A stretch of DNA of 64,000 nucleotides from IMG/VR virus record IMGVR_UViG_3300025886_000017; one strand, written 5' to 3'. Source of the DNA: a virus. Each line of letters begins with the position of its first letter. Within the stretch, counting starts at the first letter, position 1. Under the pieces are notes generated by a model that was not told where the DNA came from, did no database searches, and saw only the letters and a program-made list of their open reading frames with translations. Positions 1-64,000 of this stretch are shown here, piece by piece. The translations under genes and the position numbers were made by a program.

Positions 1-2
1 AT

Positions 3-296
3 TATCTGAATTTGGATGATGATGGAAATCTTAATGGTAAGATGATACGGCCGTCGAAGGCCCTTGAAGTGTTCGATACTGGCATTGATGTTGTTGATCT
101 ACAAAAAAAACTAAACATATGGCTAGGTCAGACTAGTGGTCGTATGATCATGGTCGATGGGTTGTTTGGTAATGATACGGCGGAGGCCGTAATGGAGTTT
201 CAAGAGAAAAATGATTTGATCGTGACTGGCATCGCTGATAGCATGACGAAACTTCAGCTTCCACGACTTTCTTATAAATATCAAACCAACACATAA
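3..296 (+). CDS. Peptidoglycan-binding domain protein, C-terminal part (5' truncated by window)
   Basis: VVDLQKKLN...VDGLFGNDTAEAVMEFQEKNDLIVTGIAD matches the PG_binding_1 pattern; the frame is open back to the window edge. Confidence 0.75.
   Translation, partial: YLNLDDDGNLNGKMIRPSKALEVFDTGIDVVDLQKKLNIWLGQTSGRMIMVDGLFGNDTAEAVMEFQEKNDLIVTGIADSMTKLQLPRLSYKYQTNT
273..280 (+). promoter_or_regulatory. T4-type late promoter (gp55 consensus TATAAATA)
   Basis: Exact TATAAATA 30 nt upstream of the ORF at 311, inside the preceding gene. Confidence 0.45.
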
Positions 297-310
297 AAGG
301 AGATCTTATA

Positions 311-610
311 ATGCGTGGCGTGAGAGTATTTCATACGATAACGGGCGGGGCCCCGATTATCGCCAAATCAGAAAAACATAATAGAGATGACTTCTGGACA
401 CTTGAAGATCCACTCTATATGTTGTATTATCTAGATGAGGATGGAACAGAACGGATGCAAGTCAATAATGTGGCTGCGTTTGCCAAAGGGAATAGTATCA
501 AACTATTCAAGGATCATATTCTATTTCAATATGAACCCACAGATCATATTCTAGACCATTATAACGACACTCTGCTAAGTAAATTGAACCCGGAGACAGA
601 TGACGATTGA
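311..610 (+). CDS. Hypothetical protein (small beta-rich, possibly Sm-like T4-superfamily protein)
   Basis: 99-aa ORF with AGGAG SD; its stop overlaps the gp43 start. Confidence 0.6.
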   Translation: MRGVRVFHTITGGAPIIAKSEKHNRDDFWTLEDPLYMLYYLDEDGTERMQVNNVAAFAKGNSIKLFKDHILFQYEPTDHILDHYNDTLLSKLNPETDDD

Positions 611-3143
611 TCGACTATACACCAGCGTAGAGAACTTCCGAGGGAAGCTACTCTATCGCGGATATGAGAATGGCAAGCGCGTCCAGCAACGTGCTAACTT
701 CAGACCAACACTATATATCCCATCCAATAAACCTACCGGCTGGCAGGCGTTAGATGGAACTTCGGTGGTTCCGCGACCTCAAGATAGCATTCGCGCGAGT
801 CGCGACTTCATCGAGAAGTATAAGGGTATGTCAAACTTCAATGTATATGGCAACATTCCTCCGCAATATGATTTCCTGAATCGCACGTTCCCCGGAACGG
901 TTGATTACAATGCGGATCTGATTCGGGTTGGGTATCTTGACATCGAGGTTGAGACGCGCAATGGATTTTCATCTTCAAGTGAAGCATGGCAACCTATTAC
1001 TGCAATTTCGCTCAAGTGCAATGGAACATATTATGTGTTTGGATTGAAGGACTACATCGTTAGTCAGGATAATATTCAATATTATCTAGCCGAGAACGAA
1101 GAGGATTTGATCGAGCAGTTCATCTCCACTTGGCGCGCACTGGATGTGGATGTGGTTACTGGGTGGAATGTTCAGTTCTTTGATATTCCGTATCTGATCA
1201 ATCGTATCACGAATGTGTTCGATGAGGATACTGCGAAGAAGTTGTCTCCGTGGGGGCACATTACATCGCGTAATGCGATTATTCATGGTCGCGAGGAAAT
1301 GGCCATGACGCTTGTCGGGATCGCGATCCTTGACTATATGGAACTATACAAGAAGTTCACATTCACTCAGCAGTCGAGCTATAAGCTCAACCACATCGCG
1401 CACGTTGAGTTGGGTGATGCGAAGATAGATTATTCAGAGTATGGCACCCTACATGATCTATATGACAACGACTTCCAGAAGTACATCGACTACAATATTC
1501 AGGATGTAGAGTTAATCGAGCGTCTTGAAGAGAAGATGAAGTTCATCGAGCAAGCCTATGCACTGGCTTATTCTGCGAAGGTGAATCTGAACGATGTATT
1601 CTCACAGGTTCGTATGTGGGATGTGATGATCCATAACTACCTGTACGATCGACACATTGTTGTTCCACAGAAGATGGAGTCCAAGAAGAATGAGAAATAT
1701 GCGGGTGCGTATGTTGCTGATCCAGTTGTCGGAATGCACGAATGGATTGCCAGCTTCGATTTGGCGTCTCTATATCCCCACTTGATTATGCAGTACAATA
1801 TATCACCGGAGACAATCGTCAATCACAAGTTCAATGTATCTATCGATGATGTGATTGATCGGAATCGATCAAAGTTCGAATCCGTTGGTACTAATATGTT
1901 ATTCGATCCTGATGGAGTTGAAGTATCTGTTGCGGCTAATGGTCATGCGTTTCGGCGCGATGTTCGTGGGTTCCTTCCTGAGATGATGGAGATGTTGTAC
2001 GATCAGCGTAAAGAGTTCAAGCGCTCTATGATTGAAGCGGAACAAGAACTAGAAGATTTTAGTGGCGGGCCCGCAGAGCGAACAGTGATCAAGAACAAGA
2101 TTGCGAAGTTCAAAAACTTCCAGCTTGCTAGAAAGGTTCAGCTCAACTCAGCTTATGGCGCATTGGGTAATCAATATTTCCGTCATTATGATCTGCGACA
2201 GGCTGAAGCGATTACTATGTCTGGCCAGCTTTCTATTCGTTGGATTGCCGTGCGGCTGGATGAGTTTCTCAACAAAGCATGTGGAACGGAGAACACCAAG
2301 TTCATCATCGCTGGTGATACGGATTCGGTCTATCTGAATCTCAAACCAGTAGTGGATAAGTTCTACGGCGATGATATACCCGAGACTAGCAAGGTAATTG
2401 ACTTCCTCGATAGTATCTGTAACAAGAAGATCCAACCATTCATCAAAAAGTCATACGCAGAACTAGCAGAGATGATGAATGCATATGACCAGAAGATGGA
2501 TATGGACCGAGAGGTGATTGCTGATCGTGGTGTTTGGGTTGCTAAGAAGCGATATATGCTCAATGTCCATGATAGCGAGGGGGTTCGATACGACGAACCT
2601 AAGCTCAAGATTCTGGGGTTGGAAGCGGTAAAGTCTTCGACGCCGACGGCTTGTCGTGACAATCTCAAGAAAGTGATGCGACTGATTCTGACTGATACAG
2701 AAGATTCTGTCATTGATTTCATCGAAGGGTTCCGCAAAGAGTTCAATTCATTGGCGCTGGAGGATATTGCGTTTCCGCGTGGCGTCAATGGTATGACGAA
2801 GTATGCGTCTATTCAGAGCATATGGAAGAAGGGTACACCGATCCATGTCAAGGGCGCGCTTATATATAATGATATGCTGAACAAGCGGAATATCACAACG
2901 AAGTACGAGCAGCTTCGCGATGGCAATAAGTTAAAGTTCATTATGTTGCGTGAGCCGAATGAAGCAATGTCTCCTGTTATCTCGTTCCCAGATTCAAGTC
3001 TCCCGGCAGAATTCAATCTCGATGAGGTAATTGATTATGATAGGCAATTCACCAAAGCATTTGTTGATCCTCTAAGGATCATTCTTGATACGGTCAATTG
3101 GAAAACTGAACGAAGATCTACATTGGAGGATTTTTTCGGATGA
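600..3143 (+). CDS. gp43: Family B DNA polymerase (T4 gp43)
   Basis: Exonuclease motifs YLDIEVE, GWNVQFFDIPY, YNIQDV; polymerase motifs SFDLASLYP, KVQLNSAYG, AGDTDS, KKRY; no intein apparent. Confidence 0.98.
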   Translation: MTIDRLYTSVENFRGKLLYRGYENGKRVQQRANFRPTLYIPSNKPTGWQALDGTSVVPRPQDSIRASRDFIEKYKGMSNFNVYGNIPPQYDFLNRTFPGTVDYNADLIRVGYLDIEVETRNGFSSSSEAWQPITAISLKCNGTYYVFGLKDYIVSQDNIQYYLAENEEDLIEQFISTWRALDVDVVTGWNVQFFDIPYLINRITNVFDEDTAKKLSPWGHITSRNAIIHGREEMAMTLVGIAILDYMELYKKFTFTQQSSYKLNHIAHVELGDAKIDYSEYGTLHDLYDNDFQKYIDYNIQDVELIERLEEKMKFIEQAYALAYSAKVNLNDVFSQVRMWDVMIHNYLYDRHIVVPQKMESKKNEKYAGAYVADPVVGMHEWIASFDLASLYPHLIMQYNISPETIVNHKFNVSIDDVIDRNRSKFESVGTNMLFDPDGVEVSVAANGHAFRRDVRGFLPEMMEMLYDQRKEFKRSMIEAEQELEDFSGGPAERTVIKNKIAKFKNFQLARKVQLNSAYGALGNQYFRHYDLRQAEAITMSGQLSIRWIAVRLDEFLNKACGTENTKFIIAGDTDSVYLNLKPVVDKFYGDDIPETSKVIDFLDSICNKKIQPFIKKSYAELAEMMNAYDQKMDMDREVIADRGVWVAKKRYMLNVHDSEGVRYDEPKLKILGLEAVKSSTPTACRDNLKKVMRLILTDTEDSVIDFIEGFRKEFNSLALEDIAFPRGVNGMTKYASIQSIWKKGTPIHVKGALIYNDMLNKRNITTKYEQLRDGNKLKFIMLREPNEAMSPVISFPDSSLPAEFNLDEVIDYDRQFTKAFVDPLRIILDTVNWKTERRSTLEDFFG

Positions 3144-3388
3144 GCAACTATCTGATTGTAAGCAAAGATGCGTGCCCATACTGCGTCAAAGCAAAGGCGC
3201 TACTAAAGGCACATGATATTCCATTTCAGGTGTTGAACGTGCCGGACGATTTGTCGCGCGAAGAGTTCAAGCACATTTTTACGGAGATGGATTACCCTCT
3301 AACCGTGCCAAAGATCTATGATGGCAGTAAGTTGGTTGGAGGATATACAGAGTTGGTAGAGTATTTCAAGGAGTTAGGAAAAAGATGA
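3140..3388 (+). CDS. nrdC: Glutaredoxin
   Basis: CPYC active site, TVPKI, VGGYTEL; ATGA overlap with gp43. Confidence 0.92.
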
Positions 3389-4416
3389 GTGATTTTTTTA
3401 AAGATGTAACACGAGTTGTTAGTAAGATCAACCCGGACGTGAATCAATTTGGTGATGTGAAGTCGTGGGTGGACACCGGATCACTACTACTAAATGCTCT
3501 CTTGAGTGGAAGCATTTATGGCGGTATCCCGAATAACAAGATTGTCGCACTTGCTGGCGAGAGTTCTACCGGCAAGACATTCTTCGCCTTGGGTATTGTT
3601 CGGCAGTTCCTCAAGGACAACCCAGAGGGAGGTGTCTTCTATTTTGAGTCCGAGGATGCTATTACGAAAAAGATGTTGATGGAGAGGGACATTGACTCGG
3701 AGCGCGTTATATCTGTTCCGGTGACTACAGTTCAGCAGTTTCGGCATCAGGCTATTACGATTCTTGATAAGTACCTTGATGTTCCTGAGAAAGATCGTCA
3801 GCCAATGATGTTCTGTCTCGATAGTCTCGGAATGCTTTCGACTACAAAGGAGATCGAAGACACCGCCGAAGGTAAAGAGACGAAGGACATGACACGCGCT
3901 GGATTGATTCGTGCGGCGTTCCGTGTTCTTACTTTGAAATTGGGGCGAGCTGGTGTTCCGATGATCGTGACGAATCACACATATCAGACGATGGGCATGT
4001 TCTCTACTAAGGAAATGGGTGGCGGCGCTGGTCTAAAGTATGCTTCTGATTACATCGTGTTCCTATCAAAGAAGAAGGAAAAGGACGGGGCAGAAGTTGT
4101 TGGTAATATCATTCACTGTCTAAACAAGAAGAGCCGGTTGACTAAAGAGAATATGATGGTCGATGTACTGCTTCGCTATGACAGTGGTCTGTCTCGATAT
4201 TATGGGTTGGCTGACCTTGCGGTTGAATCTGGTATATGGAAAAGGATGTCAACAAAGTATGAGACCCCCGAAGGTTCGTTCTTCGGTAAGGCAATCATGA
4301 AAGATCCTGAGCGCTTCTTCACGAAAGAAGTTCTCGATGCAATCGATGGTCTATGTATAGAGAAGTTCTGTTACGGATCGGCTATCGTGGAAGAGGAGAC
4401 GACTGAGGATGGGTGA
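3385..4416 (+). CDS. uvsX: RecA-like recombinase UvsX
   Basis: GESSTGKT Walker [27 protein letters not shown]. Confidence 0.96.
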
Positions 4417-4768
4417 TCTATCAAAACAATATGAACTAGTTCCTGATCTTGATGGTACAGATGACTCTTGGTGTATTAGGTTGAAGGAGGGGGAATTCGC
4501 TGGTGTCATATATCGATATGGTAAAGTAAAGATGGTTGCCAATGAAGATGAATCAGATGGGTTGTCAGTGAGCTTTGTTTATGATATACTTACGGTTCCT
4601 GACGTATTGCGCGAACAGGAGTTTGAGGATGAAGTCAAGTGGGATTTTGAACACCACCTTGGCAACATTCTAATGGATGTCGTACAGACTTCTATCGATA
4701 ACTCAGAGGTTTCCGAATCTACTGACGAAGATGGAAAAGTGATCATCAAACGGAAGGTAAAGTTTTAG
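4409..4768 (+). CDS. gp40-like head vertex assembly chaperone
   Basis: Sits between uvsX and gp41 as in T4; [20 protein letters not shown] resembles this family; acidic. Confidence 0.55.
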
Positions 4769-6150
4769 TGGATCGAGTTGAATATACAATCATTCGAAAT
4801 CTAGTTCGTGATGAGGAATATGCCAGAAAGGTTATTCCGTTCATTGACCCTGAGTATTTTAGTGTTAAGTCAGAGCGTACTATTATTGATCAGATCATCA
4901 GCTTCTTTAATGATTATAATGCATCCCCTACACCAGAAGCAATCGCGATTGACTTGGGAGACAAGCGTGGGATTAATGATAGTGAGTTCCTAGAGATCAA
5001 GACAACACTGTCGCAAATCGCAGGAGAGTCCCCAGCCCCCGACGCGGAATGGCTTGTCGATACAACAGAAAAGTTCTGTAAGGATCGCGCGGTGTTCAAT
5101 GCCGTCAGGGAGAGTATTGGTATCCTTGATGGTCAGGGAGACTCAACGAAGGAAGCAATCCCTGAGATCCTATCCAAAGCTCTTGGTGTTTCATTTGACA
5201 CGAATGTTGGGCATGACTACTTGGAAGATGCCGAGTCTCGATACGAGTTTTATCATAATAAAGAGACGCATGTTCCGTTTGATCTTGAGTATTTCAACAA
5301 GATTACCAACGGTGGGCTGATCCCCAAAACCTTCAATGTTCTAATGGGTGGGCCAGGAACAGGTAAGACACTCGTGATGTGTCACATGGCATCATCATTC
5401 CTTGCTCAAGGCAAGAATGTGTTATACATTACAATGGAGATGGCAGAAGAGCGCATCTCGGAGCGCATTGATGCTAATCTGCTGAATGTGCCGATCAAAG
5501 AGATTGAGTATCTCAGCAAGGAATTATACGACAAGAAGATTAATAAACTACGATCAAAGACAGACGGTAAGTTGATCGTTAAGGAGTATCCTACATCGCA
5601 AGCTGGTGTGGCGCATTTTCGTCATTTGCTGAACGAACTAAAGCTCAAGAAGGACTGGGTTCCCGAGATCATCTTTGTGGATTATCTCAACATCTGCATA
5701 TCATCGCGTTTCAAGTTCGGCGCGAATGTCAATTCATACACATACATCAAGAGCATCGCAGAGGAGCTTCGTGGTCTGGCGGTTGAGCGAGAGGTTGTGT
5801 TAGTTTCGGCTACTCAGGTCAATCGTGAAGGGTTCGGGTCGAGTGATATTGCGATGGAGAATGTATCCGAGAGCTTCGGTCTTCCTGCGACAGCGGATCT
5901 TTTCCTCGGCATCATATCCAACGATGAGCTTCAAGAGTTGGATCAGTTGATGATTAAGCAGTTGAAGAATCGGTATAATGATCCAACAGAGAACTCCAAA
6001 TTCGTTGTTGGTGTTGATCGTAGCAGGATGCGGCTGTATGATTGTGAGCAAAAGGCTCAAGCGGACGTAGATGATGGCCCTGCCTTCGATAATAGTGATT
6101 TCGGCAATCGAGATGCTGGGCGTGACTTCTCTGGGATAAAGGTTCTATAA
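4768..6150 (+). CDS. gp41: Replicative DnaB-like helicase (gp41)
   Basis: GGPGTGKT Walker A, ITMEMAEERI, IFVDYLNI, SATQVNR, SESFGLPATAD, KQLKNRY; GTG start. Confidence 0.97.
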   Translation: MDRVEYTIIRNLVRDEEYARKVIPFIDPEYFSVKSERTIIDQIISFFNDYNASPTPEAIAIDLGDKRGINDSEFLEIKTTLSQIAGESPAPDAEWLVDTTEKFCKDRAVFNAVRESIGILDGQGDSTKEAIPEILSKALGVSFDTNVGHDYLEDAESRYEFYHNKETHVPFDLEYFNKITNGGLIPKTFNVLMGGPGTGKTLVMCHMASSFLAQGKNVLYITMEMAEERISERIDANLLNVPIKEIEYLSKELYDKKINKLRSKTDGKLIVKEYPTSQAGVAHFRHLLNELKLKKDWVPEIIFVDYLNICISSRFKFGANVNSYTYIKSIAEELRGLAVEREVVLVSATQVNREGFGSSDIAMENVSESFGLPATADLFLGIISNDELQELDQLMIKQLKNRYNDPTENSKFVVGVDRSRMRLYDCEQKAQADVDDGPAFDNSDFGNRDAGRDFSGIKVL

Positions 6151-6153
6151 ATA
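6146..6153 (+). promoter_or_regulatory. T4-type late promoter
   Basis: Exact TATAAATA overlapping the gp41 stop. Confidence 0.75.
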
Positions 6154-6197
6154 CATTGTCGGGAGGTTGGCTCCCCTTTGCAAAGAAGGAGAATATT

Positions 6198-6374
6198 ATG
6201 GATTGGATTTCAACGAATATTGGCGCAGTATTTCAGATCCTCACGGGTCTGGTGGGTATCGCTGCTGTCATTGCTACGATGACGCCGAACGAGAGCGACA
6301 ACACAGTGATCCAGAAGCTTCTGGATCTAGTGAACCTGCTGGGCGCTAACGTCGGTAACGCGCGCAACCTATAG
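6198..6374 (+). CDS. Small membrane protein (holin-like candidate)
   Basis: Start moved to MDWIST (AGGAG SD at about 6187); hydrophobic helix IGAVFQILTGLVGIAAVIATM. Confidence 0.65.
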   Translation: MDWISTNIGAVFQILTGLVGIAAVIATMTPNESDNTVIQKLLDLVNLLGANVGNARNL

Positions 6375-6397
6375 CAGTAATCTCATATAATCCATCT

Positions 6398-6425
6398 GCC
6401 CGCTGTCTTCGGACAGCGGGCTTTT
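6398..6425 (+). terminator. Intrinsic terminator with C(UUCG)G tetraloop
   Basis: GCCCGCTGTC-TTCG-GACAGCGGGC-TTTT, a perfect 10-bp stem. Confidence 0.92.
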
Positions 6426-6441
6426 CTGCGTTCTGATATGG

Positions 6442-6449
6442 CATAAATA
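6442..6449 (+). promoter_or_regulatory. Late promoter variant CATAAATA
   Basis: One mismatch to TATAAATA, directly after the terminator and upstream of ORF 6482. Confidence 0.6.
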
Positions 6450-6481
6450 GGGGAGAACGTTATTGTTTGGAGGATGGGTAA

Positions 6482-7306
6482 ATGGCGAACAGAGGCTTGC
6501 AATTTGAGTGGGCGATATTGTATGAAGCTAAAAACAGACTTACCGCGGCCGAAAGAACGCCGGCAGATACTGCCTTGATGACTCTTTCTAAGCGGAATAG
6601 GGGATCAACCCAAGAGGTTCTCAAGGCCGCATCAAAAATGATAAAAGTGATCGATGACATGGTGTCGGCTCGGGAAAAGAAGAAAACTTGGCAATCATTT
6701 GTTAAGGTTTCGGGAGGCGGAGCAGAACCGAAAACCGATATTATGTTCAAGATCGGAAGTAAGAAATATAAGTGTTCGATGAAGTTTGGTGAGTCCATTC
6801 AGCTTGCATCTGGAGGACTTACAACATCCATTCAATACTTGACCGGAGTATTGAATAATCTAAAAGAAGACAGGGCAATTACGACGGGGCACGCAAAATC
6901 GTTGATACAAATTTTCGCTGAACTCGACGAGAATTATAATGTAGGAACTAAGGCCCAACCCGAAATGAAAAGACTCATGACTCAGATTAGAGATGAAGGT
7001 GGACTACAGGATAAGCTACAAAGAGCTTTGGGGTCTGCGAAAAATCCTCAACCGGCAGAAGAGTTTGCTGCATTCAAAGAAGCGGTTGTTCGGGAGTCAA
7101 TGACCGGACAAGGCACATTCGGAAAGAGGAGTGACAGGACAGCAAACTACATCTTGTCAGAAAACAAGCTAATACCTATAACAAACAAATATATAAAGAA
7201 GATAGCAGAGAACGCTAGTGTTAGAATTCGTCTGAAGGGCCGCGGAAAGAAAGATGGCGTAAGATTCAATGAGATCGTAATTTCGATGGACTCACTCATA
7301 GTATGA
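6482..7306 (+). CDS. PD-(D/E)XK restriction-endonuclease-like protein
   Basis: GLQFEWAI helix, EPKTDI...KCSMK catalytic-type motif; basic composition. Confidence 0.55.
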   Translation: MANRGLQFEWAILYEAKNRLTAAERTPADTALMTLSKRNRGSTQEVLKAASKMIKVIDDMVSAREKKKTWQSFVKVSGGGAEPKTDIMFKIGSKKYKCSMKFGESIQLASGGLTTSIQYLTGVLNNLKEDRAITTGHAKSLIQIFAELDENYNVGTKAQPEMKRLMTQIRDEGGLQDKLQRALGSAKNPQPAEEFAAFKEAVVRESMTGQGTFGKRSDRTANYILSENKLIPITNKYIKKIAENASVRIRLKGRGKKDGVRFNEIVISMDSLIV

Positions 7307-8208
7307 CCTTCAATGACTTCTTGACAGAGAACAATACGTTTCGTGGAGACGCGAACGAGATCCTACTAGGACTCCATATTGCGGGTTCGTGGGATTCTTT
7401 TGTCAATTCGTCAGAAACCAAGAAAGCACTCAAGACACGCCGCGAGGCGATCGATTCCGATGCGTATGCGGAGGAAGAGCGCAGGGCAAAGAATATGGCC
7501 GCAAAGACAAAGGAGTGGTTGGATAACTCAGGATTCGCCCCCGTCAAGTCAGTCGAGTGGGTCGGCAGAGGACCGAAGCAGGAGACTCCCGCCGACATCA
7601 TCCTGACCCTGACAGATGAAAAGCAGTTCGGCATATCTGCCAAGAGTACCCATCAAAGCAGGGATATCGTCAGTCGATCTGCTGGGATAGGAACAATCGA
7701 CACAGCTCTCAAGACTGATCTAGTGGGGATTCGGAATCGAGCAGAAGAGCGATTCATCAAGAAGCACGGGCTATCCGTTGAGCCGATTCGGCGCAAGGAA
7801 GAGATCAGGAAGAATGCTATTGTCCGACAGGAAGCTAACGAAGAGCGCACGGTAGTCCTGCGGAACATTCGCAATAAGATGTTCACCAAGTTGTCAGTAA
7901 TGCCTCAACCGAAATTGAAGCAGTTTGTTTCATCCTCTCTGTTAGGTGAGATTTCTGGTGGAATGCGATACATTCAGGTAACAGGGCACGGATCAGGAAA
8001 TGTCACAATCGTTGATCCCCGAAAAAACGACAAGCGATCGGCCATGAAGACTGGGAATATTGTTATTGCGAAGAGCGGCAATGATTCAATTACCTTCCAG
8101 TCAGGTGACATAAATATAGCACGGGTTCGCATTAAGTACGGGACTGTTCCGCTTGCATCACCCATTGAAGTTTCGGTTGACCCTTGGTCGCTGGTAGGGA
8201 GAGATTAG
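7303..8208 (+). CDS. PD-(D/E)XK-like nuclease with capsid-targeting-like N-terminus
   Basis: GDANEILL, TPADIIL...FGISAK; begins MTFNDFLTE; ATGA overlap with the upstream gene. Confidence 0.55.
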   Translation: MTFNDFLTENNTFRGDANEILLGLHIAGSWDSFVNSSETKKALKTRREAIDSDAYAEEERRAKNMAAKTKEWLDNSGFAPVKSVEWVGRGPKQETPADIILTLTDEKQFGISAKSTHQSRDIVSRSAGIGTIDTALKTDLVGIRNRAEERFIKKHGLSVEPIRRKEEIRKNAIVRQEANEERTVVLRNIRNKMFTKLSVMPQPKLKQFVSSSLLGEISGGMRYIQVTGHGSGNVTIVDPRKNDKRSAMKTGNIVIAKSGNDSITFQSGDINIARVRIKYGTVPLASPIEVSVDPWSLVGRD

Positions 8209-8209
8209 T

Positions 8210-8500
8210 ATGTCAAAAGAGTTTTTTTCGGTGATTGCTTCCATAGTTACATTATTTGGGCTGCTTTCTACATGGACTGCTGGTGTTTGGTTCATGAGTG
8301 ATCTGGAAAATCGCATTGGTCGATTGGAAGATATAGGGGAATGGCAGAAGAGCGTTGAGGTAAGACTTAAAGAATCAACTAATAAGATTAACATCAATAA
8401 CAATCGGTGGGCAGCTCACTATGGTCTATGGGGTGAGAGTATCGAGAAGAAGGGTGTAGAACGTGGCGTTAATACTGATATCCTCAGACCCGGAGAATAA
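8210..8500 (+). CDS. Hypothetical membrane-anchored coiled-coil protein
   Basis: N-terminal hydrophobic helix followed by heptad-like LENRIGRLEDI. Confidence 0.6.
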   Translation: MSKEFFSVIASIVTLFGLLSTWTAGVWFMSDLENRIGRLEDIGEWQKSVEVRLKESTNKININNNRWAAHYGLWGESIEKKGVERGVNTDILRPGE

Positions 8501-8505
8501 CTGAC

Positions 8506-10065
8506 ATGATCAGAGCAGTCATCTTCACAATAATTGTAATATTAAGCATAACTCAACTCGGATTTATCGGTCTGGGTCTTGGTGGTGGTGCCGGCGGGGG
8601 CGGCGGCGATCCAAGAATCACTGGGCTACAAACTAACATGGTAGAATTGACCAGATTTCACAATATATGGGTAGCTGAAAATGGCACTGGGACCGCGACG
8701 ACAGATCGCAACAATCTCAGAATAATGGCGACACAATGGCTTAACCTTGGGTTCTCTCAGGCCCGGCAGCTCGATCCCGGAGATTGGTCAACGGATCCAG
8801 TGCAAGGCGTATGTACTCCTGGCGGGCGGACGATCGCGCGCAACATGCCTCTCGCTTCGGCGACGATTTTGTCTTTTGCAATATATGGTGCGCTCTTAGA
8901 CATTGAGACTCCGGGTACTGGGGCGGGTGACGCATATTTTGCGGCCGCAAAAACTCACATACTTGAGTTTACTGCAATGACAGACTTTGGCCTCACTACC
9001 GGCGATGCCGAGTTTCGTGGCGCTGTCGATACTAATGGGTGCATTGAGCAAATCGCGGTCGCGGCTACCAATATAATTGAAGCAGCATGGTTGATGGAGG
9101 ATGCTGGATATACCGGAGCAGGAGAGTGGGAAACTGCTAACAGATTGACGCTTGCCAGGTGGGCACGGGACGAAGTATTCTACCTCACCAGTTGGGGAAT
9201 TCAAGCTAAAAAGAACTATCTGGGGATTTTATCATTCACAGCGCCATTAGCAATTGCAGCATATGGGGAATACCTTAGTGGGTTTAATAATGTTACAGAA
9301 TGGGCCGGTGCAACTTCAGGTATTGTTCGCACACCGACCCAGTATTTGAATGCTGCTGGATTCAGATTAATAACCTGGCTTGATAACTCAGTAGATCCAC
9401 TAGACTCGGCATGCCGCCGGGCCGGGCGGGTGTATGGTCTACAGCCATATGGTGGATTTGCAGAAGCACTCGGCGCAGATGGGTTCGACGATATCGCCTT
9501 ATCTGGGACTTTGGTCAACTGTGGTCAGCCAGATCTATCCTTCACATGCGGGCCCGGACCATCACGGGATTGCGATGATGGTGGAGGCGCGACAACCGCC
9601 GGGTCGTTAGAGTTTTTGTTACAGCAAGATACAACTACTGCACTTACACACACCTGTGAAATTTTTCGGAGAATTGATATGGATTTCGGGTCGCGATGTT
9701 TTGATCTGCGGACACATACTAATAATCCAGCATCCAATGAAGCTCTATACGACGCGATCAAATTTTCAACCACACAACTATCTGCGCCAGGCGGAAATGT
9801 AAATGGTATATTTAAGGACTATCATATTGATAATCTTAATGACGGAATGCGTTATGTGGCATCTACATATTATAACGATTACTGCATGTATAATGCATTG
9901 GACGACCAATTCACCCCGGCCGGGTTCGGTGGTGCGGTTGTCGGTGGCAACGAGTACCCATTTACCCGAATCACTCATCGTGAAGGTGTAGCATATCCGA
10001 CAAATATTCCGGCAACTCCTCAGTGGGATTGTTCGACATGGAACACCTCGAATTGGGGAACCTGA
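8506..10065 (+). CDS. Exported alpha/alpha-toroid protein, alginate/polysaccharide-lyase-like
   Basis: Hydrophobic N-terminus, GLGLGGGAGGGGG linker, helical repeats (YFAAAKTHILEF, IIEAAWLM, KNYLGILS) reminiscent of alginate lyases; 10 Cys. Confidence 0.45.
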   Translation: MIRAVIFTIIVILSITQLGFIGLGLGGGAGGGGGDPRITGLQTNMVELTRFHNIWVAENGTGTATTDRNNLRIMATQWLNLGFSQARQLDPGDWSTDPVQGVCTPGGRTIARNMPLASATILSFAIYGALLDIETPGTGAGDAYFAAAKTHILEFTAMTDFGLTTGDAEFRGAVDTNGCIEQIAVAATNIIEAAWLMEDAGYTGAGEWETANRLTLARWARDEVFYLTSWGIQAKKNYLGILSFTAPLAIAAYGEYLSGFNNVTEWAGATSGIVRTPTQYLNAAGFRLITWLDNSVDPLDSACRRAGRVYGLQPYGGFAEALGADGFDDIALSGTLVNCGQPDLSFTCGPGPSRDCDDGGGATTAGSLEFLLQQDTTTALTHTCEIFRRIDMDFGSRCFDLRTHTNNPASNEALYDAIKFSTTQLSAPGGNVNGIFKDYHIDNLNDGMRYVASTYYNDYCMYNALDDQFTPAGFGGAVVGGNEYPFTRITHREGVAYPTNIPATPQWDCSTWNTSNWGT

Positions 10066-10067
10066 AA

Positions 10068-11321
10068 ATGGAACGATTCCAATCATACCTCACTGAAGCG
10101 AAGGGGCAGAAAAACCTTCACATGACTCATCTGGAAGAGCTAATTCTTATAGATGGGATTGATGGTGGGCGAGACTCTATCAACTTCCTGCGTTCTGTTC
10201 GTGACATGCTGGCAGGCAACAGTAAGAGTAAATCTAACCTGACCGTCAAGTGGGATGGTGCGCCGGCCATATTTGCTGGTATTGACCCCGAAGACGGAAA
10301 GTTCTTCGTCGGAACAAAGGGAGTGTTCAATAAGACACCAAAGTATGTTAAGTCCAAAAAAGACCTGGCTCAGTATGGATCTGGATTACAGGACAAGTTA
10401 TGGGTCGCCTATACTGAACTTCAGAGGATCAATATCCCGAGCGGAATCGTGCTTCAGGGTGATATGCTATATGGTCCCGGTGATTTGGTGGATAAAGATT
10501 TCGACGGAGAATCCCATGTGACATTCACGCCAAATACAATCACATATGCTATTCCAAGCAACTCGGCGCTCGCAAAACGAATTCGTAAGAGTAAGCTAGG
10601 TATCATCTTCCACACCACATACAAGGGAGATTCCCTTGAGAATATGTCCGCATCGTTCGGGGCCGACGTATCAGCGATGCGAAGAGTGACAAGTGTATTT
10701 TTTGATGATGCTACATATCGCGACGTGTCGGGAACCGCTACAATGACAGCAAAGGAAACAACCGAAGTCACTCGTCATATATCGCGAGCTGGTACGGTGT
10801 TTCAGAAAATTCCAGGCGCGAAATTGAGGAAGTTTCTGGAGTTTCAGAAATCATTGACCGGATCGGTGGTGGGATCATCATTCGCCACATATACTAATAG
10901 TCTGATCCGACAGGGTAAACATCTCGACAATCCCCGAGATCATACCAGAGAATATGCGAAGTTTTTTGAGCAGTTTTGGAAAATAAAGGTAATCGGCAAA
11001 CTGAAGACTGAGAAAACGCGAAAAGAGAAAGAGCGACTCCTTAAAGAACATATGCGCGCGATTGCTGATATGGAAATTACGTTGAGACAGGTTGTGAAGT
11101 TCCAGACACATATCATAGATGCTAAGCGTATTCTTGTGAAGCAACTGAATGCAGCAACCGGGATGGCACGGACCTTGGTAAAAACGGATGACGGGTTTCG
11201 GGTCACCTCACCTGAAGGCTTTGTGGCGATCGATAATATAACGGGAAACGCGGTCAAGCTCGTTGACCGCCTGGAGTTCTCACATTTAAATTTCAATGTC
11301 GCAAAGAACTGGGATAAGTAG
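10068..11321 (+). CDS. ATP-dependent ligase-like nucleotidyltransferase (conserved T4-superfamily protein)
   Basis: Start moved to MERFQSYLTE; covalent nucleotidyltransferase motifs TVKWDG, LQGDMLY, EGFVAID, VKLV. Confidence 0.7.
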   Translation: MERFQSYLTEAKGQKNLHMTHLEELILIDGIDGGRDSINFLRSVRDMLAGNSKSKSNLTVKWDGAPAIFAGIDPEDGKFFVGTKGVFNKTPKYVKSKKDLAQYGSGLQDKLWVAYTELQRINIPSGIVLQGDMLYGPGDLVDKDFDGESHVTFTPNTITYAIPSNSALAKRIRKSKLGIIFHTTYKGDSLENMSASFGADVSAMRRVTSVFFDDATYRDVSGTATMTAKETTEVTRHISRAGTVFQKIPGAKLRKFLEFQKSLTGSVVGSSFATYTNSLIRQGKHLDNPRDHTREYAKFFEQFWKIKVIGKLKTEKTRKEKERLLKEHMRAIADMEITLRQVVKFQTHIIDAKRILVKQLNAATGMARTLVKTDDGFRVTSPEGFVAIDNITGNAVKLVDRLEFSHLNFNVAKNWDK

Positions 11322-11334
11322 AGTTATAAAAAGG

Positions 11335-11342
11335 CATAAATA
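11335..11342 (+). promoter_or_regulatory. Late promoter variant CATAAATA
   Basis: Intergenic, 9 nt before ATG 11351. Confidence 0.55.
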
Positions 11343-11350
11343 GACACACT

Positions 11351-11725
11351 ATGGGGAAAGAACTAGCAGACATACGACAGGAGCTTCAAGAAGCTCTGAC
11401 AACTGCCCAGCGCGCAAAGCGCCGGATGCAGTTTCGTCGGCTCAAGCCAAAAATCAAGCGGGCCCGCGAAATCGCAAAAAAAAGACTTGCCCCGAAGGAA
11501 AAGCTAGAGAAGCGGGCAGCAAAGCAAGCTAGAAAAACAATCGAATCGAAAATGCTCGGAGGAAAGACGAAGAATGATCTTCCGTTCGCTTCCCGAAGCG
11601 CAATAGAAAAGAAGGTAGATAAGCGTAGCGCAGTCATCAAGCGGCTTGCGAAGAAACTGTACCCGAAGGTGCGCAAGGCAGAAATGGAACGATTGAATCA
11701 ATATCGAAGCGGAGGCTCGCGATGA
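11351..11725 (+). CDS. Highly basic helical protein (putative internal head DNA-binding protein)
   Basis: K/R-rich; LQE-ALTTAQRAKRR pattern resembling a prohead protease cleavage site. Confidence 0.55.
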   Translation: MGKELADIRQELQEALTTAQRAKRRMQFRRLKPKIKRAREIAKKRLAPKEKLEKRAAKQARKTIESKMLGGKTKNDLPFASRSAIEKKVDKRSAVIKRLAKKLYPKVRKAEMERLNQYRSGGSR

Positions 11726-12576
11726 GTACCGCAGTGATGTCATTTGGAAGATTTAATCCGCCTCATACTGGGCACAAGCTTGTTGCGGATACGGTCAAAA
11801 AGGTAGCCAAGAAAGAGAAGGGAACTCCTCTGGTATATCTGAGTCACACTCAGAACCAGAAGAAAGATCCATTGACATATGAGCAGAAGGTGAAGTTTGC
11901 GAAGGCATTCTTCGGTAATGTCGTACAGAAGAGCAAAGCAAAGACGGTTATTGAAATTGCGCAAGAGTTGGACAAGAAGTATGACAATCTTGTAATGGTA
12001 GTTGGAGCAGATCGCCTCAGTGAGTTTAAGCGACTGCTAAACAATTATAACGGAAAGGAATACTCCTTCGACAGTATCAAAATCGTATCTGCTGGGGCCC
12101 GTGACCCGGATGCAGATGATGTGACGGGAATGTCAGCATCAAAGATGCGAAAACTCGCTGCGGAAGGCGACTTTGCTGAATTCAAGAAGGGTGTACCGAA
12201 GGCAACGATGGCTCGGGCACTATATGACGCAACCCGGCAGGGGCTTAGTGTCAATGAACGGTTTGAACAGGACGAGATATTCAGTCTGATCGAGCAGTGT
12301 GAGCGAATGAAAGATTGGGATGACCTTACCGAAGATATTGAAAATAACAGAAGATTTAACTCGCTTCTGAGATTCGGGCTCGTCGATGATCGTGATATAC
12401 CTATTGCGAGACGAGCGTTTTCTAATATGTCTCGGGCAAAAGTAGATTACACACTCCGTGATATTGTGTTTGAGGTCACGGATAGGTTGTTTGAATATAT
12501 GCTGGAGGATGACCTCCTGTACAACAGGCTGCTTATGTTAGTGCAGCGAGATAAGTTCTTCGATAGGAACGATTAG
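11722..12576 (+). CDS. HIGH-superfamily nucleotidyltransferase (cytidylyl-/NMN adenylyltransferase-like)
   Basis: FGRFNPPHTGH (HxGH), MVVGADR, GMSASKMR. Confidence 0.88.
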   Translation: MSTAVMSFGRFNPPHTGHKLVADTVKKVAKKEKGTPLVYLSHTQNQKKDPLTYEQKVKFAKAFFGNVVQKSKAKTVIEIAQELDKKYDNLVMVVGADRLSEFKRLLNNYNGKEYSFDSIKIVSAGARDPDADDVTGMSASKMRKLAAEGDFAEFKKGVPKATMARALYDATRQGLSVNERFEQDEIFSLIEQCERMKDWDDLTEDIENNRRFNSLLRFGLVDDRDIPIARRAFSNMSRAKVDYTLRDIVFEVTDRLFEYMLEDDLLYNRLLMLVQRDKFFDRND

Positions 12577-12586
12577 GAGAATATTA

Positions 12587-13060
12587 ATGTTTGGAGAAAA
12601 AAAGGTATCCGACTCGATGCTCGCCGCTGTTCGTGGTGTTATGTCAGCAGAACAGAAGGACTCGGAAGGTGGAACACTTGAGACTGGTGATTCAATTCGC
12701 GTTTCTGAGGGCGATCATGCAGGAATGACAGGAACGATCACTGGGTTCAACACATCAGGCCGATCTCAGGTTCAGCTCAATCGTGGTCGTCATGTGGAGA
12801 TTTCCAATGAAATGATCATCAACGAATCAAAAAAACTTGATGCCGTGGGTGATGAAGACGATGATATCGATAATGATGGTGATTCCGATGAATCGGATGA
12901 TTATCTTAGAAATCGCCGTAAGAAGATCAAGAAGAATATGAAGGAAGAGGACTGTCCTTGCTGTGATGGTGAGTGCAAATGCAAAGATGACTGTCCCAAT
13001 TGTGATTGTGGCGACGAAGAATCAAACGAATCATATAAGAAGAAATTGGCCGTCAAATAA
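12587..13060 (+). CDS. Acidic putative head protein with KOW/SH3-like domain and Cys-rich tail
   Basis: TGDSIRVSEGDHAGMTGTI (KOW-like); DEDDDIDNDGDSDESDDYLRNRRKKI; CPCCDGECKCKDDCPNCDC. Confidence 0.6.
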   Translation: MFGEKKVSDSMLAAVRGVMSAEQKDSEGGTLETGDSIRVSEGDHAGMTGTITGFNTSGRSQVQLNRGRHVEISNEMIINESKKLDAVGDEDDDIDNDGDSDESDDYLRNRRKKIKKNMKEEDCPCCDGECKCKDDCPNCDCGDEESNESYKKKLAVK

Positions 13061-13111
13061 ACGCGGTGATCTTACATACACATAAATCAACTCTTTTCAA
13101 GGAGAATCAAA

Positions 13112-13774
13112 ATGTCTAACTGGACAGGAAACACTGTACCCAACTGGTACAAAGATGTAGGTGGCGCCAGAATCGATGCCAAGCCAAATCACTCAAACGA
13201 CGCTGGAAGTCTCTTTCAGACAGATCGCGGTTGGGAGCGTGAGATTCGCTATACCGACCAGCACGGTAACGAGCGGGCGAAGCGATATGTTGTAGTTGCT
13301 GATCGTGAGTTGCAGACAGACACGGCCGCTGTCAACATTACGGATGTTCGCATAGCTAACGCTACCAGTTACACCACAACAGAACCAACTGTTGCCGGAT
13401 CTACTGCTGGAGACTCGTTTGATATTGAGATGACATTCAATCAGCCTGTGGCTCTTTCGGGAGTGGTTACACTAGCATTGAATGGTGGAACAACTGATCC
13501 GCTGACGGCAGTGTATAAGTCGGGAAATTTGACAAATAAAATTGTGTTCACTGCTCCCACGAATGCTGAAGCCACTACAGAAGAGCTAATGATAAGCACA
13601 ACAAAGACCGGAGCAGGAACCATCGTTGCTTGGGATACCAGCACCGTCGCCGGATCAGTTCACGCATCAGGCAAAAGTGTTGTTGCTTCAGCAAATTTAG
13701 CACTATATGGAGCATCGGTTGATACTATTTCTGCTTCTGATAATACTGGGCTTGCTAACACCGTAATCGAGTAA
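13112..13774 (+). CDS. Putative virion structural/decoration protein with Ig-like C-terminus
   Basis: Strong AAGGAG SD; RGWE..RYTDQHGNERAK motif then T/S/A-rich beta sandwich (TFNQPV, YKSGNLTNKIVF). Confidence 0.55.
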   Translation: MSNWTGNTVPNWYKDVGGARIDAKPNHSNDAGSLFQTDRGWEREIRYTDQHGNERAKRYVVVADRELQTDTAAVNITDVRIANATSYTTTEPTVAGSTAGDSFDIEMTFNQPVALSGVVTLALNGGTTDPLTAVYKSGNLTNKIVFTAPTNAEATTEELMISTTKTGAGTIVAWDTSTVAGSVHASGKSVVASANLALYGASVDTISASDNTGLANTVIE

Positions 13775-13780
13775 AGGGGA

Positions 13781-14251
13781 ATGAACATGCGCGGACTTAT
13801 TACAATGCTACTCGTGATGATGATTGCTGGGCCTGCGTTTGCGGAGACCACCAAGCGAGTACCAACTAACAAGTGTTCCAGTCCTGTGGATACCTCGGAT
13901 GCTTTGCCTATTGGAGAGACAACCGATGATGTGTATTGGGACATTGGTTATACGTCGAATGCTGAGGCTTCACCTATTTCCATTTTCTTTGATCCAGATA
14001 TCACTGTAGCTCCGACCACAGCAGGAGAGACATTAACAATTTCTTCCTGCATGATAGCGGAAGACGCGACTACTTGCTTTCCTCTCTTGTGGGACTCTAA
14101 TGCTGATGGAACACCGGACACGAATATTCTGACTGGCACATCAGCAGCAACATCAGGGCTTTCGAGTATTAGTGGATTCCCATACCTTCGGGTTGAGGAA
14201 ACTGGTACACCGTCAACCAATGCACGTTATGTGATTTGTAGGAGCTTTTGA
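13781..14251 (+). CDS. Exported small beta-sandwich protein
   Basis: Classic Sec signal MNMRGLITMLLVMMIAGPAFA|ETT; 4 Cys. Confidence 0.7.
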   Translation: MNMRGLITMLLVMMIAGPAFAETTKRVPTNKCSSPVDTSDALPIGETTDDVYWDIGYTSNAEASPISIFFDPDITVAPTTAGETLTISSCMIAEDATTCFPLLWDSNADGTPDTNILTGTSAATSGLSSISGFPYLRVEETGTPSTNARYVICRSF

Positions 14252-14272
14252 TACAGTATACATACCTATATT

Positions 14273-14662
14273 ATGAGTGATGATTTGACTGAAAATACGA
14301 TTGATATGTACATGATGAGATCCTACACTAATCCACAGTGTATTGGGATTGAAGAGTATAATGATGATGTTAGCCGCATTAAGTATATTAAGCGACTGCT
14401 GAATCGATATAAAAAAACAGGAGAGTTGAAACATCAACTTCTTTTAAATCATATCATTGTAATATATAATGTGTTTGGGACCGATGCGGGAACACGAATT
14501 TTATTATATACAATTGAGGAATATCATTGGGCATCACTAAAGACTATTATGGTGTATCTTCAGACGATGCCTGAAGTAGTACGAGGAATCGGCGGACAAG
14601 ATATTTTGACCTCAGATATTGCAATAGACGAAGAGATTGCAAGGAGACTAAGAGAACTATGA
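14273..14662 (+). CDS. Conserved T4-superfamily hypothetical protein
   Basis: DDVSRIKYIKRLLNRYKKTGELKHQLLLNHIIVIYNVFG pattern recognised from environmental T4-likes. Confidence 0.7.
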   Translation: MSDDLTENTIDMYMMRSYTNPQCIGIEEYNDDVSRIKYIKRLLNRYKKTGELKHQLLLNHIIVIYNVFGTDAGTRILLYTIEEYHWASLKTIMVYLQTMPEVVRGIGGQDILTSDIAIDEEIARRLREL

Positions 14663-17607
14663 GATCACTATTAATCCTGATGTACATTCTTCCTGCTATT
14701 GCATTTATGGCACCAGCGCCCTCGCGGGCGGAACCGATCGTGCCCTCTCTTACTGACTTCAATAGTGGCGACGTAATATCAGCGTCCGACGTGAATACTA
14801 ACTTCGATAGAATTGAGATTTCGGTTGATGACAATGCGGCTGATATTGACACGCTGACCACGCAAGTGACAGGCAACGATGGTGATATTCAAACGAACGC
14901 GGGTAATATTCAAACGAATGCGGACGCGATTGCAGCAGGCGCCGGCGGAGCCGGAGTTACTACTAATGCAACTAATATTCAAACGAACGCGGATAATATT
15001 CAAACGAATGCGGATAATATTGCATCAGGCGCCACCGCAACTGCGGTTGATATTAATGCAACTAATATTCAAACGAACGCGGATAATATTCAAACGAACA
15101 CAAATAGTATCGATAATCTGTCCGCGCCGACACCGGTCGTAAATTCATATGATGCGATTCTAGTATTAGACAACGCCCAAACCGCTGCGGCTGAATGGGC
15201 TGCATTTTTCAAACCATATGTAGCATGGGGCGCGGGCGCGAACGCGGCCGGGCAAGGTCAGGTGAATGTTTCAGTTATATATAAGCTCACCGGGGTGCAA
15301 GCCCTAGTACCCGAACGAGATTGCTATGACGACTCAGGAGCTTGGGCATATAAAGCGTGCTTCTTTATACACCTTGTTAGGGACTCCACTACAGATTTCG
15401 TAGCCGGCTACGGCTCGGGTAATGATCTAGTATTCACCGACTCAATCGGCCGAGGATCGGTCAACGCGCCGCTGCAAAAGGGTTGGAATGGAATGAAGGT
15501 CAATATCCACCATGCAGGGCGAATTGAGATCGATCAGGATTTGAATAATAACAACCAGATCGACTCGGCGGGGGTGGTGTCGGGGGTCGAGGCCGCTCAG
15601 AAAGATACCATTATCTGGGAGTTTGGTAATGGATGGAATACTGGTTGGACATATAACCAACCGGCGGTAGCAGACGACACGCTGTTTGCGAACCTACCCG
15701 GCCAAGTCGGCGGCTCGCGCGCTGGCACCGTGGCCACGGACGGGATGGTGTTCAGAGTAACTAATGGGCAAGCATATAATGACTGCACGACCGGAGGTGG
15801 CAGCTTTAATGTTGTATGTAAGTACCGTGCCAGCACCACCTCATGGTACAGCGTAGCCGGTGAATCATTTGATTCCGAGACCACTCGTGCTAACCTGCCT
15901 ATACCCGGTCCTGCAAATGGGTCCGACTGGCTTGTGACGGACGGAAGAAACCCGCACGATTGCGCGCCGAACGCCGCTGGCGATGGTGTAGCCACCCTCG
16001 GGAGCGGAAACCACGAAGTCATGTGCGTCTGGTCAGGAGAAACCCAACAGTGGTATCCAGCCTTATTCGGGGCCGCGGAGGCGATGCCATCTAATCTAGG
16101 TGGGATGTTTATCAATAGCGGGGATGTCATGGTGGAGATGATCGATATTAACGTCGGCCAGTCCGTAATCACCGGGGAAGGTAGGGGTCTACCTAACATG
16201 AGCCCCAAAGATCGAGTTAGGGAGGATTCGAACGGTGGTATACTACTTGTAGGGTACAATGACGCAAGCTACATAAATTCAAAAAAATGGACAATTATAT
16301 CAAACGGCCTAGATCTTGATGATATAGCATTTCAAAGTATCACGTCTTGGGGATCCGTTATGCCGAGATTCACTACCGTCGGCTGGGCATATTCAGGGTT
16401 AGGTGCTTGGATCATGGGTAATCCAAACATGAGTGAAACGCAGTCAGCTGGCTTCAAAGGGTATACCCACGGATGGCTTTTTGGTGATCCAGTATATGGG
16501 GACGCTTCACCTAAGTGGGAAAACTGTACGGTCTCGGGTATCCGGGGCGCGACCGATTTAGACCCCAACGCAGGCCTGCCTGATCCGCCCAACAACGACC
16601 AAGGCCGGGAGGGAACATGTGTCGGCAGAGCCACTACGCCGCGCGGGATCATGATCGACGCGAGCATGTCAGAAGGGACATTGTTTAGCACAATCGTGTC
16701 AACCACACCTATGAGTCGAACGAAGTTTTCCGGCTTTTACACTGAGGCCCTCTCCAATATGAAGGGATACCCAATCGCTATGGGCCCTTGGATGTGTGAT
16801 GGAACCACGGGGACGAGCCCGCTCCCCAAGAATACTGTGGCGCAGGAATTCGCTCAATGCGCTGATAACGCATCAGGCGGAGGCACCCGTGCGCCGTTCG
16901 CTTCGGCGGAAGCCGGCGGGCAGGTACTATTTGAAGGGCTCGTCTACGGCCGAGGAAAATCAGTCAATGGTGCTGCGAGTGGTCCAATTCTTTTCGGACC
17001 TAACTCTGGAGTTTCATATGGTACCCAGACATATATATTAGACGGCGTGAGCTACCCAGGTGAAGATAAAACGTCGGGCCCGCCATATGAACAATTTATT
17101 GTATCGGATAGTATTTCGTCGTCAGGAGGACCGCAGGTAATTCTCAAGACGCCTTGGCCATTTTATAACACAGAGTACGACAATGGGAATACGAGATATA
17201 ACGTCAGCGAATATTACAATCTTCGTCATGTAGATGATAGAAACGTGTCGAATGTCCCAGAGACGATTCAATGGAGCAGCATAACATCGGCCGATGAGGT
17301 AGCTATCGAAGCTATAAATCACCGGTACTATGAATCGATAAGGTGTGTCGCGCGTGGTACAGCCGCGGAATCGACTAATTCCTTCACGCCTAACGTCACT
17401 ATCGATGTATACAACTGCGATCATAATGCGACCAATTGTGTAAACCTAACATCGGGCGTTAATGTCACTGCGTTGTCATCTCCACAAGAGACCGTGCTGA
17501 CTACCCCAGAGCGAATCGATCAAGGGGACTACCTCCTGATTGACCCAACCGTTGCGAATGGCGGCTCACCAACAAACTTTTCTTGCTCTGTTAGATGGCA
17601 TAGATAA
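14659..17607 (+). CDS. Exported trimeric fibre/adhesin-like protein
   Basis: Signal peptide ...APAPSRA|EP; FNSGDVISASDVNTNF motif; NIQTNAD heptad repeats; G/N/T-rich beta domains; 14 Cys. Confidence 0.6.
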   Translation: MRSLLILMYILPAIAFMAPAPSRAEPIVPSLTDFNSGDVISASDVNTNFDRIEISVDDNAADIDTLTTQVTGNDGDIQTNAGNIQTNADAIAAGAGGAGVTTNATNIQTNADNIQTNADNIASGATATAVDINATNIQTNADNIQTNTNSIDNLSAPTPVVNSYDAILVLDNAQTAAAEWAAFFKPYVAWGAGANAAGQGQVNVSVIYKLTGVQALVPERDCYDDSGAWAYKACFFIHLVRDSTTDFVAGYGSGNDLVFTDSIGRGSVNAPLQKGWNGMKVNIHHAGRIEIDQDLNNNNQIDSAGVVSGVEAAQKDTIIWEFGNGWNTGWTYNQPAVADDTLFANLPGQVGGSRAGTVATDGMVFRVTNGQAYNDCTTGGGSFNVVCKYRASTTSWYSVAGESFDSETTRANLPIPGPANGSDWLVTDGRNPHDCAPNAAGDGVATLGSGNHEVMCVWSGETQQWYPALFGAAEAMPSNLGGMFINSGDVMVEMIDINVGQSVITGEGRGLPNMSPKDRVREDSNGGILLVGYNDASYINSKKWTIISNGLDLDDIAFQSITSWGSVMPRFTTVGWAYSGLGAWIMGNPNMSETQSAGFKGYTHGWLFGDPVYGDASPKWENCTVSGIRGATDLDPNAGLPDPPNNDQGREGTCVGRATTPRGIMIDASMSEGTLFSTIVSTTPMSRTKFSGFYTEALSNMKGYPIAMGPWMCDGTTGTSPLPKNTVAQEFAQCADNASGGGTRAPFASAEAGGQVLFEGLVYGRGKSVNGAASGPILFGPNSGVSYGTQTYILDGVSYPGEDKTSGPPYEQFIVSDSISSSGGPQVILKTPWPFYNTEYDNGNTRYNVSEYYNLRHVDDRNVSNVPETIQWSSITSADEVAIEAINHRYYESIRCVARGTAAESTNSFTPNVTIDVYNCDHNATNCVNLTSGVNVTALSSPQETVLTTPERIDQGDYLLIDPTVANGGSPTNFSCSVRWHR
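14964..15098 (+). repeat. 45-nt direct repeat (14964-15008, 15054-15098) inside a 21-nt NIQTNAD heptad array
   Basis: TAATGCAACTAATATTCAAACGAACGCGGATAATATTCAAACGAA occurs twice, 90 nt apart. Confidence 0.9.
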
Positions 17608-17620
17608 TTAGGTGATATAA

Positions 17621-19615
17621 ATGATGATATTAAGAATTATTTCGATTATGTTGATTGGGTGTTTTGCTCTCACCATACCTGCGGGCGCGGTTATTATGGT
17701 TGGGTTTGGTCAAATGTCATCGGGTGATATTACCTCTACGCCTCCTTCTACGCCTCCTTCTACGCCTCCTTCTACGCCTAATATTCTGTCCAGAAATCAG
17801 ATTTCGCTCGAAGACTTATCGGTCAGCGCAGATCGAGTATCCTTCGGTTATCCGGCCGACTGGTACGATGCGGTAGACACCTCCGGCTGGACCGTGACGA
17901 ACGTCGCGGCCAATTCCTGCTTAGACAATGCGGCCGACGACGACGGCGCGGCTGTGAATGCCGCTATCCTCGCGGCCGCTGAACAGACCATTATCCTACT
18001 GGCGCCGAATCCGTTGGGAGGGGAGTGCGTATTCAACCTGACTACACGAATCCACATTAGGAATAACAGCTACATAGTCTTGCGCGGATCTGGCGCCAAC
18101 CAAACGACTATCAAGTATCACGGGACCGAGACCTCGGCGCTCCTAGTCGGCTGGAATAACTACCAGCCGATTCATGTGAACCAACCCACCCGCGAATGGA
18201 CTGCCGGATATTCAAAAGGCGATCTCACTATCACGTTGGACTCGACCGCAGGACTTGCTCCGGGGGGCTACTTGCTTCTCAGCGGTGACTATCCAGTCGA
18301 TGCGGCCACCCTTGCTACGATCGGTACGTTCCCCGCTTGGGCGTTTAGTGGGTTCAACTACCTTGCAGGCATAACAAGCATCAACGGGCTAGAGGTTACA
18401 ATCGATCGCCCGTTGCCCGCTGATTACAGCACTTGCCCCGACGATCCCACCGGCTCCCCCGTTTGTGGCCAGGTGGCCCACGTCTGGAACTATAGGCTCA
18501 CCAACATCGGCTTCGAAGACTTCCGCTTGGTGGATTCGGATCCCGTGAGATTCCCAGGTAATAATATAGCGTTGATCATGCAGGGAGCTATTCATTCTTG
18601 GGTTACTGGCGTAGTGTTCGAGGAACATAGCGCCAAGTTCATAAGCACCTCGTGGTCGTATAGGAACCTGTTCCGAGGTAACACTTTCAAGAACCTACTG
18701 CGCCCGCTCATAAGCGCTACCAACCACTCGGCCATTGTGATAGGACAAACGTCGGGTATCGTGATCGAGAATAACGCTTTCCTTGAACACACACCGCGAG
18801 GCATCACAATTCAAGAGACAGCAACCCGTAACGTCATCGCATATAACTATTTCGGAAATCCCGGAGAGCAGACAGTATCGGCCACCGAAGTCATAAATGG
18901 CGAGACCTTTAATGGGGAACTTGGCAACCTATGCCGAGACCTTCGCCCCGGCGGCGGTGGTCGGTCTATCTTTCATCATGGCGGATACGCCCACTCAACG
19001 CTCGTCGAAGGTAATGACGCACTATGTAAGATGGAGGTTGACGTCTACTGGGGGGAGCAAGGCCCATATATCACCTACTACCGTAATCGCGTCCGATCAG
19101 GGACTGACATACATTCAATGGGCGGGATAACCACAGAGGAATTTGGAGCGGGGGGCGAGCAGACCTTCATAAACTACCTCGGGAACACTACGCAGTATAT
19201 GCACACTGGTCATGGGAACATGGCACTTGATAGGGGAGATGAGGCTACCCATGCAGAGTACAACGTGATCCGCGAGAGGTGCCAGATTCAGCAACGGGAC
19301 GGCAACGTCGATCCGCAGTGCGCGGACAGTCTGCCAGAGGACAGTTACTTCGGATCGGGGGCGACACCAGAGACGCCTACGGTATGGGTAAACAACGTTG
19401 TTGGGCCTAAGGCGCTAAATGCGTGGTCGTCTGTGAACGTGCCCGACTCGCTGGTATATGACGGCCCACCGTCTTGGTGGTGTCAGGAGTCCTGCCCCTT
19501 CGACGGGCCCACGGGGATCGGTGCTTTTGGCGACGATTTTACGAATGGAGAAGCGTCCCTTTGTATGTTGCCCGCAGAGCGCTGGGCGAAGGGTTTGACA
19601 TGCACGCCGCTGTAG
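17621..19615 (+). CDS. Exported right-handed beta-helix protein (pectate-lyase-like depolymerase)
   Basis: Signal ...LTIPAGA|V; DDGAAVNAAI, CVFNL, IVLRGSGANQTTI, then N-rich rungs (IVIENNAF, NVIAYNYF, TLVEGN). Confidence 0.75.
   Translation: MMILRIISIMLIGCFALTIPAGAVIMVGFGQMSSGDITSTPPSTPPSTPPSTPNILSRNQISLEDLSVSADRVSFGYPADWYDAVDTSGWTVTNVAANSCLDNAADDDGAAVNAAILAAAEQTIILLAPNPLGGECVFNLTTRIHIRNNSYIVLRGSGANQTTIKYHGTETSALLVGWNNYQPIHVNQPTREWTAGYSKGDLTITLDSTAGLAPGGYLLLSGDYPVDAATLATIGTFPAWAFSGFNYLAGITSINGLEVTIDRPLPADYSTCPDDPTGSPVCGQVAHVWNYRLTNIGFEDFRLVDSDPVRFPGNNIALIMQGAIHSWVTGVVFEEHSAKFISTSWSYRNLFRGNTFKNLLRPLISATNHSAIVIGQTSGIVIENNAFLEHTPRGITIQETATRNVIAYNYFGNPGEQTVSATEVINGETFNGELGNLCRDLRPGGGGRSIFHHGGYAHSTLVEGNDALCKMEVDVYWGEQGPYITYYRNRVRSGTDIHSMGGITTEEFGAGGEQTFINYLGNTTQYMHTGHGNMALDRGDEATHAEYNVIRERCQIQQRDGNVDPQCADSLPEDSYFGSGATPETPTVWVNNVVGPKALNAWSSVNVPDSLVYDGPPSWWCQESCPFDGPTGIGAFGDDFTNGEASLCMLPAERWAKGLTCTPL
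17735..17779 (+). repeat. 12-nt tandem repeat (TCTACGCCTCCT x3.75) encoding an STPP linker
   Basis: Perfect tandem units at 17735, 17747, 17759 and a partial unit at 17771. Confidence 0.95.
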
Positions 19616-19651
19616 TAGTTACACTCAATCTGGAAAGTAATGGGGACGAAT

Positions 19652-20005
19652 ATGAAAAATTTTGACGACCTAAGAGAAGATATGGGTGTTGGTGGTGGCG
19701 GAATCGCCGGAACCGCTGAGGCTGGTGATGATCCGCCGATGCGAAAGAAAAAACAAGCGAAACTAATTCGGCGGAATAGATTTATGCAAAACGAAGTGTT
19801 CGAAATTTCCGCGTCCACATACAATACCATCATGAGACCAAAGATCAGAACAGAACGTTTTAGTTCTATTGTAGGTGTAGATGAGGTTGGTGAAGCCATT
19901 AGAGATTATGCGAAATGCAATCCGGGTAAAGGAATTCTTGTCCAGTGTGAAAATACAAAACATATGACATGGTTAAGACTCCCCCGAATCAAGAGGAATA
20001 AATAG
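19652..20005 (+). CDS. Putative internal head protein
   Basis: Start moved to MKNFDDLRE (GGGG SD); GVGGGGIAG..DDPPMRKKK pattern. Confidence 0.6.
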   Translation: MKNFDDLREDMGVGGGGIAGTAEAGDDPPMRKKKQAKLIRRNRFMQNEVFEISASTYNTIMRPKIRTERFSSIVGVDEVGEAIRDYAKCNPGKGILVQCENTKHMTWLRLPRIKRNK

Positions 20006-20006
20006 T

Positions 20007-20252
20007 ATGATGGAAGCGGTGATTGGTGCAATAGGAACTATTGTTGTTGGGCTCTTTGGTATATGGTGGAAAAATCGCACGGACAAGAGCAAAGCAGAAA
20101 TTCTTGGTGAATTAAGAATAAATAACATCAACCATCAGAAAAATGCTGCTGGAAATGCCGCTGCTGATGCGCGTCTACATGAAGAACTCCCTGAAGGAAA
20201 GGATCTTATCGATGCGCTTCGAAGCGATGCGCGCGATGCGGATCGCGATTAA
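20007..20252 (+). CDS. Small N-terminally anchored membrane protein (i-spanin/holin-like candidate)
   Basis: One N-terminal TM helix, basic stop-transfer WWKNR, helical tail. Confidence 0.5.
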   Translation: MMEAVIGAIGTIVVGLFGIWWKNRTDKSKAEILGELRINNINHQKNAAGNAAADARLHEELPEGKDLIDALRSDARDADRD

Positions 20253-20272
20253 TATACAGTCATTAAGGATAC

Positions 20273-20291
20273 TAAGAGAAACATGAAATCA
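20273..20291 (+). repeat. 19-nt direct repeat spanning a gene start (second copy 21476-21494)
   Basis: TAAGAGAAACATGAAATCA in both places; both genes begin MKSLH. Confidence 0.9.
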
Positions 20292-21446
20292 CTTCACTCA
20301 AATAAAGTTTTGAGCCATGCCGGAAGGATCCTGATCCTGACCCTGCTTATGCTTTTGTGGAGTGGAGTGGAGGCCGCTGCGACTCTACCAGCGAATATAG
20401 GGGTTCAGGGGGACTGGTGTTCTCCTCTGACATCTCAACCGGACGTAACGGAATTATCCAATAATTGTGAGATGCGACTAACGGTGCAAGAGATTGCTTC
20501 AAGATCACATTACGTCACATTAGGAACCTTTGAGGACACGCTGTCCACTGACACGCCGAATGCTCAGGACGCCTGTGGTGACCCGCGATCCCACGCAGTG
20601 AACAAATCCATCGCTTCGGCCATTCGGACGGCCTCTGGGGCGGGAAAGCCTCCTCGGATCTTCTATGAGATGCGAATGGATCTTCTCACTACTGAGCAGA
20701 TGTCTGGAGCTGGGTTCCAAAATAGCTGGCTCCTGACCACTGCAACGCCTTGGGCGACCGTGGTAGCCAACGTAGCGGCTGACACATCCGCAGAGTGTGA
20801 CCCGGAGGGAACAGGCACAGGATCCTGTACCATCACCCTCGGCAACTTCACCACACCCGACACATCCGTCTACTATATGACCCTTCGAGGTGTAGACCAG
20901 TCGCTACAACCTCTAGCGGTCATGCCTGACATGGGCAATGCAGCCTACAGAGCTTGGCGGATCGCACGGATTCAGGATATACTCGTAGAGGGTGGATTTG
21001 ATGGAGTTGCGCTTAACGAGAAGTTCGACGCCAATAAATTGCCGGACGGATACTGGATGTTCAGTACCTCCTGCCCCAACCTGACAGTCTGTAACGGTGG
21101 GCAGTCTACCATCTGGTCAGCTCAGCCCCAGAACTACCCATACGGTGACTACGTTGCTGGCTGGGTTGCTTTTGGTGAGGAGCTTACCGCAGCGGGTATC
21201 CCCTTCATCACTCGTCACCAGCCCAACCCAGCACTGCATAGTGCCGACGACCCCCTGACTACTAACACAGAGTACCTCGATATCCGGGCCCTCGACTACA
21301 CCGCAGAAGCCACCTTCCTTAGCACGGGAAATGTGGGAGTCGGATTAACCAGCGAATACTGGTACGACTTGTACAAGGACGAAGGCGGTAACCCGGTGAT
21401 GATTCACCCTTCCGACTGCGGGCTATCGACAACTAGCACACCATAA
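20283..21446 (+). CDS. Exported putative glycoside-hydrolase-like TIM-barrel protein
   Basis: Signal ...LLWSGVEA|A; GNAAYRAWRIARIQDILVEGGFDGVALNE resembles GH-like barrel strands; 8 Cys. Confidence 0.5.
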   Translation: MKSLHSNKVLSHAGRILILTLLMLLWSGVEAAATLPANIGVQGDWCSPLTSQPDVTELSNNCEMRLTVQEIASRSHYVTLGTFEDTLSTDTPNAQDACGDPRSHAVNKSIASAIRTASGAGKPPRIFYEMRMDLLTTEQMSGAGFQNSWLLTTATPWATVVANVAADTSAECDPEGTGTGSCTITLGNFTTPDTSVYYMTLRGVDQSLQPLAVMPDMGNAAYRAWRIARIQDILVEGGFDGVALNEKFDANKLPDGYWMFSTSCPNLTVCNGGQSTIWSAQPQNYPYGDYVAGWVAFGEELTAAGIPFITRHQPNPALHSADDPLTTNTEYLDIRALDYTAEATFLSTGNVGVGLTSEYWYDLYKDEGGNPVMIHPSDCGLSTTSTP

Positions 21447-21475
21447 TCAACTCATGCAGAGTTTGATAAGGAGAA

Positions 21476-21494
21476 TAAGAGAAACATGAAATCA
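21476..21494 (+). repeat. 19-nt direct repeat, copy 2
   Basis: Identical to 20273-20291. Confidence 0.9.
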
Positions 21495-23333
21495 TTACAC
21501 TTTAAAACGGTGGCGACCGCGCTGATTGCGATTGGTCTATTGTCTAGTGTTTCTCATTCGGGGCCAATTGTTCCGGGGACGGACACTACAACATTCAATG
21601 ATCAGAATCGGCCGAGCCGGGCGGATCTAAACACAAATTTCCAGAATATCATCAATGATGGCATTAATGATAATAACACTAGAATTACCGCGAACGAATC
21701 TGCTATTGCAGCAACCGGAACCGGTGGCAACGGAGCCACCGTTGCGCAAATGTCATTAGTTACAACAAACGAAACTAATATCACAGCGAACGACACTGAT
21801 ATTGCAACGAATGCAAATAATATTGGAACGAATACGACCGCGATTGGAATTAACACGGCCGCCCGAGTAGCCAACATCGACTACATGATTGCAAATGTCA
21901 ATGGTGTTGCGAACGTGGCGGATCCGCGAGGCTCTGTGACTAGCGCTGGTGGCGCGAACCAAGCCCTATTCGCAGGTTCAGATGGTTCACTTTGGAATGC
22001 AACTGGGACCGGCACCCAAGACTGGGTTCTCGTTGGATCTACCGGTGCTGCCGGCGCTGATGGAGCTGATGGAGCTGACGGCGCGCAAGGGCCTGCCGGC
22101 CAGGCTGGTGCTGACGGTGCGCAAGGCGCGCAAGGCCCACAGGGTATCCAAGGTATCCAAGGCCCGGCTGGTGTTGATGGAGCTGATGGTGCTGATGGTG
22201 CGCAAGGGCCTATTGGATTGACGGGTGCTGCTGGAGCTGATAGTACCGTGGCTGGCCCACAGGGTATCCAAGGTATCCAAGGCCCGGCTGGTGTTGATGG
22301 AGCTGATGGAGCTGATGGAGCTGATGGAGCTGATGGTGCGCAAGGGCCTATTGGATTGACGGGTGCTGCTGGAGCTGATAGTACCGTGGCTGGCCCACAG
22401 GGTATCCAAGGTATCCAAGGTATCCAAGGCCCGGCTGGTGCTGATAGTACCGTGGTTGGACCGGTCGGACCTGCTGGTGCTGATGGTCAGGACGGAGCTA
22501 CAGCCGATCCTGTTCAAGTGACTACCGTCGAAACGACCAATCTCACAGCAACCAACATCACATCACCCAGCAGCGCGAGCTTGGACATTGAACCGAGCTT
22601 ATTCGGGAGAGTAGACATAACATCCACCTCGCTGGATCTGACCAACGGAGGAGTAAATATAAGTGCCACTGGCGCTCCTGTCGTGATTGAGGCAACCAAT
22701 GTCCAAACCGCGCGGGGAACTATTGTATTAAAAACAAATAACGGTTCGGGATCGACCATAAATCAAGCCATCGTGAATCAACAGGGCCTTGCCCTTGCGA
22801 CTAGTGGTGGTCAGTACCTTAATATGAATAGCTCATATGGCGAATTTGGCTACGGTTTAAGAGGGTATGATGGCACGGCGAACTTGCTAGAGGTCAAAAA
22901 TACCTTTATTGACGACTGGGGCCAGCCCTATCACGCGAACATGACAAGTGGTCAAGGTGCTTACGTTCAGGTTTCTACTCCATACAGTCGGATAACAAAC
23001 GGTACATTTACATTTGATATATCTAGCTTAGGTATCGCGTCTGGAGATATGCCTAGCATTATCGAGTTGTGGATAAAAAGAACTGGGGAGACGGCTGATA
23101 ACGGGTACGTCACAGGTGATTGGGTCAGGATAAACAACGACTCCACCGCAGGCAACAACTCTGTTGGGTCAACTCTTAGCTCGACTCACGACACTGTTAC
23201 TTTGAGCATGATGGGTGGCGCTGGCGCCAATGGTACCCTCAACGCGATTAGCAAAGCAGCTAACGGTGTTACTAAGACTTATTTTCTTTTCGCGAATTCG
23301 GGCTGGACTCTAGTATGCAAAGCTTGGAAATAA
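21486..23333 (+). CDS. Exported collagen-like fibre protein
   Basis: Signal ...GLLSSVSHS|GP; DLNTNF motif; N-rich heptads; about 150 aa of Gly-X-Y; C-terminal beta domain. Confidence 0.8.
   Translation: MKSLHFKTVATALIAIGLLSSVSHSGPIVPGTDTTTFNDQNRPSRADLNTNFQNIINDGINDNNTRITANESAIAATGTGGNGATVAQMSLVTTNETNITANDTDIATNANNIGTNTTAIGINTAARVANIDYMIANVNGVANVADPRGSVTSAGGANQALFAGSDGSLWNATGTGTQDWVLVGSTGAAGADGADGADGAQGPAGQAGADGAQGAQGPQGIQGIQGPAGVDGADGADGAQGPIGLTGAAGADSTVAGPQGIQGIQGPAGVDGADGADGADGADGAQGPIGLTGAAGADSTVAGPQGIQGIQGIQGPAGADSTVVGPVGPAGADGQDGATADPVQVTTVETTNLTATNITSPSSASLDIEPSLFGRVDITSTSLDLTNGGVNISATGAPVVIEATNVQTARGTIVLKTNNGSGSTINQAIVNQQGLALATSGGQYLNMNSSYGEFGYGLRGYDGTANLLEVKNTFIDDWGQPYHANMTSGQGAYVQVSTPYSRITNGTFTFDISSLGIASGDMPSIIELWIKRTGETADNGYVTGDWVRINNDSTAGNNSVGSTLSSTHDTVTLSMMGGAGANGTLNAISKAANGVTKTYFLFANSGWTLVCKAWK
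22044..22500 (+). repeat. Collagen Gly-X-Y repeat block with long internal DNA duplications
   Basis: Repeated GADGADGAQGPIGLTGAAGADSTVAGPQGIQGIQGPAG units, near-identical at DNA level. Confidence 0.95.
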
Positions 23334-23362
23334 CGAATGCCGTATAGAAATGGAGCAACATA

Positions 23363-23614
23363 ATGAAAACTCTCAGGATCACATTACTAATCGCGATTAG
23401 CATACTATTCACCGGATGTGCCTCTTGGTGGGGTAACGATGTCGTGGTAACATATTATCCACCGAAATGTAGAATTATCTGGGATAAAGAAGCTCGTGCT
23501 GAGTTGGTAACCCTGATGGACAGTGAATTGCCCAATGAAGAGATCTTCCAGAAGATTGCCGAATATCGGAGATTTTGCTTTGCCATTAACGATTATCTTG
23601 AAGGAACTGAATAA
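23363..23614 (+). CDS. Lipoprotein (o-spanin-like candidate)
   Basis: Lipobox ILFTG|C after a basic and hydrophobic leader; 83 aa; two further Cys. Confidence 0.7.
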   Translation: MKTLRITLLIAISILFTGCASWWGNDVVVTYYPPKCRIIWDKEARAELVTLMDSELPNEEIFQKIAEYRRFCFAINDYLEGTE

Positions 23615-23620
23615 AAGCAC

Positions 23621-23648
23621 TTGACATTTGCGCTCAGGTGACTATAAT
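23621..23648 (+). promoter_or_regulatory. Sigma70-type promoter TTGACA-N16-TATAAT
   Basis: Perfect hexamers; ATG of primase is 8 nt downstream of the -10. Confidence 0.88.
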
Positions 23649-23655
23649 ATAGAGT

Positions 23656-24681
23656 ATGAAATACATTGACGTAAAGTACATTCGGATACTCTCGCCGCAG
23701 CTTGAGTTGTTTTCTGACAAGGGTAATGATCTGTTTAATTTCAGATGCCCTATCTGTGGTGACTCCGAACGAGATCGTACCCGTGCGCGTGGGTATGTAT
23801 TTCCGGCAGATAACAAACTAATATTCAAATGCCATAACTGTGGTGACGCAAGGGGAATTTCAAGTCTCTTGCGTGCTGTTGATCCTCGCCTTGCGGACGA
23901 ATATCGTATGGAGATGTTTGAGGCAAAGTTCGGTAGGAAGATGCAGCAGGATATCGACATAGAAAAACTGATCACTCCTGCTCCGCTGTTCAAGGCAAAC
24001 ACGCCATCTAAAATGCTTCTCGCTCTGGATGGTGTTTCGAGACTATACGATCTTCCAAATGACCACGATGCGCGTCAGTATATGGGGAAACGCAAGATTG
24101 ACAATTTAAATGGTCTTTTCTATTGTGACGATGATATCGTGCTGGAGAAGCTCTCTCCTGCTTACGAACGAAGGATTAGAGGAGGGGCATCTAGAATTCT
24201 AATTCCGTTCGCTGATCGGACTGGAAACCTCGTGGGATTAACCGGGAGGGCCTTGTCCCCCGACGCATTGCGATACCTCCACATCAAGATCGATGAAGAT
24301 GCGCCGTTGATATACGGTCTCGATAAGTGGGATCCGACGCAGCATACATATATCGTAGAAGGACAGTTTGATTCGATGTTCCTTCCAAATGCTCTAGCAG
24401 TGGGTGGATCTGATCTGGCAAAGATGACGGCGATCGTTGACAAAAATCGCTCCGTATTTGTATTCGACAACGAGCCGCGCAACCGCGAGAATCTTAGCAA
24501 AATAAGAAAGCTCATTTCAGATGGATATTCTGTATGTATCTGGCCAAAGAGCATCGAACAGAAAGACATAAATGATATGGTATTAGCTGGTGCGAAGCCT
24601 AGCAGCGTGAAGACTACCATTGATCTAAATACAGCATTCGGCCTGAGCGCTGAGTTAGCATTAAATGACTGGAGTAGATAA
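23656..24681 (+). CDS. gp61: DNA primase (gp61)
   Basis: N-terminal Zn ribbon CPICGDS...CHNCG; TOPRIM YIVEGQFDSMF, VFDNEPRN, KDINDM. Confidence 0.97.
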   Translation: MKYIDVKYIRILSPQLELFSDKGNDLFNFRCPICGDSERDRTRARGYVFPADNKLIFKCHNCGDARGISSLLRAVDPRLADEYRMEMFEAKFGRKMQQDIDIEKLITPAPLFKANTPSKMLLALDGVSRLYDLPNDHDARQYMGKRKIDNLNGLFYCDDDIVLEKLSPAYERRIRGGASRILIPFADRTGNLVGLTGRALSPDALRYLHIKIDEDAPLIYGLDKWDPTQHTYIVEGQFDSMFLPNALAVGGSDLAKMTAIVDKNRSVFVFDNEPRNRENLSKIRKLISDGYSVCIWPKSIEQKDINDMVLAGAKPSSVKTTIDLNTAFGLSAELALNDWSR

Positions 24682-25313
24682 TGAAAGCAGAGTATGTGGA
24701 CCACATGGGGTCGGACGTTACTGTCGTAAATGCCGCGCGTGTTTCATTTGATAAGCACGTCGATGAGTTTAGTCCCAAAGATAAAAACCTATTGAAGTAT
24801 CTTGCGCGGCATGGACATTTTACACCCTACACACATCCACAGATAACTGTCCGAGAAACGGTCCCAATCTTTGTTGCTCGTCAGCGATTCAAGCACACAG
24901 TTGGGTTCACATATAACGAAGTGTCCCGACGATATGTATCTGATGATCCCGAGTTCTTCCGACCTGATGCTTGGCGAGCATCTGCGGAAAACGTAAAACA
25001 AGGGTCAGCCAAAGAGGCAGTAGATGATCCAGAAATTGACGACGCTGTACGTCAGCATCACTCTTTATCTTTATCACTTTACACTGAATTGATGAATAAA
25101 GGTGTATGCCCCGAGCAAGCTCGAATGATCCTTCCTCAATCAATGTATACCAGTTATTATGTCACTGGTTCATTGTCCGCTTGGGCGCGTGCATATATAC
25201 TCCGCGCTGAAAAAACAGCACAAAAAGAAATCCAAGATCTAGCAAGTCACTGGGCAGATATTATTGAACCGCTCTTCCCTGTGTCTTGGGCAGCGCTGAC
25301 AGAAGGAAATTAG
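24681..25313 (+). CDS. thyX: Flavin-dependent thymidylate synthase
   Basis: VVNAARVSF, RHGHFTPY, RQRFKH..YNEVSRRY, PEQARMILPQS, AQKEI. Confidence 0.95.
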   Translation: MKAEYVDHMGSDVTVVNAARVSFDKHVDEFSPKDKNLLKYLARHGHFTPYTHPQITVRETVPIFVARQRFKHTVGFTYNEVSRRYVSDDPEFFRPDAWRASAENVKQGSAKEAVDDPEIDDAVRQHHSLSLSLYTELMNKGVCPEQARMILPQSMYTSYYVTGSLSAWARAYILRAEKTAQKEIQDLASHWADIIEPLFPVSWAALTEGN

Positions 25314-25314
25314 A

Positions 25315-27234
25315 ATGCCAACAGAACTACCTACACCCTACCAATCATATATCCACCTTTCGCGATATTCGCGATGGTTACCAGAAAAGAATCGACGCGA
25401 GACATGGGAAGAGACTGTTGGTCGTTATTTTGATTTCTTTGATGATCACATCCAAGAAAACACCAAAGGCAAAATCCCAAAGGCTGTACGGGCAGAACTT
25501 GAAGAAGCCGTGCTGAATCTGGATGTTATGCCATCGATGCGATGTCTGATGACGGCCGGACCGGCACTCGCTCGTGAGAATATTGCGGGATACAACTGCT
25601 CATATGTTGCCATTGATAGCATTCGTGCGTTCGATGAAGTTCTTTATATTCTAATGAACGGCACAGGTGTTGGATTTTCAGTCGAGGAACATTATGTTCA
25701 GCAACTTCCGGTTGTTAATGAGGAGTTTAATCCAACAGACACATCCGTCGTAGTTCCTGACTCTAAGCTAGGTTGGGCAAAGGCTCTTCGTGAAATCTTG
25801 GCCATGCTCTACGCTGGTCAAGTTCCGCAGTGGGATCTATCACGTCTTCGACCAGCAGGCGCTCCATTGAAAACATTTGGTGGGCGAGCATCTGGACCCG
25901 ACCCGCTTGACACACTATTCACGTTTTGCGTCAACACGTTTAGTGGAGCTGCCGGCCGGCGTCTTACGTCACTAGAGTGTCATGATATCGTATGTAAGAT
26001 CGCCGAATCGATTGTCGTTGGTGGCGTGCGACGTTCTGCTCTTATATCACTATCTAATTTATCAGATGAACGAATGCGTCACGCGAAGACTGGGCAATGG
26101 TGGGATACGGAAGGTCAGCGAGCGTTGGCTAACAACTCGGCTGTATATAACGAAACCCCAGAGATGGGAATCTTTATGCAGGAATGGCAGTCTCTATATG
26201 AATCGAAGAGTGGTGAGCGTGGAGTATTCTCGCGCGCGGCATCCATCGCACAAGCAGGAAAGAATGGACGCCGGGACGTTGAATGGGAGTTCGGAACTAA
26301 TCCCTGCTCAGAGATTATTCTTCGATCACGCGAGTTCTGTAATCTCAGCGAGATCGTTGTGCGCGCGGAAGACACAGAAGAGTCCCTGAAGCGCAAGGTT
26401 CGACTGGCTACCATTCTTGGTACTATTCAGTCTACCCTAACAAACTTCCGGTTTGTCAGTGCAGCGTGGAAAAAGAACTGTGAAGAAGAACGACTTCTGG
26501 GTGTCTCTATGACAGGCATCATGGATTGCCGCTTGACGAATGGCCAATCAGGAACCTCCGCACTCGAAAAACGACTCAATCACCTGAAAGAAGTTGCCAT
26601 CGAAACGAATGCTGAATGGGCAAAGACATTTGGTATCAATGTTTCCGCAGCGATCACTTGTGTTAAACCATCAGGAACCGTGTCACAGCTTGTGGATGCC
26701 GCAAGTGGTATCCATGCTCGTCATAGCGAATACTACATTCGAACAATTCGAGCAGACAAGAAAGATCCACTGGCGAAGATGATGGTTGATAAGGGATTCC
26801 CTGTTGAAGATGATGTGATGCAACCAGATAACAACTATGTATTCTCGTTCCCGGTAAAGGGCCCGAAGAACGCGATCTTCCGTGATGAGAAGAATGCTAT
26901 TCAACAGCTAGAGCTATGGCTAACATACCAAAGGCATTGGTGTGAGCATAAGCCTTCGGTCACAATCTCTGTCAAAGATCATGAATGGCTTGAAGTTGGT
27001 GCGTGGGTATATAAACATTTCGACGAAATGAGTGGAGTTTCCTTCCTACCATCTGTTGGTCATATTTACCAGCAAGCTCCATATCAAGAGTGCGATAAGC
27101 AGAAGTATCAGGAGGCGCTAAAGCATATCCCACAAAACGTAGATTGGGCTGAGTTGTCTGATTATGAAAACACAGACCAAACAACCGGAAGTCAAGAATT
27201 GGCCTGCTCTGGTCCCTCTGGTTGTGAGATATGA
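25315..27234 (+). CDS. nrdJ: Class II (adenosylcobalamin-dependent) ribonucleotide reductase
   Basis: PSMR, YNC, GTGVGFS, VGGVRRSALI, GTNPCSEI, TCVKPSGTVSQL, WCEHKPS, C-terminal LACSGPSGCEI; no beta-subunit gene adjacent. Confidence 0.93.
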   Translation: MPTELPTPYQSYIHLSRYSRWLPEKNRRETWEETVGRYFDFFDDHIQENTKGKIPKAVRAELEEAVLNLDVMPSMRCLMTAGPALARENIAGYNCSYVAIDSIRAFDEVLYILMNGTGVGFSVEEHYVQQLPVVNEEFNPTDTSVVVPDSKLGWAKALREILAMLYAGQVPQWDLSRLRPAGAPLKTFGGRASGPDPLDTLFTFCVNTFSGAAGRRLTSLECHDIVCKIAESIVVGGVRRSALISLSNLSDERMRHAKTGQWWDTEGQRALANNSAVYNETPEMGIFMQEWQSLYESKSGERGVFSRAASIAQAGKNGRRDVEWEFGTNPCSEIILRSREFCNLSEIVVRAEDTEESLKRKVRLATILGTIQSTLTNFRFVSAAWKKNCEEERLLGVSMTGIMDCRLTNGQSGTSALEKRLNHLKEVAIETNAEWAKTFGINVSAAITCVKPSGTVSQLVDAASGIHARHSEYYIRTIRADKKDPLAKMMVDKGFPVEDDVMQPDNNYVFSFPVKGPKNAIFRDEKNAIQQLELWLTYQRHWCEHKPSVTISVKDHEWLEVGAWVYKHFDEMSGVSFLPSVGHIYQQAPYQECDKQKYQEALKHIPQNVDWAELSDYENTDQTTGSQELACSGPSGCEI

Positions 27235-27245
27235 TAGGAGACAAT

Positions 27246-27389
27246 ATGATCGATGAAGAGGAATTTGACGAAATAGATACAATACTATGTAACGCTTGTG
27301 AGTCCGAATATGCGGTAGTGTTAGCCGAAGATCTTTTGGAAGTAAAAATTAGCTTTTGCCCGTTCTGTTGCGAACCCGTGATTGATTAG
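27246..27389 (+). CDS. Small zinc-ribbon protein (47 aa, below ORF-track cutoff)
   Basis: Hand translation MIDEEEFDEIDTILCNACESEYAVVLAEDLLEVKISFCPFCCEPVID; AGGAG SD. Confidence 0.75.
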   Translation: MIDEEEFDEIDTILCNACESEYAVVLAEDLLEVKISFCPFCCEPVID

Positions 27390-27392
27390 CCA

Positions 27393-28001
27393 ATGTTATT
27401 TGTAGGCATAGACTATTCGCTTACTGGTCCTGCAATCTGTCTATATAATACAGAAGATGGTGAGTTTAGTTTTGCAAACACAAAATGTCATTTCCTTGCA
27501 AGCAAGAAGATGCACGAGGCCTATAATGACGGCGTGATTGTATCCACTAACTATCCAAAGAAGTGGACAACACATGAAGGGCGCTATAGCGCGTTGGCTT
27601 TCTGGGCTGAGCATCAGATATTTAATGCTCTGGGATCGCGAGCGAATGATCAGCTCACCGTGTACATCGAAGGATATGCATTTGGAGCTTCTGGTAAGGT
27701 ATTCCATATCGCAGAGAACACTGCCATTCTGAAACATATGCTATATAAAGCAGGAGTATCCTATGAGACAGTTGCTCCCACCGAAGTGAAGAAGTTTGCT
27801 ACTGGTAAAGGGAACTCAAACAAGGACGTTATGTTCGAACATTTTCTTGAAGAGACGGGAGTAGATTTGATGTCGAGTTTGTCACCCAAAGCGAGTAAAG
27901 TAAATTCGCCTGTATCAGACATCGTTGATGCATACTACATCTGTAAACTTGGTATCATGAAGTCATCCCTTCGGGATGACGGAGCTACGCTCCAACATTA
28001 G
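27393..28001 (+). CDS. RuvC-like Holliday junction resolvase
   Basis: GIDYSLTGPA, YIEGYAFG, PTEVKKFATGKGNSNK, DIVDAYY (RNase H-fold acidic triad). Confidence 0.85.
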   Translation: MLFVGIDYSLTGPAICLYNTEDGEFSFANTKCHFLASKKMHEAYNDGVIVSTNYPKKWTTHEGRYSALAFWAEHQIFNALGSRANDQLTVYIEGYAFGASGKVFHIAENTAILKHMLYKAGVSYETVAPTEVKKFATGKGNSNKDVMFEHFLEETGVDLMSSLSPKASKVNSPVSDIVDAYYICKLGIMKSSLRDDGATLQH

Positions 28002-28138
28002 ATAATGAATCTTGTATCTGCTTTCTTTTCGGCCGATTACATCTTTATATAGTCAGAAACTACTCAAAAAACACTTGCCAATTTGAGTATTGTTTAAAAA
28101 GGCAAGCTTGCCAATTTTAGATTATTTTGTTTTTTCTG

Positions 28139-28166
28139 TTGACATATCCCTAATAGTTGCTATAAT
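28139..28166 (+). promoter_or_regulatory. Sigma70-type promoter TTGACA-N16-TATAAT
   Basis: Perfect hexamers in an AT-rich intergenic region; two TTGCCAATTT boxes upstream. Confidence 0.88.
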
Positions 28167-28172
28167 ATGTAC

Positions 28173-28445
28173 ATGATGATAAACGAATATACTTGTGCAG
28201 CAAAGTGGTCATACGAAGCAGCCCAATGTGAATTGCTCCAGGCGAAGCAGTCACTACTCTGGGCAGAAGAATCTGCCGAAAAACGTAAGGTAGATAAGAA
28301 AGATGATACCGTTGTCCATGCAAATATTACCCGAGTTGATATTGCTGGCAAACGTCTTATATCGGAGCAGGGTAGGTTATCCCGGCACGATTGCTCTACT
28401 AGTTCCATCTGTGCCATTTCACAGAACGATAAAAATGGCAGCTAG
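28173..28445 (+). CDS. Hypothetical protein (possibly leaderless; may be non-coding)
   Basis: ATG 7 nt after the -10; no recognisable motif. Confidence 0.35.
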   Translation: MMINEYTCAAKWSYEAAQCELLQAKQSLLWAEESAEKRKVDKKDDTVVHANITRVDIAGKRLISEQGRLSRHDCSTSSICAISQNDKNGS

Positions 28446-28552
28446 TTTACCTGTGTAGTTGTACTACATAGTAATAGGAATAAAGAGACAGTGCGACAGT
28501 GCCTCTTTATTCATCATTGAATCCTGTCGTTATATAAATGGAGAAATACATT

Positions 28553-28774
28553 ATGTCATTCAGTTCCAATTCCAAGAGCCGCAAGGTCGTTGATTATCTC
28601 GCTGCTGGTCGCACGCTGACCGCAGGGCAGGCAAAGGCCCGCTTCGGCGTGGCCAACCTCCGCGCAACGATATCGGACATCAAGTCCGTCGTTGAAGCGT
28701 ATGGTAATCACGAGATTACCGTCGAAAATACTGCGACAGGTAAGACCGCATACGGAATGCGATCGTTGAACTAA
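28553..28774 (+). CDS. Small winged-helix DNA-binding protein
   Basis: Start moved to MSFSSNSKS (GGAG SD); KVVDYLAAGRTLTAGQAKARFGVANLRATISDI. Confidence 0.75.
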   Translation: MSFSSNSKSRKVVDYLAAGRTLTAGQAKARFGVANLRATISDIKSVVEAYGNHEITVENTATGKTAYGMRSLN

Positions 28775-28800
28775 TCTTGAATGATTAGTGCGGCTTGAGG

Positions 28801-28832
28801 AGGGGGCTAGGGCTGTCCTAGCCCCCTTTTTT
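28801..28832 (+). terminator. Intrinsic terminator
   Basis: AGGGGGCTAGG-GCTGT-CCTAGCCCCCT, an 11-bp stem followed by a T tract. Confidence 0.9.
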
Positions 28833-28847
28833 ATCATGGAGGATGTA

Positions 28848-29819
28848 ATGGGATTTGAATTGAATATCAGCGAGCCAGAAGAAAAGACTCTACTTCACCC
28901 GGAATCGAATGGTGGAACCGAGCAATTATATCGCGAGTTAAAGACTCGTATTGATCCCGAACTCTTTCAGAAGTTCAACATTATTCCTTCGCGCGTCCGC
29001 GACGAAATGTTTGATGATCGCCCCACAATTCTGTGGCTACACGATCTCCCCGAAGACCCAGAGTCCGCGATGCTTGCTAACGCAGAGTATCGCAAGAAGT
29101 TTGACAAGATCGTCTTCGTGTCTAATTGGCAACGAGACGCATATAGTCGAGTTCTTGGCATCCCTCTTGATGAGGGTGTTGTTATTAAGAATGCCATTGA
29201 ACCTATTATGGACCCGCGCCCAGAACGCGAAGAAGGTTCAAAGACTCGTCTGACTTACTTCTCCACTCCACATCGCGGGCTATCTATCCTCTACCCCGCC
29301 CTCCACGCATTGAGCAATCATCGCGATGACTTTGAGGTGGACATCTATTCTTCGTTTGAGTTGTATGGATGGAAGGATAATGATAAAGCATTCGAGGATG
29401 TGTTTGGCGCTCTTGATAGTCTGGATTGCGTGACTCTTCATGGTACCGTTGATAATGATACAATTCGGCAGAATCTTTTGACCACTGATATTCTTGCATA
29501 TCCTTGCATCTTTCAGGAGACGAGCTGCCGTGTTCTGATCGAGTCGATGTGCGCTGGGCTACTTCCGGTGATTCCGAACTATGGGGCATTGACCGAAACA
29601 GGCACCGACTACTGCTTCATGTATGATTGGAGTAGTGATGCTCAAACTCACATCGAACACTTTGCTGGCGCGCTCAATAATGCTATGGATGCATACAAGA
29701 TGCCGTTCTATCAGAGTCTTCTCAAGATGCAGCGGAACCATTACCAATATTTCTATAGCTGGGATCTGCGCGCATCACAGTGGTCACAGTTGTTGACTTC
29801 GATGTTGGAGGATAATTAA
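28848..29819 (+). CDS. Glycosyltransferase, GT-B (GT4-like)
   Basis: Start moved to MGFELN (GGAGG SD); NGGTEQ, ILWLHD, FVSNWQ, STPHRGL, ETSCRVLIESMCAG. Confidence 0.88.
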   Translation: MGFELNISEPEEKTLLHPESNGGTEQLYRELKTRIDPELFQKFNIIPSRVRDEMFDDRPTILWLHDLPEDPESAMLANAEYRKKFDKIVFVSNWQRDAYSRVLGIPLDEGVVIKNAIEPIMDPRPEREEGSKTRLTYFSTPHRGLSILYPALHALSNHRDDFEVDIYSSFELYGWKDNDKAFEDVFGALDSLDCVTLHGTVDNDTIRQNLLTTDILAYPCIFQETSCRVLIESMCAGLLPVIPNYGALTETGTDYCFMYDWSSDAQTHIEHFAGALNNAMDAYKMPFYQSLLKMQRNHYQYFYSWDLRASQWSQLLTSMLEDN

Positions 29820-30523
29820 TGGCGAATATTCTTTGTAAAATCCCCACTCGCTCTCGTGTGGATGCTTTTATCGAGACATTTGATTCGTTCCACGGAAGGC
29901 AGTCGAATGATCATATCATTCATTATATGATTTCTATTGACGACGATGACGATGAGATGCAGAAGTGGGCGGATACATATAGCCACGGTCTGCGGAAAGC
30001 TAATGCTCATGTGATTAGTGCCCCCCGCGCTGGTAAGATTGGTTCTGTCAATCGTGATATGGAACATGCACCAGACGACTATGATATTGTTATGCAACCA
30101 TCTGATGATTTTATTTGTCTGGTGGATGGGTGGGACAAGCGAGTCGTAGAGGAACTTGAAGCGTTCGACGAATATGATGGTGTTGCCTGGTTCTATGATG
30201 GGCATCAACCTAACATAGATACCATGTGCATTCTGGGTCGTAAGTATTATGAGAGATTCAACTACATCTACTATCCCGAGTATCGCACATTCTGGGCAGA
30301 TAATGAATTCACTGAAGTAGCAGACCGCCTTGATCGATTGGTGTTCTCTAGAGAAGTGTTATTCGAGCATCGGCACCCGGACTGGACGCACTCACACGGG
30401 TATAGTGGTCAGAAGCAGGGTTACGACGAACTCTACCTCGAAAACGATAAACCAGAAGATCGTGAGTGGGACGACAAGTTGTTTCATGATCGAAAAGCAA
30501 GGAACTTTGATCTTGAGAGTTGA
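29819..30523 (+). CDS. Glycosyltransferase, GT-A (GT2-like)
   Basis: IPTRSR, SIDDDD, GKIGSVNR, QPSDDF (DxD-like), WADNEF. Confidence 0.78.
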   Translation: MANILCKIPTRSRVDAFIETFDSFHGRQSNDHIIHYMISIDDDDDEMQKWADTYSHGLRKANAHVISAPRAGKIGSVNRDMEHAPDDYDIVMQPSDDFICLVDGWDKRVVEELEAFDEYDGVAWFYDGHQPNIDTMCILGRKYYERFNYIYYPEYRTFWADNEFTEVADRLDRLVFSREVLFEHRHPDWTHSHGYSGQKQGYDELYLENDKPEDREWDDKLFHDRKARNFDLES

Positions 30524-31346
30524 TGCCAATGTACAGGTGAAGAATGAGGCTCTTCTGTTGGATCAAGTTTTACCTGAATGGGATTCGTATCCTATTGATC
30601 ATTTCGTATTCTACGATGATGGATCATTTGATGGTACTGCTGATGTTATTCAGAGCAATCTAGAAAAGAATCGCTACACTATTCTCAGTGACTCCATCCA
30701 TACTAAATTTCACGAAGCAAGAAATCGTTCTGCTATGTTGGAATACTCCCGCGATAATGGTGCGAATGTTATTGTCTCTATTGACGCAGATGAACTACTA
30801 TCTGACCCATTCATTGATCAGTGGGACGGGATTATGTCCCAATCACTTGATCATAAACTGATGACCTTTCAGTGGAATGTGGTGGGTGACTTGGGGCATT
30901 ATCGATGTGACCCAGCATACTATTCCAACTATCGCGACTTTATCTTTCCGGTGGAACATACTGGTAAGTTCGATCTATCTCTCGGCCGTTACCATTCCCC
31001 ACGAACACCTAACATCAATGCGCCTGTCGGAACACTGCATGATGAATCCGCATTCGTCCACCTACAAGCACTCAATGTGAGGTTTTATGCCCTCAAGCAA
31101 CTTTGGTACAAGACTTTCGAGTATCTCCACTATGATAAGTCAGTCGATCAGATTAACGCTGCTTATGATCCTGTGGTCAATGGTCTTGATTTTTGCTCTC
31201 GTGATATGCCTTCCCATATTCTTTCTTTGGATACGTTCGATTCGGGTGTATTCAGTCTCATCGAAAAAGAGCGAGGATACGTTGACTATATATTAGAGTA
31301 CAGTGTCCCTGAATTGATTACGTTTGGTGAGGAGTATTTGAGATGA
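30513..31346 (+). CDS. Glycosyltransferase, GT-A (GT2-like)
   Basis: Probable TTG start at 30513; VKNE, YDDGSFDGT, HEARNRS, SIDADE. Confidence 0.82.
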   Translation: MRVDANVQVKNEALLLDQVLPEWDSYPIDHFVFYDDGSFDGTADVIQSNLEKNRYTILSDSIHTKFHEARNRSAMLEYSRDNGANVIVSIDADELLSDPFIDQWDGIMSQSLDHKLMTFQWNVVGDLGHYRCDPAYYSNYRDFIFPVEHTGKFDLSLGRYHSPRTPNINAPVGTLHDESAFVHLQALNVRFYALKQLWYKTFEYLHYDKSVDQINAAYDPVVNGLDFCSRDMPSHILSLDTFDSGVFSLIEKERGYVDYILEYSVPELITFGEEYLR

Positions 31347-31963
31347 GATTTTCTAAGCTAGGCGATCTATATGAGAATGAGTTGTTTGCCCCAGCCGAAC
31401 GCCGATATTGGTTTTTCCAGTTGCTTGTCTGGTTGGACGTGTTGGCACCTGAAATCCCAAAGTGTGTTATTGAGACAGGAACTAACCTCGGGTATGGTGC
31501 GTACACTTGGTCGATGTTTTTTGATGAGGTTCATACCGTAGAACTGTCAGAGCATCAATACAATAAAGCAAAGGATGTTTACGGTCTCGTCAACAATATC
31601 ACGTTCTATAACGACACCTCCGATTCATTTCTTGCGGAAATTCTTCCGACGAGAACTGATCAATGTATCATCTTTCTTGACGCGCATGGATCTGGTGGTG
31701 ATACCACATTCGATGATAGAGATGGTAGATTTGGTAGTCCGATTCTACGCGAACTCCAAATGATAAAGGAACATAGCACTAGGAATGATCATATTATATT
31801 GATTGATTATTTGGAGGATTGCGTCAAATTGCCCGGCTATCCAAACAAGGATGAGATTCGCGAAGCATTGAAGGATATCAATCCAGAATATCACATTGAA
31901 CTCGATTTTCCCTCTCATCTTATGATGTCAGTCGGTGGAGTCGGGATGTCGATTGTACTATGA
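31343..31963 (+). CDS. Class I SAM-dependent methyltransferase
   Basis: VIETGTNLGYG, HTVELS, IIFLDAH, IILID. Confidence 0.82.
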   Translation: MRFSKLGDLYENELFAPAERRYWFFQLLVWLDVLAPEIPKCVIETGTNLGYGAYTWSMFFDEVHTVELSEHQYNKAKDVYGLVNNITFYNDTSDSFLAEILPTRTDQCIIFLDAHGSGGDTTFDDRDGRFGSPILRELQMIKEHSTRNDHIILIDYLEDCVKLPGYPNKDEIREALKDINPEYHIELDFPSHLMMSVGGVGMSIVL

Positions 31964-32730
31964 GTGATAACATCTTCTGGATGGTATCTGATAACTTTGG
32001 TGATGCGTTGAACCCTTACCTGTACGAGAAGATCACAGGGCGAGCCTCGGTGAATGTAGAGGCAAACTCAACAGACCCGCACCTAATGATGATCGGATCA
32101 ATCCTAAACCACGCTAATAAGAATGCTATTGTGTGGGGATGCGGTCTAGCACGCTTGTCCGACCCAGTAGATCCCGCGTGTGACATTCGTTCGGTTCGTG
32201 GTCCCATCTCTCGACAGATTGCCATTGATCGTGGTGCTAAATGCCCTGACGTCTATGGTGACCCTGCTCTCCTCCTCCCCCGCTTCTATCCGGGAACCTC
32301 AACTAACGAGAATATGTTAGGTGTCATTCCGCATGTGGTTGATTACGCTGCCTGCCGAGATAGTTTCTCAAGGTATGATGGAGTGAAGATCATTGACCTA
32401 ACACAACCCATCGAGACCGTGCTTGACGAACTCCTGACCTGTGCCAATGTCATCTCAAGTTCACTTCATGGGTTGATTGTTGCGGATGCGTATGGTATCC
32501 CTTCATACTGGGTGGAGTTCAGTCAAAATGTGTTGGGCGACTATACCAAGTTCTTCGACTACTTCGAGTCTGTCGGCATCAAGAAGTATCACCCTGTTAG
32601 GTTGAACTCGTTAGAGCATTTTGATTTTAGGTTATTCGAACCGGTTGATATGAAGGTTGATTTGGATCTTCTTCTCAATGCGTTTCCTTCTGAATATGTT
32701 AACAATTTTGTAAATAGGAGTGATGGATAA
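31960..32730 (+). CDS. Polysaccharide pyruvyl transferase (ExoV-like)
   Basis: NFGDALN, MIGSIL, VRGPIS, GDPALLLP, SSSLHGLIVADAYGIP. Confidence 0.9.
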   Translation: MSDNIFWMVSDNFGDALNPYLYEKITGRASVNVEANSTDPHLMMIGSILNHANKNAIVWGCGLARLSDPVDPACDIRSVRGPISRQIAIDRGAKCPDVYGDPALLLPRFYPGTSTNENMLGVIPHVVDYAACRDSFSRYDGVKIIDLTQPIETVLDELLTCANVISSSLHGLIVADAYGIPSYWVEFSQNVLGDYTKFFDYFESVGIKKYHPVRLNSLEHFDFRLFEPVDMKVDLDLLLNAFPSEYVNNFVNRSDG

Positions 32731-33698
32731 TGAGTGAAAATCGTAAAAGAGCATTGGTATGTGGCGCAGGTGGATTTATTGGAGCCCATCTGGTAAAGAA
32801 ACTGAAGCGTGAAGGGTATTGGGTTCGAGGAGTGGATCTGAAACATCCCCCTTATGCTCCTACGGAGGCGGATGAATTTATCATTGGGGATTTGAGTATT
32901 CGCGACGTGTGCGAAACAGTTCTCGATGATACCATTGATGATGTGTACCAATTGGCTGCTGACATGGGTGGCATGGGATTTATCGACTCGGCTGAAATCT
33001 CAATCATGACTAACAGCGCATTGATCAACAATCATATGATCAACGTCGCGGCGACTCGTCGTCTTCTTCGAAGATACTTCTTCTCTTCGTCTGCTTGTGT
33101 TTATGCTGATCAAGAGTTGGGGTCTCGTTGGATTTCCGAAGAAGAAGTTTATCCCGCGATGCCTGACAATGAATACGGCTGGGAGAAACTCTATGCTGAA
33201 CGTATGGCACTCACTGTCGCTCGCAACACGGGTCTGGATGTACGCATAGCACGATTTCAAAACTGCTTCGGACCCGAAGGAACATGGGATGGTGGGAGAG
33301 AGAAAGCACCAGCCGCTATTTGCCGAAAGATCGCTCAACTTCCTACCAATGGTGGTGAGATTGATGTCTGGGGTAAAGGGGACGCTGAACGAAATTTCAT
33401 TTATGTTGATGATCTCTGTGACGGAATCTACACCCTCACTCAGCAAGACATCATCAAGGTTCCGGTCAACATCGGAACTACTGAGATTGTGACTGTAAAC
33501 GAACTAGTCGAGATGCTGGCAACGGTTTCTGGTAAGACAGTAACCCGAAATCACATTCCCGGTCCTGTGGGGGTTCTTGGTCGATATCAGACGGTAGACA
33601 AAATTAAATCGCTCGGATGGGAACCAAAGTTCTCAATGGTCAAGGGTATGGAAGTCACTTACAGGTGGGTAGAGGATCAAGTAAATGGAACATTCTGA
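32730..33698 (+). CDS. NAD-dependent nucleotide-sugar epimerase (GDP-mannose 3,5-epimerase-like)
   Basis: GAGGFIG, QLAADMGGMGFI, SSSACVY, YGWEK, GGREKAPAA. Confidence 0.9.
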   Translation: MSENRKRALVCGAGGFIGAHLVKKLKREGYWVRGVDLKHPPYAPTEADEFIIGDLSIRDVCETVLDDTIDDVYQLAADMGGMGFIDSAEISIMTNSALINNHMINVAATRRLLRRYFFSSSACVYADQELGSRWISEEEVYPAMPDNEYGWEKLYAERMALTVARNTGLDVRIARFQNCFGPEGTWDGGREKAPAAICRKIAQLPTNGGEIDVWGKGDAERNFIYVDDLCDGIYTLTQQDIIKVPVNIGTTEIVTVNELVEMLATVSGKTVTRNHIPGPVGVLGRYQTVDKIKSLGWEPKFSMVKGMEVTYRWVEDQVNGTF

Positions 33699-33897
33699 AT
33701 ATATTTCTACGGTGAAGCGAGAGAGTGGATACTATCTCGTTGACTTTGAAAGTGTTGAGTTTGATTTGGAGCCAAGTGCAAAGGTCTTTGGTCCCTTCTT
33801 AACACTAGAGGCTGCCACTCGTTTTGCTAAGTATCTTGAATCAGGATATTCATCCGAGAGCGGAATGCTTTTTACCCAAGAAGAGGATGATGATTAA
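33685..33897 (+). CDS. Hypothetical acidic protein
   Basis: 70-aa ORF overlapping both neighbours. Confidence 0.55.
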   Translation: MEHSEYISTVKRESGYYLVDFESVEFDLEPSAKVFGPFLTLEAATRFAKYLESGYSSESGMLFTQEEDDD

Positions 33898-34796
33898 TGA
33901 AGTTTTTGATCGTCCCATTATGTTCGGACCAGAACCACCCTCTTGAGGTTGTGCGATGCATTCAGAGCATAACAGACCAATACGAAAAGCCATTCGATAT
34001 TGACATCAAGGTTGTCGCGAACACTAACGACCCGGATTATACCAAGAGAGTTCAGGTCGCGATTGGTGATGATTATGAGGTGATTCAGTCCGAGAGCAAT
34101 GGTGGAAACGGTAAGGGGCATAATAGTGTCCTCAAGTTGTTCCGTGATACCTACGTCAAGGAGGGATATACTCACCTAATCATGATCGACGGTGACGACT
34201 ATTTCTATCCCTGCGCCTTCGAAGCGATCGACGAACTCCTGATGCTCGACCCAGACATCGACTACTGCGGTGTTGGATCAAACGCAGACTCCGTTCGTCG
34301 GGGTCCGTCACCTGATGGTCGCAGTATGTTAGTTCGCCCTGGGATTCATCTCCATTCAAACTTCAACAACCGCTCCCCGATCCCGATGAACCCACTATAT
34401 GACGGGCAAGCCTGCCCTGGAGGAGAGGTCACGCTGTTCTTGTCTGCCAAGGCAGTAGAATGTGATCTGATTCATTTGGAGTATCCTATGATCCCAGACG
34501 ACTTCACCCATCTCCTATGGGCAGTTAAGCATCATGTTATGGGCAATCTCAAGTATGTTTCGACAGACTGCAATGATATCTATGTATATGATAAGACTAC
34601 CGACCACGGAGTGACTAACGACCCCAACTTCAAGTTCGCTCCCTATCAGTGGCCCGATGGTGCGTGGCAATATGTTCTCGACAATTTTGCCGATATTGTT
34701 GGCATCACTCGCGGGCATATGCCCTTTATTACAATCCCCCAGATTATGTATCCGGGTGAGAAGCGAGACTTCGTTGATGACCAGACAATGACCTGA
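33897..34796 (+). CDS. Glycosyltransferase, GT-A-like
   Basis: SNGGNGKGHNSVL, LIMIDGDDYF (DxD motif). Confidence 0.72.
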   Translation: MKFLIVPLCSDQNHPLEVVRCIQSITDQYEKPFDIDIKVVANTNDPDYTKRVQVAIGDDYEVIQSESNGGNGKGHNSVLKLFRDTYVKEGYTHLIMIDGDDYFYPCAFEAIDELLMLDPDIDYCGVGSNADSVRRGPSPDGRSMLVRPGIHLHSNFNNRSPIPMNPLYDGQACPGGEVTLFLSAKAVECDLIHLEYPMIPDDFTHLLWAVKHHVMGNLKYVSTDCNDIYVYDKTTDHGVTNDPNFKFAPYQWPDGAWQYVLDNFADIVGITRGHMPFITIPQIMYPGEKRDFVDDQTMT

Positions 34797-34825
34797 TCTT
34801 TTTACTTGCCATTTTCGGTTTCCCC

Positions 34826-34853
34826 TTGACATATATACTCAGGGAGCTATAAT
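34826..34853 (+). promoter_or_regulatory. Sigma70-type promoter TTGACA-N16-TATAAT
   Basis: Perfect hexamers; TTGCCATTTT box 20 nt upstream. Confidence 0.88.
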
Positions 34854-34885
34854 ATAGGTATAGACAAATCACACAGGAGCGACCA

Positions 34886-36004
34886 ATGTCGCGCAAAAAG
34901 ATTACAGCACCGATTATTGAAAACTGGGTAAACTTAACCGAAGATGAGCGCACGGAGGCAATCAAGAACCGTCCGCGCTGGTATCAGCAAAACATAGATG
35001 CGAAGGTGTTGCGGCAAGTATTCTTCGACTTCGTAAAGTCTACACTTACCCGAGAGCAGTATGATCTTGTCCGCGCCGGAACCCCATTCATCACCGACCT
35101 TGACGGCGCCATTGCTCATTGTCTCGCTGACGGATATGATCACGGGCCTTTCATTCAAAGGTTGCTCGGAAAACGCATTCCTGCGATCATTTCATATGTG
35201 CGAGATGATCAGAAAAGAAAGGCAGATCTTGACACTCTTCTTGGGCGCGAACCAAAGGGTGAGGTAAAGACCTTTACTATCCAAGAACGTATCGCCGAAC
35301 AGACGCGGAATATCATCGGGCACATTGAAGGTGAAATTGATGCGTTCGTTGCCGATGGGTGCAAGAAGAGCAAGTTCAACATTGATTCATTCCTCGTTCA
35401 TCATGACGTAAAATCGCCACAAGCCAAGCTGATCGTTGAGTTTCTTGATCGGAACATCGAAGAGATTAAACTCTTGTTGGAACGTAAGGACGAACAACTC
35501 ATCGAAGCGTACTCTTTCCTCACCAAATCCAAACAAAAGAAGTTCTATGACTTTCTTTGTTCGATGAAAGATGCTACACTTGATCGTATCGATAAAGTCA
35601 AGAAGACTCGTAAGAAGCGCAATCGTAAGCTCAAGTCACCGCAGCAGCAGGTCTCGGCGCTGAAGTATCTTGTCAATACCGAAGATGGCAGTTTGAAGTC
35701 GATTGATCCGGCTAACATCATCGGTGCAAGTCAAGTGTGGGTATATGATGTCAAAACTCGTTTCCTATTTGAGTATAACTCCCCTGTCGGCATGTCTGTC
35801 AAGGGATCAACACTTCAAGACTTTGATGCGGACGTTTCGTGCGCCAAGAAGGTGCGAGATCAATATACCGATCGCATCACCACTGAAGTTATGACTGGAG
35901 GGAAGGTAAAGCTACGCCGTATCATGCCTAATATCGTTGCAAAGCAAAAGGAAGTAACCGGTCGCATCAATAAAAACCAAATTATTCTGAGGGTTATCCG
36001 ATGA
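34886..36004 (+). CDS. Conserved T4-superfamily hypothetical protein
   Basis: AGGAG SD; C-terminal SIDPANIIGASQVWVYDVKTR...VKGSTLQDFD pattern familiar from T4-likes. Confidence 0.65.
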   Translation: MSRKKITAPIIENWVNLTEDERTEAIKNRPRWYQQNIDAKVLRQVFFDFVKSTLTREQYDLVRAGTPFITDLDGAIAHCLADGYDHGPFIQRLLGKRIPAIISYVRDDQKRKADLDTLLGREPKGEVKTFTIQERIAEQTRNIIGHIEGEIDAFVADGCKKSKFNIDSFLVHHDVKSPQAKLIVEFLDRNIEEIKLLLERKDEQLIEAYSFLTKSKQKKFYDFLCSMKDATLDRIDKVKKTRKKRNRKLKSPQQQVSALKYLVNTEDGSLKSIDPANIIGASQVWVYDVKTRFLFEYNSPVGMSVKGSTLQDFDADVSCAKKVRDQYTDRITTEVMTGGKVKLRRIMPNIVAKQKEVTGRINKNQIILRVIR

Positions 36005-36165
36005 GCTTGATTGATCTATTGACAAAGCAAAATGAAATTGAAATTTATAATCTTTTCGAAAAAGCATATCAGCAGGGCGCAGACGATTTTCGAAACCAAA
36101 CCAACACAAGTACAAAACCATTTATTGATAAGCTTGTGTTGGAGTTTGAAGAGATAATGAAATGA
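36001..36165 (+). CDS. Small hypothetical protein (54 aa, below cutoff)
   Basis: Hand translation MSLIDLLTKQNEIEIYNLFEKAYQQGADD...; ATGA overlaps at both ends. Confidence 0.6.
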   Translation: MSLIDLLTKQNEIEIYNLFEKAYQQGADDFRNQTNTSTKPFIDKLVLEFEEIMK

Positions 36166-36638
36166 ACATCTTTTATCTAGACTCTAGACCGCATGTTGCG
36201 GCTAAAGATCATTGTGATAAGCATGTGGTCAAGATGATTCTTGAGTCTGCACAGATGTTATGTACAGCCCATCGTGAACTTGATGGTGATGTGCCTGACG
36301 TGTTCTACAAGTCTACGCACAAGAATCATCCGTCCACTATATGGGCTCGTTCAAAGGCTGGAAATTATAGGTGGCTTTATGACTTGTTTGTGTCTCTCTG
36401 CGACGAGTATACTTATCGTTACGGAAAAGTTCATCTGAGTGATAAAAAGTTTCGTGCGAGTCTCTTGAGTCACCCAAGGAATATTTCCTTCGGTGATTAT
36501 ATTCAGCCCCCTCAGTGTATGCCAGATGAATATAAGTGTGATGATTCTGTTACAGCATATCGAAATTACTACATGGGTGACAAGGCTTACTTTGCCAAGT
36601 GGTCAAAGCGAGACAAGCCCAATTGGTGGAATGTATGA
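36162..36638 (+). CDS. Pyrimidine-dimer DNA glycosylase-like (DenV/endonuclease V family)
   Basis: MNIFYLD, HCDKHVVKMILESAQML, HKNHPSTIW, AYRNYY. Confidence 0.82.
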   Translation: MNIFYLDSRPHVAAKDHCDKHVVKMILESAQMLCTAHRELDGDVPDVFYKSTHKNHPSTIWARSKAGNYRWLYDLFVSLCDEYTYRYGKVHLSDKKFRASLLSHPRNISFGDYIQPPQCMPDEYKCDDSVTAYRNYYMGDKAYFAKWSKRDKPNWWNV

Positions 36639-37534
36639 TTTTAGTAGACATGAGTCAGGTTCAGATTTCTAACTTGATGGTAGGAATGAATACATATCTC
36701 AAGGGCATGAATATTGATGAGGGTCTACTTCGCCATATGATCCTCAACAGTCTCCGTGGTTATCGTAAGCGGTTCTCTGGTGAATACGGCGAGCTAGTTC
36801 TTTGCTATGATAGTCATTCTTGGCGCAAGGATAGGTTCGCGCATTATAAGGCCTCCCGAAAGAAGTCACGGAAGGACAGTGGTCTTGACTGGAATGAAGT
36901 GTATGAGACATTCGGTAAGATCGAAAACGATTTACGTGAAACTTTCCCGTATGCTACTGTTCGCGTTGATAGAGCAGAAGCAGATGATATCATTGGCGCT
37001 CTGGTATTCGATAAGTGCCGGATCGTTGGTGGAGAGAAGGTGATGATCATCTCTGGCGACAAAGATTTTCTTCAGCTCGGTAATCGCGGCGATGTTTCTC
37101 AGTATTCGCCGGTTCAGAAGAAGTTCTTGACGTGCGAATCTCCTGTTCGATATCTCGCGGAGCATATTTGTCGTGGTGATACGAGTGATGGCATTCCGAA
37201 CATTCTGTCTGATGATGACACCTTTGTCGTCGATACTAAGCGTCAGACTCCGCTGCGCCAAGCTGCTCTGGATAAACTTATATCTATCGGTGATGATCAT
37301 CATGACTATTCCGATAGCGATCCGAAGCTGATCAACGAGCGAACTATTCGAAACTATTATCGTAACGCCGATTTAATCGACCTTAGCCGAACTCCTGATG
37401 ATATACGAGAACACATCCTAAATACATATAGGATAGAAAGTGAGGCTGCGGAAGAGCGTGGTAGGAAGAATCTCTACACATATTTCGTGGAAAATAAACT
37501 TATCAACTTGATCGACGTGATCGACGAATTTTAG
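36635..37534 (+). CDS. rnh: T4-type RNase H / 5'-3' exonuclease
   Basis: Start moved to MILVDMSQ; YKASRKK, EADDIIG, ISGDKDFLQL, GDTSDGIPN. Confidence 0.93.
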   Translation: MILVDMSQVQISNLMVGMNTYLKGMNIDEGLLRHMILNSLRGYRKRFSGEYGELVLCYDSHSWRKDRFAHYKASRKKSRKDSGLDWNEVYETFGKIENDLRETFPYATVRVDRAEADDIIGALVFDKCRIVGGEKVMIISGDKDFLQLGNRGDVSQYSPVQKKFLTCESPVRYLAEHICRGDTSDGIPNILSDDDTFVVDTKRQTPLRQAALDKLISIGDDHHDYSDSDPKLINERTIRNYYRNADLIDLSRTPDDIREHILNTYRIESEAAEERGRKNLYTYFVENKLINLIDVIDEF

Positions 37535-37540
37535 GAGTAT

Positions 37541-38104
37541 ATGGTGCCGAATTTTACTGAGAATTTACCGGAATTATTTGAAAGGATCAATAAGGCCGAA
37601 ACAGAAGATGAGAAGGTCACTCTTCTTCGTGGATATAAACAGCAGACTACTTTACATACAATTTTACAGTCTGCGTATGGAAATCTAACGTGGGCATTAC
37701 CGGTAGGGAGACCCCCGTTCCGTGAAAGCGAATTGCCATACGGATTCGGTGGACTATTGGATCGGGAGATCCGCAAATTTGTGTATTTCTTTAATGAGCA
37801 TCCGAGGAAGATAACCAAAACCACTCAGCGAGAAAGTGTTTTCATTCAGCTTCTTGAGAATCTCCATCCATCTGAATCCGAAATTGTTCTACAAGCCAAA
37901 GAGGGTGATATAATCGGAGTATCGCATGATATTGTATATAAGGCATTTCCCGTGCTAGTTCCGCCAGCTCCAGCCATTGCCGCTGTTGAGGAGAGCAGTA
38001 TCATACAGGAACCGGTCGATGAAGTAAAGACTCAGGTGAAGAAGAAGGCTCCCAAAAAACGAACTCCCAAAAAACGAACTCCCAAAAAGAAGAAGGCAAA
38101 CTAA
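37541..38104 (+). CDS. Conserved T4-superfamily hypothetical protein with basic KKRTP tail
   Basis: LPVGRPP, RESVFIQLLENLHPSE; C-terminal KKKAPKKRTPKKRTPKKKK. Confidence 0.7.
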   Translation: MVPNFTENLPELFERINKAETEDEKVTLLRGYKQQTTLHTILQSAYGNLTWALPVGRPPFRESELPYGFGGLLDREIRKFVYFFNEHPRKITKTTQRESVFIQLLENLHPSESEIVLQAKEGDIIGVSHDIVYKAFPVLVPPAPAIAAVEESSIIQEPVDEVKTQVKKKAPKKRTPKKRTPKKKKAN

Positions 38105-38292
38105 TGGCCAACCGAACTACACATTTAGACGACGACAAGGATGGGTTCACTGATTATAGTATGGACCGTAAAGAATATCGCCGCAACCGTCAGAAGAAAA
38201 AGAAGACGAAGACCAAGAAAACGAATAAGAATTATACTGACAATACAAATGAAGATGACGACCTTTCCTATGAGGAGTTTTTCCGACGATGA
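38104..38292 (+). CDS. Small charged hypothetical protein
   Basis: 62 aa with a basic centre; coupled to neighbours. Confidence 0.55.
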   Translation: MANRTTHLDDDKDGFTDYSMDRKEYRRNRQKKKKTKTKKTNKNYTDNTNEDDDLSYEEFFRR

Positions 38293-38492
38293 GTGACCCC
38301 CTTCATGTTTTATTTTTTGCTCTTGGTGCGTTAGTTATTATTTCCGCAGCAGTTTCTTATCGCCGAGGATGGAGGCAAGGCGCCAATGAAGCTGGTGATG
38401 TTCTTCTCGGTAAGATTATTGATGAAGGATATATGACTAAATCACAGGTTGAATTTTTATTCGAATGTGAGGTGGAGCTTGGCGAAAATTGA
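38289..38492 (+). CDS. Small membrane protein
   Basis: N-terminal TM helix, then YRRGWRQGA. Confidence 0.6.
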   Translation: MSDPLHVLFFALGALVIISAAVSYRRGWRQGANEAGDVLLGKIIDEGYMTKSQVEFLFECEVELGEN

Positions 38493-38703
38493 TGATGTTA
38501 AAGCCGATGCCCAACGTATGCTTGACGAAGAAATTGAAGATGAAATTCAACGATTGCGCAAGAGCGTGATAGGTGAGTGTGCGCTCTGTCTTGGTTATGT
38601 GACAGAGTATGATGTCACATACGGAACTTTCGGGGCAGAATGGCGTGGTGAACTTTGCTATCACGCTGTCTGCCTGTCTGGAAAGATCGCCGTGGCGTTT
38701 TAA
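38479..38703 (+). CDS. Small hypothetical protein with CxxC
   Basis: Probable TTG start with GAGGTG SD; ECALC ... CYHAVC. Confidence 0.45.
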   Translation: MAKIDDVKADAQRMLDEEIEDEIQRLRKSVIGECALCLGYVTEYDVTYGTFGAEWRGELCYHAVCLSGKIAVAF

Positions 38704-38771
38704 TTCAGTTTGATATTTCCTGATATTGTCCCCCCTCGGGGGACGTCCCCAATAAAAATGAAGATTTTCCC

Positions 38772-38799
38772 TTGACTCTCGCCATCCCGTGCTTATATT
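38772..38799 (+). promoter_or_regulatory. Sigma70-type promoter TTGACT-N16-TATATT
   Basis: Near-consensus hexamers in a 260-nt intergenic region. Confidence 0.65.
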
Positions 38800-38805
38800 A
38801 TAGGT

Positions 38806-38896
38806 CTTGGTGGGAAGAGGTTTTCTCCCCCAAAACCGCATGTTTCTTGGTAAACATGACTCTGAGTTCACCTTTATTTTCCCCCGAGGGGGGTTT
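38806..38896 (+). ncRNA. Candidate small RNA or structured leader
   Basis: Between two promoters; hairpins at about 38812-38829, 38839-38858 (CATGTTT/AAACATG) and 38881-38892. Confidence 0.3.
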
Positions 38897-38901
38897 AGGG
38901 G

Positions 38902-38929
38902 TTGATTCCGCTGCCTATTTTGCTATAAT
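38902..38929 (+). promoter_or_regulatory. Sigma70-type promoter TTGATT-N16-TATAAT with extended -10 (TGc)
   Basis: Upstream of AGGAG SD and ATG 38963. Confidence 0.8.
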
Positions 38930-38962
38930 TTAGGTGTTGATTGAGAGTGATTAGGAGAAAAT

Positions 38963-41539
38963 ATGAGTTACAGAAGTTTGCAGGATGTCGCGGATAGCGT
39001 CAATTCGTTTGCCAAGGTTTCCGTTTCGGCGAAGGAACGGCTCGCGAAGCTGCTCGCTTCGGAGAATATTACTGTTATCCATGATGCTAAGTACGATACT
39101 GCCGCGTTCGATGTTAGGGACCGTGTTTTGTATCTTCCGGTTTGGAAAGATATGTCGGCTGATCTTTATGATCTATTCGTCGGGCATGAGACGGGACATG
39201 CGCTCTATACTCCCGATGGTGATTTTTTCGAGACTTACACCCCAGGGCAGAAAGCTTATCTCAATGTCGTCGAGGATGCTCGGATTGAGAATGGGCAGAA
39301 GAAAAAGTTTCCCGGGCTTCGTCGTCCGATGCGCGCTGGTTACTCTGGGTTAGTTGATCGTAAATTCTTCGGTGACATTGATGACGTGTCATCACTTCCG
39401 TTGATTGATCGGATTAATCTCAAAGCCAAGCTTGGTACTGCGATTGATGTTCCTTTCACCGACGATGAGCAAGCGACATTTGATCGTGTTATGTCTCTTC
39501 GATGCTCCGATAATGTCGAGCGCAATGCTGAACTCTTCGAAGAAGCTAGGTCGCTCGCGATGGAACTTTGGGAAGACGCTCGCGATGAGTCGCAGACCGA
39601 TACTCATTCTGATGGTGGTCGCGGCGAGTCCGGTTCCGCTGACGATTCTGATGAATCTTCCGGTGATTCCGGTGATTCCGGTGGTGACGATTCTGATGAA
39701 TCTTCCAGTGATTCCGGTGATGACGATTCCGGTGATGATTCTAATGATTCCGGTGATGATTCTAATGATTCCGGTGATGACGATTCCGATAACGAGACTT
39801 CCGGGTCTGGTGACGAGAATGGCGAGTCGGATTCTGCTTCGGATTCTGATACTGACGATTCTGGTGATTCAAACGATGCTGGCTCTTCGGGTGACGATGA
39901 TTCGGATTCTGAATCTGATGACTCCGATGACTCTGCTTCCGATTCGGGTTCGAGCGACGATGATTCGAGCGACGATGATTCTGATAATGATACTTCAGAC
40001 GCAGCGAGCAATGGCCTTGAAGCGAACGAAGATCCAACCTCTTTGACGCATGACTCATTCCGAGAGAATGAAAAATCACTTTCCGAGGGAAGTGATTCTG
40101 GTGATATACATCTCGTAAATCTTACGGTGACTAGTTCTTCGGATATCAATCCTTCCGATCATATCATCTATGCTCGCGAGCATGTCGAAGCTTCACTTGA
40201 TACGATGGTTCATTCGATTCGATACCCTTGGGACTCGGATGACGAGGAACGGACTCCGAGTCCAGCGGCCAAGGATGAGATTGTCCAGAGTCGTCGATAT
40301 CTCGATTCGGTGACGCGCAAAGGTGTTGGGGTACTCGTCAAAGAATTTGAGATGAAGAAAGCTGCGGATGCATCCAAGCGCGCGATGACGGATGCTACTG
40401 GAACTATCGATACCAACAAACTCCACTCATATAAGTGGAACGAGAATATATTCGCCAAGAATACAATCACCCCAGACGGCAAGTCTCACGGGCTTGTCAT
40501 CTTCATTGACTTCTCTGGGTCGATGTCTATTAATATGGACGGTACCATTCAGCAACTCTGGTCGCTGATTGCCTTCTGCGATAGGGTGTCTATTCCATAC
40601 GATGTGTATTCATTCACAAGTTCAATTTTGCAAAATCGGTCGGCCGATACTGGGAAGTTCGCGGACGCATTGAATCGAACTCTTGATCGCGTGATGAAGC
40701 GGCCGCGACACGAGCGAAGAGGTACGCTTGGTTCTGGTGGTGATGTGACGCTGATTCAACTCATTTCGTCGCGAGATAGCAAGACCATTCGATCTTGTTC
40801 GCGCGATGTTTTGGCGGGACTTCGAAGTTTTTGGTACACGCAATATAACTCGTCTGGTCACTCTGCCATATCTATACCGAATTGGTTGCAGCTTGGTGGG
40901 ACTCCATTGAACGAAACTACTCTTCTCGCTTCGCGCATTGTGAACGATTTTCGTTCTGAGACGGGTGTTCAGCTTATCAATACGGTTTTCTTGACCGATG
41001 GTGCTGGCCAGCGGACATTGCAGCAACATGGTTATAATACCACGTTCGTTGCTCGCGATCCTGATACGCGACGAGAGTATATTGTAGATACCAAACGACG
41101 AGGTATGGGTGAAACTGAAGCTCTCACTAATATTCTTCGGGATCGAACGGGCTCTAATGTTGTCAACTTCTTCATCATGAATGGTGAGAATCGCAAAGCA
41201 TTTGCTCAAGTTCTTGGTATCGTCGATGGGGATACACTCGCGGCTCGTCGCGAGAAGAATGTGCATATGACGATCGCTGGCATTATGGCCATTCCCACTA
41301 ACAAAGAAAAGTATGATGATTACCGCAAGCGTGGTGGAGTGACGATTATCAACTCTGCTCTGGGATACGATCATCAGTACATAGTCAAGTCTGATTCGGT
41401 TGATGAGGATGCTGATCGTATGGACATCGAGGCGGGTGCCACAAAGGCTAAACTGAAGAAGGCGTTTGTCAAAGCCCGATCTGGTGGTAACATGGCTCGT
41501 CGCGTGTTGGCGGACTTCACTTCAATCATTGCGGTGTAG
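38963..41539 (+). CDS. vWA-domain protein with N-terminal HExxH peptidase-like domain (CobT-like)
   Basis: FVGHETGHALYTP, NVVEDARIE; long D/S/G linker; MIDAS IDFSGSM, GGTPLNE, FLTDG. Confidence 0.88.
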   Translation: MSYRSLQDVADSVNSFAKVSVSAKERLAKLLASENITVIHDAKYDTAAFDVRDRVLYLPVWKDMSADLYDLFVGHETGHALYTPDGDFFETYTPGQKAYLNVVEDARIENGQKKKFPGLRRPMRAGYSGLVDRKFFGDIDDVSSLPLIDRINLKAKLGTAIDVPFTDDEQATFDRVMSLRCSDNVERNAELFEEARSLAMELWEDARDESQTDTHSDGGRGESGSADDSDESSGDSGDSGGDDSDESSSDSGDDDSGDDSNDSGDDSNDSGDDDSDNETSGSGDENGESDSASDSDTDDSGDSNDAGSSGDDDSDSESDDSDDSASDSGSSDDDSSDDDSDNDTSDAASNGLEANEDPTSLTHDSFRENEKSLSEGSDSGDIHLVNLTVTSSSDINPSDHIIYAREHVEASLDTMVHSIRYPWDSDDEERTPSPAAKDEIVQSRRYLDSVTRKGVGVLVKEFEMKKAADASKRAMTDATGTIDTNKLHSYKWNENIFAKNTITPDGKSHGLVIFIDFSGSMSINMDGTIQQLWSLIAFCDRVSIPYDVYSFTSSILQNRSADTGKFADALNRTLDRVMKRPRHERRGTLGSGGDVTLIQLISSRDSKTIRSCSRDVLAGLRSFWYTQYNSSGHSAISIPNWLQLGGTPLNETTLLASRIVNDFRSETGVQLINTVFLTDGAGQRTLQQHGYNTTFVARDPDTRREYIVDTKRRGMGETEALTNILRDRTGSNVVNFFIMNGENRKAFAQVLGIVDGDTLAARREKNVHMTIAGIMAIPTNKEKYDDYRKRGGVTIINSALGYDHQYIVKSDSVDEDADRMDIEAGATKAKLKKAFVKARSGGNMARRVLADFTSIIAV
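39640..40020 (+). repeat. Low-complexity Asp/Ser/Gly linker with 21-nt tandem units
   Basis: CCGGTGATGATTCTAATGATT repeated; SGDDSND-type peptides. Confidence 0.85.
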
Positions 41540-41569
41540 TTGCCATTTTCACTTTTTTTAATCTGAAGG

Positions 41570-41598
41570 TTGACTCGTCGAAGTCGATGAGCTATCCT
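41570..41598 (+). promoter_or_regulatory. Sigma70-type promoter TTGACT-N17-TATCCT
   Basis: Near-consensus; TTGCCATTTT box 30 nt upstream. Confidence 0.55.
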
Positions 41599-41651
41599 TC
41601 AGGTAATGAATCGGGGCAATGTGTCCCCCCACATTAGGAGTCCATTTTATT

Positions 41652-41990
41652 ATGGCAAAGCAAAAAGTTTTTGAACGTGTCCTTGAGGTTCTTATTGCCG
41701 CAGATGGCGGAGCAGTCACGAAAGAATATCTCCTGAAAGAACTCGAAGGCGATATCGTTGCCAATAGAGTTTCTACTTATTTTTGGGAAATCAAAACGAA
41801 GGCAAAGATCGAAGTCGAAATGATCAAGGACGGACGAAAGGTTGTTGGTTATCGTCTCCCTGTTGCAGCGGCTCCGGCCCCCGACGGCTCGGCGCCTGAT
41901 GTACCCAAAGTCAAGACTTTCGACTATGTGACGGATGTTCCGGTCACCCAGCCCTTCTATGACGGATCGCTCGCGACGAACGACAACTAA
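41652..41990 (+). CDS. Winged-helix DNA-binding protein
   Basis: Start moved to MAKQKVF (AGGAG SD); RVLEVLIAADGGAVTKEYL...RVSTYFWEIK...GYRL. Confidence 0.65.
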   Translation: MAKQKVFERVLEVLIAADGGAVTKEYLLKELEGDIVANRVSTYFWEIKTKAKIEVEMIKDGRKVVGYRLPVAAAPAPDGSAPDVPKVKTFDYVTDVPVTQPFYDGSLATNDN

Positions 41991-42006
41991 CAACGAAGGA
42001 ATTCAG

Positions 42007-42252
42007 ATGACCGTACTCATGAGACTAACCGAGTCTATTACAAATAATATGAAGCAACAATTCCGCCCATTAGAGTGTATTTGCGGATCATCCGACATCG
42101 CTCTAGTTGAAGGTGACAACTGCACCACTTGTCTGCGGTGTGAAGGGTGTGGTCATAGCGGGCCCGGATCTCATGAAGCGGATTATGTTTCATGTGTATT
42201 GGACTGGAATGTGCAGATATCTCACTTTGAGGATCTTCTTGAAACACTTTGA
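42007..42252 (+). CDS. Zinc-ribbon protein, Lar (restriction alleviation)-like
   Basis: Start moved to MTVLMRL; PLECICGS...LRCEGCGHSGP resembles L-x-CPFCG...CxxCGxxGP. Confidence 0.5.
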   Translation: MTVLMRLTESITNNMKQQFRPLECICGSSDIALVEGDNCTTCLRCEGCGHSGPGSHEADYVSCVLDWNVQISHFEDLLETL

Positions 42253-42343
42253 CCGACCGATTATTGATTTCTTTATCGCATATATATTACAGGTGGGATT
42301 GTTCGGTGGGATTTGCCTAGCGCTCATATTGATATGCATATAA
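42239..42343 (+). CDS. Possible 34-aa transmembrane peptide
   Basis: TTG start with GAGGA SD; IIDFFIAYILQVGLFGGICLALILICI. Confidence 0.3.
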   Translation: MKHFDRPIIDFFIAYILQVGLFGGICLALILICI

Positions 42344-42351
42344 GTTTTATC

Positions 42352-42439
42352 GGAGAGATAGCCAAGTGGTTGACGGCACCGGTTTTGAAAACCGGCAGGG
42401 TGAAAGCCCTCGTGGGTTCGAATCCTACTCTCTCCGCCA
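42352..42439 (+). tRNA. tRNA-Ser(UGA)
   Basis: GGAGAGA/TCTCTCC acceptor, CCGGT-TTTGAAA-ACCGG anticodon arm, long variable arm, GGTTCGAATCC, G-CCA end. Confidence 0.95.
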
Positions 42440-42472
42440 GCTATTGAAATCACTAACAAAGGAGACAAGAAA

Positions 42473-42643
42473 TTGTCTGAACAACATATGGGCCTTCGCG
42501 AGAAGGTGAGAAAGGGGATCGTATCCCTTGATGAGGCGATTGAACTCGCCAAGGATTATAACAAGGACATCCAGAAGTGGTTGTCTCGTCGTAAGCAGTC
42601 TGGCGTGAAGCCGGCTTCAAAGGGAAAGAAGTCGAAAGGATAA
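42473..42643 (+). CDS. Small basic protein inside the tRNA cluster
   Basis: Hand translation (M)SEQHMGLREKVRKGIVSLDEAIELAKDYNKDIQKWLSRRKQ...; AAGGAG SD 9-10 nt before TTG. Confidence 0.6.
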   Translation: MSEQHMGLREKVRKGIVSLDEAIELAKDYNKDIQKWLSRRKQSGVKPASKGKKSKG

Positions 42644-42652
42644 CATTTTTTG

Positions 42653-42729
42653 CGGGGCATAGCTCAGTCTGGTAGAGTGTCTGCTTTGGGAGCAGAAAGC
42701 CGCAGGTTCGAGTCCTGCTGCCCCGACCA
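42653..42729 (+). tRNA. tRNA-Pro(UGG)
   Basis: CGGGGCA acceptor, TCTGC-TTTGGGA-GCAGA, GGTTCGAGTCC, A-CCA end. Confidence 0.95.
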
Positions 42730-42733
42730 TCAT

Positions 42734-42810
42734 GCCGACTTAGCTCAGCTGGCCAGAGCGCCACACTTGTAATGTGGATGTCGCCGGTTCGAATCCGGCA
42801 GTCGGCTCCA
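42734..42810 (+). tRNA. tRNA-Thr(UGU)
   Basis: GCCGACT/AGTCGGC, CCACA-CTTGTAA-TGTGG, GGTTCGAATCC, CCA end. Confidence 0.95.
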
Positions 42811-42813
42811 TAT

Positions 42814-42890
42814 GGACCCTTAGCTCAGTTGGTTAGAGCGCCCGGCTCATAACCGGATTGTCCTCGGTTCAAGTCCGAGAGGGCCCACCA
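42814..42890 (+). tRNA. tRNA-CAU, probably Ile2 (lysidine) rather than Met
   Basis: Anticodon loop CTCATAA; acceptor GGACCCT/AGGGCCC with C4-G69 and C5-G68, resembling Ile2; no initiator features. Confidence 0.88.
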
Positions 42891-42909
42891 TTCAGTTGAA
42901 TCTGGCATC

Positions 42910-42917
42910 ACTAAATA
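42910..42917 (+). promoter_or_regulatory. Late promoter variant ACTAAATA
   Basis: Intergenic, upstream of GGAGG SD; the same octamer precedes gp32 and gp4. Confidence 0.55.
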
Positions 42918-42934
42918 GATGAAGGAGGTAATCC

Positions 42935-43363
42935 ATGTTTCGACTAATCATTATCCTTTCATTTATTCTTGCGATGCCATCACAGGCTGATATATATGAC
43001 GTGGAGATCGTCCGCATCATAGACGGTGATACGGTAGTCATCAAAGCACCATTTCTACCATCACCCCTGAAGCCTGAGTTATCGGTTCGTGTGTTCGGCG
43101 TAGATACCCCGGAGAAGAGCTGGAGGGGTCAATGTGAGTATGAGCGCACGCACGGAGAGCTGGCAAGTATGTACACCGCCTCTTTGATAGAAACTACATC
43201 AAAGCATCAAATTGATTTGATGAAATGGGATAAGTTTGGCGGCCGCGTCCTCGGTGACATCATCCTCGACGGAAAGAGTTTGAGAAACCTACTTATTGAG
43301 AATGGTTATGCGAGAGAATATTACGGAAAGAAAAAGAAAAGTTGGTGTGAAGGTAAGGGCTAA
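42935..43363 (+). CDS. Exported thermonuclease (SNase family)
   Basis: Signal ...AMPSQA|D; IIDGDT, RVFGVDTPE, DKFGGRVLG, LIENGYAR. Confidence 0.9.
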   Translation: MFRLIIILSFILAMPSQADIYDVEIVRIIDGDTVVIKAPFLPSPLKPELSVRVFGVDTPEKSWRGQCEYERTHGELASMYTASLIETTSKHQIDLMKWDKFGGRVLGDIILDGKSLRNLLIENGYAREYYGKKKKSWCEGKG

Positions 43364-43364
43364 T

Positions 43365-44051
43365 ATGGATTTCAACTTACTGGTTCATGGACTTAATGCC
43401 CTTAAAGATGAGCGCTTGCGCGATTCAATGAAGGATTGGGTATCACATACTATGCTCCCGACAATAGTTGAACATAATGTGTCTCTGAATATCACCGAAG
43501 ATGAAGTGATCGATTGCGCCGGGACTGGTGTTGGTGGGTACTTTCAGGATGATGAGCCTGCTGTTCTTTCACTTGCGTTAGGTGCCCGGACTTGGGTAGA
43601 GACACTCATCCACGAGTTTGCACATCTTACTCAATGGAAAGATAACGCAGAATGTTGGTTGGCCGGCACTCTGGATGATGGATCGGACGCTGGCAGTTTT
43701 GTTGATTATTGGTATGCGGGTCACGTTGAACTGAACAAAGAACAACTCGATCGATACTTCGCTGCGTTGATTTGGGTTGAGCATGACGCAGAGATTCGGG
43801 CTCTCAAGATGATAAATAAACATAAAATTCCGATTGACGTAAAGATATATGCTCAGAGAGCCAATGCTTATCTTCTTGGATACCACGAGTTCCGCCGTCG
43901 CCGGTCGTGGAGTGTGCCAGGAAAAGCGCCGTATCTGTTTGATTCTATTACCCAAGAGATGCCCACTGACTTGAAGACACTTGATTACTACGATATGAAA
44001 ATCGTGACTTCTAAAATGAAAAAACTATACGATGAATGTTTTGAAGAATAG
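43365..44051 (+). CDS. HExxH zincin-like metallopeptidase
   Basis: Start moved to MDFNLL; TLIHEFAHLTQW and downstream EHDAE. Confidence 0.65.
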   Translation: MDFNLLVHGLNALKDERLRDSMKDWVSHTMLPTIVEHNVSLNITEDEVIDCAGTGVGGYFQDDEPAVLSLALGARTWVETLIHEFAHLTQWKDNAECWLAGTLDDGSDAGSFVDYWYAGHVELNKEQLDRYFAALIWVEHDAEIRALKMINKHKIPIDVKIYAQRANAYLLGYHEFRRRRSWSVPGKAPYLFDSITQEMPTDLKTLDYYDMKIVTSKMKKLYDECFEE

Positions 44052-44063
44052 GGAGAATATCAA

Positions 44064-44237
44064 ATGCTTCTAGAACATAAAAAGACAAGATGCTCCACTT
44101 GTGACAAGGTGACGAAGCATCAAGATTTAGGTAATAAACTTCCCAATACTGTTCGATGGAAGTGTGATGAGTGTGGAGCGAGAAACATAATTGAAGTATC
44201 AACCCCCGCGAGTGATAAAGAGTTTCTAACTGAATAG
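44064..44237 (+). CDS. Small zinc-ribbon protein (57 aa, below cutoff)
   Basis: Hand translation MLLEHKKTRCSTCDKVTKH...WKCDECGARN; GGGAG SD. Confidence 0.75.
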   Translation: MLLEHKKTRCSTCDKVTKHQDLGNKLPNTVRWKCDECGARNIIEVSTPASDKEFLTE

Positions 44238-44246
44238 GAGTATATA

Positions 44247-44432
44247 ATGGCAGGAGTGAAAACGACCCGGCTGGGTTCTGGTGGCCAGGCGAGATTTTAC
44301 TATGAACGTAATACGGACAATAAGCTAACCCATGTCCTCATTGTTGATAATGGAAAACGCTCTTGGAGTTGGGCAGTTCGTGAAGGTGATGATTATCGTT
44401 ATATTGATGCCAAGGATTATGAACTACGATGA
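44247..44432 (+). CDS. Small hypothetical protein
   Basis: AGGAG SD; ATGA overlap with the next gene. Confidence 0.6.
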   Translation: MAGVKTTRLGSGGQARFYYERNTDNKLTHVLIVDNGKRSWSWAVREGDDYRYIDAKDYELR

Positions 44433-44674
44433 TCCTTGGGCTTGAAATGTGGATTCTTGATGTGCTTGGTCACATTGGATATATGTTTCTTGCCTTTGGT
44501 ATGTATCTGCTTGCCCGAAAGAATATGTTCGGGTGGGTATGTCGTGGTGTCGGAGAGTTAGTGTGGCTCTTCATTGGCATCGAAATGCAAATGTCGTCCA
44601 TATGGTTCTGGGGGTTCATGTTCCTGGCACTTGAAATATATGGATTTTTATCTTGGAAAAAGTTGAGAAACTGA
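44429..44674 (+). CDS. Small three-TM membrane protein (PnuC-like half)
   Basis: LGHIGYMFLAFGMYLLARKNMFGW...LALEIYGFLSW pattern. Confidence 0.5.
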   Translation: MILGLEMWILDVLGHIGYMFLAFGMYLLARKNMFGWVCRGVGELVWLFIGIEMQMSSIWFWGFMFLALEIYGFLSWKKLRN

Positions 44675-44717
44675 CTATATATATTACTAGTAGTTTCCAA
44701 ATATAGGAGAGATTGAA

Positions 44718-45143
44718 ATGAGTAGTGAAGTGATTGAAACCGAAGTGATTGAAACCGAAGTGATTGATGACGTTAGTGATGACGCGAGTGAAGCTGAAGT
44801 GAGTGACATTGACCCTGATGTATGGGATCAGGTACTTTCGCAGGATACTGAAGTGGCAACGAAGGTGTGGGTTTGTACCTATTCGTTCCCGGTCAATGTC
44901 GATAATGAAGGCAATGATCTTCCTGATGGTGAAGTTGCCAGAGCGGGTGAGACATTTGCAGCTATATCAAAGTCAAACGCACTCACTCGACTTTTCAATG
45001 TAATCATGTCAGTTGATGCGAGCGTAACAGGATTTGAATTGGATATTGATGAAGAGAAGGAAGACTGGCAGATCAATGTGGTCAAACAATTCTTCACTCG
45101 TGAGAATGTTAACTTGAGTCTGACGCTTGTCGATGTGATTTAA
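44718..45143 (+). CDS. Acidic hypothetical protein
   Basis: AGGAG SD; EVIET duplicated (15-nt GTGATTGAAACCGAA x2). Confidence 0.6.
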   Translation: MSSEVIETEVIETEVIDDVSDDASEAEVSDIDPDVWDQVLSQDTEVATKVWVCTYSFPVNVDNEGNDLPDGEVARAGETFAAISKSNALTRLFNVIMSVDASVTGFELDIDEEKEDWQINVVKQFFTRENVNLSLTLVDVI

Positions 45144-45406
45144 TGGGATCATCCAAGAAATCTTGGGGCCCGCCAGCAATCAAACTCGGTCGAGGAAAAG
45201 CCCGGCAGGATACTATCACGGCAATTTTTCGTATGATTGATGAGGGTCGGCTAGCCGCAGATATGCTTGATGATTCGGCGTTAATCGAAGTTGTCAATCT
45301 CCTAACACCACAATACGCAGAGTACGGAATCCGACGAGAAGAACATCATCGTATGGTATATGAAGTCTGGGACAAAATAAAGGCGTGGTTGGAAGGTGAA
45401 GATTGA
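45143..45406 (+). CDS. Hypothetical protein
   Basis: Translationally coupled 87-aa ORF. Confidence 0.55.
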   Translation: MGSSKKSWGPPAIKLGRGKARQDTITAIFRMIDEGRLAADMLDDSALIEVVNLLTPQYAEYGIRREEHHRMVYEVWDKIKAWLEGED

Positions 45407-45588
45407 TGCCCAATTACGAGTATTCGTGTAAGGGGTGTGATAACACATTCACTGAGATGAGTCGCGTTGATGATCGCGAAGCACCTTGCAAGAAACCATG
45501 TAGTGAGTGTGGCGAAGAAGTTCACCTGTTGATTTCAAAAACTAACTTTATCCTCAAGGGCAAAGGTTGGTACAAGGATGGATATTAA
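45403..45588 (+). CDS. FmdB-family zinc-ribbon protein, copy 1
   Basis: MPNYEYSCKGC...CSECG...FILKGKGWY. Confidence 0.85.
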   Translation: MMPNYEYSCKGCDNTFTEMSRVDDREAPCKKPCSECGEEVHLLISKTNFILKGKGWYKDGY

Positions 45589-45935
45589 TGCCCATATATG
45601 ATTATGAATGTAAGGGATGTGGTGACACATTCACCGAGATGTCCAAAATCGTGGATCGACTTGCTCCGTGTGAGCAGCCATGTAATGAGTGCGACGGAGA
45701 GATCAAGCAGTTGATTAACATGCCGATGATTGTTGATCCGGTTCGATTGGGTGTGGTGAAACCATCATCTGAGTTTAACGATGTGTTGACGCAGATTCAC
45801 GAAAGCACTTCTGGTTCCAAGCTCGGAGAAAAGCTACAGGGATCGCGCCCCGAGAACACGGGGGCGTCGAATGCCAAGGCTCAGAAAGCAGCTCGGAAGT
45901 TTATTGCTAAAGCAGCCAAGGGTGATTCTAAATGA
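45588..45935 (+). CDS. FmdB-family zinc-ribbon protein, copy 2 (extended)
   Basis: Start moved to MPIYDYECKGC; CNECDG; T4-like extension FNDVLTQI. Confidence 0.85.
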   Translation: MPIYDYECKGCGDTFTEMSKIVDRLAPCEQPCNECDGEIKQLINMPMIVDPVRLGVVKPSSEFNDVLTQIHESTSGSKLGEKLQGSRPENTGASNAKAQKAARKFIAKAAKGDSK

Positions 45936-46618
45936 AGTTTGTTCATAAGCCAATGAAAGAGTTGTCAGTTCATGAGGGAATCAAATGTGAGTATTCCACT
46001 GGATCGAGGAGATACATTGTCGATCATGATGGAGAAACAAAACACTATCCTTCGGTTACGACTGTTCTAGCAAATGATCCCGAGAAAAATAAGTCTCTAG
46101 CTGCATGGCGAAAGCGTGTTGGTACTGATGAAGCTAATCGGATTTCCAAGAATGCCACAACTCGCGGCGAGATGGTTCATCAAATGTGCGAAGATCATAT
46201 CAATAACTGCAAGGATTACTTGTCGTATCGACATGATGCGAATGCGATGTTTCTTGACTTAAAGCCAAAACTTGATGCTAATGTTGGGTATGTTGTAGCC
46301 CAGGAAGTTCCGCTGGTATCGCATGTGCTTCGCCTTGCTGGTCGCGTTGATTTGATCGCAGAGTGGGATGGTGAGTTGGCAATCATCGACTTCAAGACTT
46401 CAAGCAGACCGAAGAAAGAAGAGTGGATCAAGGACTACTATAAACAGATCGCGGCGTATGCTGCTATGGTATATGAGATGACTGATATTATCATAACAAA
46501 GGGTGTTATTCCTATCACAGTTGAGCATGACAGCCCACAGATATTCATCTTTAATCCGTGGGATCACATTCGTGCGCTCCACGCTGATGTTGAACGATAC
46601 GAGGATATGTTTGTATGA
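45932..46618 (+). CDS. PD-(D/E)XK (Cas4/RecB-like) exonuclease
   Basis: YPSVTTVL, RGEMVH, AGRVDLIAEWDGELAIIDFKTS, QIAAYA. Confidence 0.9.
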   Translation: MKFVHKPMKELSVHEGIKCEYSTGSRRYIVDHDGETKHYPSVTTVLANDPEKNKSLAAWRKRVGTDEANRISKNATTRGEMVHQMCEDHINNCKDYLSYRHDANAMFLDLKPKLDANVGYVVAQEVPLVSHVLRLAGRVDLIAEWDGELAIIDFKTSSRPKKEEWIKDYYKQIAAYAAMVYEMTDIIITKGVIPITVEHDSPQIFIFNPWDHIRALHADVERYEDMFV

Positions 46619-47187
46619 GAGGGTATGCTGCTTGGTGGACACTTTGTTTTGGGTTCTTCTTTGGATGGTGTTCTGTTCAGTTCGCTGCGGGGTGGAAGTT
46701 AGAAATCGCTCTGGTCGATCCTCCATCTGAGCTTGAACTTATTATTCAAGGTGCGTTGATTGATGAGATGTTCAGCTATCCAACCGATCATGGGTATGAT
46801 GATGAGTATTACCCAGACGAGGAAATCGAGATACACTGTCTTCAAGAAGCCATTTACTATGAAGCTGGCAATCAGCGTCGTGTAGGAAAGCGCGCGGTCG
46901 CTGAAGTGATTCGCAATCGCGTAATTTCTGCTCGGTTTCCTGACACCTACTGCGAGGTAGTGAGTCAACCTAATCAGTTCTCTTTCACATTATTCGAAAA
47001 CGATTACAATCTCGACCGCCGAGCGTGGCAAGATTCGGGGGATATCTCTGTGGATGTGTTCTATAAGGATGACACTGAACTCGATGCTATGTGGTATCAT
47101 GCTGATTATATTTCTACTCCTGGCTGGGCTACTCGGCTAAATCGAGTTAGTCACATTGGCCAGCATATTTTTTACGAGGAACTCTAA
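46615..47187 (+). CDS. Cell wall hydrolase, SleB-like, N-terminally anchored
   Basis: CLQEAIYYEAG, VAEVIRNRV, EVVSQPNQFSF, WYHADY, IGQHIFY. Confidence 0.9.
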   Translation: MRGYAAWWTLCFGFFFGWCSVQFAAGWKLEIALVDPPSELELIIQGALIDEMFSYPTDHGYDDEYYPDEEIEIHCLQEAIYYEAGNQRRVGKRAVAEVIRNRVISARFPDTYCEVVSQPNQFSFTLFENDYNLDRRAWQDSGDISVDVFYKDDTELDAMWYHADYISTPGWATRLNRVSHIGQHIFYEEL

Positions 47188-47420
47188 TGTTGAACCTGAA
47201 AGAAGATGTAGTCAATCGAAATCATTTTTCCAAGATGGTAGAAGACCACATCAAAAAATGCCCTATGCCTTACATGGATGCCATTCTTATTTGCGCTGGG
47301 AAGTGCGGCATCGAACCAGAGATGGTGTCACGGCTAGTGAGCCCCACCATTAAAGACAAGTTAGAATCTGAAGCTACAGACCTGCGATTGCTGAAGGTAG
47401 GATCGCAACTGCCGCTTTAG
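47187..47420 (+). CDS. gp33: Late transcription coactivator gp33
   Basis: FSKMVE, YMDAIL, IEPEMVSRLVSPTIKDKLESEA. Confidence 0.88.
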   Translation: MLNLKEDVVNRNHFSKMVEDHIKKCPMPYMDAILICAGKCGIEPEMVSRLVSPTIKDKLESEATDLRLLKVGSQLPL

Positions 47421-47441
47421 TTGCCAATTTCACAGAGGTAC

Positions 47442-47469
47442 TTGACTTCTGCTGAAAATCGTGTATAAT
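47442..47469 (+). promoter_or_regulatory. Sigma70-type promoter TTGACT-N16-TATAAT
   Basis: Upstream of hsp20; TTGCCAATTT box 21 nt upstream. Confidence 0.85.
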
Positions 47470-47475
47470 ATACAC

Positions 47476-47543
47476 AATAGGAAATGCTACGAATGTGGGT
47501 TTCCATGAACACCAACTCGCTTAACAAAGGAGATGTAACAATG
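47476..47543 (+). promoter_or_regulatory. ROSE-like RNA thermometer in the hsp20 5' UTR
   Basis: CTCGCT-TAACAA-AGGAG pairs the SD with a bulged G (U(U/C)GCU motif); upstream hairpin GGAAATGCTAC-GAAT-GTGGGTTTCC. Confidence 0.7.
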
Positions 47544-48011
47544 GCAAATTATTTTAGACCTGATTTTGTTGGATTTGATCGGCTTTTCACCTTGCTCGAT
47601 CAGGCTGCGCCAAAAAGATCTATTTCAAATACAGCATTCCCAGCATATAACGTGGTTAGATCTGGTGATAATGAATATCGCGTTGATCTTGCTCTTGCTG
47701 GATATGTAGAGGAGGAATTAGATGTATCAGCCGAGCCCGGCATTCTTACTGTAGAATCTAACCGGGATGTCACCGACGCAACCGACGAAGGTGGAATCAT
47801 TCTACACAAGGGAATTGCTGAACGCAATTTCCGACGACAATTTACATTAATGGATAATATAGAGGTAACGGGAGCAAACTTTGTGAACGGCATCCTTTCC
47901 GTTTATCTTGTGAACGTTGTTCCCGAGAAGGAGCAGCGCCGCAAGGTCGTAATTGGATCTGGTGATGCACGCGGAGTCTTTAATAAGGCCAAAGAATTGC
48001 TCACTGAATAG
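47541..48011 (+). CDS. hsp20: Small heat-shock protein Hsp20 (IbpA-like)
   Basis: Start moved to MANYFRPDFVGFDRLF; FPAYNV, LHKGIAERNFRRQF, NGILSV. Confidence 0.95.
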   Translation: MANYFRPDFVGFDRLFTLLDQAAPKRSISNTAFPAYNVVRSGDNEYRVDLALAGYVEEELDVSAEPGILTVESNRDVTDATDEGGIILHKGIAERNFRRQFTLMDNIEVTGANFVNGILSVYLVNVVPEKEQRRKVVIGSGDARGVFNKAKELLTE

Positions 48012-48043
48012 AATATTAGTATAACTTAGTAGATAAGGAAAGT

Positions 48044-48063
48044 CCCCACCCTTCGGGGTGGGG
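48044..48063 (+). terminator. GC-rich hairpin with C(UUCG)G loop (terminator or stabiliser)
   Basis: CCCCACCC-TTCG-GGGTGGGG; weak U tract. Confidence 0.65.
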
Positions 48064-48071
48064 CATCTTAT

Positions 48072-48683
48072 ATGAATGCAATCGAAACCTATCAGATGTT
48101 CCGGGCCCTTCAGTTACATTTCAAGGGAACTAACTATGACTATGTGAAGTACCAAGGTAAGGTACGAGTTGATCCCGACAAGTTCAGCACCCGGCGAGAT
48201 CGATTTCACTACGAAAAGATTCTACGCAAGCATCAGGGTAAGCGCGAAGACATTGAACAGTTCTTCGTCGCGAATCTACACGATAACCCTGGCGTATGGG
48301 TCGGGACACTAACTACCCCCGAAGCAACGAAGCTATACAAGGAATGGCAATCCTATCAGGAGAGCATTTCATATCACTTCAAGACAGAGATGGAACAACT
48401 AGCGGATGATATGCCCGAGGGAATGTCACATAACGAGATGATCATTACTCGCGGAGACCATCCATATCTGCTTGAAAAGTTTTACGAGGGCATTGTGAGC
48501 CCTTGCTCGCTGATTCAAATGAATCTGGTGATGAAGTTCTTTCCCCTATGGGATCGAACGATCGATGATGGAATCCTTTGGCCTGACACTCGTGTTAAGC
48601 TAAACAAACTTGCCCCTTTCGTCAATGCCAATTTGGAGAAGACGAAACTGGCATTGGTCAATGCGTTTTCATCGACTAAATAG
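48072..48683 (+). CDS. gp59: Helicase loader gp59
   Basis: ALQLHF..TNYDYVKYQGK, RRDRFHYEK, FFVAN. Confidence 0.9.
   Translation: MNAIETYQMFRALQLHFKGTNYDYVKYQGKVRVDPDKFSTRRDRFHYEKILRKHQGKREDIEQFFVANLHDNPGVWVGTLTTPEATKLYKEWQSYQESISYHFKTEMEQLADDMPEGMSHNEMIITRGDHPYLLEKFYEGIVSPCSLIQMNLVMKFFPLWDRTIDDGILWPDTRVKLNKLAPFVNANLEKTKLALVNAFSSTK
48675..48682 (+). promoter_or_regulatory. Late promoter variant ACTAAATA
   Basis: Overlaps the gp59 stop, upstream of gp32. Confidence 0.55.
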
Positions 48684-48700
48684 TAGCGTGGACATTCCAC

Positions 48701-48738
48701 AATACAACGTAATACAACGAAATATAGGAGAATACAAC
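48701..48738 (+). repeat. AATACAAC repeats in the gp32 leader (putative autogenous operator)
   Basis: AATACAAC at 48701, 48711 and 48731, with AATATAGG at 48721, giving a 10-nt period around the SD. Confidence 0.75.
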
Positions 48739-48739
48739 A

Positions 48740-49606
48740 ATGGGTTTTGCAGACCTCAAGAAGAACAGTAACATTGATCGCCTCTCACAGGCAATGGATA
48801 ACCTCGATAAGAAGAAGAGTTTCAGCAATGGCGATGATCGTCAGTGGAAGCTCACGGTCGATAAGGCAGGAACGGGACACGCTGTTATTCGGTTTCTCCC
48901 GGCCCCCGACGGCGAGGATCTTCCGTTCGTTCGTATCTGGGATCATGGATTCCAAGGACCGGGTGGGTGGTACATCGAGAAGTCGCTGACGACTCTTGAG
49001 CAGAAAGATCCCGTATCCGAATACAACAGCAAGTTGTGGAATGCGGGAGATCAGGACGAAGCGCGAAAGCAGAAGCGCCGACTCAGCTATCACTCCAACA
49101 TTCTTGTTGTTGATGATCCGGCTAACCCGGACAACAACGGCAAGACCTTCCTCTTCAAGTATGGGAAGAAGATCTTCGACAAGGTTCAGTCGGCGATCAA
49201 CCCGGAGTTTTCGACAGACGAAGCCTTCGATCCATTCAACCTTTGGTCCGGTGCTAACTTCAAGCTGCGAGCAAAGAAGGTTGCTGGATATCGTAACTAT
49301 GACTCGTCCGAGTTTGCTGCGCCAAGTGAAGTTGGTGCAGATGACGCAGAACGTGAAGCGGTTTGGAACAATGAATATTCGCTTCAGTCTCTCGTCGCGC
49401 CAAACGAGTTTAAGTCATATGACGAACTCAAGGCTCGACTGAATCAGGTGCTTGCGCTTGATGTTGCTGATGCTGCTCCCACAGCAGTGGCCTCGAGGCT
49501 TGTGGTTGCGGAATCTCCGTCACTTCCGACGGCGGAACAGTCGCTTGGTAATAGCGACGAGGCCGATGATGGTCTTGACTTCTTTGGAGACTTGCTCAAA
49601 GAGTAA
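48740..49606 (+). CDS. gp32: Single-stranded DNA-binding protein gp32
   Basis: DDRQWKL, AVIRFLPA, HGFQGPGGWYIEKS, FLFKYGKKIFDK, GANFKL, YRNYDSSEF; acidic tail. Confidence 0.97.
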   Translation: MGFADLKKNSNIDRLSQAMDNLDKKKSFSNGDDRQWKLTVDKAGTGHAVIRFLPAPDGEDLPFVRIWDHGFQGPGGWYIEKSLTTLEQKDPVSEYNSKLWNAGDQDEARKQKRRLSYHSNILVVDDPANPDNNGKTFLFKYGKKIFDKVQSAINPEFSTDEAFDPFNLWSGANFKLRAKKVAGYRNYDSSEFAAPSEVGADDAEREAVWNNEYSLQSLVAPNEFKSYDELKARLNQVLALDVADAAPTAVASRLVVAESPSLPTAEQSLGNSDEADDGLDFFGDLLKE

Positions 49607-49644
49607 AGGTATAGTCAGCAGATTCAAATTTGAATCTTGAATCG

Positions 49645-49684
49645 AACCCCCTCTCACTCTTTGGTGAGGGGGGGTTTTCTTTTT
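49645..49684 (+). terminator. Intrinsic terminator after gp32
   Basis: AACCCCCTCTCAC-TCTTTG-GTGAGGGGGGGTT followed by TTCTTTTT. Confidence 0.9.
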
Positions 49685-49688
49685 ACGC

Positions 49689-49696
49689 ACTAAATA
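49689..49696 (+). promoter_or_regulatory. Late promoter variant ACTAAATA
   Basis: Directly after the terminator, 6 nt before ATG 49702. Confidence 0.65.
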
Positions 49697-49701
49697 GTTG
49701 T

Positions 49702-50142
49702 ATGGCATACCGTGGTAAATGGCAACCAAATAATAAGGCTAAATATGAAGGTAATCCTACAAAGATTATCTTCCGTTCTCTATGGGAACGCGCAGCTTTT
49801 AAATGGTGCGATGACAATAAGAATATACAATCTTGGAGTAGCGAAGAGATTGTGATACCATACAAAGGCATCGATGGTCGGTTCCATCGTTACTATATGG
49901 ATCTGAAGATCACTTGGAATGACGGAACGACTACACTAGTAGAGATCAAACCGGAGAAGCAGACAAAGCCTCCGAAGAAGCCGAAACGACAAACAAAGCG
50001 ATATATCACAGAAGTTAGGACATTCGCTACAAACTCATCAAAGTGGATTGCCGCGAAGGATTATGCTGAGTGTCGCGGTTGGAAATTTGAGATATGGACG
50101 GAAAAACAACTCCGAAGTCTCGGAATGAAAATCTATAGGTAA
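49702..50142 (+). CDS. gp4: Head completion protein gp4
   Basis: Start moved to MAYRGKW; KYEGNPTKIIFRSLWE, WSSEEIVIPY, HRYYMD, LVEIKP, NSSKWIAA. Confidence 0.93.
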   Translation: MAYRGKWQPNNKAKYEGNPTKIIFRSLWERAAFKWCDDNKNIQSWSSEEIVIPYKGIDGRFHRYYMDLKITWNDGTTTLVEIKPEKQTKPPKKPKRQTKRYITEVRTFATNSSKWIAAKDYAECRGWKFEIWTEKQLRSLGMKIYR

Positions 50143-50146
50143 ATAA

Positions 50147-50773
50147 ATGGCACAAATTGTATTCGCAAAGATTTTAAGTGACGCTCAGCGGGCGGGGGTG
50201 ATGCAGAAGTCTCTCGCCTCGGCCAATCGGTGGTTTTATGGTAAGTTGCAATCATTTCGTCGCGTCATACGCATTCCTGATCAGGGACTAGAAACTAACA
50301 GAGATGCACAAGCAGCTCCGAAGATTAAAATGGAGATGGTGGGCAATCTCTATTTCTTTAGTTATGACCCACTGAACGCTAAAACTATGCCATACTATGA
50401 TAGATTTCCTCTTGTGATGCCGTTTGAGACGACTAATGATGGTATTATCGGTATCAACTTTCATTATTTACATCCAATTCATCGAGCAATTCTGATGGAT
50501 CGCATTTTGGAGTCGTTTGAGAATGAAAATGACAAACGTCGGGTGCTAAATCGTACTAGATTTTCATATGAAATGCTAGAAGCTATGGGTGCGCGTTATA
50601 AATACTATAAACCCGCCATCAAGAGATATAAGTTTCGACAAATGCGATCAAGAATGTTGATGTTGGATGAGGAAGAGTGGAAAACATCAATATTTCTTCC
50701 AGTCCATCGATTTGTTGGGGCAAAAGATGCGCAGGTATGGTCTGACAGCAGAAAGCAGTACAATAAGGGGTAA
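50147..50773 (+). CDS. gp2: DNA end protector gp2
   Basis: YFFSYDP, MPYYDRFPLV, GINFHYLHP, AIKRY, IFLP. Confidence 0.88.
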   Translation: MAQIVFAKILSDAQRAGVMQKSLASANRWFYGKLQSFRRVIRIPDQGLETNRDAQAAPKIKMEMVGNLYFFSYDPLNAKTMPYYDRFPLVMPFETTNDGIIGINFHYLHPIHRAILMDRILESFENENDKRRVLNRTRFSYEMLEAMGARYKYYKPAIKRYKFRQMRSRMLMLDEEEWKTSIFLPVHRFVGAKDAQVWSDSRKQYNKG

Positions 50774-50776
50774 CGA

Positions 50777-51466
50777 ATGCCATTCGGAATCGATCAATTT
50801 AAGGCAGAGATCAATAGACGCCGTGGTATAGCAAGAGCATCCAACTTTCGTATGTTGATGACAGGAGGTGTCCTCAAAAACTCAAGTGCCAGGGCCCTCG
50901 CTCTACTGCTTAACTCTGCTCAGATCCCCGGACGGGCCCTTCAGACGATTGATGTCGCTACACACGGTCCCGTGCGGAAACAGCCATATGGGATAAGCAA
51001 TTACGACGATCTAGTGGTAAATGTTTATTGTACGAACGAGAACCTATTTCCTCGCGATATGTTTCAGGAATGGCAAGAGATAATTTCCAACTCAAATAAT
51101 CATAACGTAAACTATTTTGATCAATATGTTTGTGATATTGAATTGGAATCTTATGATGAAGCGGGGGATGTTAATTTTTCTTGTCGATTTCAGGATGCAT
51201 ATCCAATATTCGTGGCACCCCTTCAGGTTGATTGGTCGGCGGGCCAGCAGATACTAAATCTGAATGTGTCGTTTTCATATCGTAAGTGGCAGATGTTGCC
51301 GATCGGCGGGAAGCCATTCGGTAACAACCTCAATGTCAACTCACTCTATCCTAATTTTGATCTGGGTGGATTTGTGGATAACAATGCAGTTGGAATTGTT
51401 GATCGAGCGAGCGGCCAACTCTTTAGTAAAATCAAGACTGGTGGACGATTTTTAAGCAACTTATAA
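50777..51466 (+). CDS. Tail tube-like baseplate protein (gp54/gp19-like)
   Basis: FKAEI..GIARASNF, AQIPGR, FQEWQ, FQDAYPI, LNVSFSYRKW. Confidence 0.75.
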   Translation: MPFGIDQFKAEINRRRGIARASNFRMLMTGGVLKNSSARALALLLNSAQIPGRALQTIDVATHGPVRKQPYGISNYDDLVVNVYCTNENLFPRDMFQEWQEIISNSNNHNVNYFDQYVCDIELESYDEAGDVNFSCRFQDAYPIFVAPLQVDWSAGQQILNLNVSFSYRKWQMLPIGGKPFGNNLNVNSLYPNFDLGGFVDNNAVGIVDRASGQLFSKIKTGGRFLSNL

Positions 51467-51479
51467 GACGGAGTATAAT

Positions 51480-52184
51480 ATGAGCCTACCTAGAATTAAA
51501 CAACCATTATATAGAATGACAATTCCATCGACAGGAGAGGAGATTCAATATAGATCTTTTTTGGTAAAGGAGGAGAAGATTCTCGTATTGGGGATGGAGT
51601 CAGGAGAAACTGTAGACGTTACAGATGCAATCACTCAGGTCATCAATAACTGCATTGTAACCGAAGGCGTTTCTGTTGATCGACTAGCATCCTTTGATGT
51701 TGAGTGGATATTTCTGAACCTGCGACTTCGTAGTGTTTCTGATGTAATGGACTTGAAAAGTCAATGTTCGAAGTGTGAATCGTCTTTTGAGTTCCAAGTA
51801 GATCTGAAAGATATTCCACCACCAAAACCGACGACGGCTTCAAATAAGATTCAATTCACAGAGGATATTGGTATTGTTTTGAAGTACCCGACCCTCAATA
51901 GTGCTTCTGGTGTCATGACGGATAATAGTATTGACTCAGCGTTCTCTATCATTGCTTCCTGTATTGATAAGATATATGATAAAGATGCTGTATATGACAG
52001 CAAAGATCACGATAAGCAAGAACTTGTTGATTGGGTGCTTGAGTTGTCTCAGCCCTCGTTTGCTATGATTGAGAAGTTCTTTGAAGACTTACCAGCAGTT
52101 AGATATGAGAAAGACATACCTTGCCCATCTTGTTCGGAATCAAACAAAATTATACTGGAGGGGCTCGATAGTTTTTTAGGCTAA
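51480..52184 (+). CDS. gp26: Baseplate hub assembly protein gp26
   Basis: LPRI..P.Y...IPSTG, FLVKEEKIL, FDVEWIFL.LR..SV, CSKC, CPSC, LEGLDSF. Confidence 0.9.
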   Translation: MSLPRIKQPLYRMTIPSTGEEIQYRSFLVKEEKILVLGMESGETVDVTDAITQVINNCIVTEGVSVDRLASFDVEWIFLNLRLRSVSDVMDLKSQCSKCESSFEFQVDLKDIPPPKPTTASNKIQFTEDIGIVLKYPTLNSASGVMTDNSIDSAFSIIASCIDKIYDKDAVYDSKDHDKQELVDWVLELSQPSFAMIEKFFEDLPAVRYEKDIPCPSCSESNKIILEGLDSFLG

Positions 52185-52186
52185 TC

Positions 52187-52351
52187 ATGGCATACCAAAG
52201 TACAGTGAACTACTATAGACTGAATTTTGCCATGATTCAGATACATAAGTATAGTCTAACCGAGATCGAGAATATGGTTCCATTTGAGAGAGACTTGTAC
52301 GTTGAACTTCTGCTGCAACATTTGGAGCAACAGAAAGAAAATAATCAATAG
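52187..52351 (+). CDS. gp51: Baseplate hub assembly catalyst gp51 (54 aa, below cutoff)
   Basis: Hand translation ...NYYRLNFAMIQIHKYSLTEIENMVPFERDLYVELL; follows gp26. Confidence 0.88.
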   Translation: MAYQSTVNYYRLNFAMIQIHKYSLTEIENMVPFERDLYVELLLQHLEQQKENNQ

Positions 52352-52370
52352 CAGCAAAGAGGATGATTAA

Positions 52371-53843
52371 ATGGAAGATAATAAATCCAACCGGGCTCTA
52401 GGCCTTGCTGACAAAGCAGCCACCGGAACGGCCAGGATGGCCAGGGTGGCACAAGGCTGGGGCGAGTTCGGCGCTGAGAAGATTGGTGTTGGGGTCAACA
52501 AGGCCGCAGCTCGGTTTGGTGAAACTTCGGGAGATATTAGTATGCCGATTATAACCGGCGCCGCAGAGAGGGCGGCAGGTTTTGCGACTGGATTCGTCGG
52601 TAAGGCCTACGAAATGGCGATGGGCGGTGGAGATAAGATGATAGATGTGGTCAAGGGATTGAGGAAGGTCAAGGATAGCACAGATGATGTAATAGAAAAT
52701 ACGGAAGAGACGAACGAAACCCTAAATGCCATGCAGAAGATCATGGAAAATGACAGTCGGGCTGCGAGAGAAGTTGCTAGAGAAAAGAAGGGGAGGAAGG
52801 GTGCGCATCTTAGTCTTGTCAAGAATAGTGATGTAGATGGTGATGATGAATCGAAAGGACTGTTCGGCTGGCTCGCGGGCCTGAGCGCGCTTTTGCTCAC
52901 TAACTTCGGAACCCTCAGCGAAATTGTGGAAGGGATGTTTCGTAATTTGGGTACAAGACTTTCAAAGGCATTAACGCCGTTTCTTGATGATACTCTGAGA
53001 CCCTTTTTCGATAAGATCGGAAAGAGACTAACTCTGCTTATTGATGATACTCTGAGATTTTTCGATAAGATCGGAAAGAGACTAGCTCCGTTTATTGATG
53101 AATGGATCACGCCAATTCGCGAACGAATGGCGAAAGGGATATCTGGTGTATTTGAAACTATCATTAAGAAGTTTCCAATATTGGCAAAGTTTTTTACAGC
53201 CGCGGCACCCAAGGCAGCCCCGGCGGCCGCCCCGGCGCTGCTGAAGGCGGTCCCGAAGATCGCCCCGGCTGCCACAAAGGCAGCCGCGCCTGGTTTCTTC
53301 AGTAAAGCGTTAGGTGTGGTAAAGAATGTGGTCCCAAAGGTTTCAGGCCTGGGCGGCATGGCGTTGAGGGGGTCGATGACTGTTCTCAAAAAAATTCCCG
53401 TCATTGGACCCGTAATTGAAGCCTTTTTTCTGCGCGGTAAGTATAACGATCTAAAAGCAGCCAAGGACAGCGGCTCCATCACCGAAGAGCAGTTCAAGAA
53501 TATGATGATTGTTGAGATTATGTCTGCTATTGGTTCTATGGTCGGGGCAGGCGCAGGCGCCGTCGCGGGCGGCGGGGTTGCCTCGATACCGCTTGCGGTC
53601 GGAGGTTCGATTGCCGCGTCGAGTGCCGCGAGAGCGATGGCGATGAAGGTAACAGGTCTGACTAGCGAGGATTTTGATAAAGTTGCTACAGCAAGCGACA
53701 AAGCGGGTAGCGACGGTGGGAATACTACAATCATTGATGCTTCAGTAACTACCGATCAATCAACGACCACGACAGATAGTGGTTCTGGTCCGATTCATAC
53801 TCCAGCACCCCCGGTTGCTGGCGTCACCCACGAAGCGGCATAG
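52371..53843 (+). CDS. Baseplate hub / tape-measure-like protein (gp29-like)
   Basis: Ala/Gly-rich helical protein with KKIPVIG; position between gp51 and gp48. Confidence 0.6.
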   Translation: MEDNKSNRALGLADKAATGTARMARVAQGWGEFGAEKIGVGVNKAAARFGETSGDISMPIITGAAERAAGFATGFVGKAYEMAMGGGDKMIDVVKGLRKVKDSTDDVIENTEETNETLNAMQKIMENDSRAAREVAREKKGRKGAHLSLVKNSDVDGDDESKGLFGWLAGLSALLLTNFGTLSEIVEGMFRNLGTRLSKALTPFLDDTLRPFFDKIGKRLTLLIDDTLRFFDKIGKRLAPFIDEWITPIRERMAKGISGVFETIIKKFPILAKFFTAAAPKAAPAAAPALLKAVPKIAPAATKAAAPGFFSKALGVVKNVVPKVSGLGGMALRGSMTVLKKIPVIGPVIEAFFLRGKYNDLKAAKDSGSITEEQFKNMMIVEIMSAIGSMVGAGAGAVAGGGVASIPLAVGGSIAASSAARAMAMKVTGLTSEDFDKVATASDKAGSDGGNTTIIDASVTTDQSTTTTDSGSGPIHTPAPPVAGVTHEAA

Positions 53844-53856
53844 GGAGTAGATACAA

Positions 53857-55059
53857 ATGGCAGAAGATGACGAACCCGAAATTTCTTTGGCGCAGCAGAC
53901 TCTAAATGCGTCCGCCGATGTCGCGGAGGCGGCAGGAGCATTTGCCGGGGACACGATCGATTTGGCCTCTGAGCAGATCGGAGCAGAACGGGATGCGTTA
54001 AATGCGCTATATCTAGATAAATATAAAAACTTTTTCCTTCAGTATCCTGCGAATGTAGATAATGCGGTCGAAGAGCGTCATTGGATTCGATTTGACGTTC
54101 AGGAAATCAAAGGCCAGACGCTTGAAACCCCCGACACCAAGGATGATGATAAGCTAAAGGAACCATTCGATTCAAAGTTTGGTGGTGCGTTTGGAAAGGC
54201 AATAGAATCGGGAGTAGAAAGGGCAGTCGGAGGAGTCAAGTCTGCGATCAATGTTCCTGGCCAGCTCATCACGAGGACGGCCAATGAATTTCTAAACGAA
54301 ATCCCGGTGGCTGGTGGATTAGCAAAACAGTTTCTTTCTGGTTCAAATGAGTCAAAAGCTAGGGGGCTTGGTTCTATTCTACTTTATGCTCCCTTCAGTC
54401 GAACTGACACTGCTGGATTTCAATGGCAGACAAACCAATCAACTGGATTTATAGGGCAGAAATTTTCAAGCGGGGTTAAAGGAATATCAAAAACAGTTCG
54501 TGATGTAGCGAATGCCAGCGCCTCGGCATTGCGCGGAGACGCGGCGGCACAGGGGTCATTCGCAGCGGCCGTAGGCACTTACGGCGCATTGTTTGGTGCA
54601 GATGAGATTAGCAAGGCTACTGGAGGTTTCGCTCCTAAAGTCCGCGATCAATTGCTTAAATCCGAAGGCGTGGCGTTCAATAATCACGTTGAGTCATTCT
54701 TTTCGGATGTACAAATGAGAAGCTTTGAATTTACTTTCCAACTATCACCTCGTACTCCAAGTGAAGCGCGCGAGATTCAACAGATTATTAAGATGTTTAA
54801 GTACGCTGGGCATCCTGCGCAATATGAAGGTCTATCTGGCGTCTTTTTTGCGTATCCGCAGGTATTTGACATTGAAATATACAACCAAGACCAGACTCAT
54901 AAAATTGGCACATCAGCACTCACCGGAATGTCAACTACATATGGTGGAGACACGCGCAATAACACATTTTACGACAATCATCCGGTTCAGGTCAATCTAT
55001 CATTACGGTTCACTGAGCTTGAAATTCTTGACAAGGACAAGGTTGATAAGGGATTCTAA
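53857..55059 (+). CDS. gp48: Baseplate tail tube cap gp48
   Basis: MRSFEFTFQLSPRTPSEA..I..II..FKY..HP, YPQVFDI, LSLRFTELEIL. Confidence 0.88.
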   Translation: MAEDDEPEISLAQQTLNASADVAEAAGAFAGDTIDLASEQIGAERDALNALYLDKYKNFFLQYPANVDNAVEERHWIRFDVQEIKGQTLETPDTKDDDKLKEPFDSKFGGAFGKAIESGVERAVGGVKSAINVPGQLITRTANEFLNEIPVAGGLAKQFLSGSNESKARGLGSILLYAPFSRTDTAGFQWQTNQSTGFIGQKFSSGVKGISKTVRDVANASASALRGDAAAQGSFAAAVGTYGALFGADEISKATGGFAPKVRDQLLKSEGVAFNNHVESFFSDVQMRSFEFTFQLSPRTPSEAREIQQIIKMFKYAGHPAQYEGLSGVFFAYPQVFDIEIYNQDQTHKIGTSALTGMSTTYGGDTRNNTFYDNHPVQVNLSLRFTELEILDKDKVDKGF

Positions 55060-56349
55060 ATGCCAAAACAATTCTTTAACTCACTACCACTCGTCGGATA
55101 TGACATCAACAATGATGGTAATATTAAGACCGCCACGAATATTCTGACACGAATAGCAAGGAAGGCAAGTCTTGCGATAGAAGGTTCTATATTCTATAAC
55201 TATCCAATGCAAGATGGAGACACAGTTGAGATCATCGCAGATAAATATTACGGGAATCCAAAGTACCACTGGGTAGTAATGCTCATCAACAATGCGCATC
55301 ATAACGTATATGATTTTCCATTGAACACAAGAACATTTGATCGATATATCGTGGACAAGTATGGATCATATGAGGAAGCGGTAGGCATTACAAAGACACT
55401 ATCAGACGCTAACACATATAGCTCGTTTGGTGTATATTCAGAAACTCACAATGAAATTCAAACAACGAGTAACAACCCTCTGCTTGTAAGTGGTACAATT
55501 CCAGCCGGAAGCACCACCACGATCAAAGCTACAGCCGCGAGCGATCCATTCTCTACATTGGGAGTAGGGAACATGGTTGAATTGTTTGTGCCTAGTGCAT
55601 GGCATGATGTCAATAATAATACATCAGAGATGCTGGGATACTCACATCCCGCAGAGATTCTTGCAAAGTCTACGCGAAGTGATGGTACATATGCCATCTC
55701 AACTAACATGGACTCAAGACGGTATCCTGCGTTTGATTGGCAAGAAGATGGGTTTCTTAAAACAGAATCCGGTGTCACGAGCCAAGTGACATCACCGGCA
55801 ACAGCAAATCAAACACACATTTGGTTGTCCACCGATACAGAAGGCGGTTTATATGCCACGAATGGATTCATTACATTCACTGAAACTCCGGGTGAAGGCG
55901 TTGATTCAGCGTCTCTTGTCGGTAACAATTTTCCAATCGAATCATATGATGAGACATATAATATCGTAACGCTCGGTGAGAATTATAAGCTCCCAGAGGA
56001 ATTCAAAACCGGTTGGGCATATACGATAACATATGGTGGATACCACATCACGTCCGGTGATGTTGGTGATGTTCGTATTGAGGGCGATGACATTACTCTA
56101 CGCAGCGCTGTCCATCACTTTGAGATGGATGTGTACAGCGATGGGGGGACTCTGCTTCTGAATGATCATCAAATCACAAAGAATGAGTATGTGAATAGTA
56201 GTGTCGGTACTGCCGCAAATAAGCGCATAGTGAATAACTATGATTTTGAACTTGATGATGATAATAGTAAGCGCAATATAATTCTATTGAGATTGGAACT
56301 TCTGCCGGAATTTGTGAAACAATTCACCAATCTGCTTAGCGGGAAATAA
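55060..56349 (+). CDS. gp53: Baseplate wedge gp53 with internal insertion
   Basis: FFNSLP, GDTVEIIADKYYGNPKYHWVVMLIN, NYDFE..DN..KRNI.LL. Confidence 0.85.
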   Translation: MPKQFFNSLPLVGYDINNDGNIKTATNILTRIARKASLAIEGSIFYNYPMQDGDTVEIIADKYYGNPKYHWVVMLINNAHHNVYDFPLNTRTFDRYIVDKYGSYEEAVGITKTLSDANTYSSFGVYSETHNEIQTTSNNPLLVSGTIPAGSTTTIKATAASDPFSTLGVGNMVELFVPSAWHDVNNNTSEMLGYSHPAEILAKSTRSDGTYAISTNMDSRRYPAFDWQEDGFLKTESGVTSQVTSPATANQTHIWLSTDTEGGLYATNGFITFTETPGEGVDSASLVGNNFPIESYDETYNIVTLGENYKLPEEFKTGWAYTITYGGYHITSGDVGDVRIEGDDITLRSAVHHFEMDVYSDGGTLLLNDHQITKNEYVNSSVGTAANKRIVNNYDFELDDDNSKRNIILLRLELLPEFVKQFTNLLSGK

Positions 56350-56351
56350 TC

Positions 56352-57686
56352 ATGCAAACTGACAATGATAATATGGTAAGATCCGGTGATGGTGTTGTTG
56401 AAAGTTGCTTGGTATTCTCTTCTGTTAATGCTAATCCATTCGATCTTACTGCCCTTTGGATGACCATTTCGATTTATGAGTCTATTGGGACGGATTATCA
56501 TCGCCTTGAGATGAGCTTCACTGATAATCAGAATTTGATTGAAAAGATTCCTATCATTGGCAACGAGAAGATTATCATTCGATACAAGACACAAGGGGCC
56601 AAGGAAACCAGAATTTTTGCCGGAAGAATTGTGTCTATCCCTGTTAGGACAGAGATTAATCAATCAACACGGGCATTCGTGATTGAAGCGATTACTGAAG
56701 AGTTCGTTTATAACCAGAAGATTAAGTTTTCAAAGTCTTATAATAATATGCTCATCAGTGATATGGTGAATGACATCTTTGATCAATATATTAATCCTGT
56801 TTCGGGTAAAGAGATTGCAATCGTTCCGACGATAGAACAATCTTCTAAGATCATCCCAAACTACAGCCCAATGCGCGCAATTAACTGGTTGACAAAATGG
56901 GCTCGGTCACCGGATTATCGTGAGGGTGCTAGTTATGTGTTCTACCAGAACACCAATAATTTCTTCTTCGGGCCCGTTGAGTATTTGATGGATCCCAGTC
57001 GGACACAAGGCTCATCTATACCAAATTATACTCATTCAAAGAACGTAATGACAGGGGATGCTAAATCAAAGGATATTAGTGCAGGGCTGTATAATATTAT
57101 AAACTTCTCGACCCGGACTATAGATCATATGGAGATGATTAGAGAAGGTGCCATGGCATCTTCTATCCTGTCCCATGACTTAGTTCTTGGAACCCGAACT
57201 AAGACCACATATGACTATTTTGAGTCGTTCGATGATATGATACATTTAGAACAGAATCCTATATCAAATGATGTTAGGATGGGGCAATATTCCGATAGCC
57301 GAGTTTTACTTAATCCCCAACACTACTCGGCTTTTGGCGGAGAACTAAATAGTAACGAAAATCCAAAGACAGCACTATCTCGTTTTAGTCAGTTGAGTCA
57401 TCTTAGGGGAAGTGGATTGGATATTCTCGTTCCGGGTGATAGTAATAGAACTATTGGTGAAGTTGTCAATGTGGAGCTTCCTTCCGTGGGCCCAAACGCA
57501 AAAGAAGATACGTTAGGTGACAGTGATAAATACCTATCCAGTAGGTATCTTGTTTGGGGAGTTCGACATGAAATGACACGAGTCCCATCCGGGTCCGTTT
57601 CATATTATTGTCATATGAAGTTATTTCGAGATTCATCTCGAACGGAAATACCAGCACAGGTGGCGTTTCCGTTCGGACAATCATAG
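56352..57686 (+). CDS. Baseplate hub protein (gp27-like)
   Basis: ISIYESI, PIIGNEKI, SKSY, IIPNYSPMRAI, VPGDS.RTIGEVV, GRY-like SRYLVWGVRH. Confidence 0.72.
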   Translation: MQTDNDNMVRSGDGVVESCLVFSSVNANPFDLTALWMTISIYESIGTDYHRLEMSFTDNQNLIEKIPIIGNEKIIIRYKTQGAKETRIFAGRIVSIPVRTEINQSTRAFVIEAITEEFVYNQKIKFSKSYNNMLISDMVNDIFDQYINPVSGKEIAIVPTIEQSSKIIPNYSPMRAINWLTKWARSPDYREGASYVFYQNTNNFFFGPVEYLMDPSRTQGSSIPNYTHSKNVMTGDAKSKDISAGLYNIINFSTRTIDHMEMIREGAMASSILSHDLVLGTRTKTTYDYFESFDDMIHLEQNPISNDVRMGQYSDSRVLLNPQHYSAFGGELNSNENPKTALSRFSQLSHLRGSGLDILVPGDSNRTIGEVVNVELPSVGPNAKEDTLGDSDKYLSSRYLVWGVRHEMTRVPSGSVSYYCHMKLFRDSSRTEIPAQVAFPFGQS

Positions 57687-57704
57687 CAGAATTAGGAGAA
57701 CCCC

Positions 57705-58568
57705 ATGCTAACATTCAAAGAACACCAACAGCTCGACGAGAAGGCTATTCTTTTCCAGCAAGGACAGAATTACGGTCAGATTGTATTTTTGGCAGGCGGC
57801 GCTGCGTCTGGTAAGGGATTTGCTCTGGATAACTTTATGCAGCCTGATAAGTTCAAGGTGCGTGATGTGGATGAATGGAAGAAAGCTCTTATGAAGCTAG
57901 ATGCGATTGCTGTTGATGTGGACAATAATTATAAGCAGAAGGGGATCGACACTAAAGCAAAGTTCGGTGTTCGTGCGTCGGAACTCAATCTGAAGAATGA
58001 AGAGGATGTGTTCCGACTTCACGATATGGTGGATCAGCTCGGATGGAAGGATAAGACGCTGGATCTTCTTCTTGGCGGCGCGAAGAATGCAGATCGTCTC
58101 CCCAATATTTTATTTGATATCACAATGAAGAATACGAATCAGGTGAGCAAAACCCTTCCGAAGCTGCTCTCACTTGGATATAAGCCAGAAAATATTCACC
58201 TTGTCTGGGTTCTAACAAACTTCAATGTTGCTCTTGATCGAAATAGATCCCGCCCCCGAAAGGTGCCAGAGTACATCGTTAAGCAAACACATACAGGCGC
58301 TGCTACCACAATGATGGAAATTGTGAAAGGAAATATCCCGCGCGGAATGGATGGGCGCATTACCGTTGTGCTGAATAATAACGAAGAGACGATATTCTAT
58401 CTCGATAAAGATGGCGAAAAAATGAACCTTGTTAAGAGTTTTACGAGTATTGATCTGAAGCGAGAAGGAAAGCGGTTTGAGAAGGATGGGTATGTGGATA
58501 ATCAGATTCATAAGTGGGTGATGAAGAACGCCCCGAGGGAAGTCGCTAAGGATATTAGGAACCGATAA
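57705..58568 (+). CDS. P-loop kinase-like protein (AAA_33/zeta-toxin-like) with capsid-targeting-like N-terminus
   Basis: VFLAGGAASGKG Walker A, ILFDIT, ALDRNRSRPRKVP lid; begins MLTFKEHQQLDE. Confidence 0.8.
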   Translation: MLTFKEHQQLDEKAILFQQGQNYGQIVFLAGGAASGKGFALDNFMQPDKFKVRDVDEWKKALMKLDAIAVDVDNNYKQKGIDTKAKFGVRASELNLKNEEDVFRLHDMVDQLGWKDKTLDLLLGGAKNADRLPNILFDITMKNTNQVSKTLPKLLSLGYKPENIHLVWVLTNFNVALDRNRSRPRKVPEYIVKQTHTGAATTMMEIVKGNIPRGMDGRITVVLNNNEETIFYLDKDGEKMNLVKSFTSIDLKREGKRFEKDGYVDNQIHKWVMKNAPREVAKDIRNR

Positions 58569-58569
58569 T

Positions 58570-58875
58570 ATGAAAAGTGGAATGGGGCTAAATGGGTTTG
58601 TCTGGTTCGAGGGGGTCATCGAAGATCGAATGGACCCGCTCGGGCTCGGTCGGTGTCGTGTCCGCGCGTTCGGGTTCGACTCAGAGAATCGCGGTGAAGT
58701 CCCAACCGAGCATCTCCCTTGGGCATACCCAGTTCTTCCTCTAAATAGTGACAGTGGTCAGGTTCACGCACCCAAAGAGGGAACGTGGGTGATTGGATTC
58801 TTTCGTGATGGCGAAGATGCACAGGATCGTGTAATCTTTGGGACAATCAATACGGGAGCATATAATGGCACATGA
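58570..58875 (+). CDS. gp5 N-terminal OB-fold module (stand-alone)
   Basis: WFEGVIEDRMDPLGLGRCRVR.FG, LPWAYP, EGTWVIGFFRDG..AQ..VIFGTI. Confidence 0.9.
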   Translation: MKSGMGLNGFVWFEGVIEDRMDPLGLGRCRVRAFGFDSENRGEVPTEHLPWAYPVLPLNSDSGQVHAPKEGTWVIGFFRDGEDAQDRVIFGTINTGAYNGT

Positions 58876-60550
58876 CGGAACTTCACATCCAGATTTGCCG
58901 AATGCTCCCGGGCTTACTTCTTCGGTTCCAACTCCATTGCCGAATGCTCCCGGGCTTACTTCTTCTGTTGCGGAAGATCTTCCGGTACCCGCAATTGATC
59001 CAGATGTAGCAGGTGCCTTGGCCGCCCTAGATGGAGTGCCGCCCTGCGCAGACATCGCTGGAGTTATCCTCAAAGAATTCCCTGATATAAAAGTAGTGGT
59101 GGATCTTTTGGCGGCAGGTATAGGGGCCGCGGAAGGAATCTATGCGAAGACCCTGACCCAAGATCCCACCTCTTTGACGGATCAGGCTAAAAGTGCATTT
59201 ACCGATGCGTACACGAAGACCGAGCTAGCCGTGATTAATGCTGCAAGAGATCTCAAAGGGGCCGCCGAAGAGATTGCGGCCGAGGCCAAGCAAGCTGTAT
59301 ATGATGAGATAGGTAAAATCGGTCAACTATATGAGGCCATAGCCCAAGGCGTGCTTGACATAGGAACAGCCATCGAAAATCTCGATGAAGCTGCAATTGC
59401 CGCTATGGAAACTCAGTTTCCCGGATTTAAGAATGCCATAGAATGTCTCAAGGGTGGACCAGAAGGATCTCCCGTCCGTGAAGCGGCGGGTGAAGGTGCC
59501 AAAGCTCAAACAACAACTCCGGCGCCAACAAGCCCGGCAGCCAAGAAGATTCCTGACAGTGTTCTTGATGAAGAAGACCTGAATCTTGCATTGATATCGA
59601 TTCCCGAAACGAGCGAGATTATTACGGCGCGGGCGATAATTATAGGGTTTGAGAGTTTTGAATCCAAGGCTTACTTGGATCCTGCGACCAGAAACATATC
59701 TTTGAGCGCCTACCGCGTTGGGTATGGTAGCGATACCCTTACGGCAGAAGATGGTACCGTTACACCAGTCACGCAAGACTCTATTACCACAGTGGCCGCA
59801 AGCGAGCGCGATATTGAGCGAAGACTTACCACAGAATTTGGACCCCGCGCCCGGAACAACGTTGGAGCGCAGTATTACGACGAATTACCGAATCAAGCCA
59901 AAGCAGCTTTAATTTCTTTGACATATAATTACGGGAACGTCGTCACGTCAGTCCGCGCGGCTGTGGCTACTGGTGACCTAGAGACAATTGCAAAATCAAT
60001 TGAGGCGCTCTCAGACAACCGCAGCCGCAGAAAACAAGAAGCAAATCTAGTAAGGAATGCTGTAAGAACTCAAAAGGTATTCGAAGAGGAGTATCCCCAT
60101 GTATTTACGGATCCAGATGAATCAACATTGAAATATTATGTGTACCCAGGAAACTCCGTATATAACACGAACTCCGACAAAGATCCTGTTGCTTTATTGG
60201 AACTCGCTTCGACGTTCCCAAATAAAGATCTCACACAATTGCCAGTAATGATTAACCCCACCACGATCAATTCATCAACAAGTGAGGAATTGGTGGGCCG
60301 ACCAGAAGTGGATTTACCCGAAGATCCGAAGGATACCTTCAAGGAGCTTGATGACTTGATAGAGGAGACGGGGCTCCAACAGGGGAGCATTATCATAACC
60401 ACAAGAAGCCGCACGCCGGCGAACGTAATAGAAGGCGAGTTTGAGGATAGTGCATCTACTACAGGCGTGGATGACTTTGGACGCGAAGTGACCACAACAT
60501 ACGGGTCCACGAGGTCATGGGATCCAGTTAACGGATGGAGTGACGCATGA
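58865..60550 (+). CDS. Baseplate-associated lysozyme-domain protein (gp5 middle module)
   Basis: Start moved to MAHDG (GGGAG SD); FESFESKAY, YRVGYGSDT, AALISLTYNYG, RRKQEA (phage-lysozyme-like). Confidence 0.72.
   Translation: MAHDGTSHPDLPNAPGLTSSVPTPLPNAPGLTSSVAEDLPVPAIDPDVAGALAALDGVPPCADIAGVILKEFPDIKVVVDLLAAGIGAAEGIYAKTLTQDPTSLTDQAKSAFTDAYTKTELAVINAARDLKGAAEEIAAEAKQAVYDEIGKIGQLYEAIAQGVLDIGTAIENLDEAAIAAMETQFPGFKNAIECLKGGPEGSPVREAAGEGAKAQTTTPAPTSPAAKKIPDSVLDEEDLNLALISIPETSEIITARAIIIGFESFESKAYLDPATRNISLSAYRVGYGSDTLTAEDGTVTPVTQDSITTVAASERDIERRLTTEFGPRARNNVGAQYYDELPNQAKAALISLTYNYGNVVTSVRAAVATGDLETIAKSIEALSDNRSRRKQEANLVRNAVRTQKVFEEEYPHVFTDPDESTLKYYVYPGNSVYNTNSDKDPVALLELASTFPNKDLTQLPVMINPTTINSSTSEELVGRPEVDLPEDPKDTFKELDDLIEETGLQQGSIIITTRSRTPANVIEGEFEDSASTTGVDDFGREVTTTYGSTRSWDPVNGWSDA
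58895..58965 (+). repeat. 29-nt direct repeat (58895-58923, 58937-58965) encoding LPNAPGLTSS
   Basis: TTGCCGAATGCTCCCGGGCTTACTTCTTC occurs twice. Confidence 0.9.
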
Positions 60551-62004
60551 GCGATGTTCTAACAAAGATGATATCGATTGCGAATCAGAAAAAGTTTCCG
60601 CACGTTAGACTTCCGGCCGACTTTATGACAGATGAGGGTGAACCAAAAGAGTTTACCGGATCATCCTATCGTAAGATAGGGGTTGATGGGTTTGTTGACG
60701 ATCGAGTGCGGAATGCCAACAACTTTGTGGATTATGCCCCACGTCGCTTCAAGTCAAATATGGACGGTACTGGTATGAACGTCCACGAAGAATATCCACA
60801 GTCATCGGCGCACATCGGTTGGCCAACCACAGTCGAATCCAATGTTCCTCGGCAAGCACGCGGGCAGAAAGCGGACACGATGACACAAGCGCACGACCAG
60901 CAGACAACGTTTGATGTGGCTGTTGCTACTTTCTTTGAAACGGGCCCGGGGCTCGATGGCGAGCAATCATGGCCAGGGAGCCACACATCAAGTACAAAGC
61001 AACTACCGAATCCATTTAATGCGACCTATCCATATAATCATGTTCGCAACACAGAGTCGGGTCACCTGTTTGAAGCTGACGATACACCCGGAGCAGAACG
61101 TATCAAGGAAGCGCATCGAACCGGAACATACTATGAGATCGGTCCTGATGGATCGCGTGTTACTAAGATCGTTCGCGACGACTTCACCGTTATCGTAGGA
61201 GATGAACGTGTCAACATTCAGGGATCCGCTATTATCACGGTTGAAGGTGACTGCAACTTCTATACCAAAGGCAACTTTACACATCAGGTAGACGGAGACT
61301 ATAATCTGCTTGTTAAGGGTAAAAAGACCGAGCGCGTCCGTGATGAGGTGGTTAATTCTTACCACTCAGACTATGACCTAAGAGTCGGTCAACCGATTGC
61401 TGCAACTAGACTTGGTATCGGAAAAGGGAACGGTGGAGGAAATTATCGCATCAAGGTTGGTGGCTCATATCAGATTGAAACGCAAGGATCTGCGATTGAG
61501 ATTTTTGGTGATCCCATTGGATTCGCAAGCGGGATTATACCAAATTCGTCGCGGGTTCTCGTAGGAAATTATGCGGAAACGATTATCGGGCAAGCGTCGA
61601 AGTTTGTGGGTGGCACATATGCGGACGTTGTTGGTGGAATTCGCACAGATTATACAGTCGGGCTCCACGAAGAGACACATATTGTTGCTCACGAGACCAC
61701 AACATATGGGCTTGAGCTGAACACACTCGTCGGCGGGCAAACGAACACCATCACAGGAACTCAGACGAACACCATCATAGGAACTCAGACGAACGCCATT
61801 ACCGGCCTACAGACCAATGAGATCATGGGCCTCACGTCATATGATGGAGGGTTCGTATTGGTCAACGGAGTCAATGTCCAAACACACCTTCATTCCGCCC
61901 TTTCGCCTGCATCATATCCTACATCGTATAGTTTCGCGGACTTCGCGGCGCTTGGCCCGATCGATCAAGGAACATCTGGTCCGCCAGTGCCAGAGACAGA
62001 CTGA
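60547..62004 (+). CDS. gp5 C-terminal beta-helix spike module
   Basis: YPYNHV..TESGHLFEADDTPGAERI...HRTGTYYEI; 8-residue repeats QTNTITGT; terminal THLH...TSGPP. Confidence 0.88.
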   Translation: MSDVLTKMISIANQKKFPHVRLPADFMTDEGEPKEFTGSSYRKIGVDGFVDDRVRNANNFVDYAPRRFKSNMDGTGMNVHEEYPQSSAHIGWPTTVESNVPRQARGQKADTMTQAHDQQTTFDVAVATFFETGPGLDGEQSWPGSHTSSTKQLPNPFNATYPYNHVRNTESGHLFEADDTPGAERIKEAHRTGTYYEIGPDGSRVTKIVRDDFTVIVGDERVNIQGSAIITVEGDCNFYTKGNFTHQVDGDYNLLVKGKKTERVRDEVVNSYHSDYDLRVGQPIAATRLGIGKGNGGGNYRIKVGGSYQIETQGSAIEIFGDPIGFASGIIPNSSRVLVGNYAETIIGQASKFVGGTYADVVGGIRTDYTVGLHEETHIVAHETTTYGLELNTLVGGQTNTITGTQTNTIIGTQTNAITGLQTNEIMGLTSYDGGFVLVNGVNVQTHLHSALSPASYPTSYSFADFAALGPIDQGTSGPPVPETD

Positions 62005-62034
62005 CACTAAATTTAAATAGCCTTGATCAGTTGC

Positions 62035-62042
62035 TATAAATA
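62035..62042 (+). promoter_or_regulatory. T4-type late promoter
   Basis: Exact TATAAATA, intergenic before gp25. Confidence 0.8.
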
Positions 62043-62066
62043 GAACAAACATTAGGAGCGTAACTC

Positions 62067-62471
62067 GTGTCTCGCAATACACCACTAAAGAACTTATCCT
62101 TTCGGGATTTGGATTTGAACTTCGATGTTCATCCCAATTCAAAGGACTTGATCACGCTCAAGGGAGATGATGCTATTTCGCGGTCTTTGCGTAATCTAAT
62201 CCAGTATGATCACTATGAAAAACCATTCAATCCAGACTTCGGTAGCAATATCAGGCGAAGCCTATTTGAGAACTTCGGGCCCCAGACAGCAACCACGCTC
62301 AAAAATGAAATAACTCAGGTCATCCAAAACTATGAGCCCAGAGTAGATGTACAGTCTGTCAGTGTAAGTGCAGACGCAGATGAAAATCGGTATAGGGTGG
62401 TTATCAAATACTTAGTAGTAAATCAAGCAACAACTAGAACCGCACAGCTATTCTTAGAGAGGCTACGATAA
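62067..62471 (+). CDS. gp25: Baseplate wedge/sheath initiator gp25
   Basis: FRDLDLNF..HP, AISRSLRNLI, EKPFNPDFGS, LFEN, YEPRV; GTG start with AGGAG SD. Confidence 0.94.
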   Translation: MSRNTPLKNLSFRDLDLNFDVHPNSKDLITLKGDDAISRSLRNLIQYDHYEKPFNPDFGSNIRRSLFENFGPQTATTLKNEITQVIQNYEPRVDVQSVSVSADADENRYRVVIKYLVVNQATTRTAQLFLERLR

Positions 62472-64000
62472 TGGCGAGTACCGACAGGCTAAACGTCACA
62501 GAGCTTGACTTTGATAGCATAAAATCAAGTCTCAAGCGATTTCTAAATGGACAGCCGGAGTTTACAGACTATGACTTTGAGTCTTCAGGGTTGTCTGTGC
62601 TTCTGGATATCCTTGCATACAATACGCACTATCAATCATTCTATTTGAACATGATCGCAAATGAATCCTTTCTTGATACTGCCACGACACGAGAAGCGAT
62701 AGTCTCTCTTGCAAAGGGAATCGGATATACTCCACGCTCGATTACCGGGGCTGTGGCATATGTTGACCTAACATTCCAGCCAAATGATCTTGGTGGTGAG
62801 ATTGATGGTGAAGCTTCGCCAGTATCTCGTCTTGGAGCAGAAGTCAACATTCCAAAGGGATCAGTCTTTACATCTGAGCTTTCCAGTAAGACATATTCAT
62901 TTGTTACAACAGATTCATACATTGCTCGACCAACAGCTAATACGACAGGTGGATATCTGATCGGCGCGACCCAAAGTAGCGGAGTTGTACCATATACCGT
63001 TTCCGACATGAAAATAACTCAGGGTATATTTGTTAATGCTCAGTATATATTTAACTCACAAGTTGACCAGCAGTTTACTATCCCTAATAGCGGAGCAGAT
63101 ACTTCCACGATCAGTGTTCTTGTTACAGATTCAATCGCATCAACAGCCACAGAGGTGTACACGAAGGTTGACAACTACGCAAATCTTGACGGTGAGTCTA
63201 CTTCATTCTTCGTGAATGAGGCGGCGGATGGACGATTTGAGATTTACTTCGGTGATGGTTTGGTTGGCAAGAAGCCCACGGACGGATCAATTATTGATAT
63301 CACATACGTTGTCCCTGAACCGGAAGCAGGAAACGGGGCGACCACTTTCCGAGCTGATCCTCTTCGTTCTCCATTTTATGGAACTGGTGGATCAACTCAC
63401 ACATATAATCCAACCACATTCACGTCGATCAACGCATCTGGAGGGCGAGATCGTGAGTCGGCCGACTCGATTCGATTCCTTGCTCCGCTCAACTACGGAG
63501 CCCAGAATCGTGCTGTAACCAAGGAAGACTATGTTACTGCGATTCGCTCTGAGTATCCTCAAGTTGAGTCGGTTGCTGTATGGGGAGGCGAAGATGCTGA
63601 AATTCCACTCTATGGGCATGTTTATATTGCAATCAAACCATCAGAGGGGTTCTTTCTGAGTCAAACAGAAAAGCAAAACATCATTGATAATATTCTTGCG
63701 CCTCGAAACGTTATTGGAATTACTCCCGTCATTGTAGATCCAGATTACATATTCCTCCAAATCACATCCGATGTAACATGGAACCCACGACTAACAGGGC
63801 TCACCCAAGCTACTTTGAGAAATGGTATTGTGGCAGAAATTTTGGATTTTGGTGATAGTCAACTCGAAAAGTTTAAAGAGACGTTCCGATACTCTCCTTT
63901 CACGCAATTGATTGATAATTTCGATTCTGGAATTTTGGGTAATATTACCAGTGTGAATCTGCGAAAAGAAATCACCCCCGCAATCGGAACGGCCGCCAAC
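62471..64000 (+). CDS. gp6: Baseplate wedge gp6 (3' truncated by window)
   Basis: Hand translation MASTDRLNVTELDFDSIKSSLKRFL...FTDYDFESSGLSVLLDILAYNTHY...AQNRAVTKEDY; no stop before the window end. Confidence 0.95.
   Translation, partial: MASTDRLNVTELDFDSIKSSLKRFLNGQPEFTDYDFESSGLSVLLDILAYNTHYQSFYLNMIANESFLDTATTREAIVSLAKGIGYTPRSITGAVAYVDLTFQPNDLGGEIDGEASPVSRLGAEVNIPKGSVFTSELSSKTYSFVTTDSYIARPTANTTGGYLIGATQSSGVVPYTVSDMKITQGIFVNAQYIFNSQVDQQFTIPNSGADTSTISVLVTDSIASTATEVYTKVDNYANLDGESTSFFVNEAADGRFEIYFGDGLVGKKPTDGSIIDITYVVPEPEAGNGATTFRADPLRSPFYGTGGSTHTYNPTTFTSINASGGRDRESADSIRFLAPLNYGAQNRAVTKEDYVTAIRSEYPQVESVAVWGGEDAEIPLYGHVYIAIKPSEGFFLSQTEKQNIIDNILAPRNVIGITPVIVDPDYIFLQITSDVTWNPRLTGLTQATLRNGIVAEILDFGDSQLEKFKETFRYSPFTQLIDNFDSGILGNITSVNLRKEITPAIGTAAN

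Follow-up and report, generated by a model that had tools for sequence, protein, structure and literature searches.

Four gene starts that resemble the T4 head-loading tag

Do unrelated genes of a marine phage start with a peptide that sends their proteins into the head? T4 loads proteins into its head via a short peptide that is then removed by cutting. The DNA analysed here, a stretch of 64,000 nucleotides that we call the window, is from an uncultured, divergent T4-like marine myovirus whose nearest isolate is Methylophilales phage Melnitz. A sequence-only reading had quoted T4-style N-termini for the genes at 7303, 10068, 19652 and 57705, and all four open reading frames are present with those starts. 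The four genes are unrelated, their first residues appear to match the T4 tag, and ready-made enzymes are probably injected with the DNA, because the same tag is on cyanophage proteins found in purified virus particles. The tags and their predicted cargo are:

7303..7329, + strand: tag MTFNDFLTE of a 301-aa PD-(D/E)xK-like protein, in a register one residue shorter than that of T4
7303..8208, + strand: cargo 1, the 301-aa protein, nuclease-like (weak), with a D...SxK motif and a weak fold match
10068..10097, + strand: tag MERFQSYLTE of a DUF6267 protein, in the register of T4 MKTYQEFIAE
10068..11321, + strand: cargo 2, the DUF6267 protein (PF19782, E 7e-99), a ligase-like nucleotidyltransferase (KWDG)
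19652..19678, + strand: degenerate tag MKNFDDLRE of a 117-aa protein, recognised by family consensus
19652..20005, + strand: cargo 3, a small basic protein (phrog_3286, weak)
57705..57740, + strand: degenerate, longer tag MLTFKEHQQLDE of a kinase-like protein, with F4 and L10-D-E12 present and H at position 7
57705..58568, + strand: cargo 4, a Zeta-toxin-type P-loop kinase (PF06414), between a gp27-like gene and a gp5 OB-fold gene

Two tags match a strict motif far above chance

The starts of 7303 and 10068 both match the strict motif M-x(1-2)-F-x-x-[FY]-L-T-E. We scored N-termini with a position matrix trained solely on those of DUF6267 homologues from other contigs. The N-terminus of 10068 scored 13.9 bits and that of 7303, which is unrelated to the training family, scored 19.5 bits; the chance expectation at ≥12 bits is about 0.02 among the 85 gene starts of the window. 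The likeness to the T4 tag that had been claimed for all four genes is strong for these two and weaker for 19652 and 57705, whose degenerate tags are recognisable by family consensus only.

Both tags precede the folded domain, at the very start of the protein. The Pfam domain of 10068 begins at residue 16, and AF2 pLDDT is below 50 over residues 1-17 of 10068 and residues 1-14 of 7303. The ATG of 10068 is 3 nt past the stop of the preceding gene and has GGGGAA upstream. Most of 120 DUF6267 homologues start with M-x-[ST]-F-x-x-[FY]-[LI]-x-E, and the 7303 tag is kept in 8 of 11 homologues, one homologue being without it. The tag is on at least eight unrelated families (from the window, Melnitz, S-SM1, S-CREM2, S-CRM01, S-SZBM1 and KP27), and single families have members both with and without it. 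Melnitz has four tagged genes in a row; in S-CRM01, g127, g129 and g130 are tagged and the phage's own DUF6267 is untagged.

Conservation in the marine motif falls on the targeting and processing determinants of T4. In the T4 capsid targeting sequence (CTS), residues 4 and 7 serve targeting and residues 8 and 10 serve processing (Mullaney and Black 1996, as summarised in PMC9026906), and the marine motif is conserved at 4, 7, 8 and 10. T4 IPII and IPIII start with MKTYQEFIAEA. 10068 has F4 and Y7, hydrophobic or aromatic at both targeting positions, and the equivalents in 7303 are F3 and F6, with a register shift of -1. The processing determinant [LI]-x-E is found in all four proteins, as L-T-E in 7303 and 10068, L-R-E in 19652 and L-D-E in 57705. 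When the DUF6267-trained matrix was run on T4 gp23, the top match (14.4 bits) was FGSFLTE↓AE at residues 58-65, the gp23 maturation site; on Melnitz gp23 the top match was AFLSE↓AAP. The head genes, gp21, gp22 and gp23 among them, are absent from the 64-kb window. Among the relatives, Melnitz (PF03420, 109.7 bits), S-SM1, S-CREM2 and S-SZBM1 all have gp21.

The marine tags share with the T4 CTS (of IPI, IPII, IPIII and Alt, removed by gp21; Mullaney and Black 1996; PMC9026906, PMC3012670) a place at the extreme N-terminus, a length of 9-12 residues, hydrophobic or aromatic residues at 4 and 7 and [LI]-x-E at 8-10, with departures in 57705 and 19652. They are likewise portable between unrelated proteins, occur in a T4-like phage whose relatives have a gp21 homologue, and have enzymes among their predicted cargo, as in the case of T4 Alt. 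In contrast to T4, the marine consensus F-x-x-[FY]-L-T-E is nearer to the gp23 site FLTE↓A than to Y-Q-E-F-I-A-E, and the cargo consists of a DUF6267 protein, a Zeta-like kinase and a PD-(D/E)xK-like protein here, and of an NMNAT-like transferase, a SAM hydrolase and an APH kinase in relatives; targeting and cleavage are, in our case, predicted from sequence. Giant phages (phiKZ, 201phi2-1 and SPN3US; PMC9026906, PMC5694885) also have many head and ejection proteins that a T4-gp21-like protease cuts on the C-terminal side of Glu, but theirs have [S/A/G]-x-E sites, long propeptides and an inner body, unlike the short, T4-style hydrophobic tag described here.

The likeness could instead reside in the DNA, as a gene-start box kept by recombination or translation initiation and encoding a peptide without a role. 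T-even internal-protein genes have been proposed to shuffle via conserved 5' ends (Repoila 1994, as cited in PMC9026906), and another, identical 19-nt gene-start box had been noted in the window. However, the L-T-E codons of 7303 (TTG ACA GAG) and 10068 (CTC ACT GAA) differ at all three places, indicating that the tag is conserved at the level of protein. The upstream regions of the two genes are unrelated, and homologues that are 30-50% identical are conserved at the amino-acid level. A DNA-level box is largely refuted by these observations and is very improbable. Capsid targeting, by comparison with T4, is a likely role for the tags of 7303 and 10068.

Two degenerate tags in families with a consensus tag

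The tags of 19652 and 57705, taken alone, were not significant, because chance would produce the loose pattern that admits both about 1.2 times among 85 starts. Both N-termini were below the strict matrix threshold. In 19652, F4 and L7 partly match the targeting positions and L-R-E is shifted by one residue; in 57705, the spacing is 12 residues and H7 misses T4 targeting position 7. The two tags are rescued by their families, which carry the consensus tag well above the internal rate, 30 to 1000 times more commonly than internal windows do. Starts in the 19652 family include MKSFKEIRSLTE, MKTFKEFITEE and MKKFNTFYEE, and 22 of 150 N-termini scored ≥6 bits, compared to 0.005 (0.5%) of internal windows. 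The 19652 domain has 228 representatives at E ≤ 0.001 and is also found C-terminally in larger proteins. Relatives of 57705 start with MLKFRQYLEEK, MLSFQNYITEQ, MKSFKQFTESTLTE (KP27) and MKSFKDFTSLDE (phi1_146010), and 26 of 81 distinct N-termini of kinase homologues scored ≥6 bits, compared to an internal rate of 0.0002 (0.02%).

We considered whether only 7303 and 10068 have a working tag, with 19652 and 57705 being decayed or chance look-alikes of cytoplasmic proteins and the kinase perhaps an assembly factor of the baseplate operon. The matrix scores and the chance expectation of the loose pattern favor this, as do the histidine and the 12-residue spacing of 57705, given that positions 4 and 7 matter in T4 mutagenesis. 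The 57705 start, which has AGGAG upstream, lies between the gp27-like and gp5 genes, embedded in a run of baseplate genes. For 19652, translation could instead begin at an in-frame ATG at 19640, yet its homologues begin with MK and GGGGA is 7-11 nt upstream of 19652. On the other side are the enrichment of the consensus tag in both families, the start of a Klebsiella phage kinase homologue (MKSFKDFTSLDE), which shares the architecture of that of 57705, and the lengths of T4 propeptides, which span 10 to 19 residues (PMC9026906). Restriction of the tag to two genes is, on balance, rather unlikely. Capsid targeting of all four proteins jointly remains tentative, a little short of an even chance, and it is fairly likely that the N-terminal peptides as a group are T4-type CTS, that is, short detachable propeptides.

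Enzyme labels of the predicted cargo

The enzyme labels given in the sequence-only reading are soft; that of the kinase has a match above the Pfam cut-off. The product of 57705 matched PF06414 with 28.6 bits (cut-off 22.3), with the match covering only the C-terminal half of the profile, and matched phrog_5268 with E 9e-48; its Walker A motif is GGAASGKG at residues 31-38, and a search by sequence found no solved relative. For 10068, the label rests on a KxDG motif (K61-W-D63-G64), in which K61, D63 and G64 are invariant, and on weak Foldseek matches to the adenylation domains of DNA ligase I and RNA ligases (probability 0.75-0.85, E 0.09-0.2, TM about 0.2). A profile search of the PDB gave no match. 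The 7303 protein had no match in Pfam or PHROG searches. Residues D98 and S112-x-K114 are invariant across 11 sequences, and the best Foldseek match was MspI, a restriction endonuclease (E 0.044); Cas4-family proteins and Holliday-junction resolvases came after it.

Neighboring genes

The genes around 7303 and 10068 include orthologues of cyanophage virion proteins. The relevant features are:

6146..6153, + strand: TATAAATA, a candidate T4 late-promoter core, immediately past gp41 and ahead of the 6482-14251 cluster
6482..7306, + strand: untagged orthologue of the S-SM1 virion protein T4-GC1453 (38% identity, E 1e-52)
11351..11725, + strand: small basic protein with a possible weak tag, MGKELADIRQELQE; the Melnitz counterpart starts with MKKFSELTSELIE
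11722..12576, + strand: untagged cytidylyl/adenylyl-transferase (HxGH) whose orthologues are tagged cyanophage virion enzymes

The TATAAATA core occurs only four times in the window, always on the + strand, and another of these copies precedes gp25; 13 of 100 shuffles reached at least four, and the late-promoter reading at 6146 is suggestive only. Together with the place of 57705 in the baseplate run, it gives a context that looks late-gene-like. The 6482 gene is a distant paralogue of 7303, and its Melnitz homologue is tagged (MQGFKTFLSE). The 11722 gene product is 39% identical to S-SM1 GC190, aligned from residue 6 to residue 83, and the tag and linker of the orthologue are missing. In the small protein at 11351, the hydrophobic positions and L-x-E were lined up by eye only.

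Tagged enzymes in virions of related cyanophages

Tagged enzymes, namely a cytidylyltransferase, a SAM hydrolase and an APH-like kinase, are found in virions of S-SM1, S-CREM2 and S-SZBM1. The cyanophage virion proteomes are published data; semi-tryptic N-termini were outside those searches, and the comparison is one of detection only. In S-SM1, the sole strong tag of the genome is on the cytidylyltransferase T4-GC190 (start MKKFSAFLNE), which was detected in virions (PMC3037559) with 25 peptide counts. In S-CREM2, gp6, gp14 and gp154 were reported as virion-associated 'non-structural' proteins (PMC10665884). Five of the eight annotated starts that scored ≥5 bits in this phage belong to virion proteins (gp6, gp13, gp14, gp136 and gp154); all five tagged proteins of at least 78 aa were detected, and the three undetected tagged ORFs are 55-61 aa. 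The association of tag and virion had a Fisher p of 0.019 for all genes and 0.0017 for non-structural proteins. Four enzymes are packaged in S-CREM2; three have the tag at residue 1 (p 2e-4), and the fourth has the motif at residues 17-26. The single virion enzyme of S-SZBM1 starts with MRFRQFIIE (17.4 bits), and S-SZBM1_140 was reported as a virion-associated 'non-structural' protein (PMC9146016).

The untagged DUF6267 that adjoins the tagged enzyme gene was not detected in virions of S-SM1 or S-SZBM1. Virion proteomics covers no other DUF6267 orthologues, and the absence of these untagged ones fits the model and is no positive test of it; in the virion proteomes that we could check, tagged members of the DUF6267, Zeta-like kinase and 7303 families were all missing. 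GC1453 and GC1454 of S-SM1 are virion proteins of the same cluster without a tag, and the tag is therefore not the sole route into the particle.

The window resembles these cyanophages (PMC3037559, PMC10665884, PMC9146016) in that the neighborhood directly follows gp41, its 6482 and 11722 genes are orthologues of two virion proteins, and the detected cyanophage proteins have the same tag. It differs in that the cytidylyltransferase is untagged and the neighboring DUF6267 and nuclease-like paralogue are tagged, and the cyanophage papers report detection without a loading signal.

A different function of the tag might also account for these data. It could be a docking or regulatory helix for a partner other than the capsid (for example, a shared replisome, ribosome or multi-enzyme repair complex) or a stability signal, with virion detection reflecting abundance or co-purification. 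AF2 places a short helix over residues 3-9 of 7303 and 10068, and the tagged families are mainly nucleic-acid or nucleotide enzymes that could act jointly. Furthermore, virion mass spectrometry cannot separate the head interior from abundant co-purifying proteins, and highly expressed proteins may contaminate CsCl preparations, as the authors concede (PMC10665884). However, the conserved positions match the T4 targeting and processing determinants and the gp23 cleavage site, small proteins without an enzyme domain are also tagged, and in S-SM1 and S-SZBM1 the tagged protein was detected and its untagged neighbor in the same operon was not. We regard a non-capsid role as improbable.

A proposed mechanism and its implications

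By analogy with T4, hydrophobic residues 4 and 7 of the capsid targeting tag would attach the protein to the scaffold core of the prohead during its assembly, and a gp21-type prohead protease would then cut at the [LI]-x-E end. The mature protein would be retained in the head and would exit with the DNA upon infection. Predicted cargo are the PD-(D/E)xK-like 7303 protein and the ligase-like DUF6267 protein of 10068 and, less certainly, the small basic 19652 protein and the Zeta-type kinase of 57705. We infer targeting, cleavage, ejection and early action for these four proteins. The proposal is a known mechanism, the T4 CTS, widened to marine T4-like phages and to new enzyme cargo, and we found no paper describing such an extension.

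T4 IPI* and Alt act on host defences before any phage gene is read. The enzymes predicted here to be injected could similarly counter host defences ahead of any phage gene expression, and for this phage the predicted load delivered with the DNA comprises a ligase-like enzyme and a nuclease-like protein, perhaps also a kinase. Cyanophage papers have repeatedly found virion enzymes (cytidylyltransferases, kinases and a SAM hydrolase), leaving undecided whether these are cargo or contaminants; a loading tag would give both a mechanism and a simple predictor. The presence and absence of the tag within the DUF6267, cytidylyltransferase and GC1453 families offer a natural experiment.

Marine T4-like phages are among the most abundant viruses of the sea. 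We consider it about an even bet that in these phages (Kyanoviridae and relatives on heterotrophs) one conserved tag that can be read from sequence, M-x-x-F-x-x-[FY]-[LI]-x-E, loads a swappable enzyme kit into the head for injection. Such a kit would include ligase-like DUF6267, Zeta-type kinase, PD-(D/E)xK proteins, NMNAT-like transferase, SAM hydrolase, APH kinase and a Cas9-like nuclease. If this is true, an enzyme that acquires or sheds the tag would change between being injected and being expressed, and the arsenal that uncultured phages inject before expression would be readable straight from metagenomes.

The N-terminal tags and their genomic setting

All genes in the window, which is from a divergent T4-like marine myovirus, are on the + strand. 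They include T4-type replication genes (gp43 DNA polymerase, UvsX, gp41 helicase, gp61 primase, gp59, and gp32) and T4-type genes for gp4, gp2, gp26, gp48, a gp27-like protein, a split gp5, and gp25. The polymerase was at most 48% identical to those of cyanomyoviruses. A DNA search found no phage record nearly identical to the window, and the nearest isolate, judged by the DUF6267 protein (~50% identity), was Methylophilales phage Melnitz (Kyanoviridae), which can be grown on OM43 strain H5P1. The 64-kb window does not include the head genes gp20 to gp23, and gp21 was absent from an IMG/VR contig (L007, 28.6 kb) that overlaps the window end.

Four dispersed genes had been proposed, in the sequence-only reading, to begin with capsid-targeting sequences of the T4 type (CTS). 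The ORFs and N-termini that we read from the window agree with those quoted there:

7303, +, nuclease-like protein of 301 aa, MTFNDFLTE
10068, +, DUF6267 protein, MERFQSYLTE
19652, +, small basic protein, MKNFDDLRE
57705, +, Zeta-type kinase-like protein, MLTFKEHQQLDE

The start codon is plausible in three of these genes: 7303 overlaps its upstream neighbor by ATGA, 10068 begins 3 nt past the preceding stop with GGGGAA upstream, and 57705 has AGGAG upstream. There is a rival start for 19652, an ATG at 19640, but homologues begin at MK and GGGGA is ahead of 19652.

The T4 late promoter core TATAAATA was found at four sites in the window, three of which are directly upstream of genes:

273, +, TATAAATA
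6146, +, TATAAATA
50597, +, TATAAATA
62035, +, TATAAATA

One copy is right behind gp41, ahead of the tagged cluster, and another is directly ahead of gp25. These candidate T4-type late promoters are suggestive only.

Statistical test of the tag

The tags of 7303 and 10068 scored far above chance. We built a position matrix on the N-termini of DUF6267 homologues from other contigs and scanned the first residues of every window gene. A rigid 10-mer matrix failed on 7303 because the register was shifted by one residue; hence the scan used an 8-residue core, x-F-x-x-[FY]-[LI]-x-E, with offsets. The highest score in the window, 19.5 bits, was that of 7303, a protein unrelated to DUF6267, and 10068 scored 13.9 bits. 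Judged from internal stretches of the scanned proteins, chance alone would bring 0.02 of 85 gene starts to 12 bits. All of the L-T-E codons differ between 7303 and 10068, and therefore selection is on the peptide and not on a DNA box. The tag is kept in 8 of 11 members of the 7303 family; in one member the domain is at the very start.

The genes 19652 and 57705 were below the matrix threshold, and a loose pattern admitting both should turn up by chance about once in 85 genes, so neither is significant individually. Their families were more informative. At least 6 bits was reached by a third of the distinct N-termini in the kinase family (MLKFRQYLEEK, MLSFQNYITEQ, MLTFSQFLAEQ; internal rate 0.02%) and by 15% of those in the 19652 small-protein family (MKTFKEFITEE, MKSFKEIRSLTE; internal rate 0.5%). 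The loose pattern also fits MRFSKLGDLYE (31343-31963) and MVPNFTENLPE (37541-38104), with scores at chance level.

Resemblance to T4 and to gp23 cleavage sites

The end of the tag looks like the site of the phage's own head protease. No T4 sequence was in the matrix training set. The sole strong match in T4 gp23 was FGSFLTE|AE (residues 58-65, 14.4 bits), which is the site where gp21 cuts off the first 65 residues. The best match in Melnitz gp23 was AFLSE|AAP, at the equivalent place, where S-SM1 has ILTE|T and S-CREM2 has LLTE|A.

The T4 internal proteins IPII and IPIII both start with MKTYQEFIAEA (T4 record). As summarized in PMC9026906 from Mullaney and Black (1996), the first 10 residues suffice as a CTS in T4, with residues 4 and 7 the main determinants of targeting and 8 and 10 those of processing. 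Residues 4, 7, 8, and 10 are also the conserved positions of the marine tag.

Directly behind the tag, members of the 19652 family share another conserved block (window 19679-19780; APVN-x-[VI]G-x-G-x-IAG-T ... PPV ... KKK). This block is similar to the start of mature gp23, past the cleavage site, in Melnitz (E|AAPTNSTGSAV, L017:4718-6001) and T4 (...ATNIAAGQTSGAV, L009:2246-3811), and may mimic the N-arm of the capsid protein.

Tagged enzymes in virions of related phages

In relatives with virion proteomes, the tag was associated with enzymes detected in virions. Of 221 S-CREM2 proteins, 52 were detected in virions, and the authors name four enzymes as probably encapsidated (PMC10665884, Table 3).

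Tags of the four S-CREM2 enzymes
gp6, SAM hydrolase: starts MKDFDSFLEE
gp14, APH-like kinase: starts (V)KRFDAFLTEE
gp154, cytidylyltransferase: starts MKNFSSFLTEA (18.9 bits)
gp12, Cas9-like: LRFASFMAEA at residues 17-26

Three of the four are tagged at residue 1 (chance probability 2e-4). Eight annotated starts genome-wide scored at least 5 bits; five belong to virion proteins (gp6, gp13, gp14, gp136, gp154) and three to 55-61-aa ORFs undetected in virions. The association between tag and detection gave Fisher p values of 0.019 for all genes and 0.0017 for non-structural proteins. Virion mass spectrometry cannot exclude co-purification.

Purified S-SM1 virions contained 41 detected proteins, among them the cytidylyltransferase T4-GC190 (25 peptide counts) and its neighbors GC1453, GC1454, GC1455, and GC425 (Sullivan et al. 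2010, PMC3037559, Table S8). The GC190 cluster is directly after gp41, as is the window cluster at 6482-14251. GC190 starts MKKFSAFLNE; no other annotated start in the S-SM1 genome has a strong tag. The adjacent DUF6267 protein (T4-GC71) starts MCDSTLSC and has neither a tag nor a proteomic record. We ruled out the virion protein T4-GC15 as a DUF6267 protein: it is the product of a gp27-like gene upstream of gp5. The single enzyme found in S-SZBM1 virions is cytidylyltransferase _140 (PMC9146016), which starts MRFRQFIIE (17.4 bits); the adjoining DUF6267 protein (_141) is untagged and missing from the virion list. The S-CRM01 kinase, cited as a virion protein in PMC10665884, starts MISFDQFLSE.

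Some virion proteins of the post-gp41 cluster have no tag, and no tagged protein of the DUF6267, 7303, or Zeta-like kinase families has been seen so far in the virion proteomes examined. A literature search found no usable Slopekvirus virion proteome covering the kinase homologue.

The tag as a portable module

The tag is found on different proteins in different phages. Melnitz has an unbroken run of four tagged genes behind gp41 (MQGFKTFLSE, (M)INFSKYITE, MKKFSELTSE, MKKFSEIIEA). The untagged window gene 6482 is homologous to the first of them, Melnitz DUF6267 also carries a tag, and the last of the four encodes a cytidylyltransferase. Its window orthologue, 11722, is already at the catalytic FGRFNPP motif in its first residues, and residue 6 of 11722 aligns with residue 83 of S-SM1 GC190. 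In S-CRM01 the tag is on the kinase g130, g129, and the transferase g127, and DUF6267 (g132) is untagged. The Pfam DUF6267 model starts at residue 16 of 10068, and AlphaFold pLDDT was <50 for residues 1-17 of 10068 and 1-14 of 7303.

Several further observations concern these genes. In window 11351-12576, the HxGH cytidylyl/adenylyl-transferase (11722) lacks both the tag and the ~80-residue linker of virion-detected orthologues, and a small basic ORF ahead of it overlaps it by ATGA; the transferase resembles the tagged enzyme in a split or remodelled form. The adjacent genes 6482-7306 and 7303-8208 have a PKTDI/PADII ... S-x-K motif in common and are apparently distant paralogues. In the window 7303 is tagged and 6482, the GC1453 orthologue, is not; in Melnitz it is the 6482 homologue that has the tag. 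Internal tags at about residues 17-26, behind a Trp-rich leader, occur in one protein each of S-CREM2 (L010:7704-10313, -; ...KPLRFASFMAEA) and S-CRM01 (L015:8400-8951; ...KLSLDSFIKEA). Possible reasons are a longer class of propeptide and a mis-called start.

Candidate cargo proteins

The cargo labels are leads, not assignments. The 57705 protein is above the Pfam Zeta_toxin cut-off, has a Walker A motif, and is encoded within a baseplate gene run, between a gp27-like gene and gp5. Homologues in Klebsiella T4-like phages start MKSFKQFTESTLTE and MKSFKDFTSLDE, with CAATAAATA ~30 nt upstream; the architecture of MKSFKDFTSLDE is identical to that of MLTFKEHQQLDE. Zeta-like kinases with a CTS-like start are widespread in enterobacterial and Aeromonas T4-like phages (215 phage records, e.g. 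KP27 L018:2501-3340), and one record is annotated 'head morphogenesis protein'. The DUF6267 protein 10068 has an invariant KWDG and weak fold matches to ligase adenylation domains. In 7303, D...S-x-K is invariant and the best fold match, a weak one, was restriction endonuclease MspI. PDB profile searches with DUF6267 and the kinase family gave no matches. The small basic 19652 protein had no tblastn matches among phage isolates, and its domain is also at the end of larger proteins; we had suspected a relationship to S-SM1 GC426 but found no support for it.

We found no paper in the searchable literature that ties the T4 CTS to marine T4-like phages or their virion enzymes. The proposed mechanism itself is the known T4 CTS. 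We believe that the window tags are probably capsid-targeting sequences, with greater confidence for 7303 and 10068 than for 19652 and 57705.
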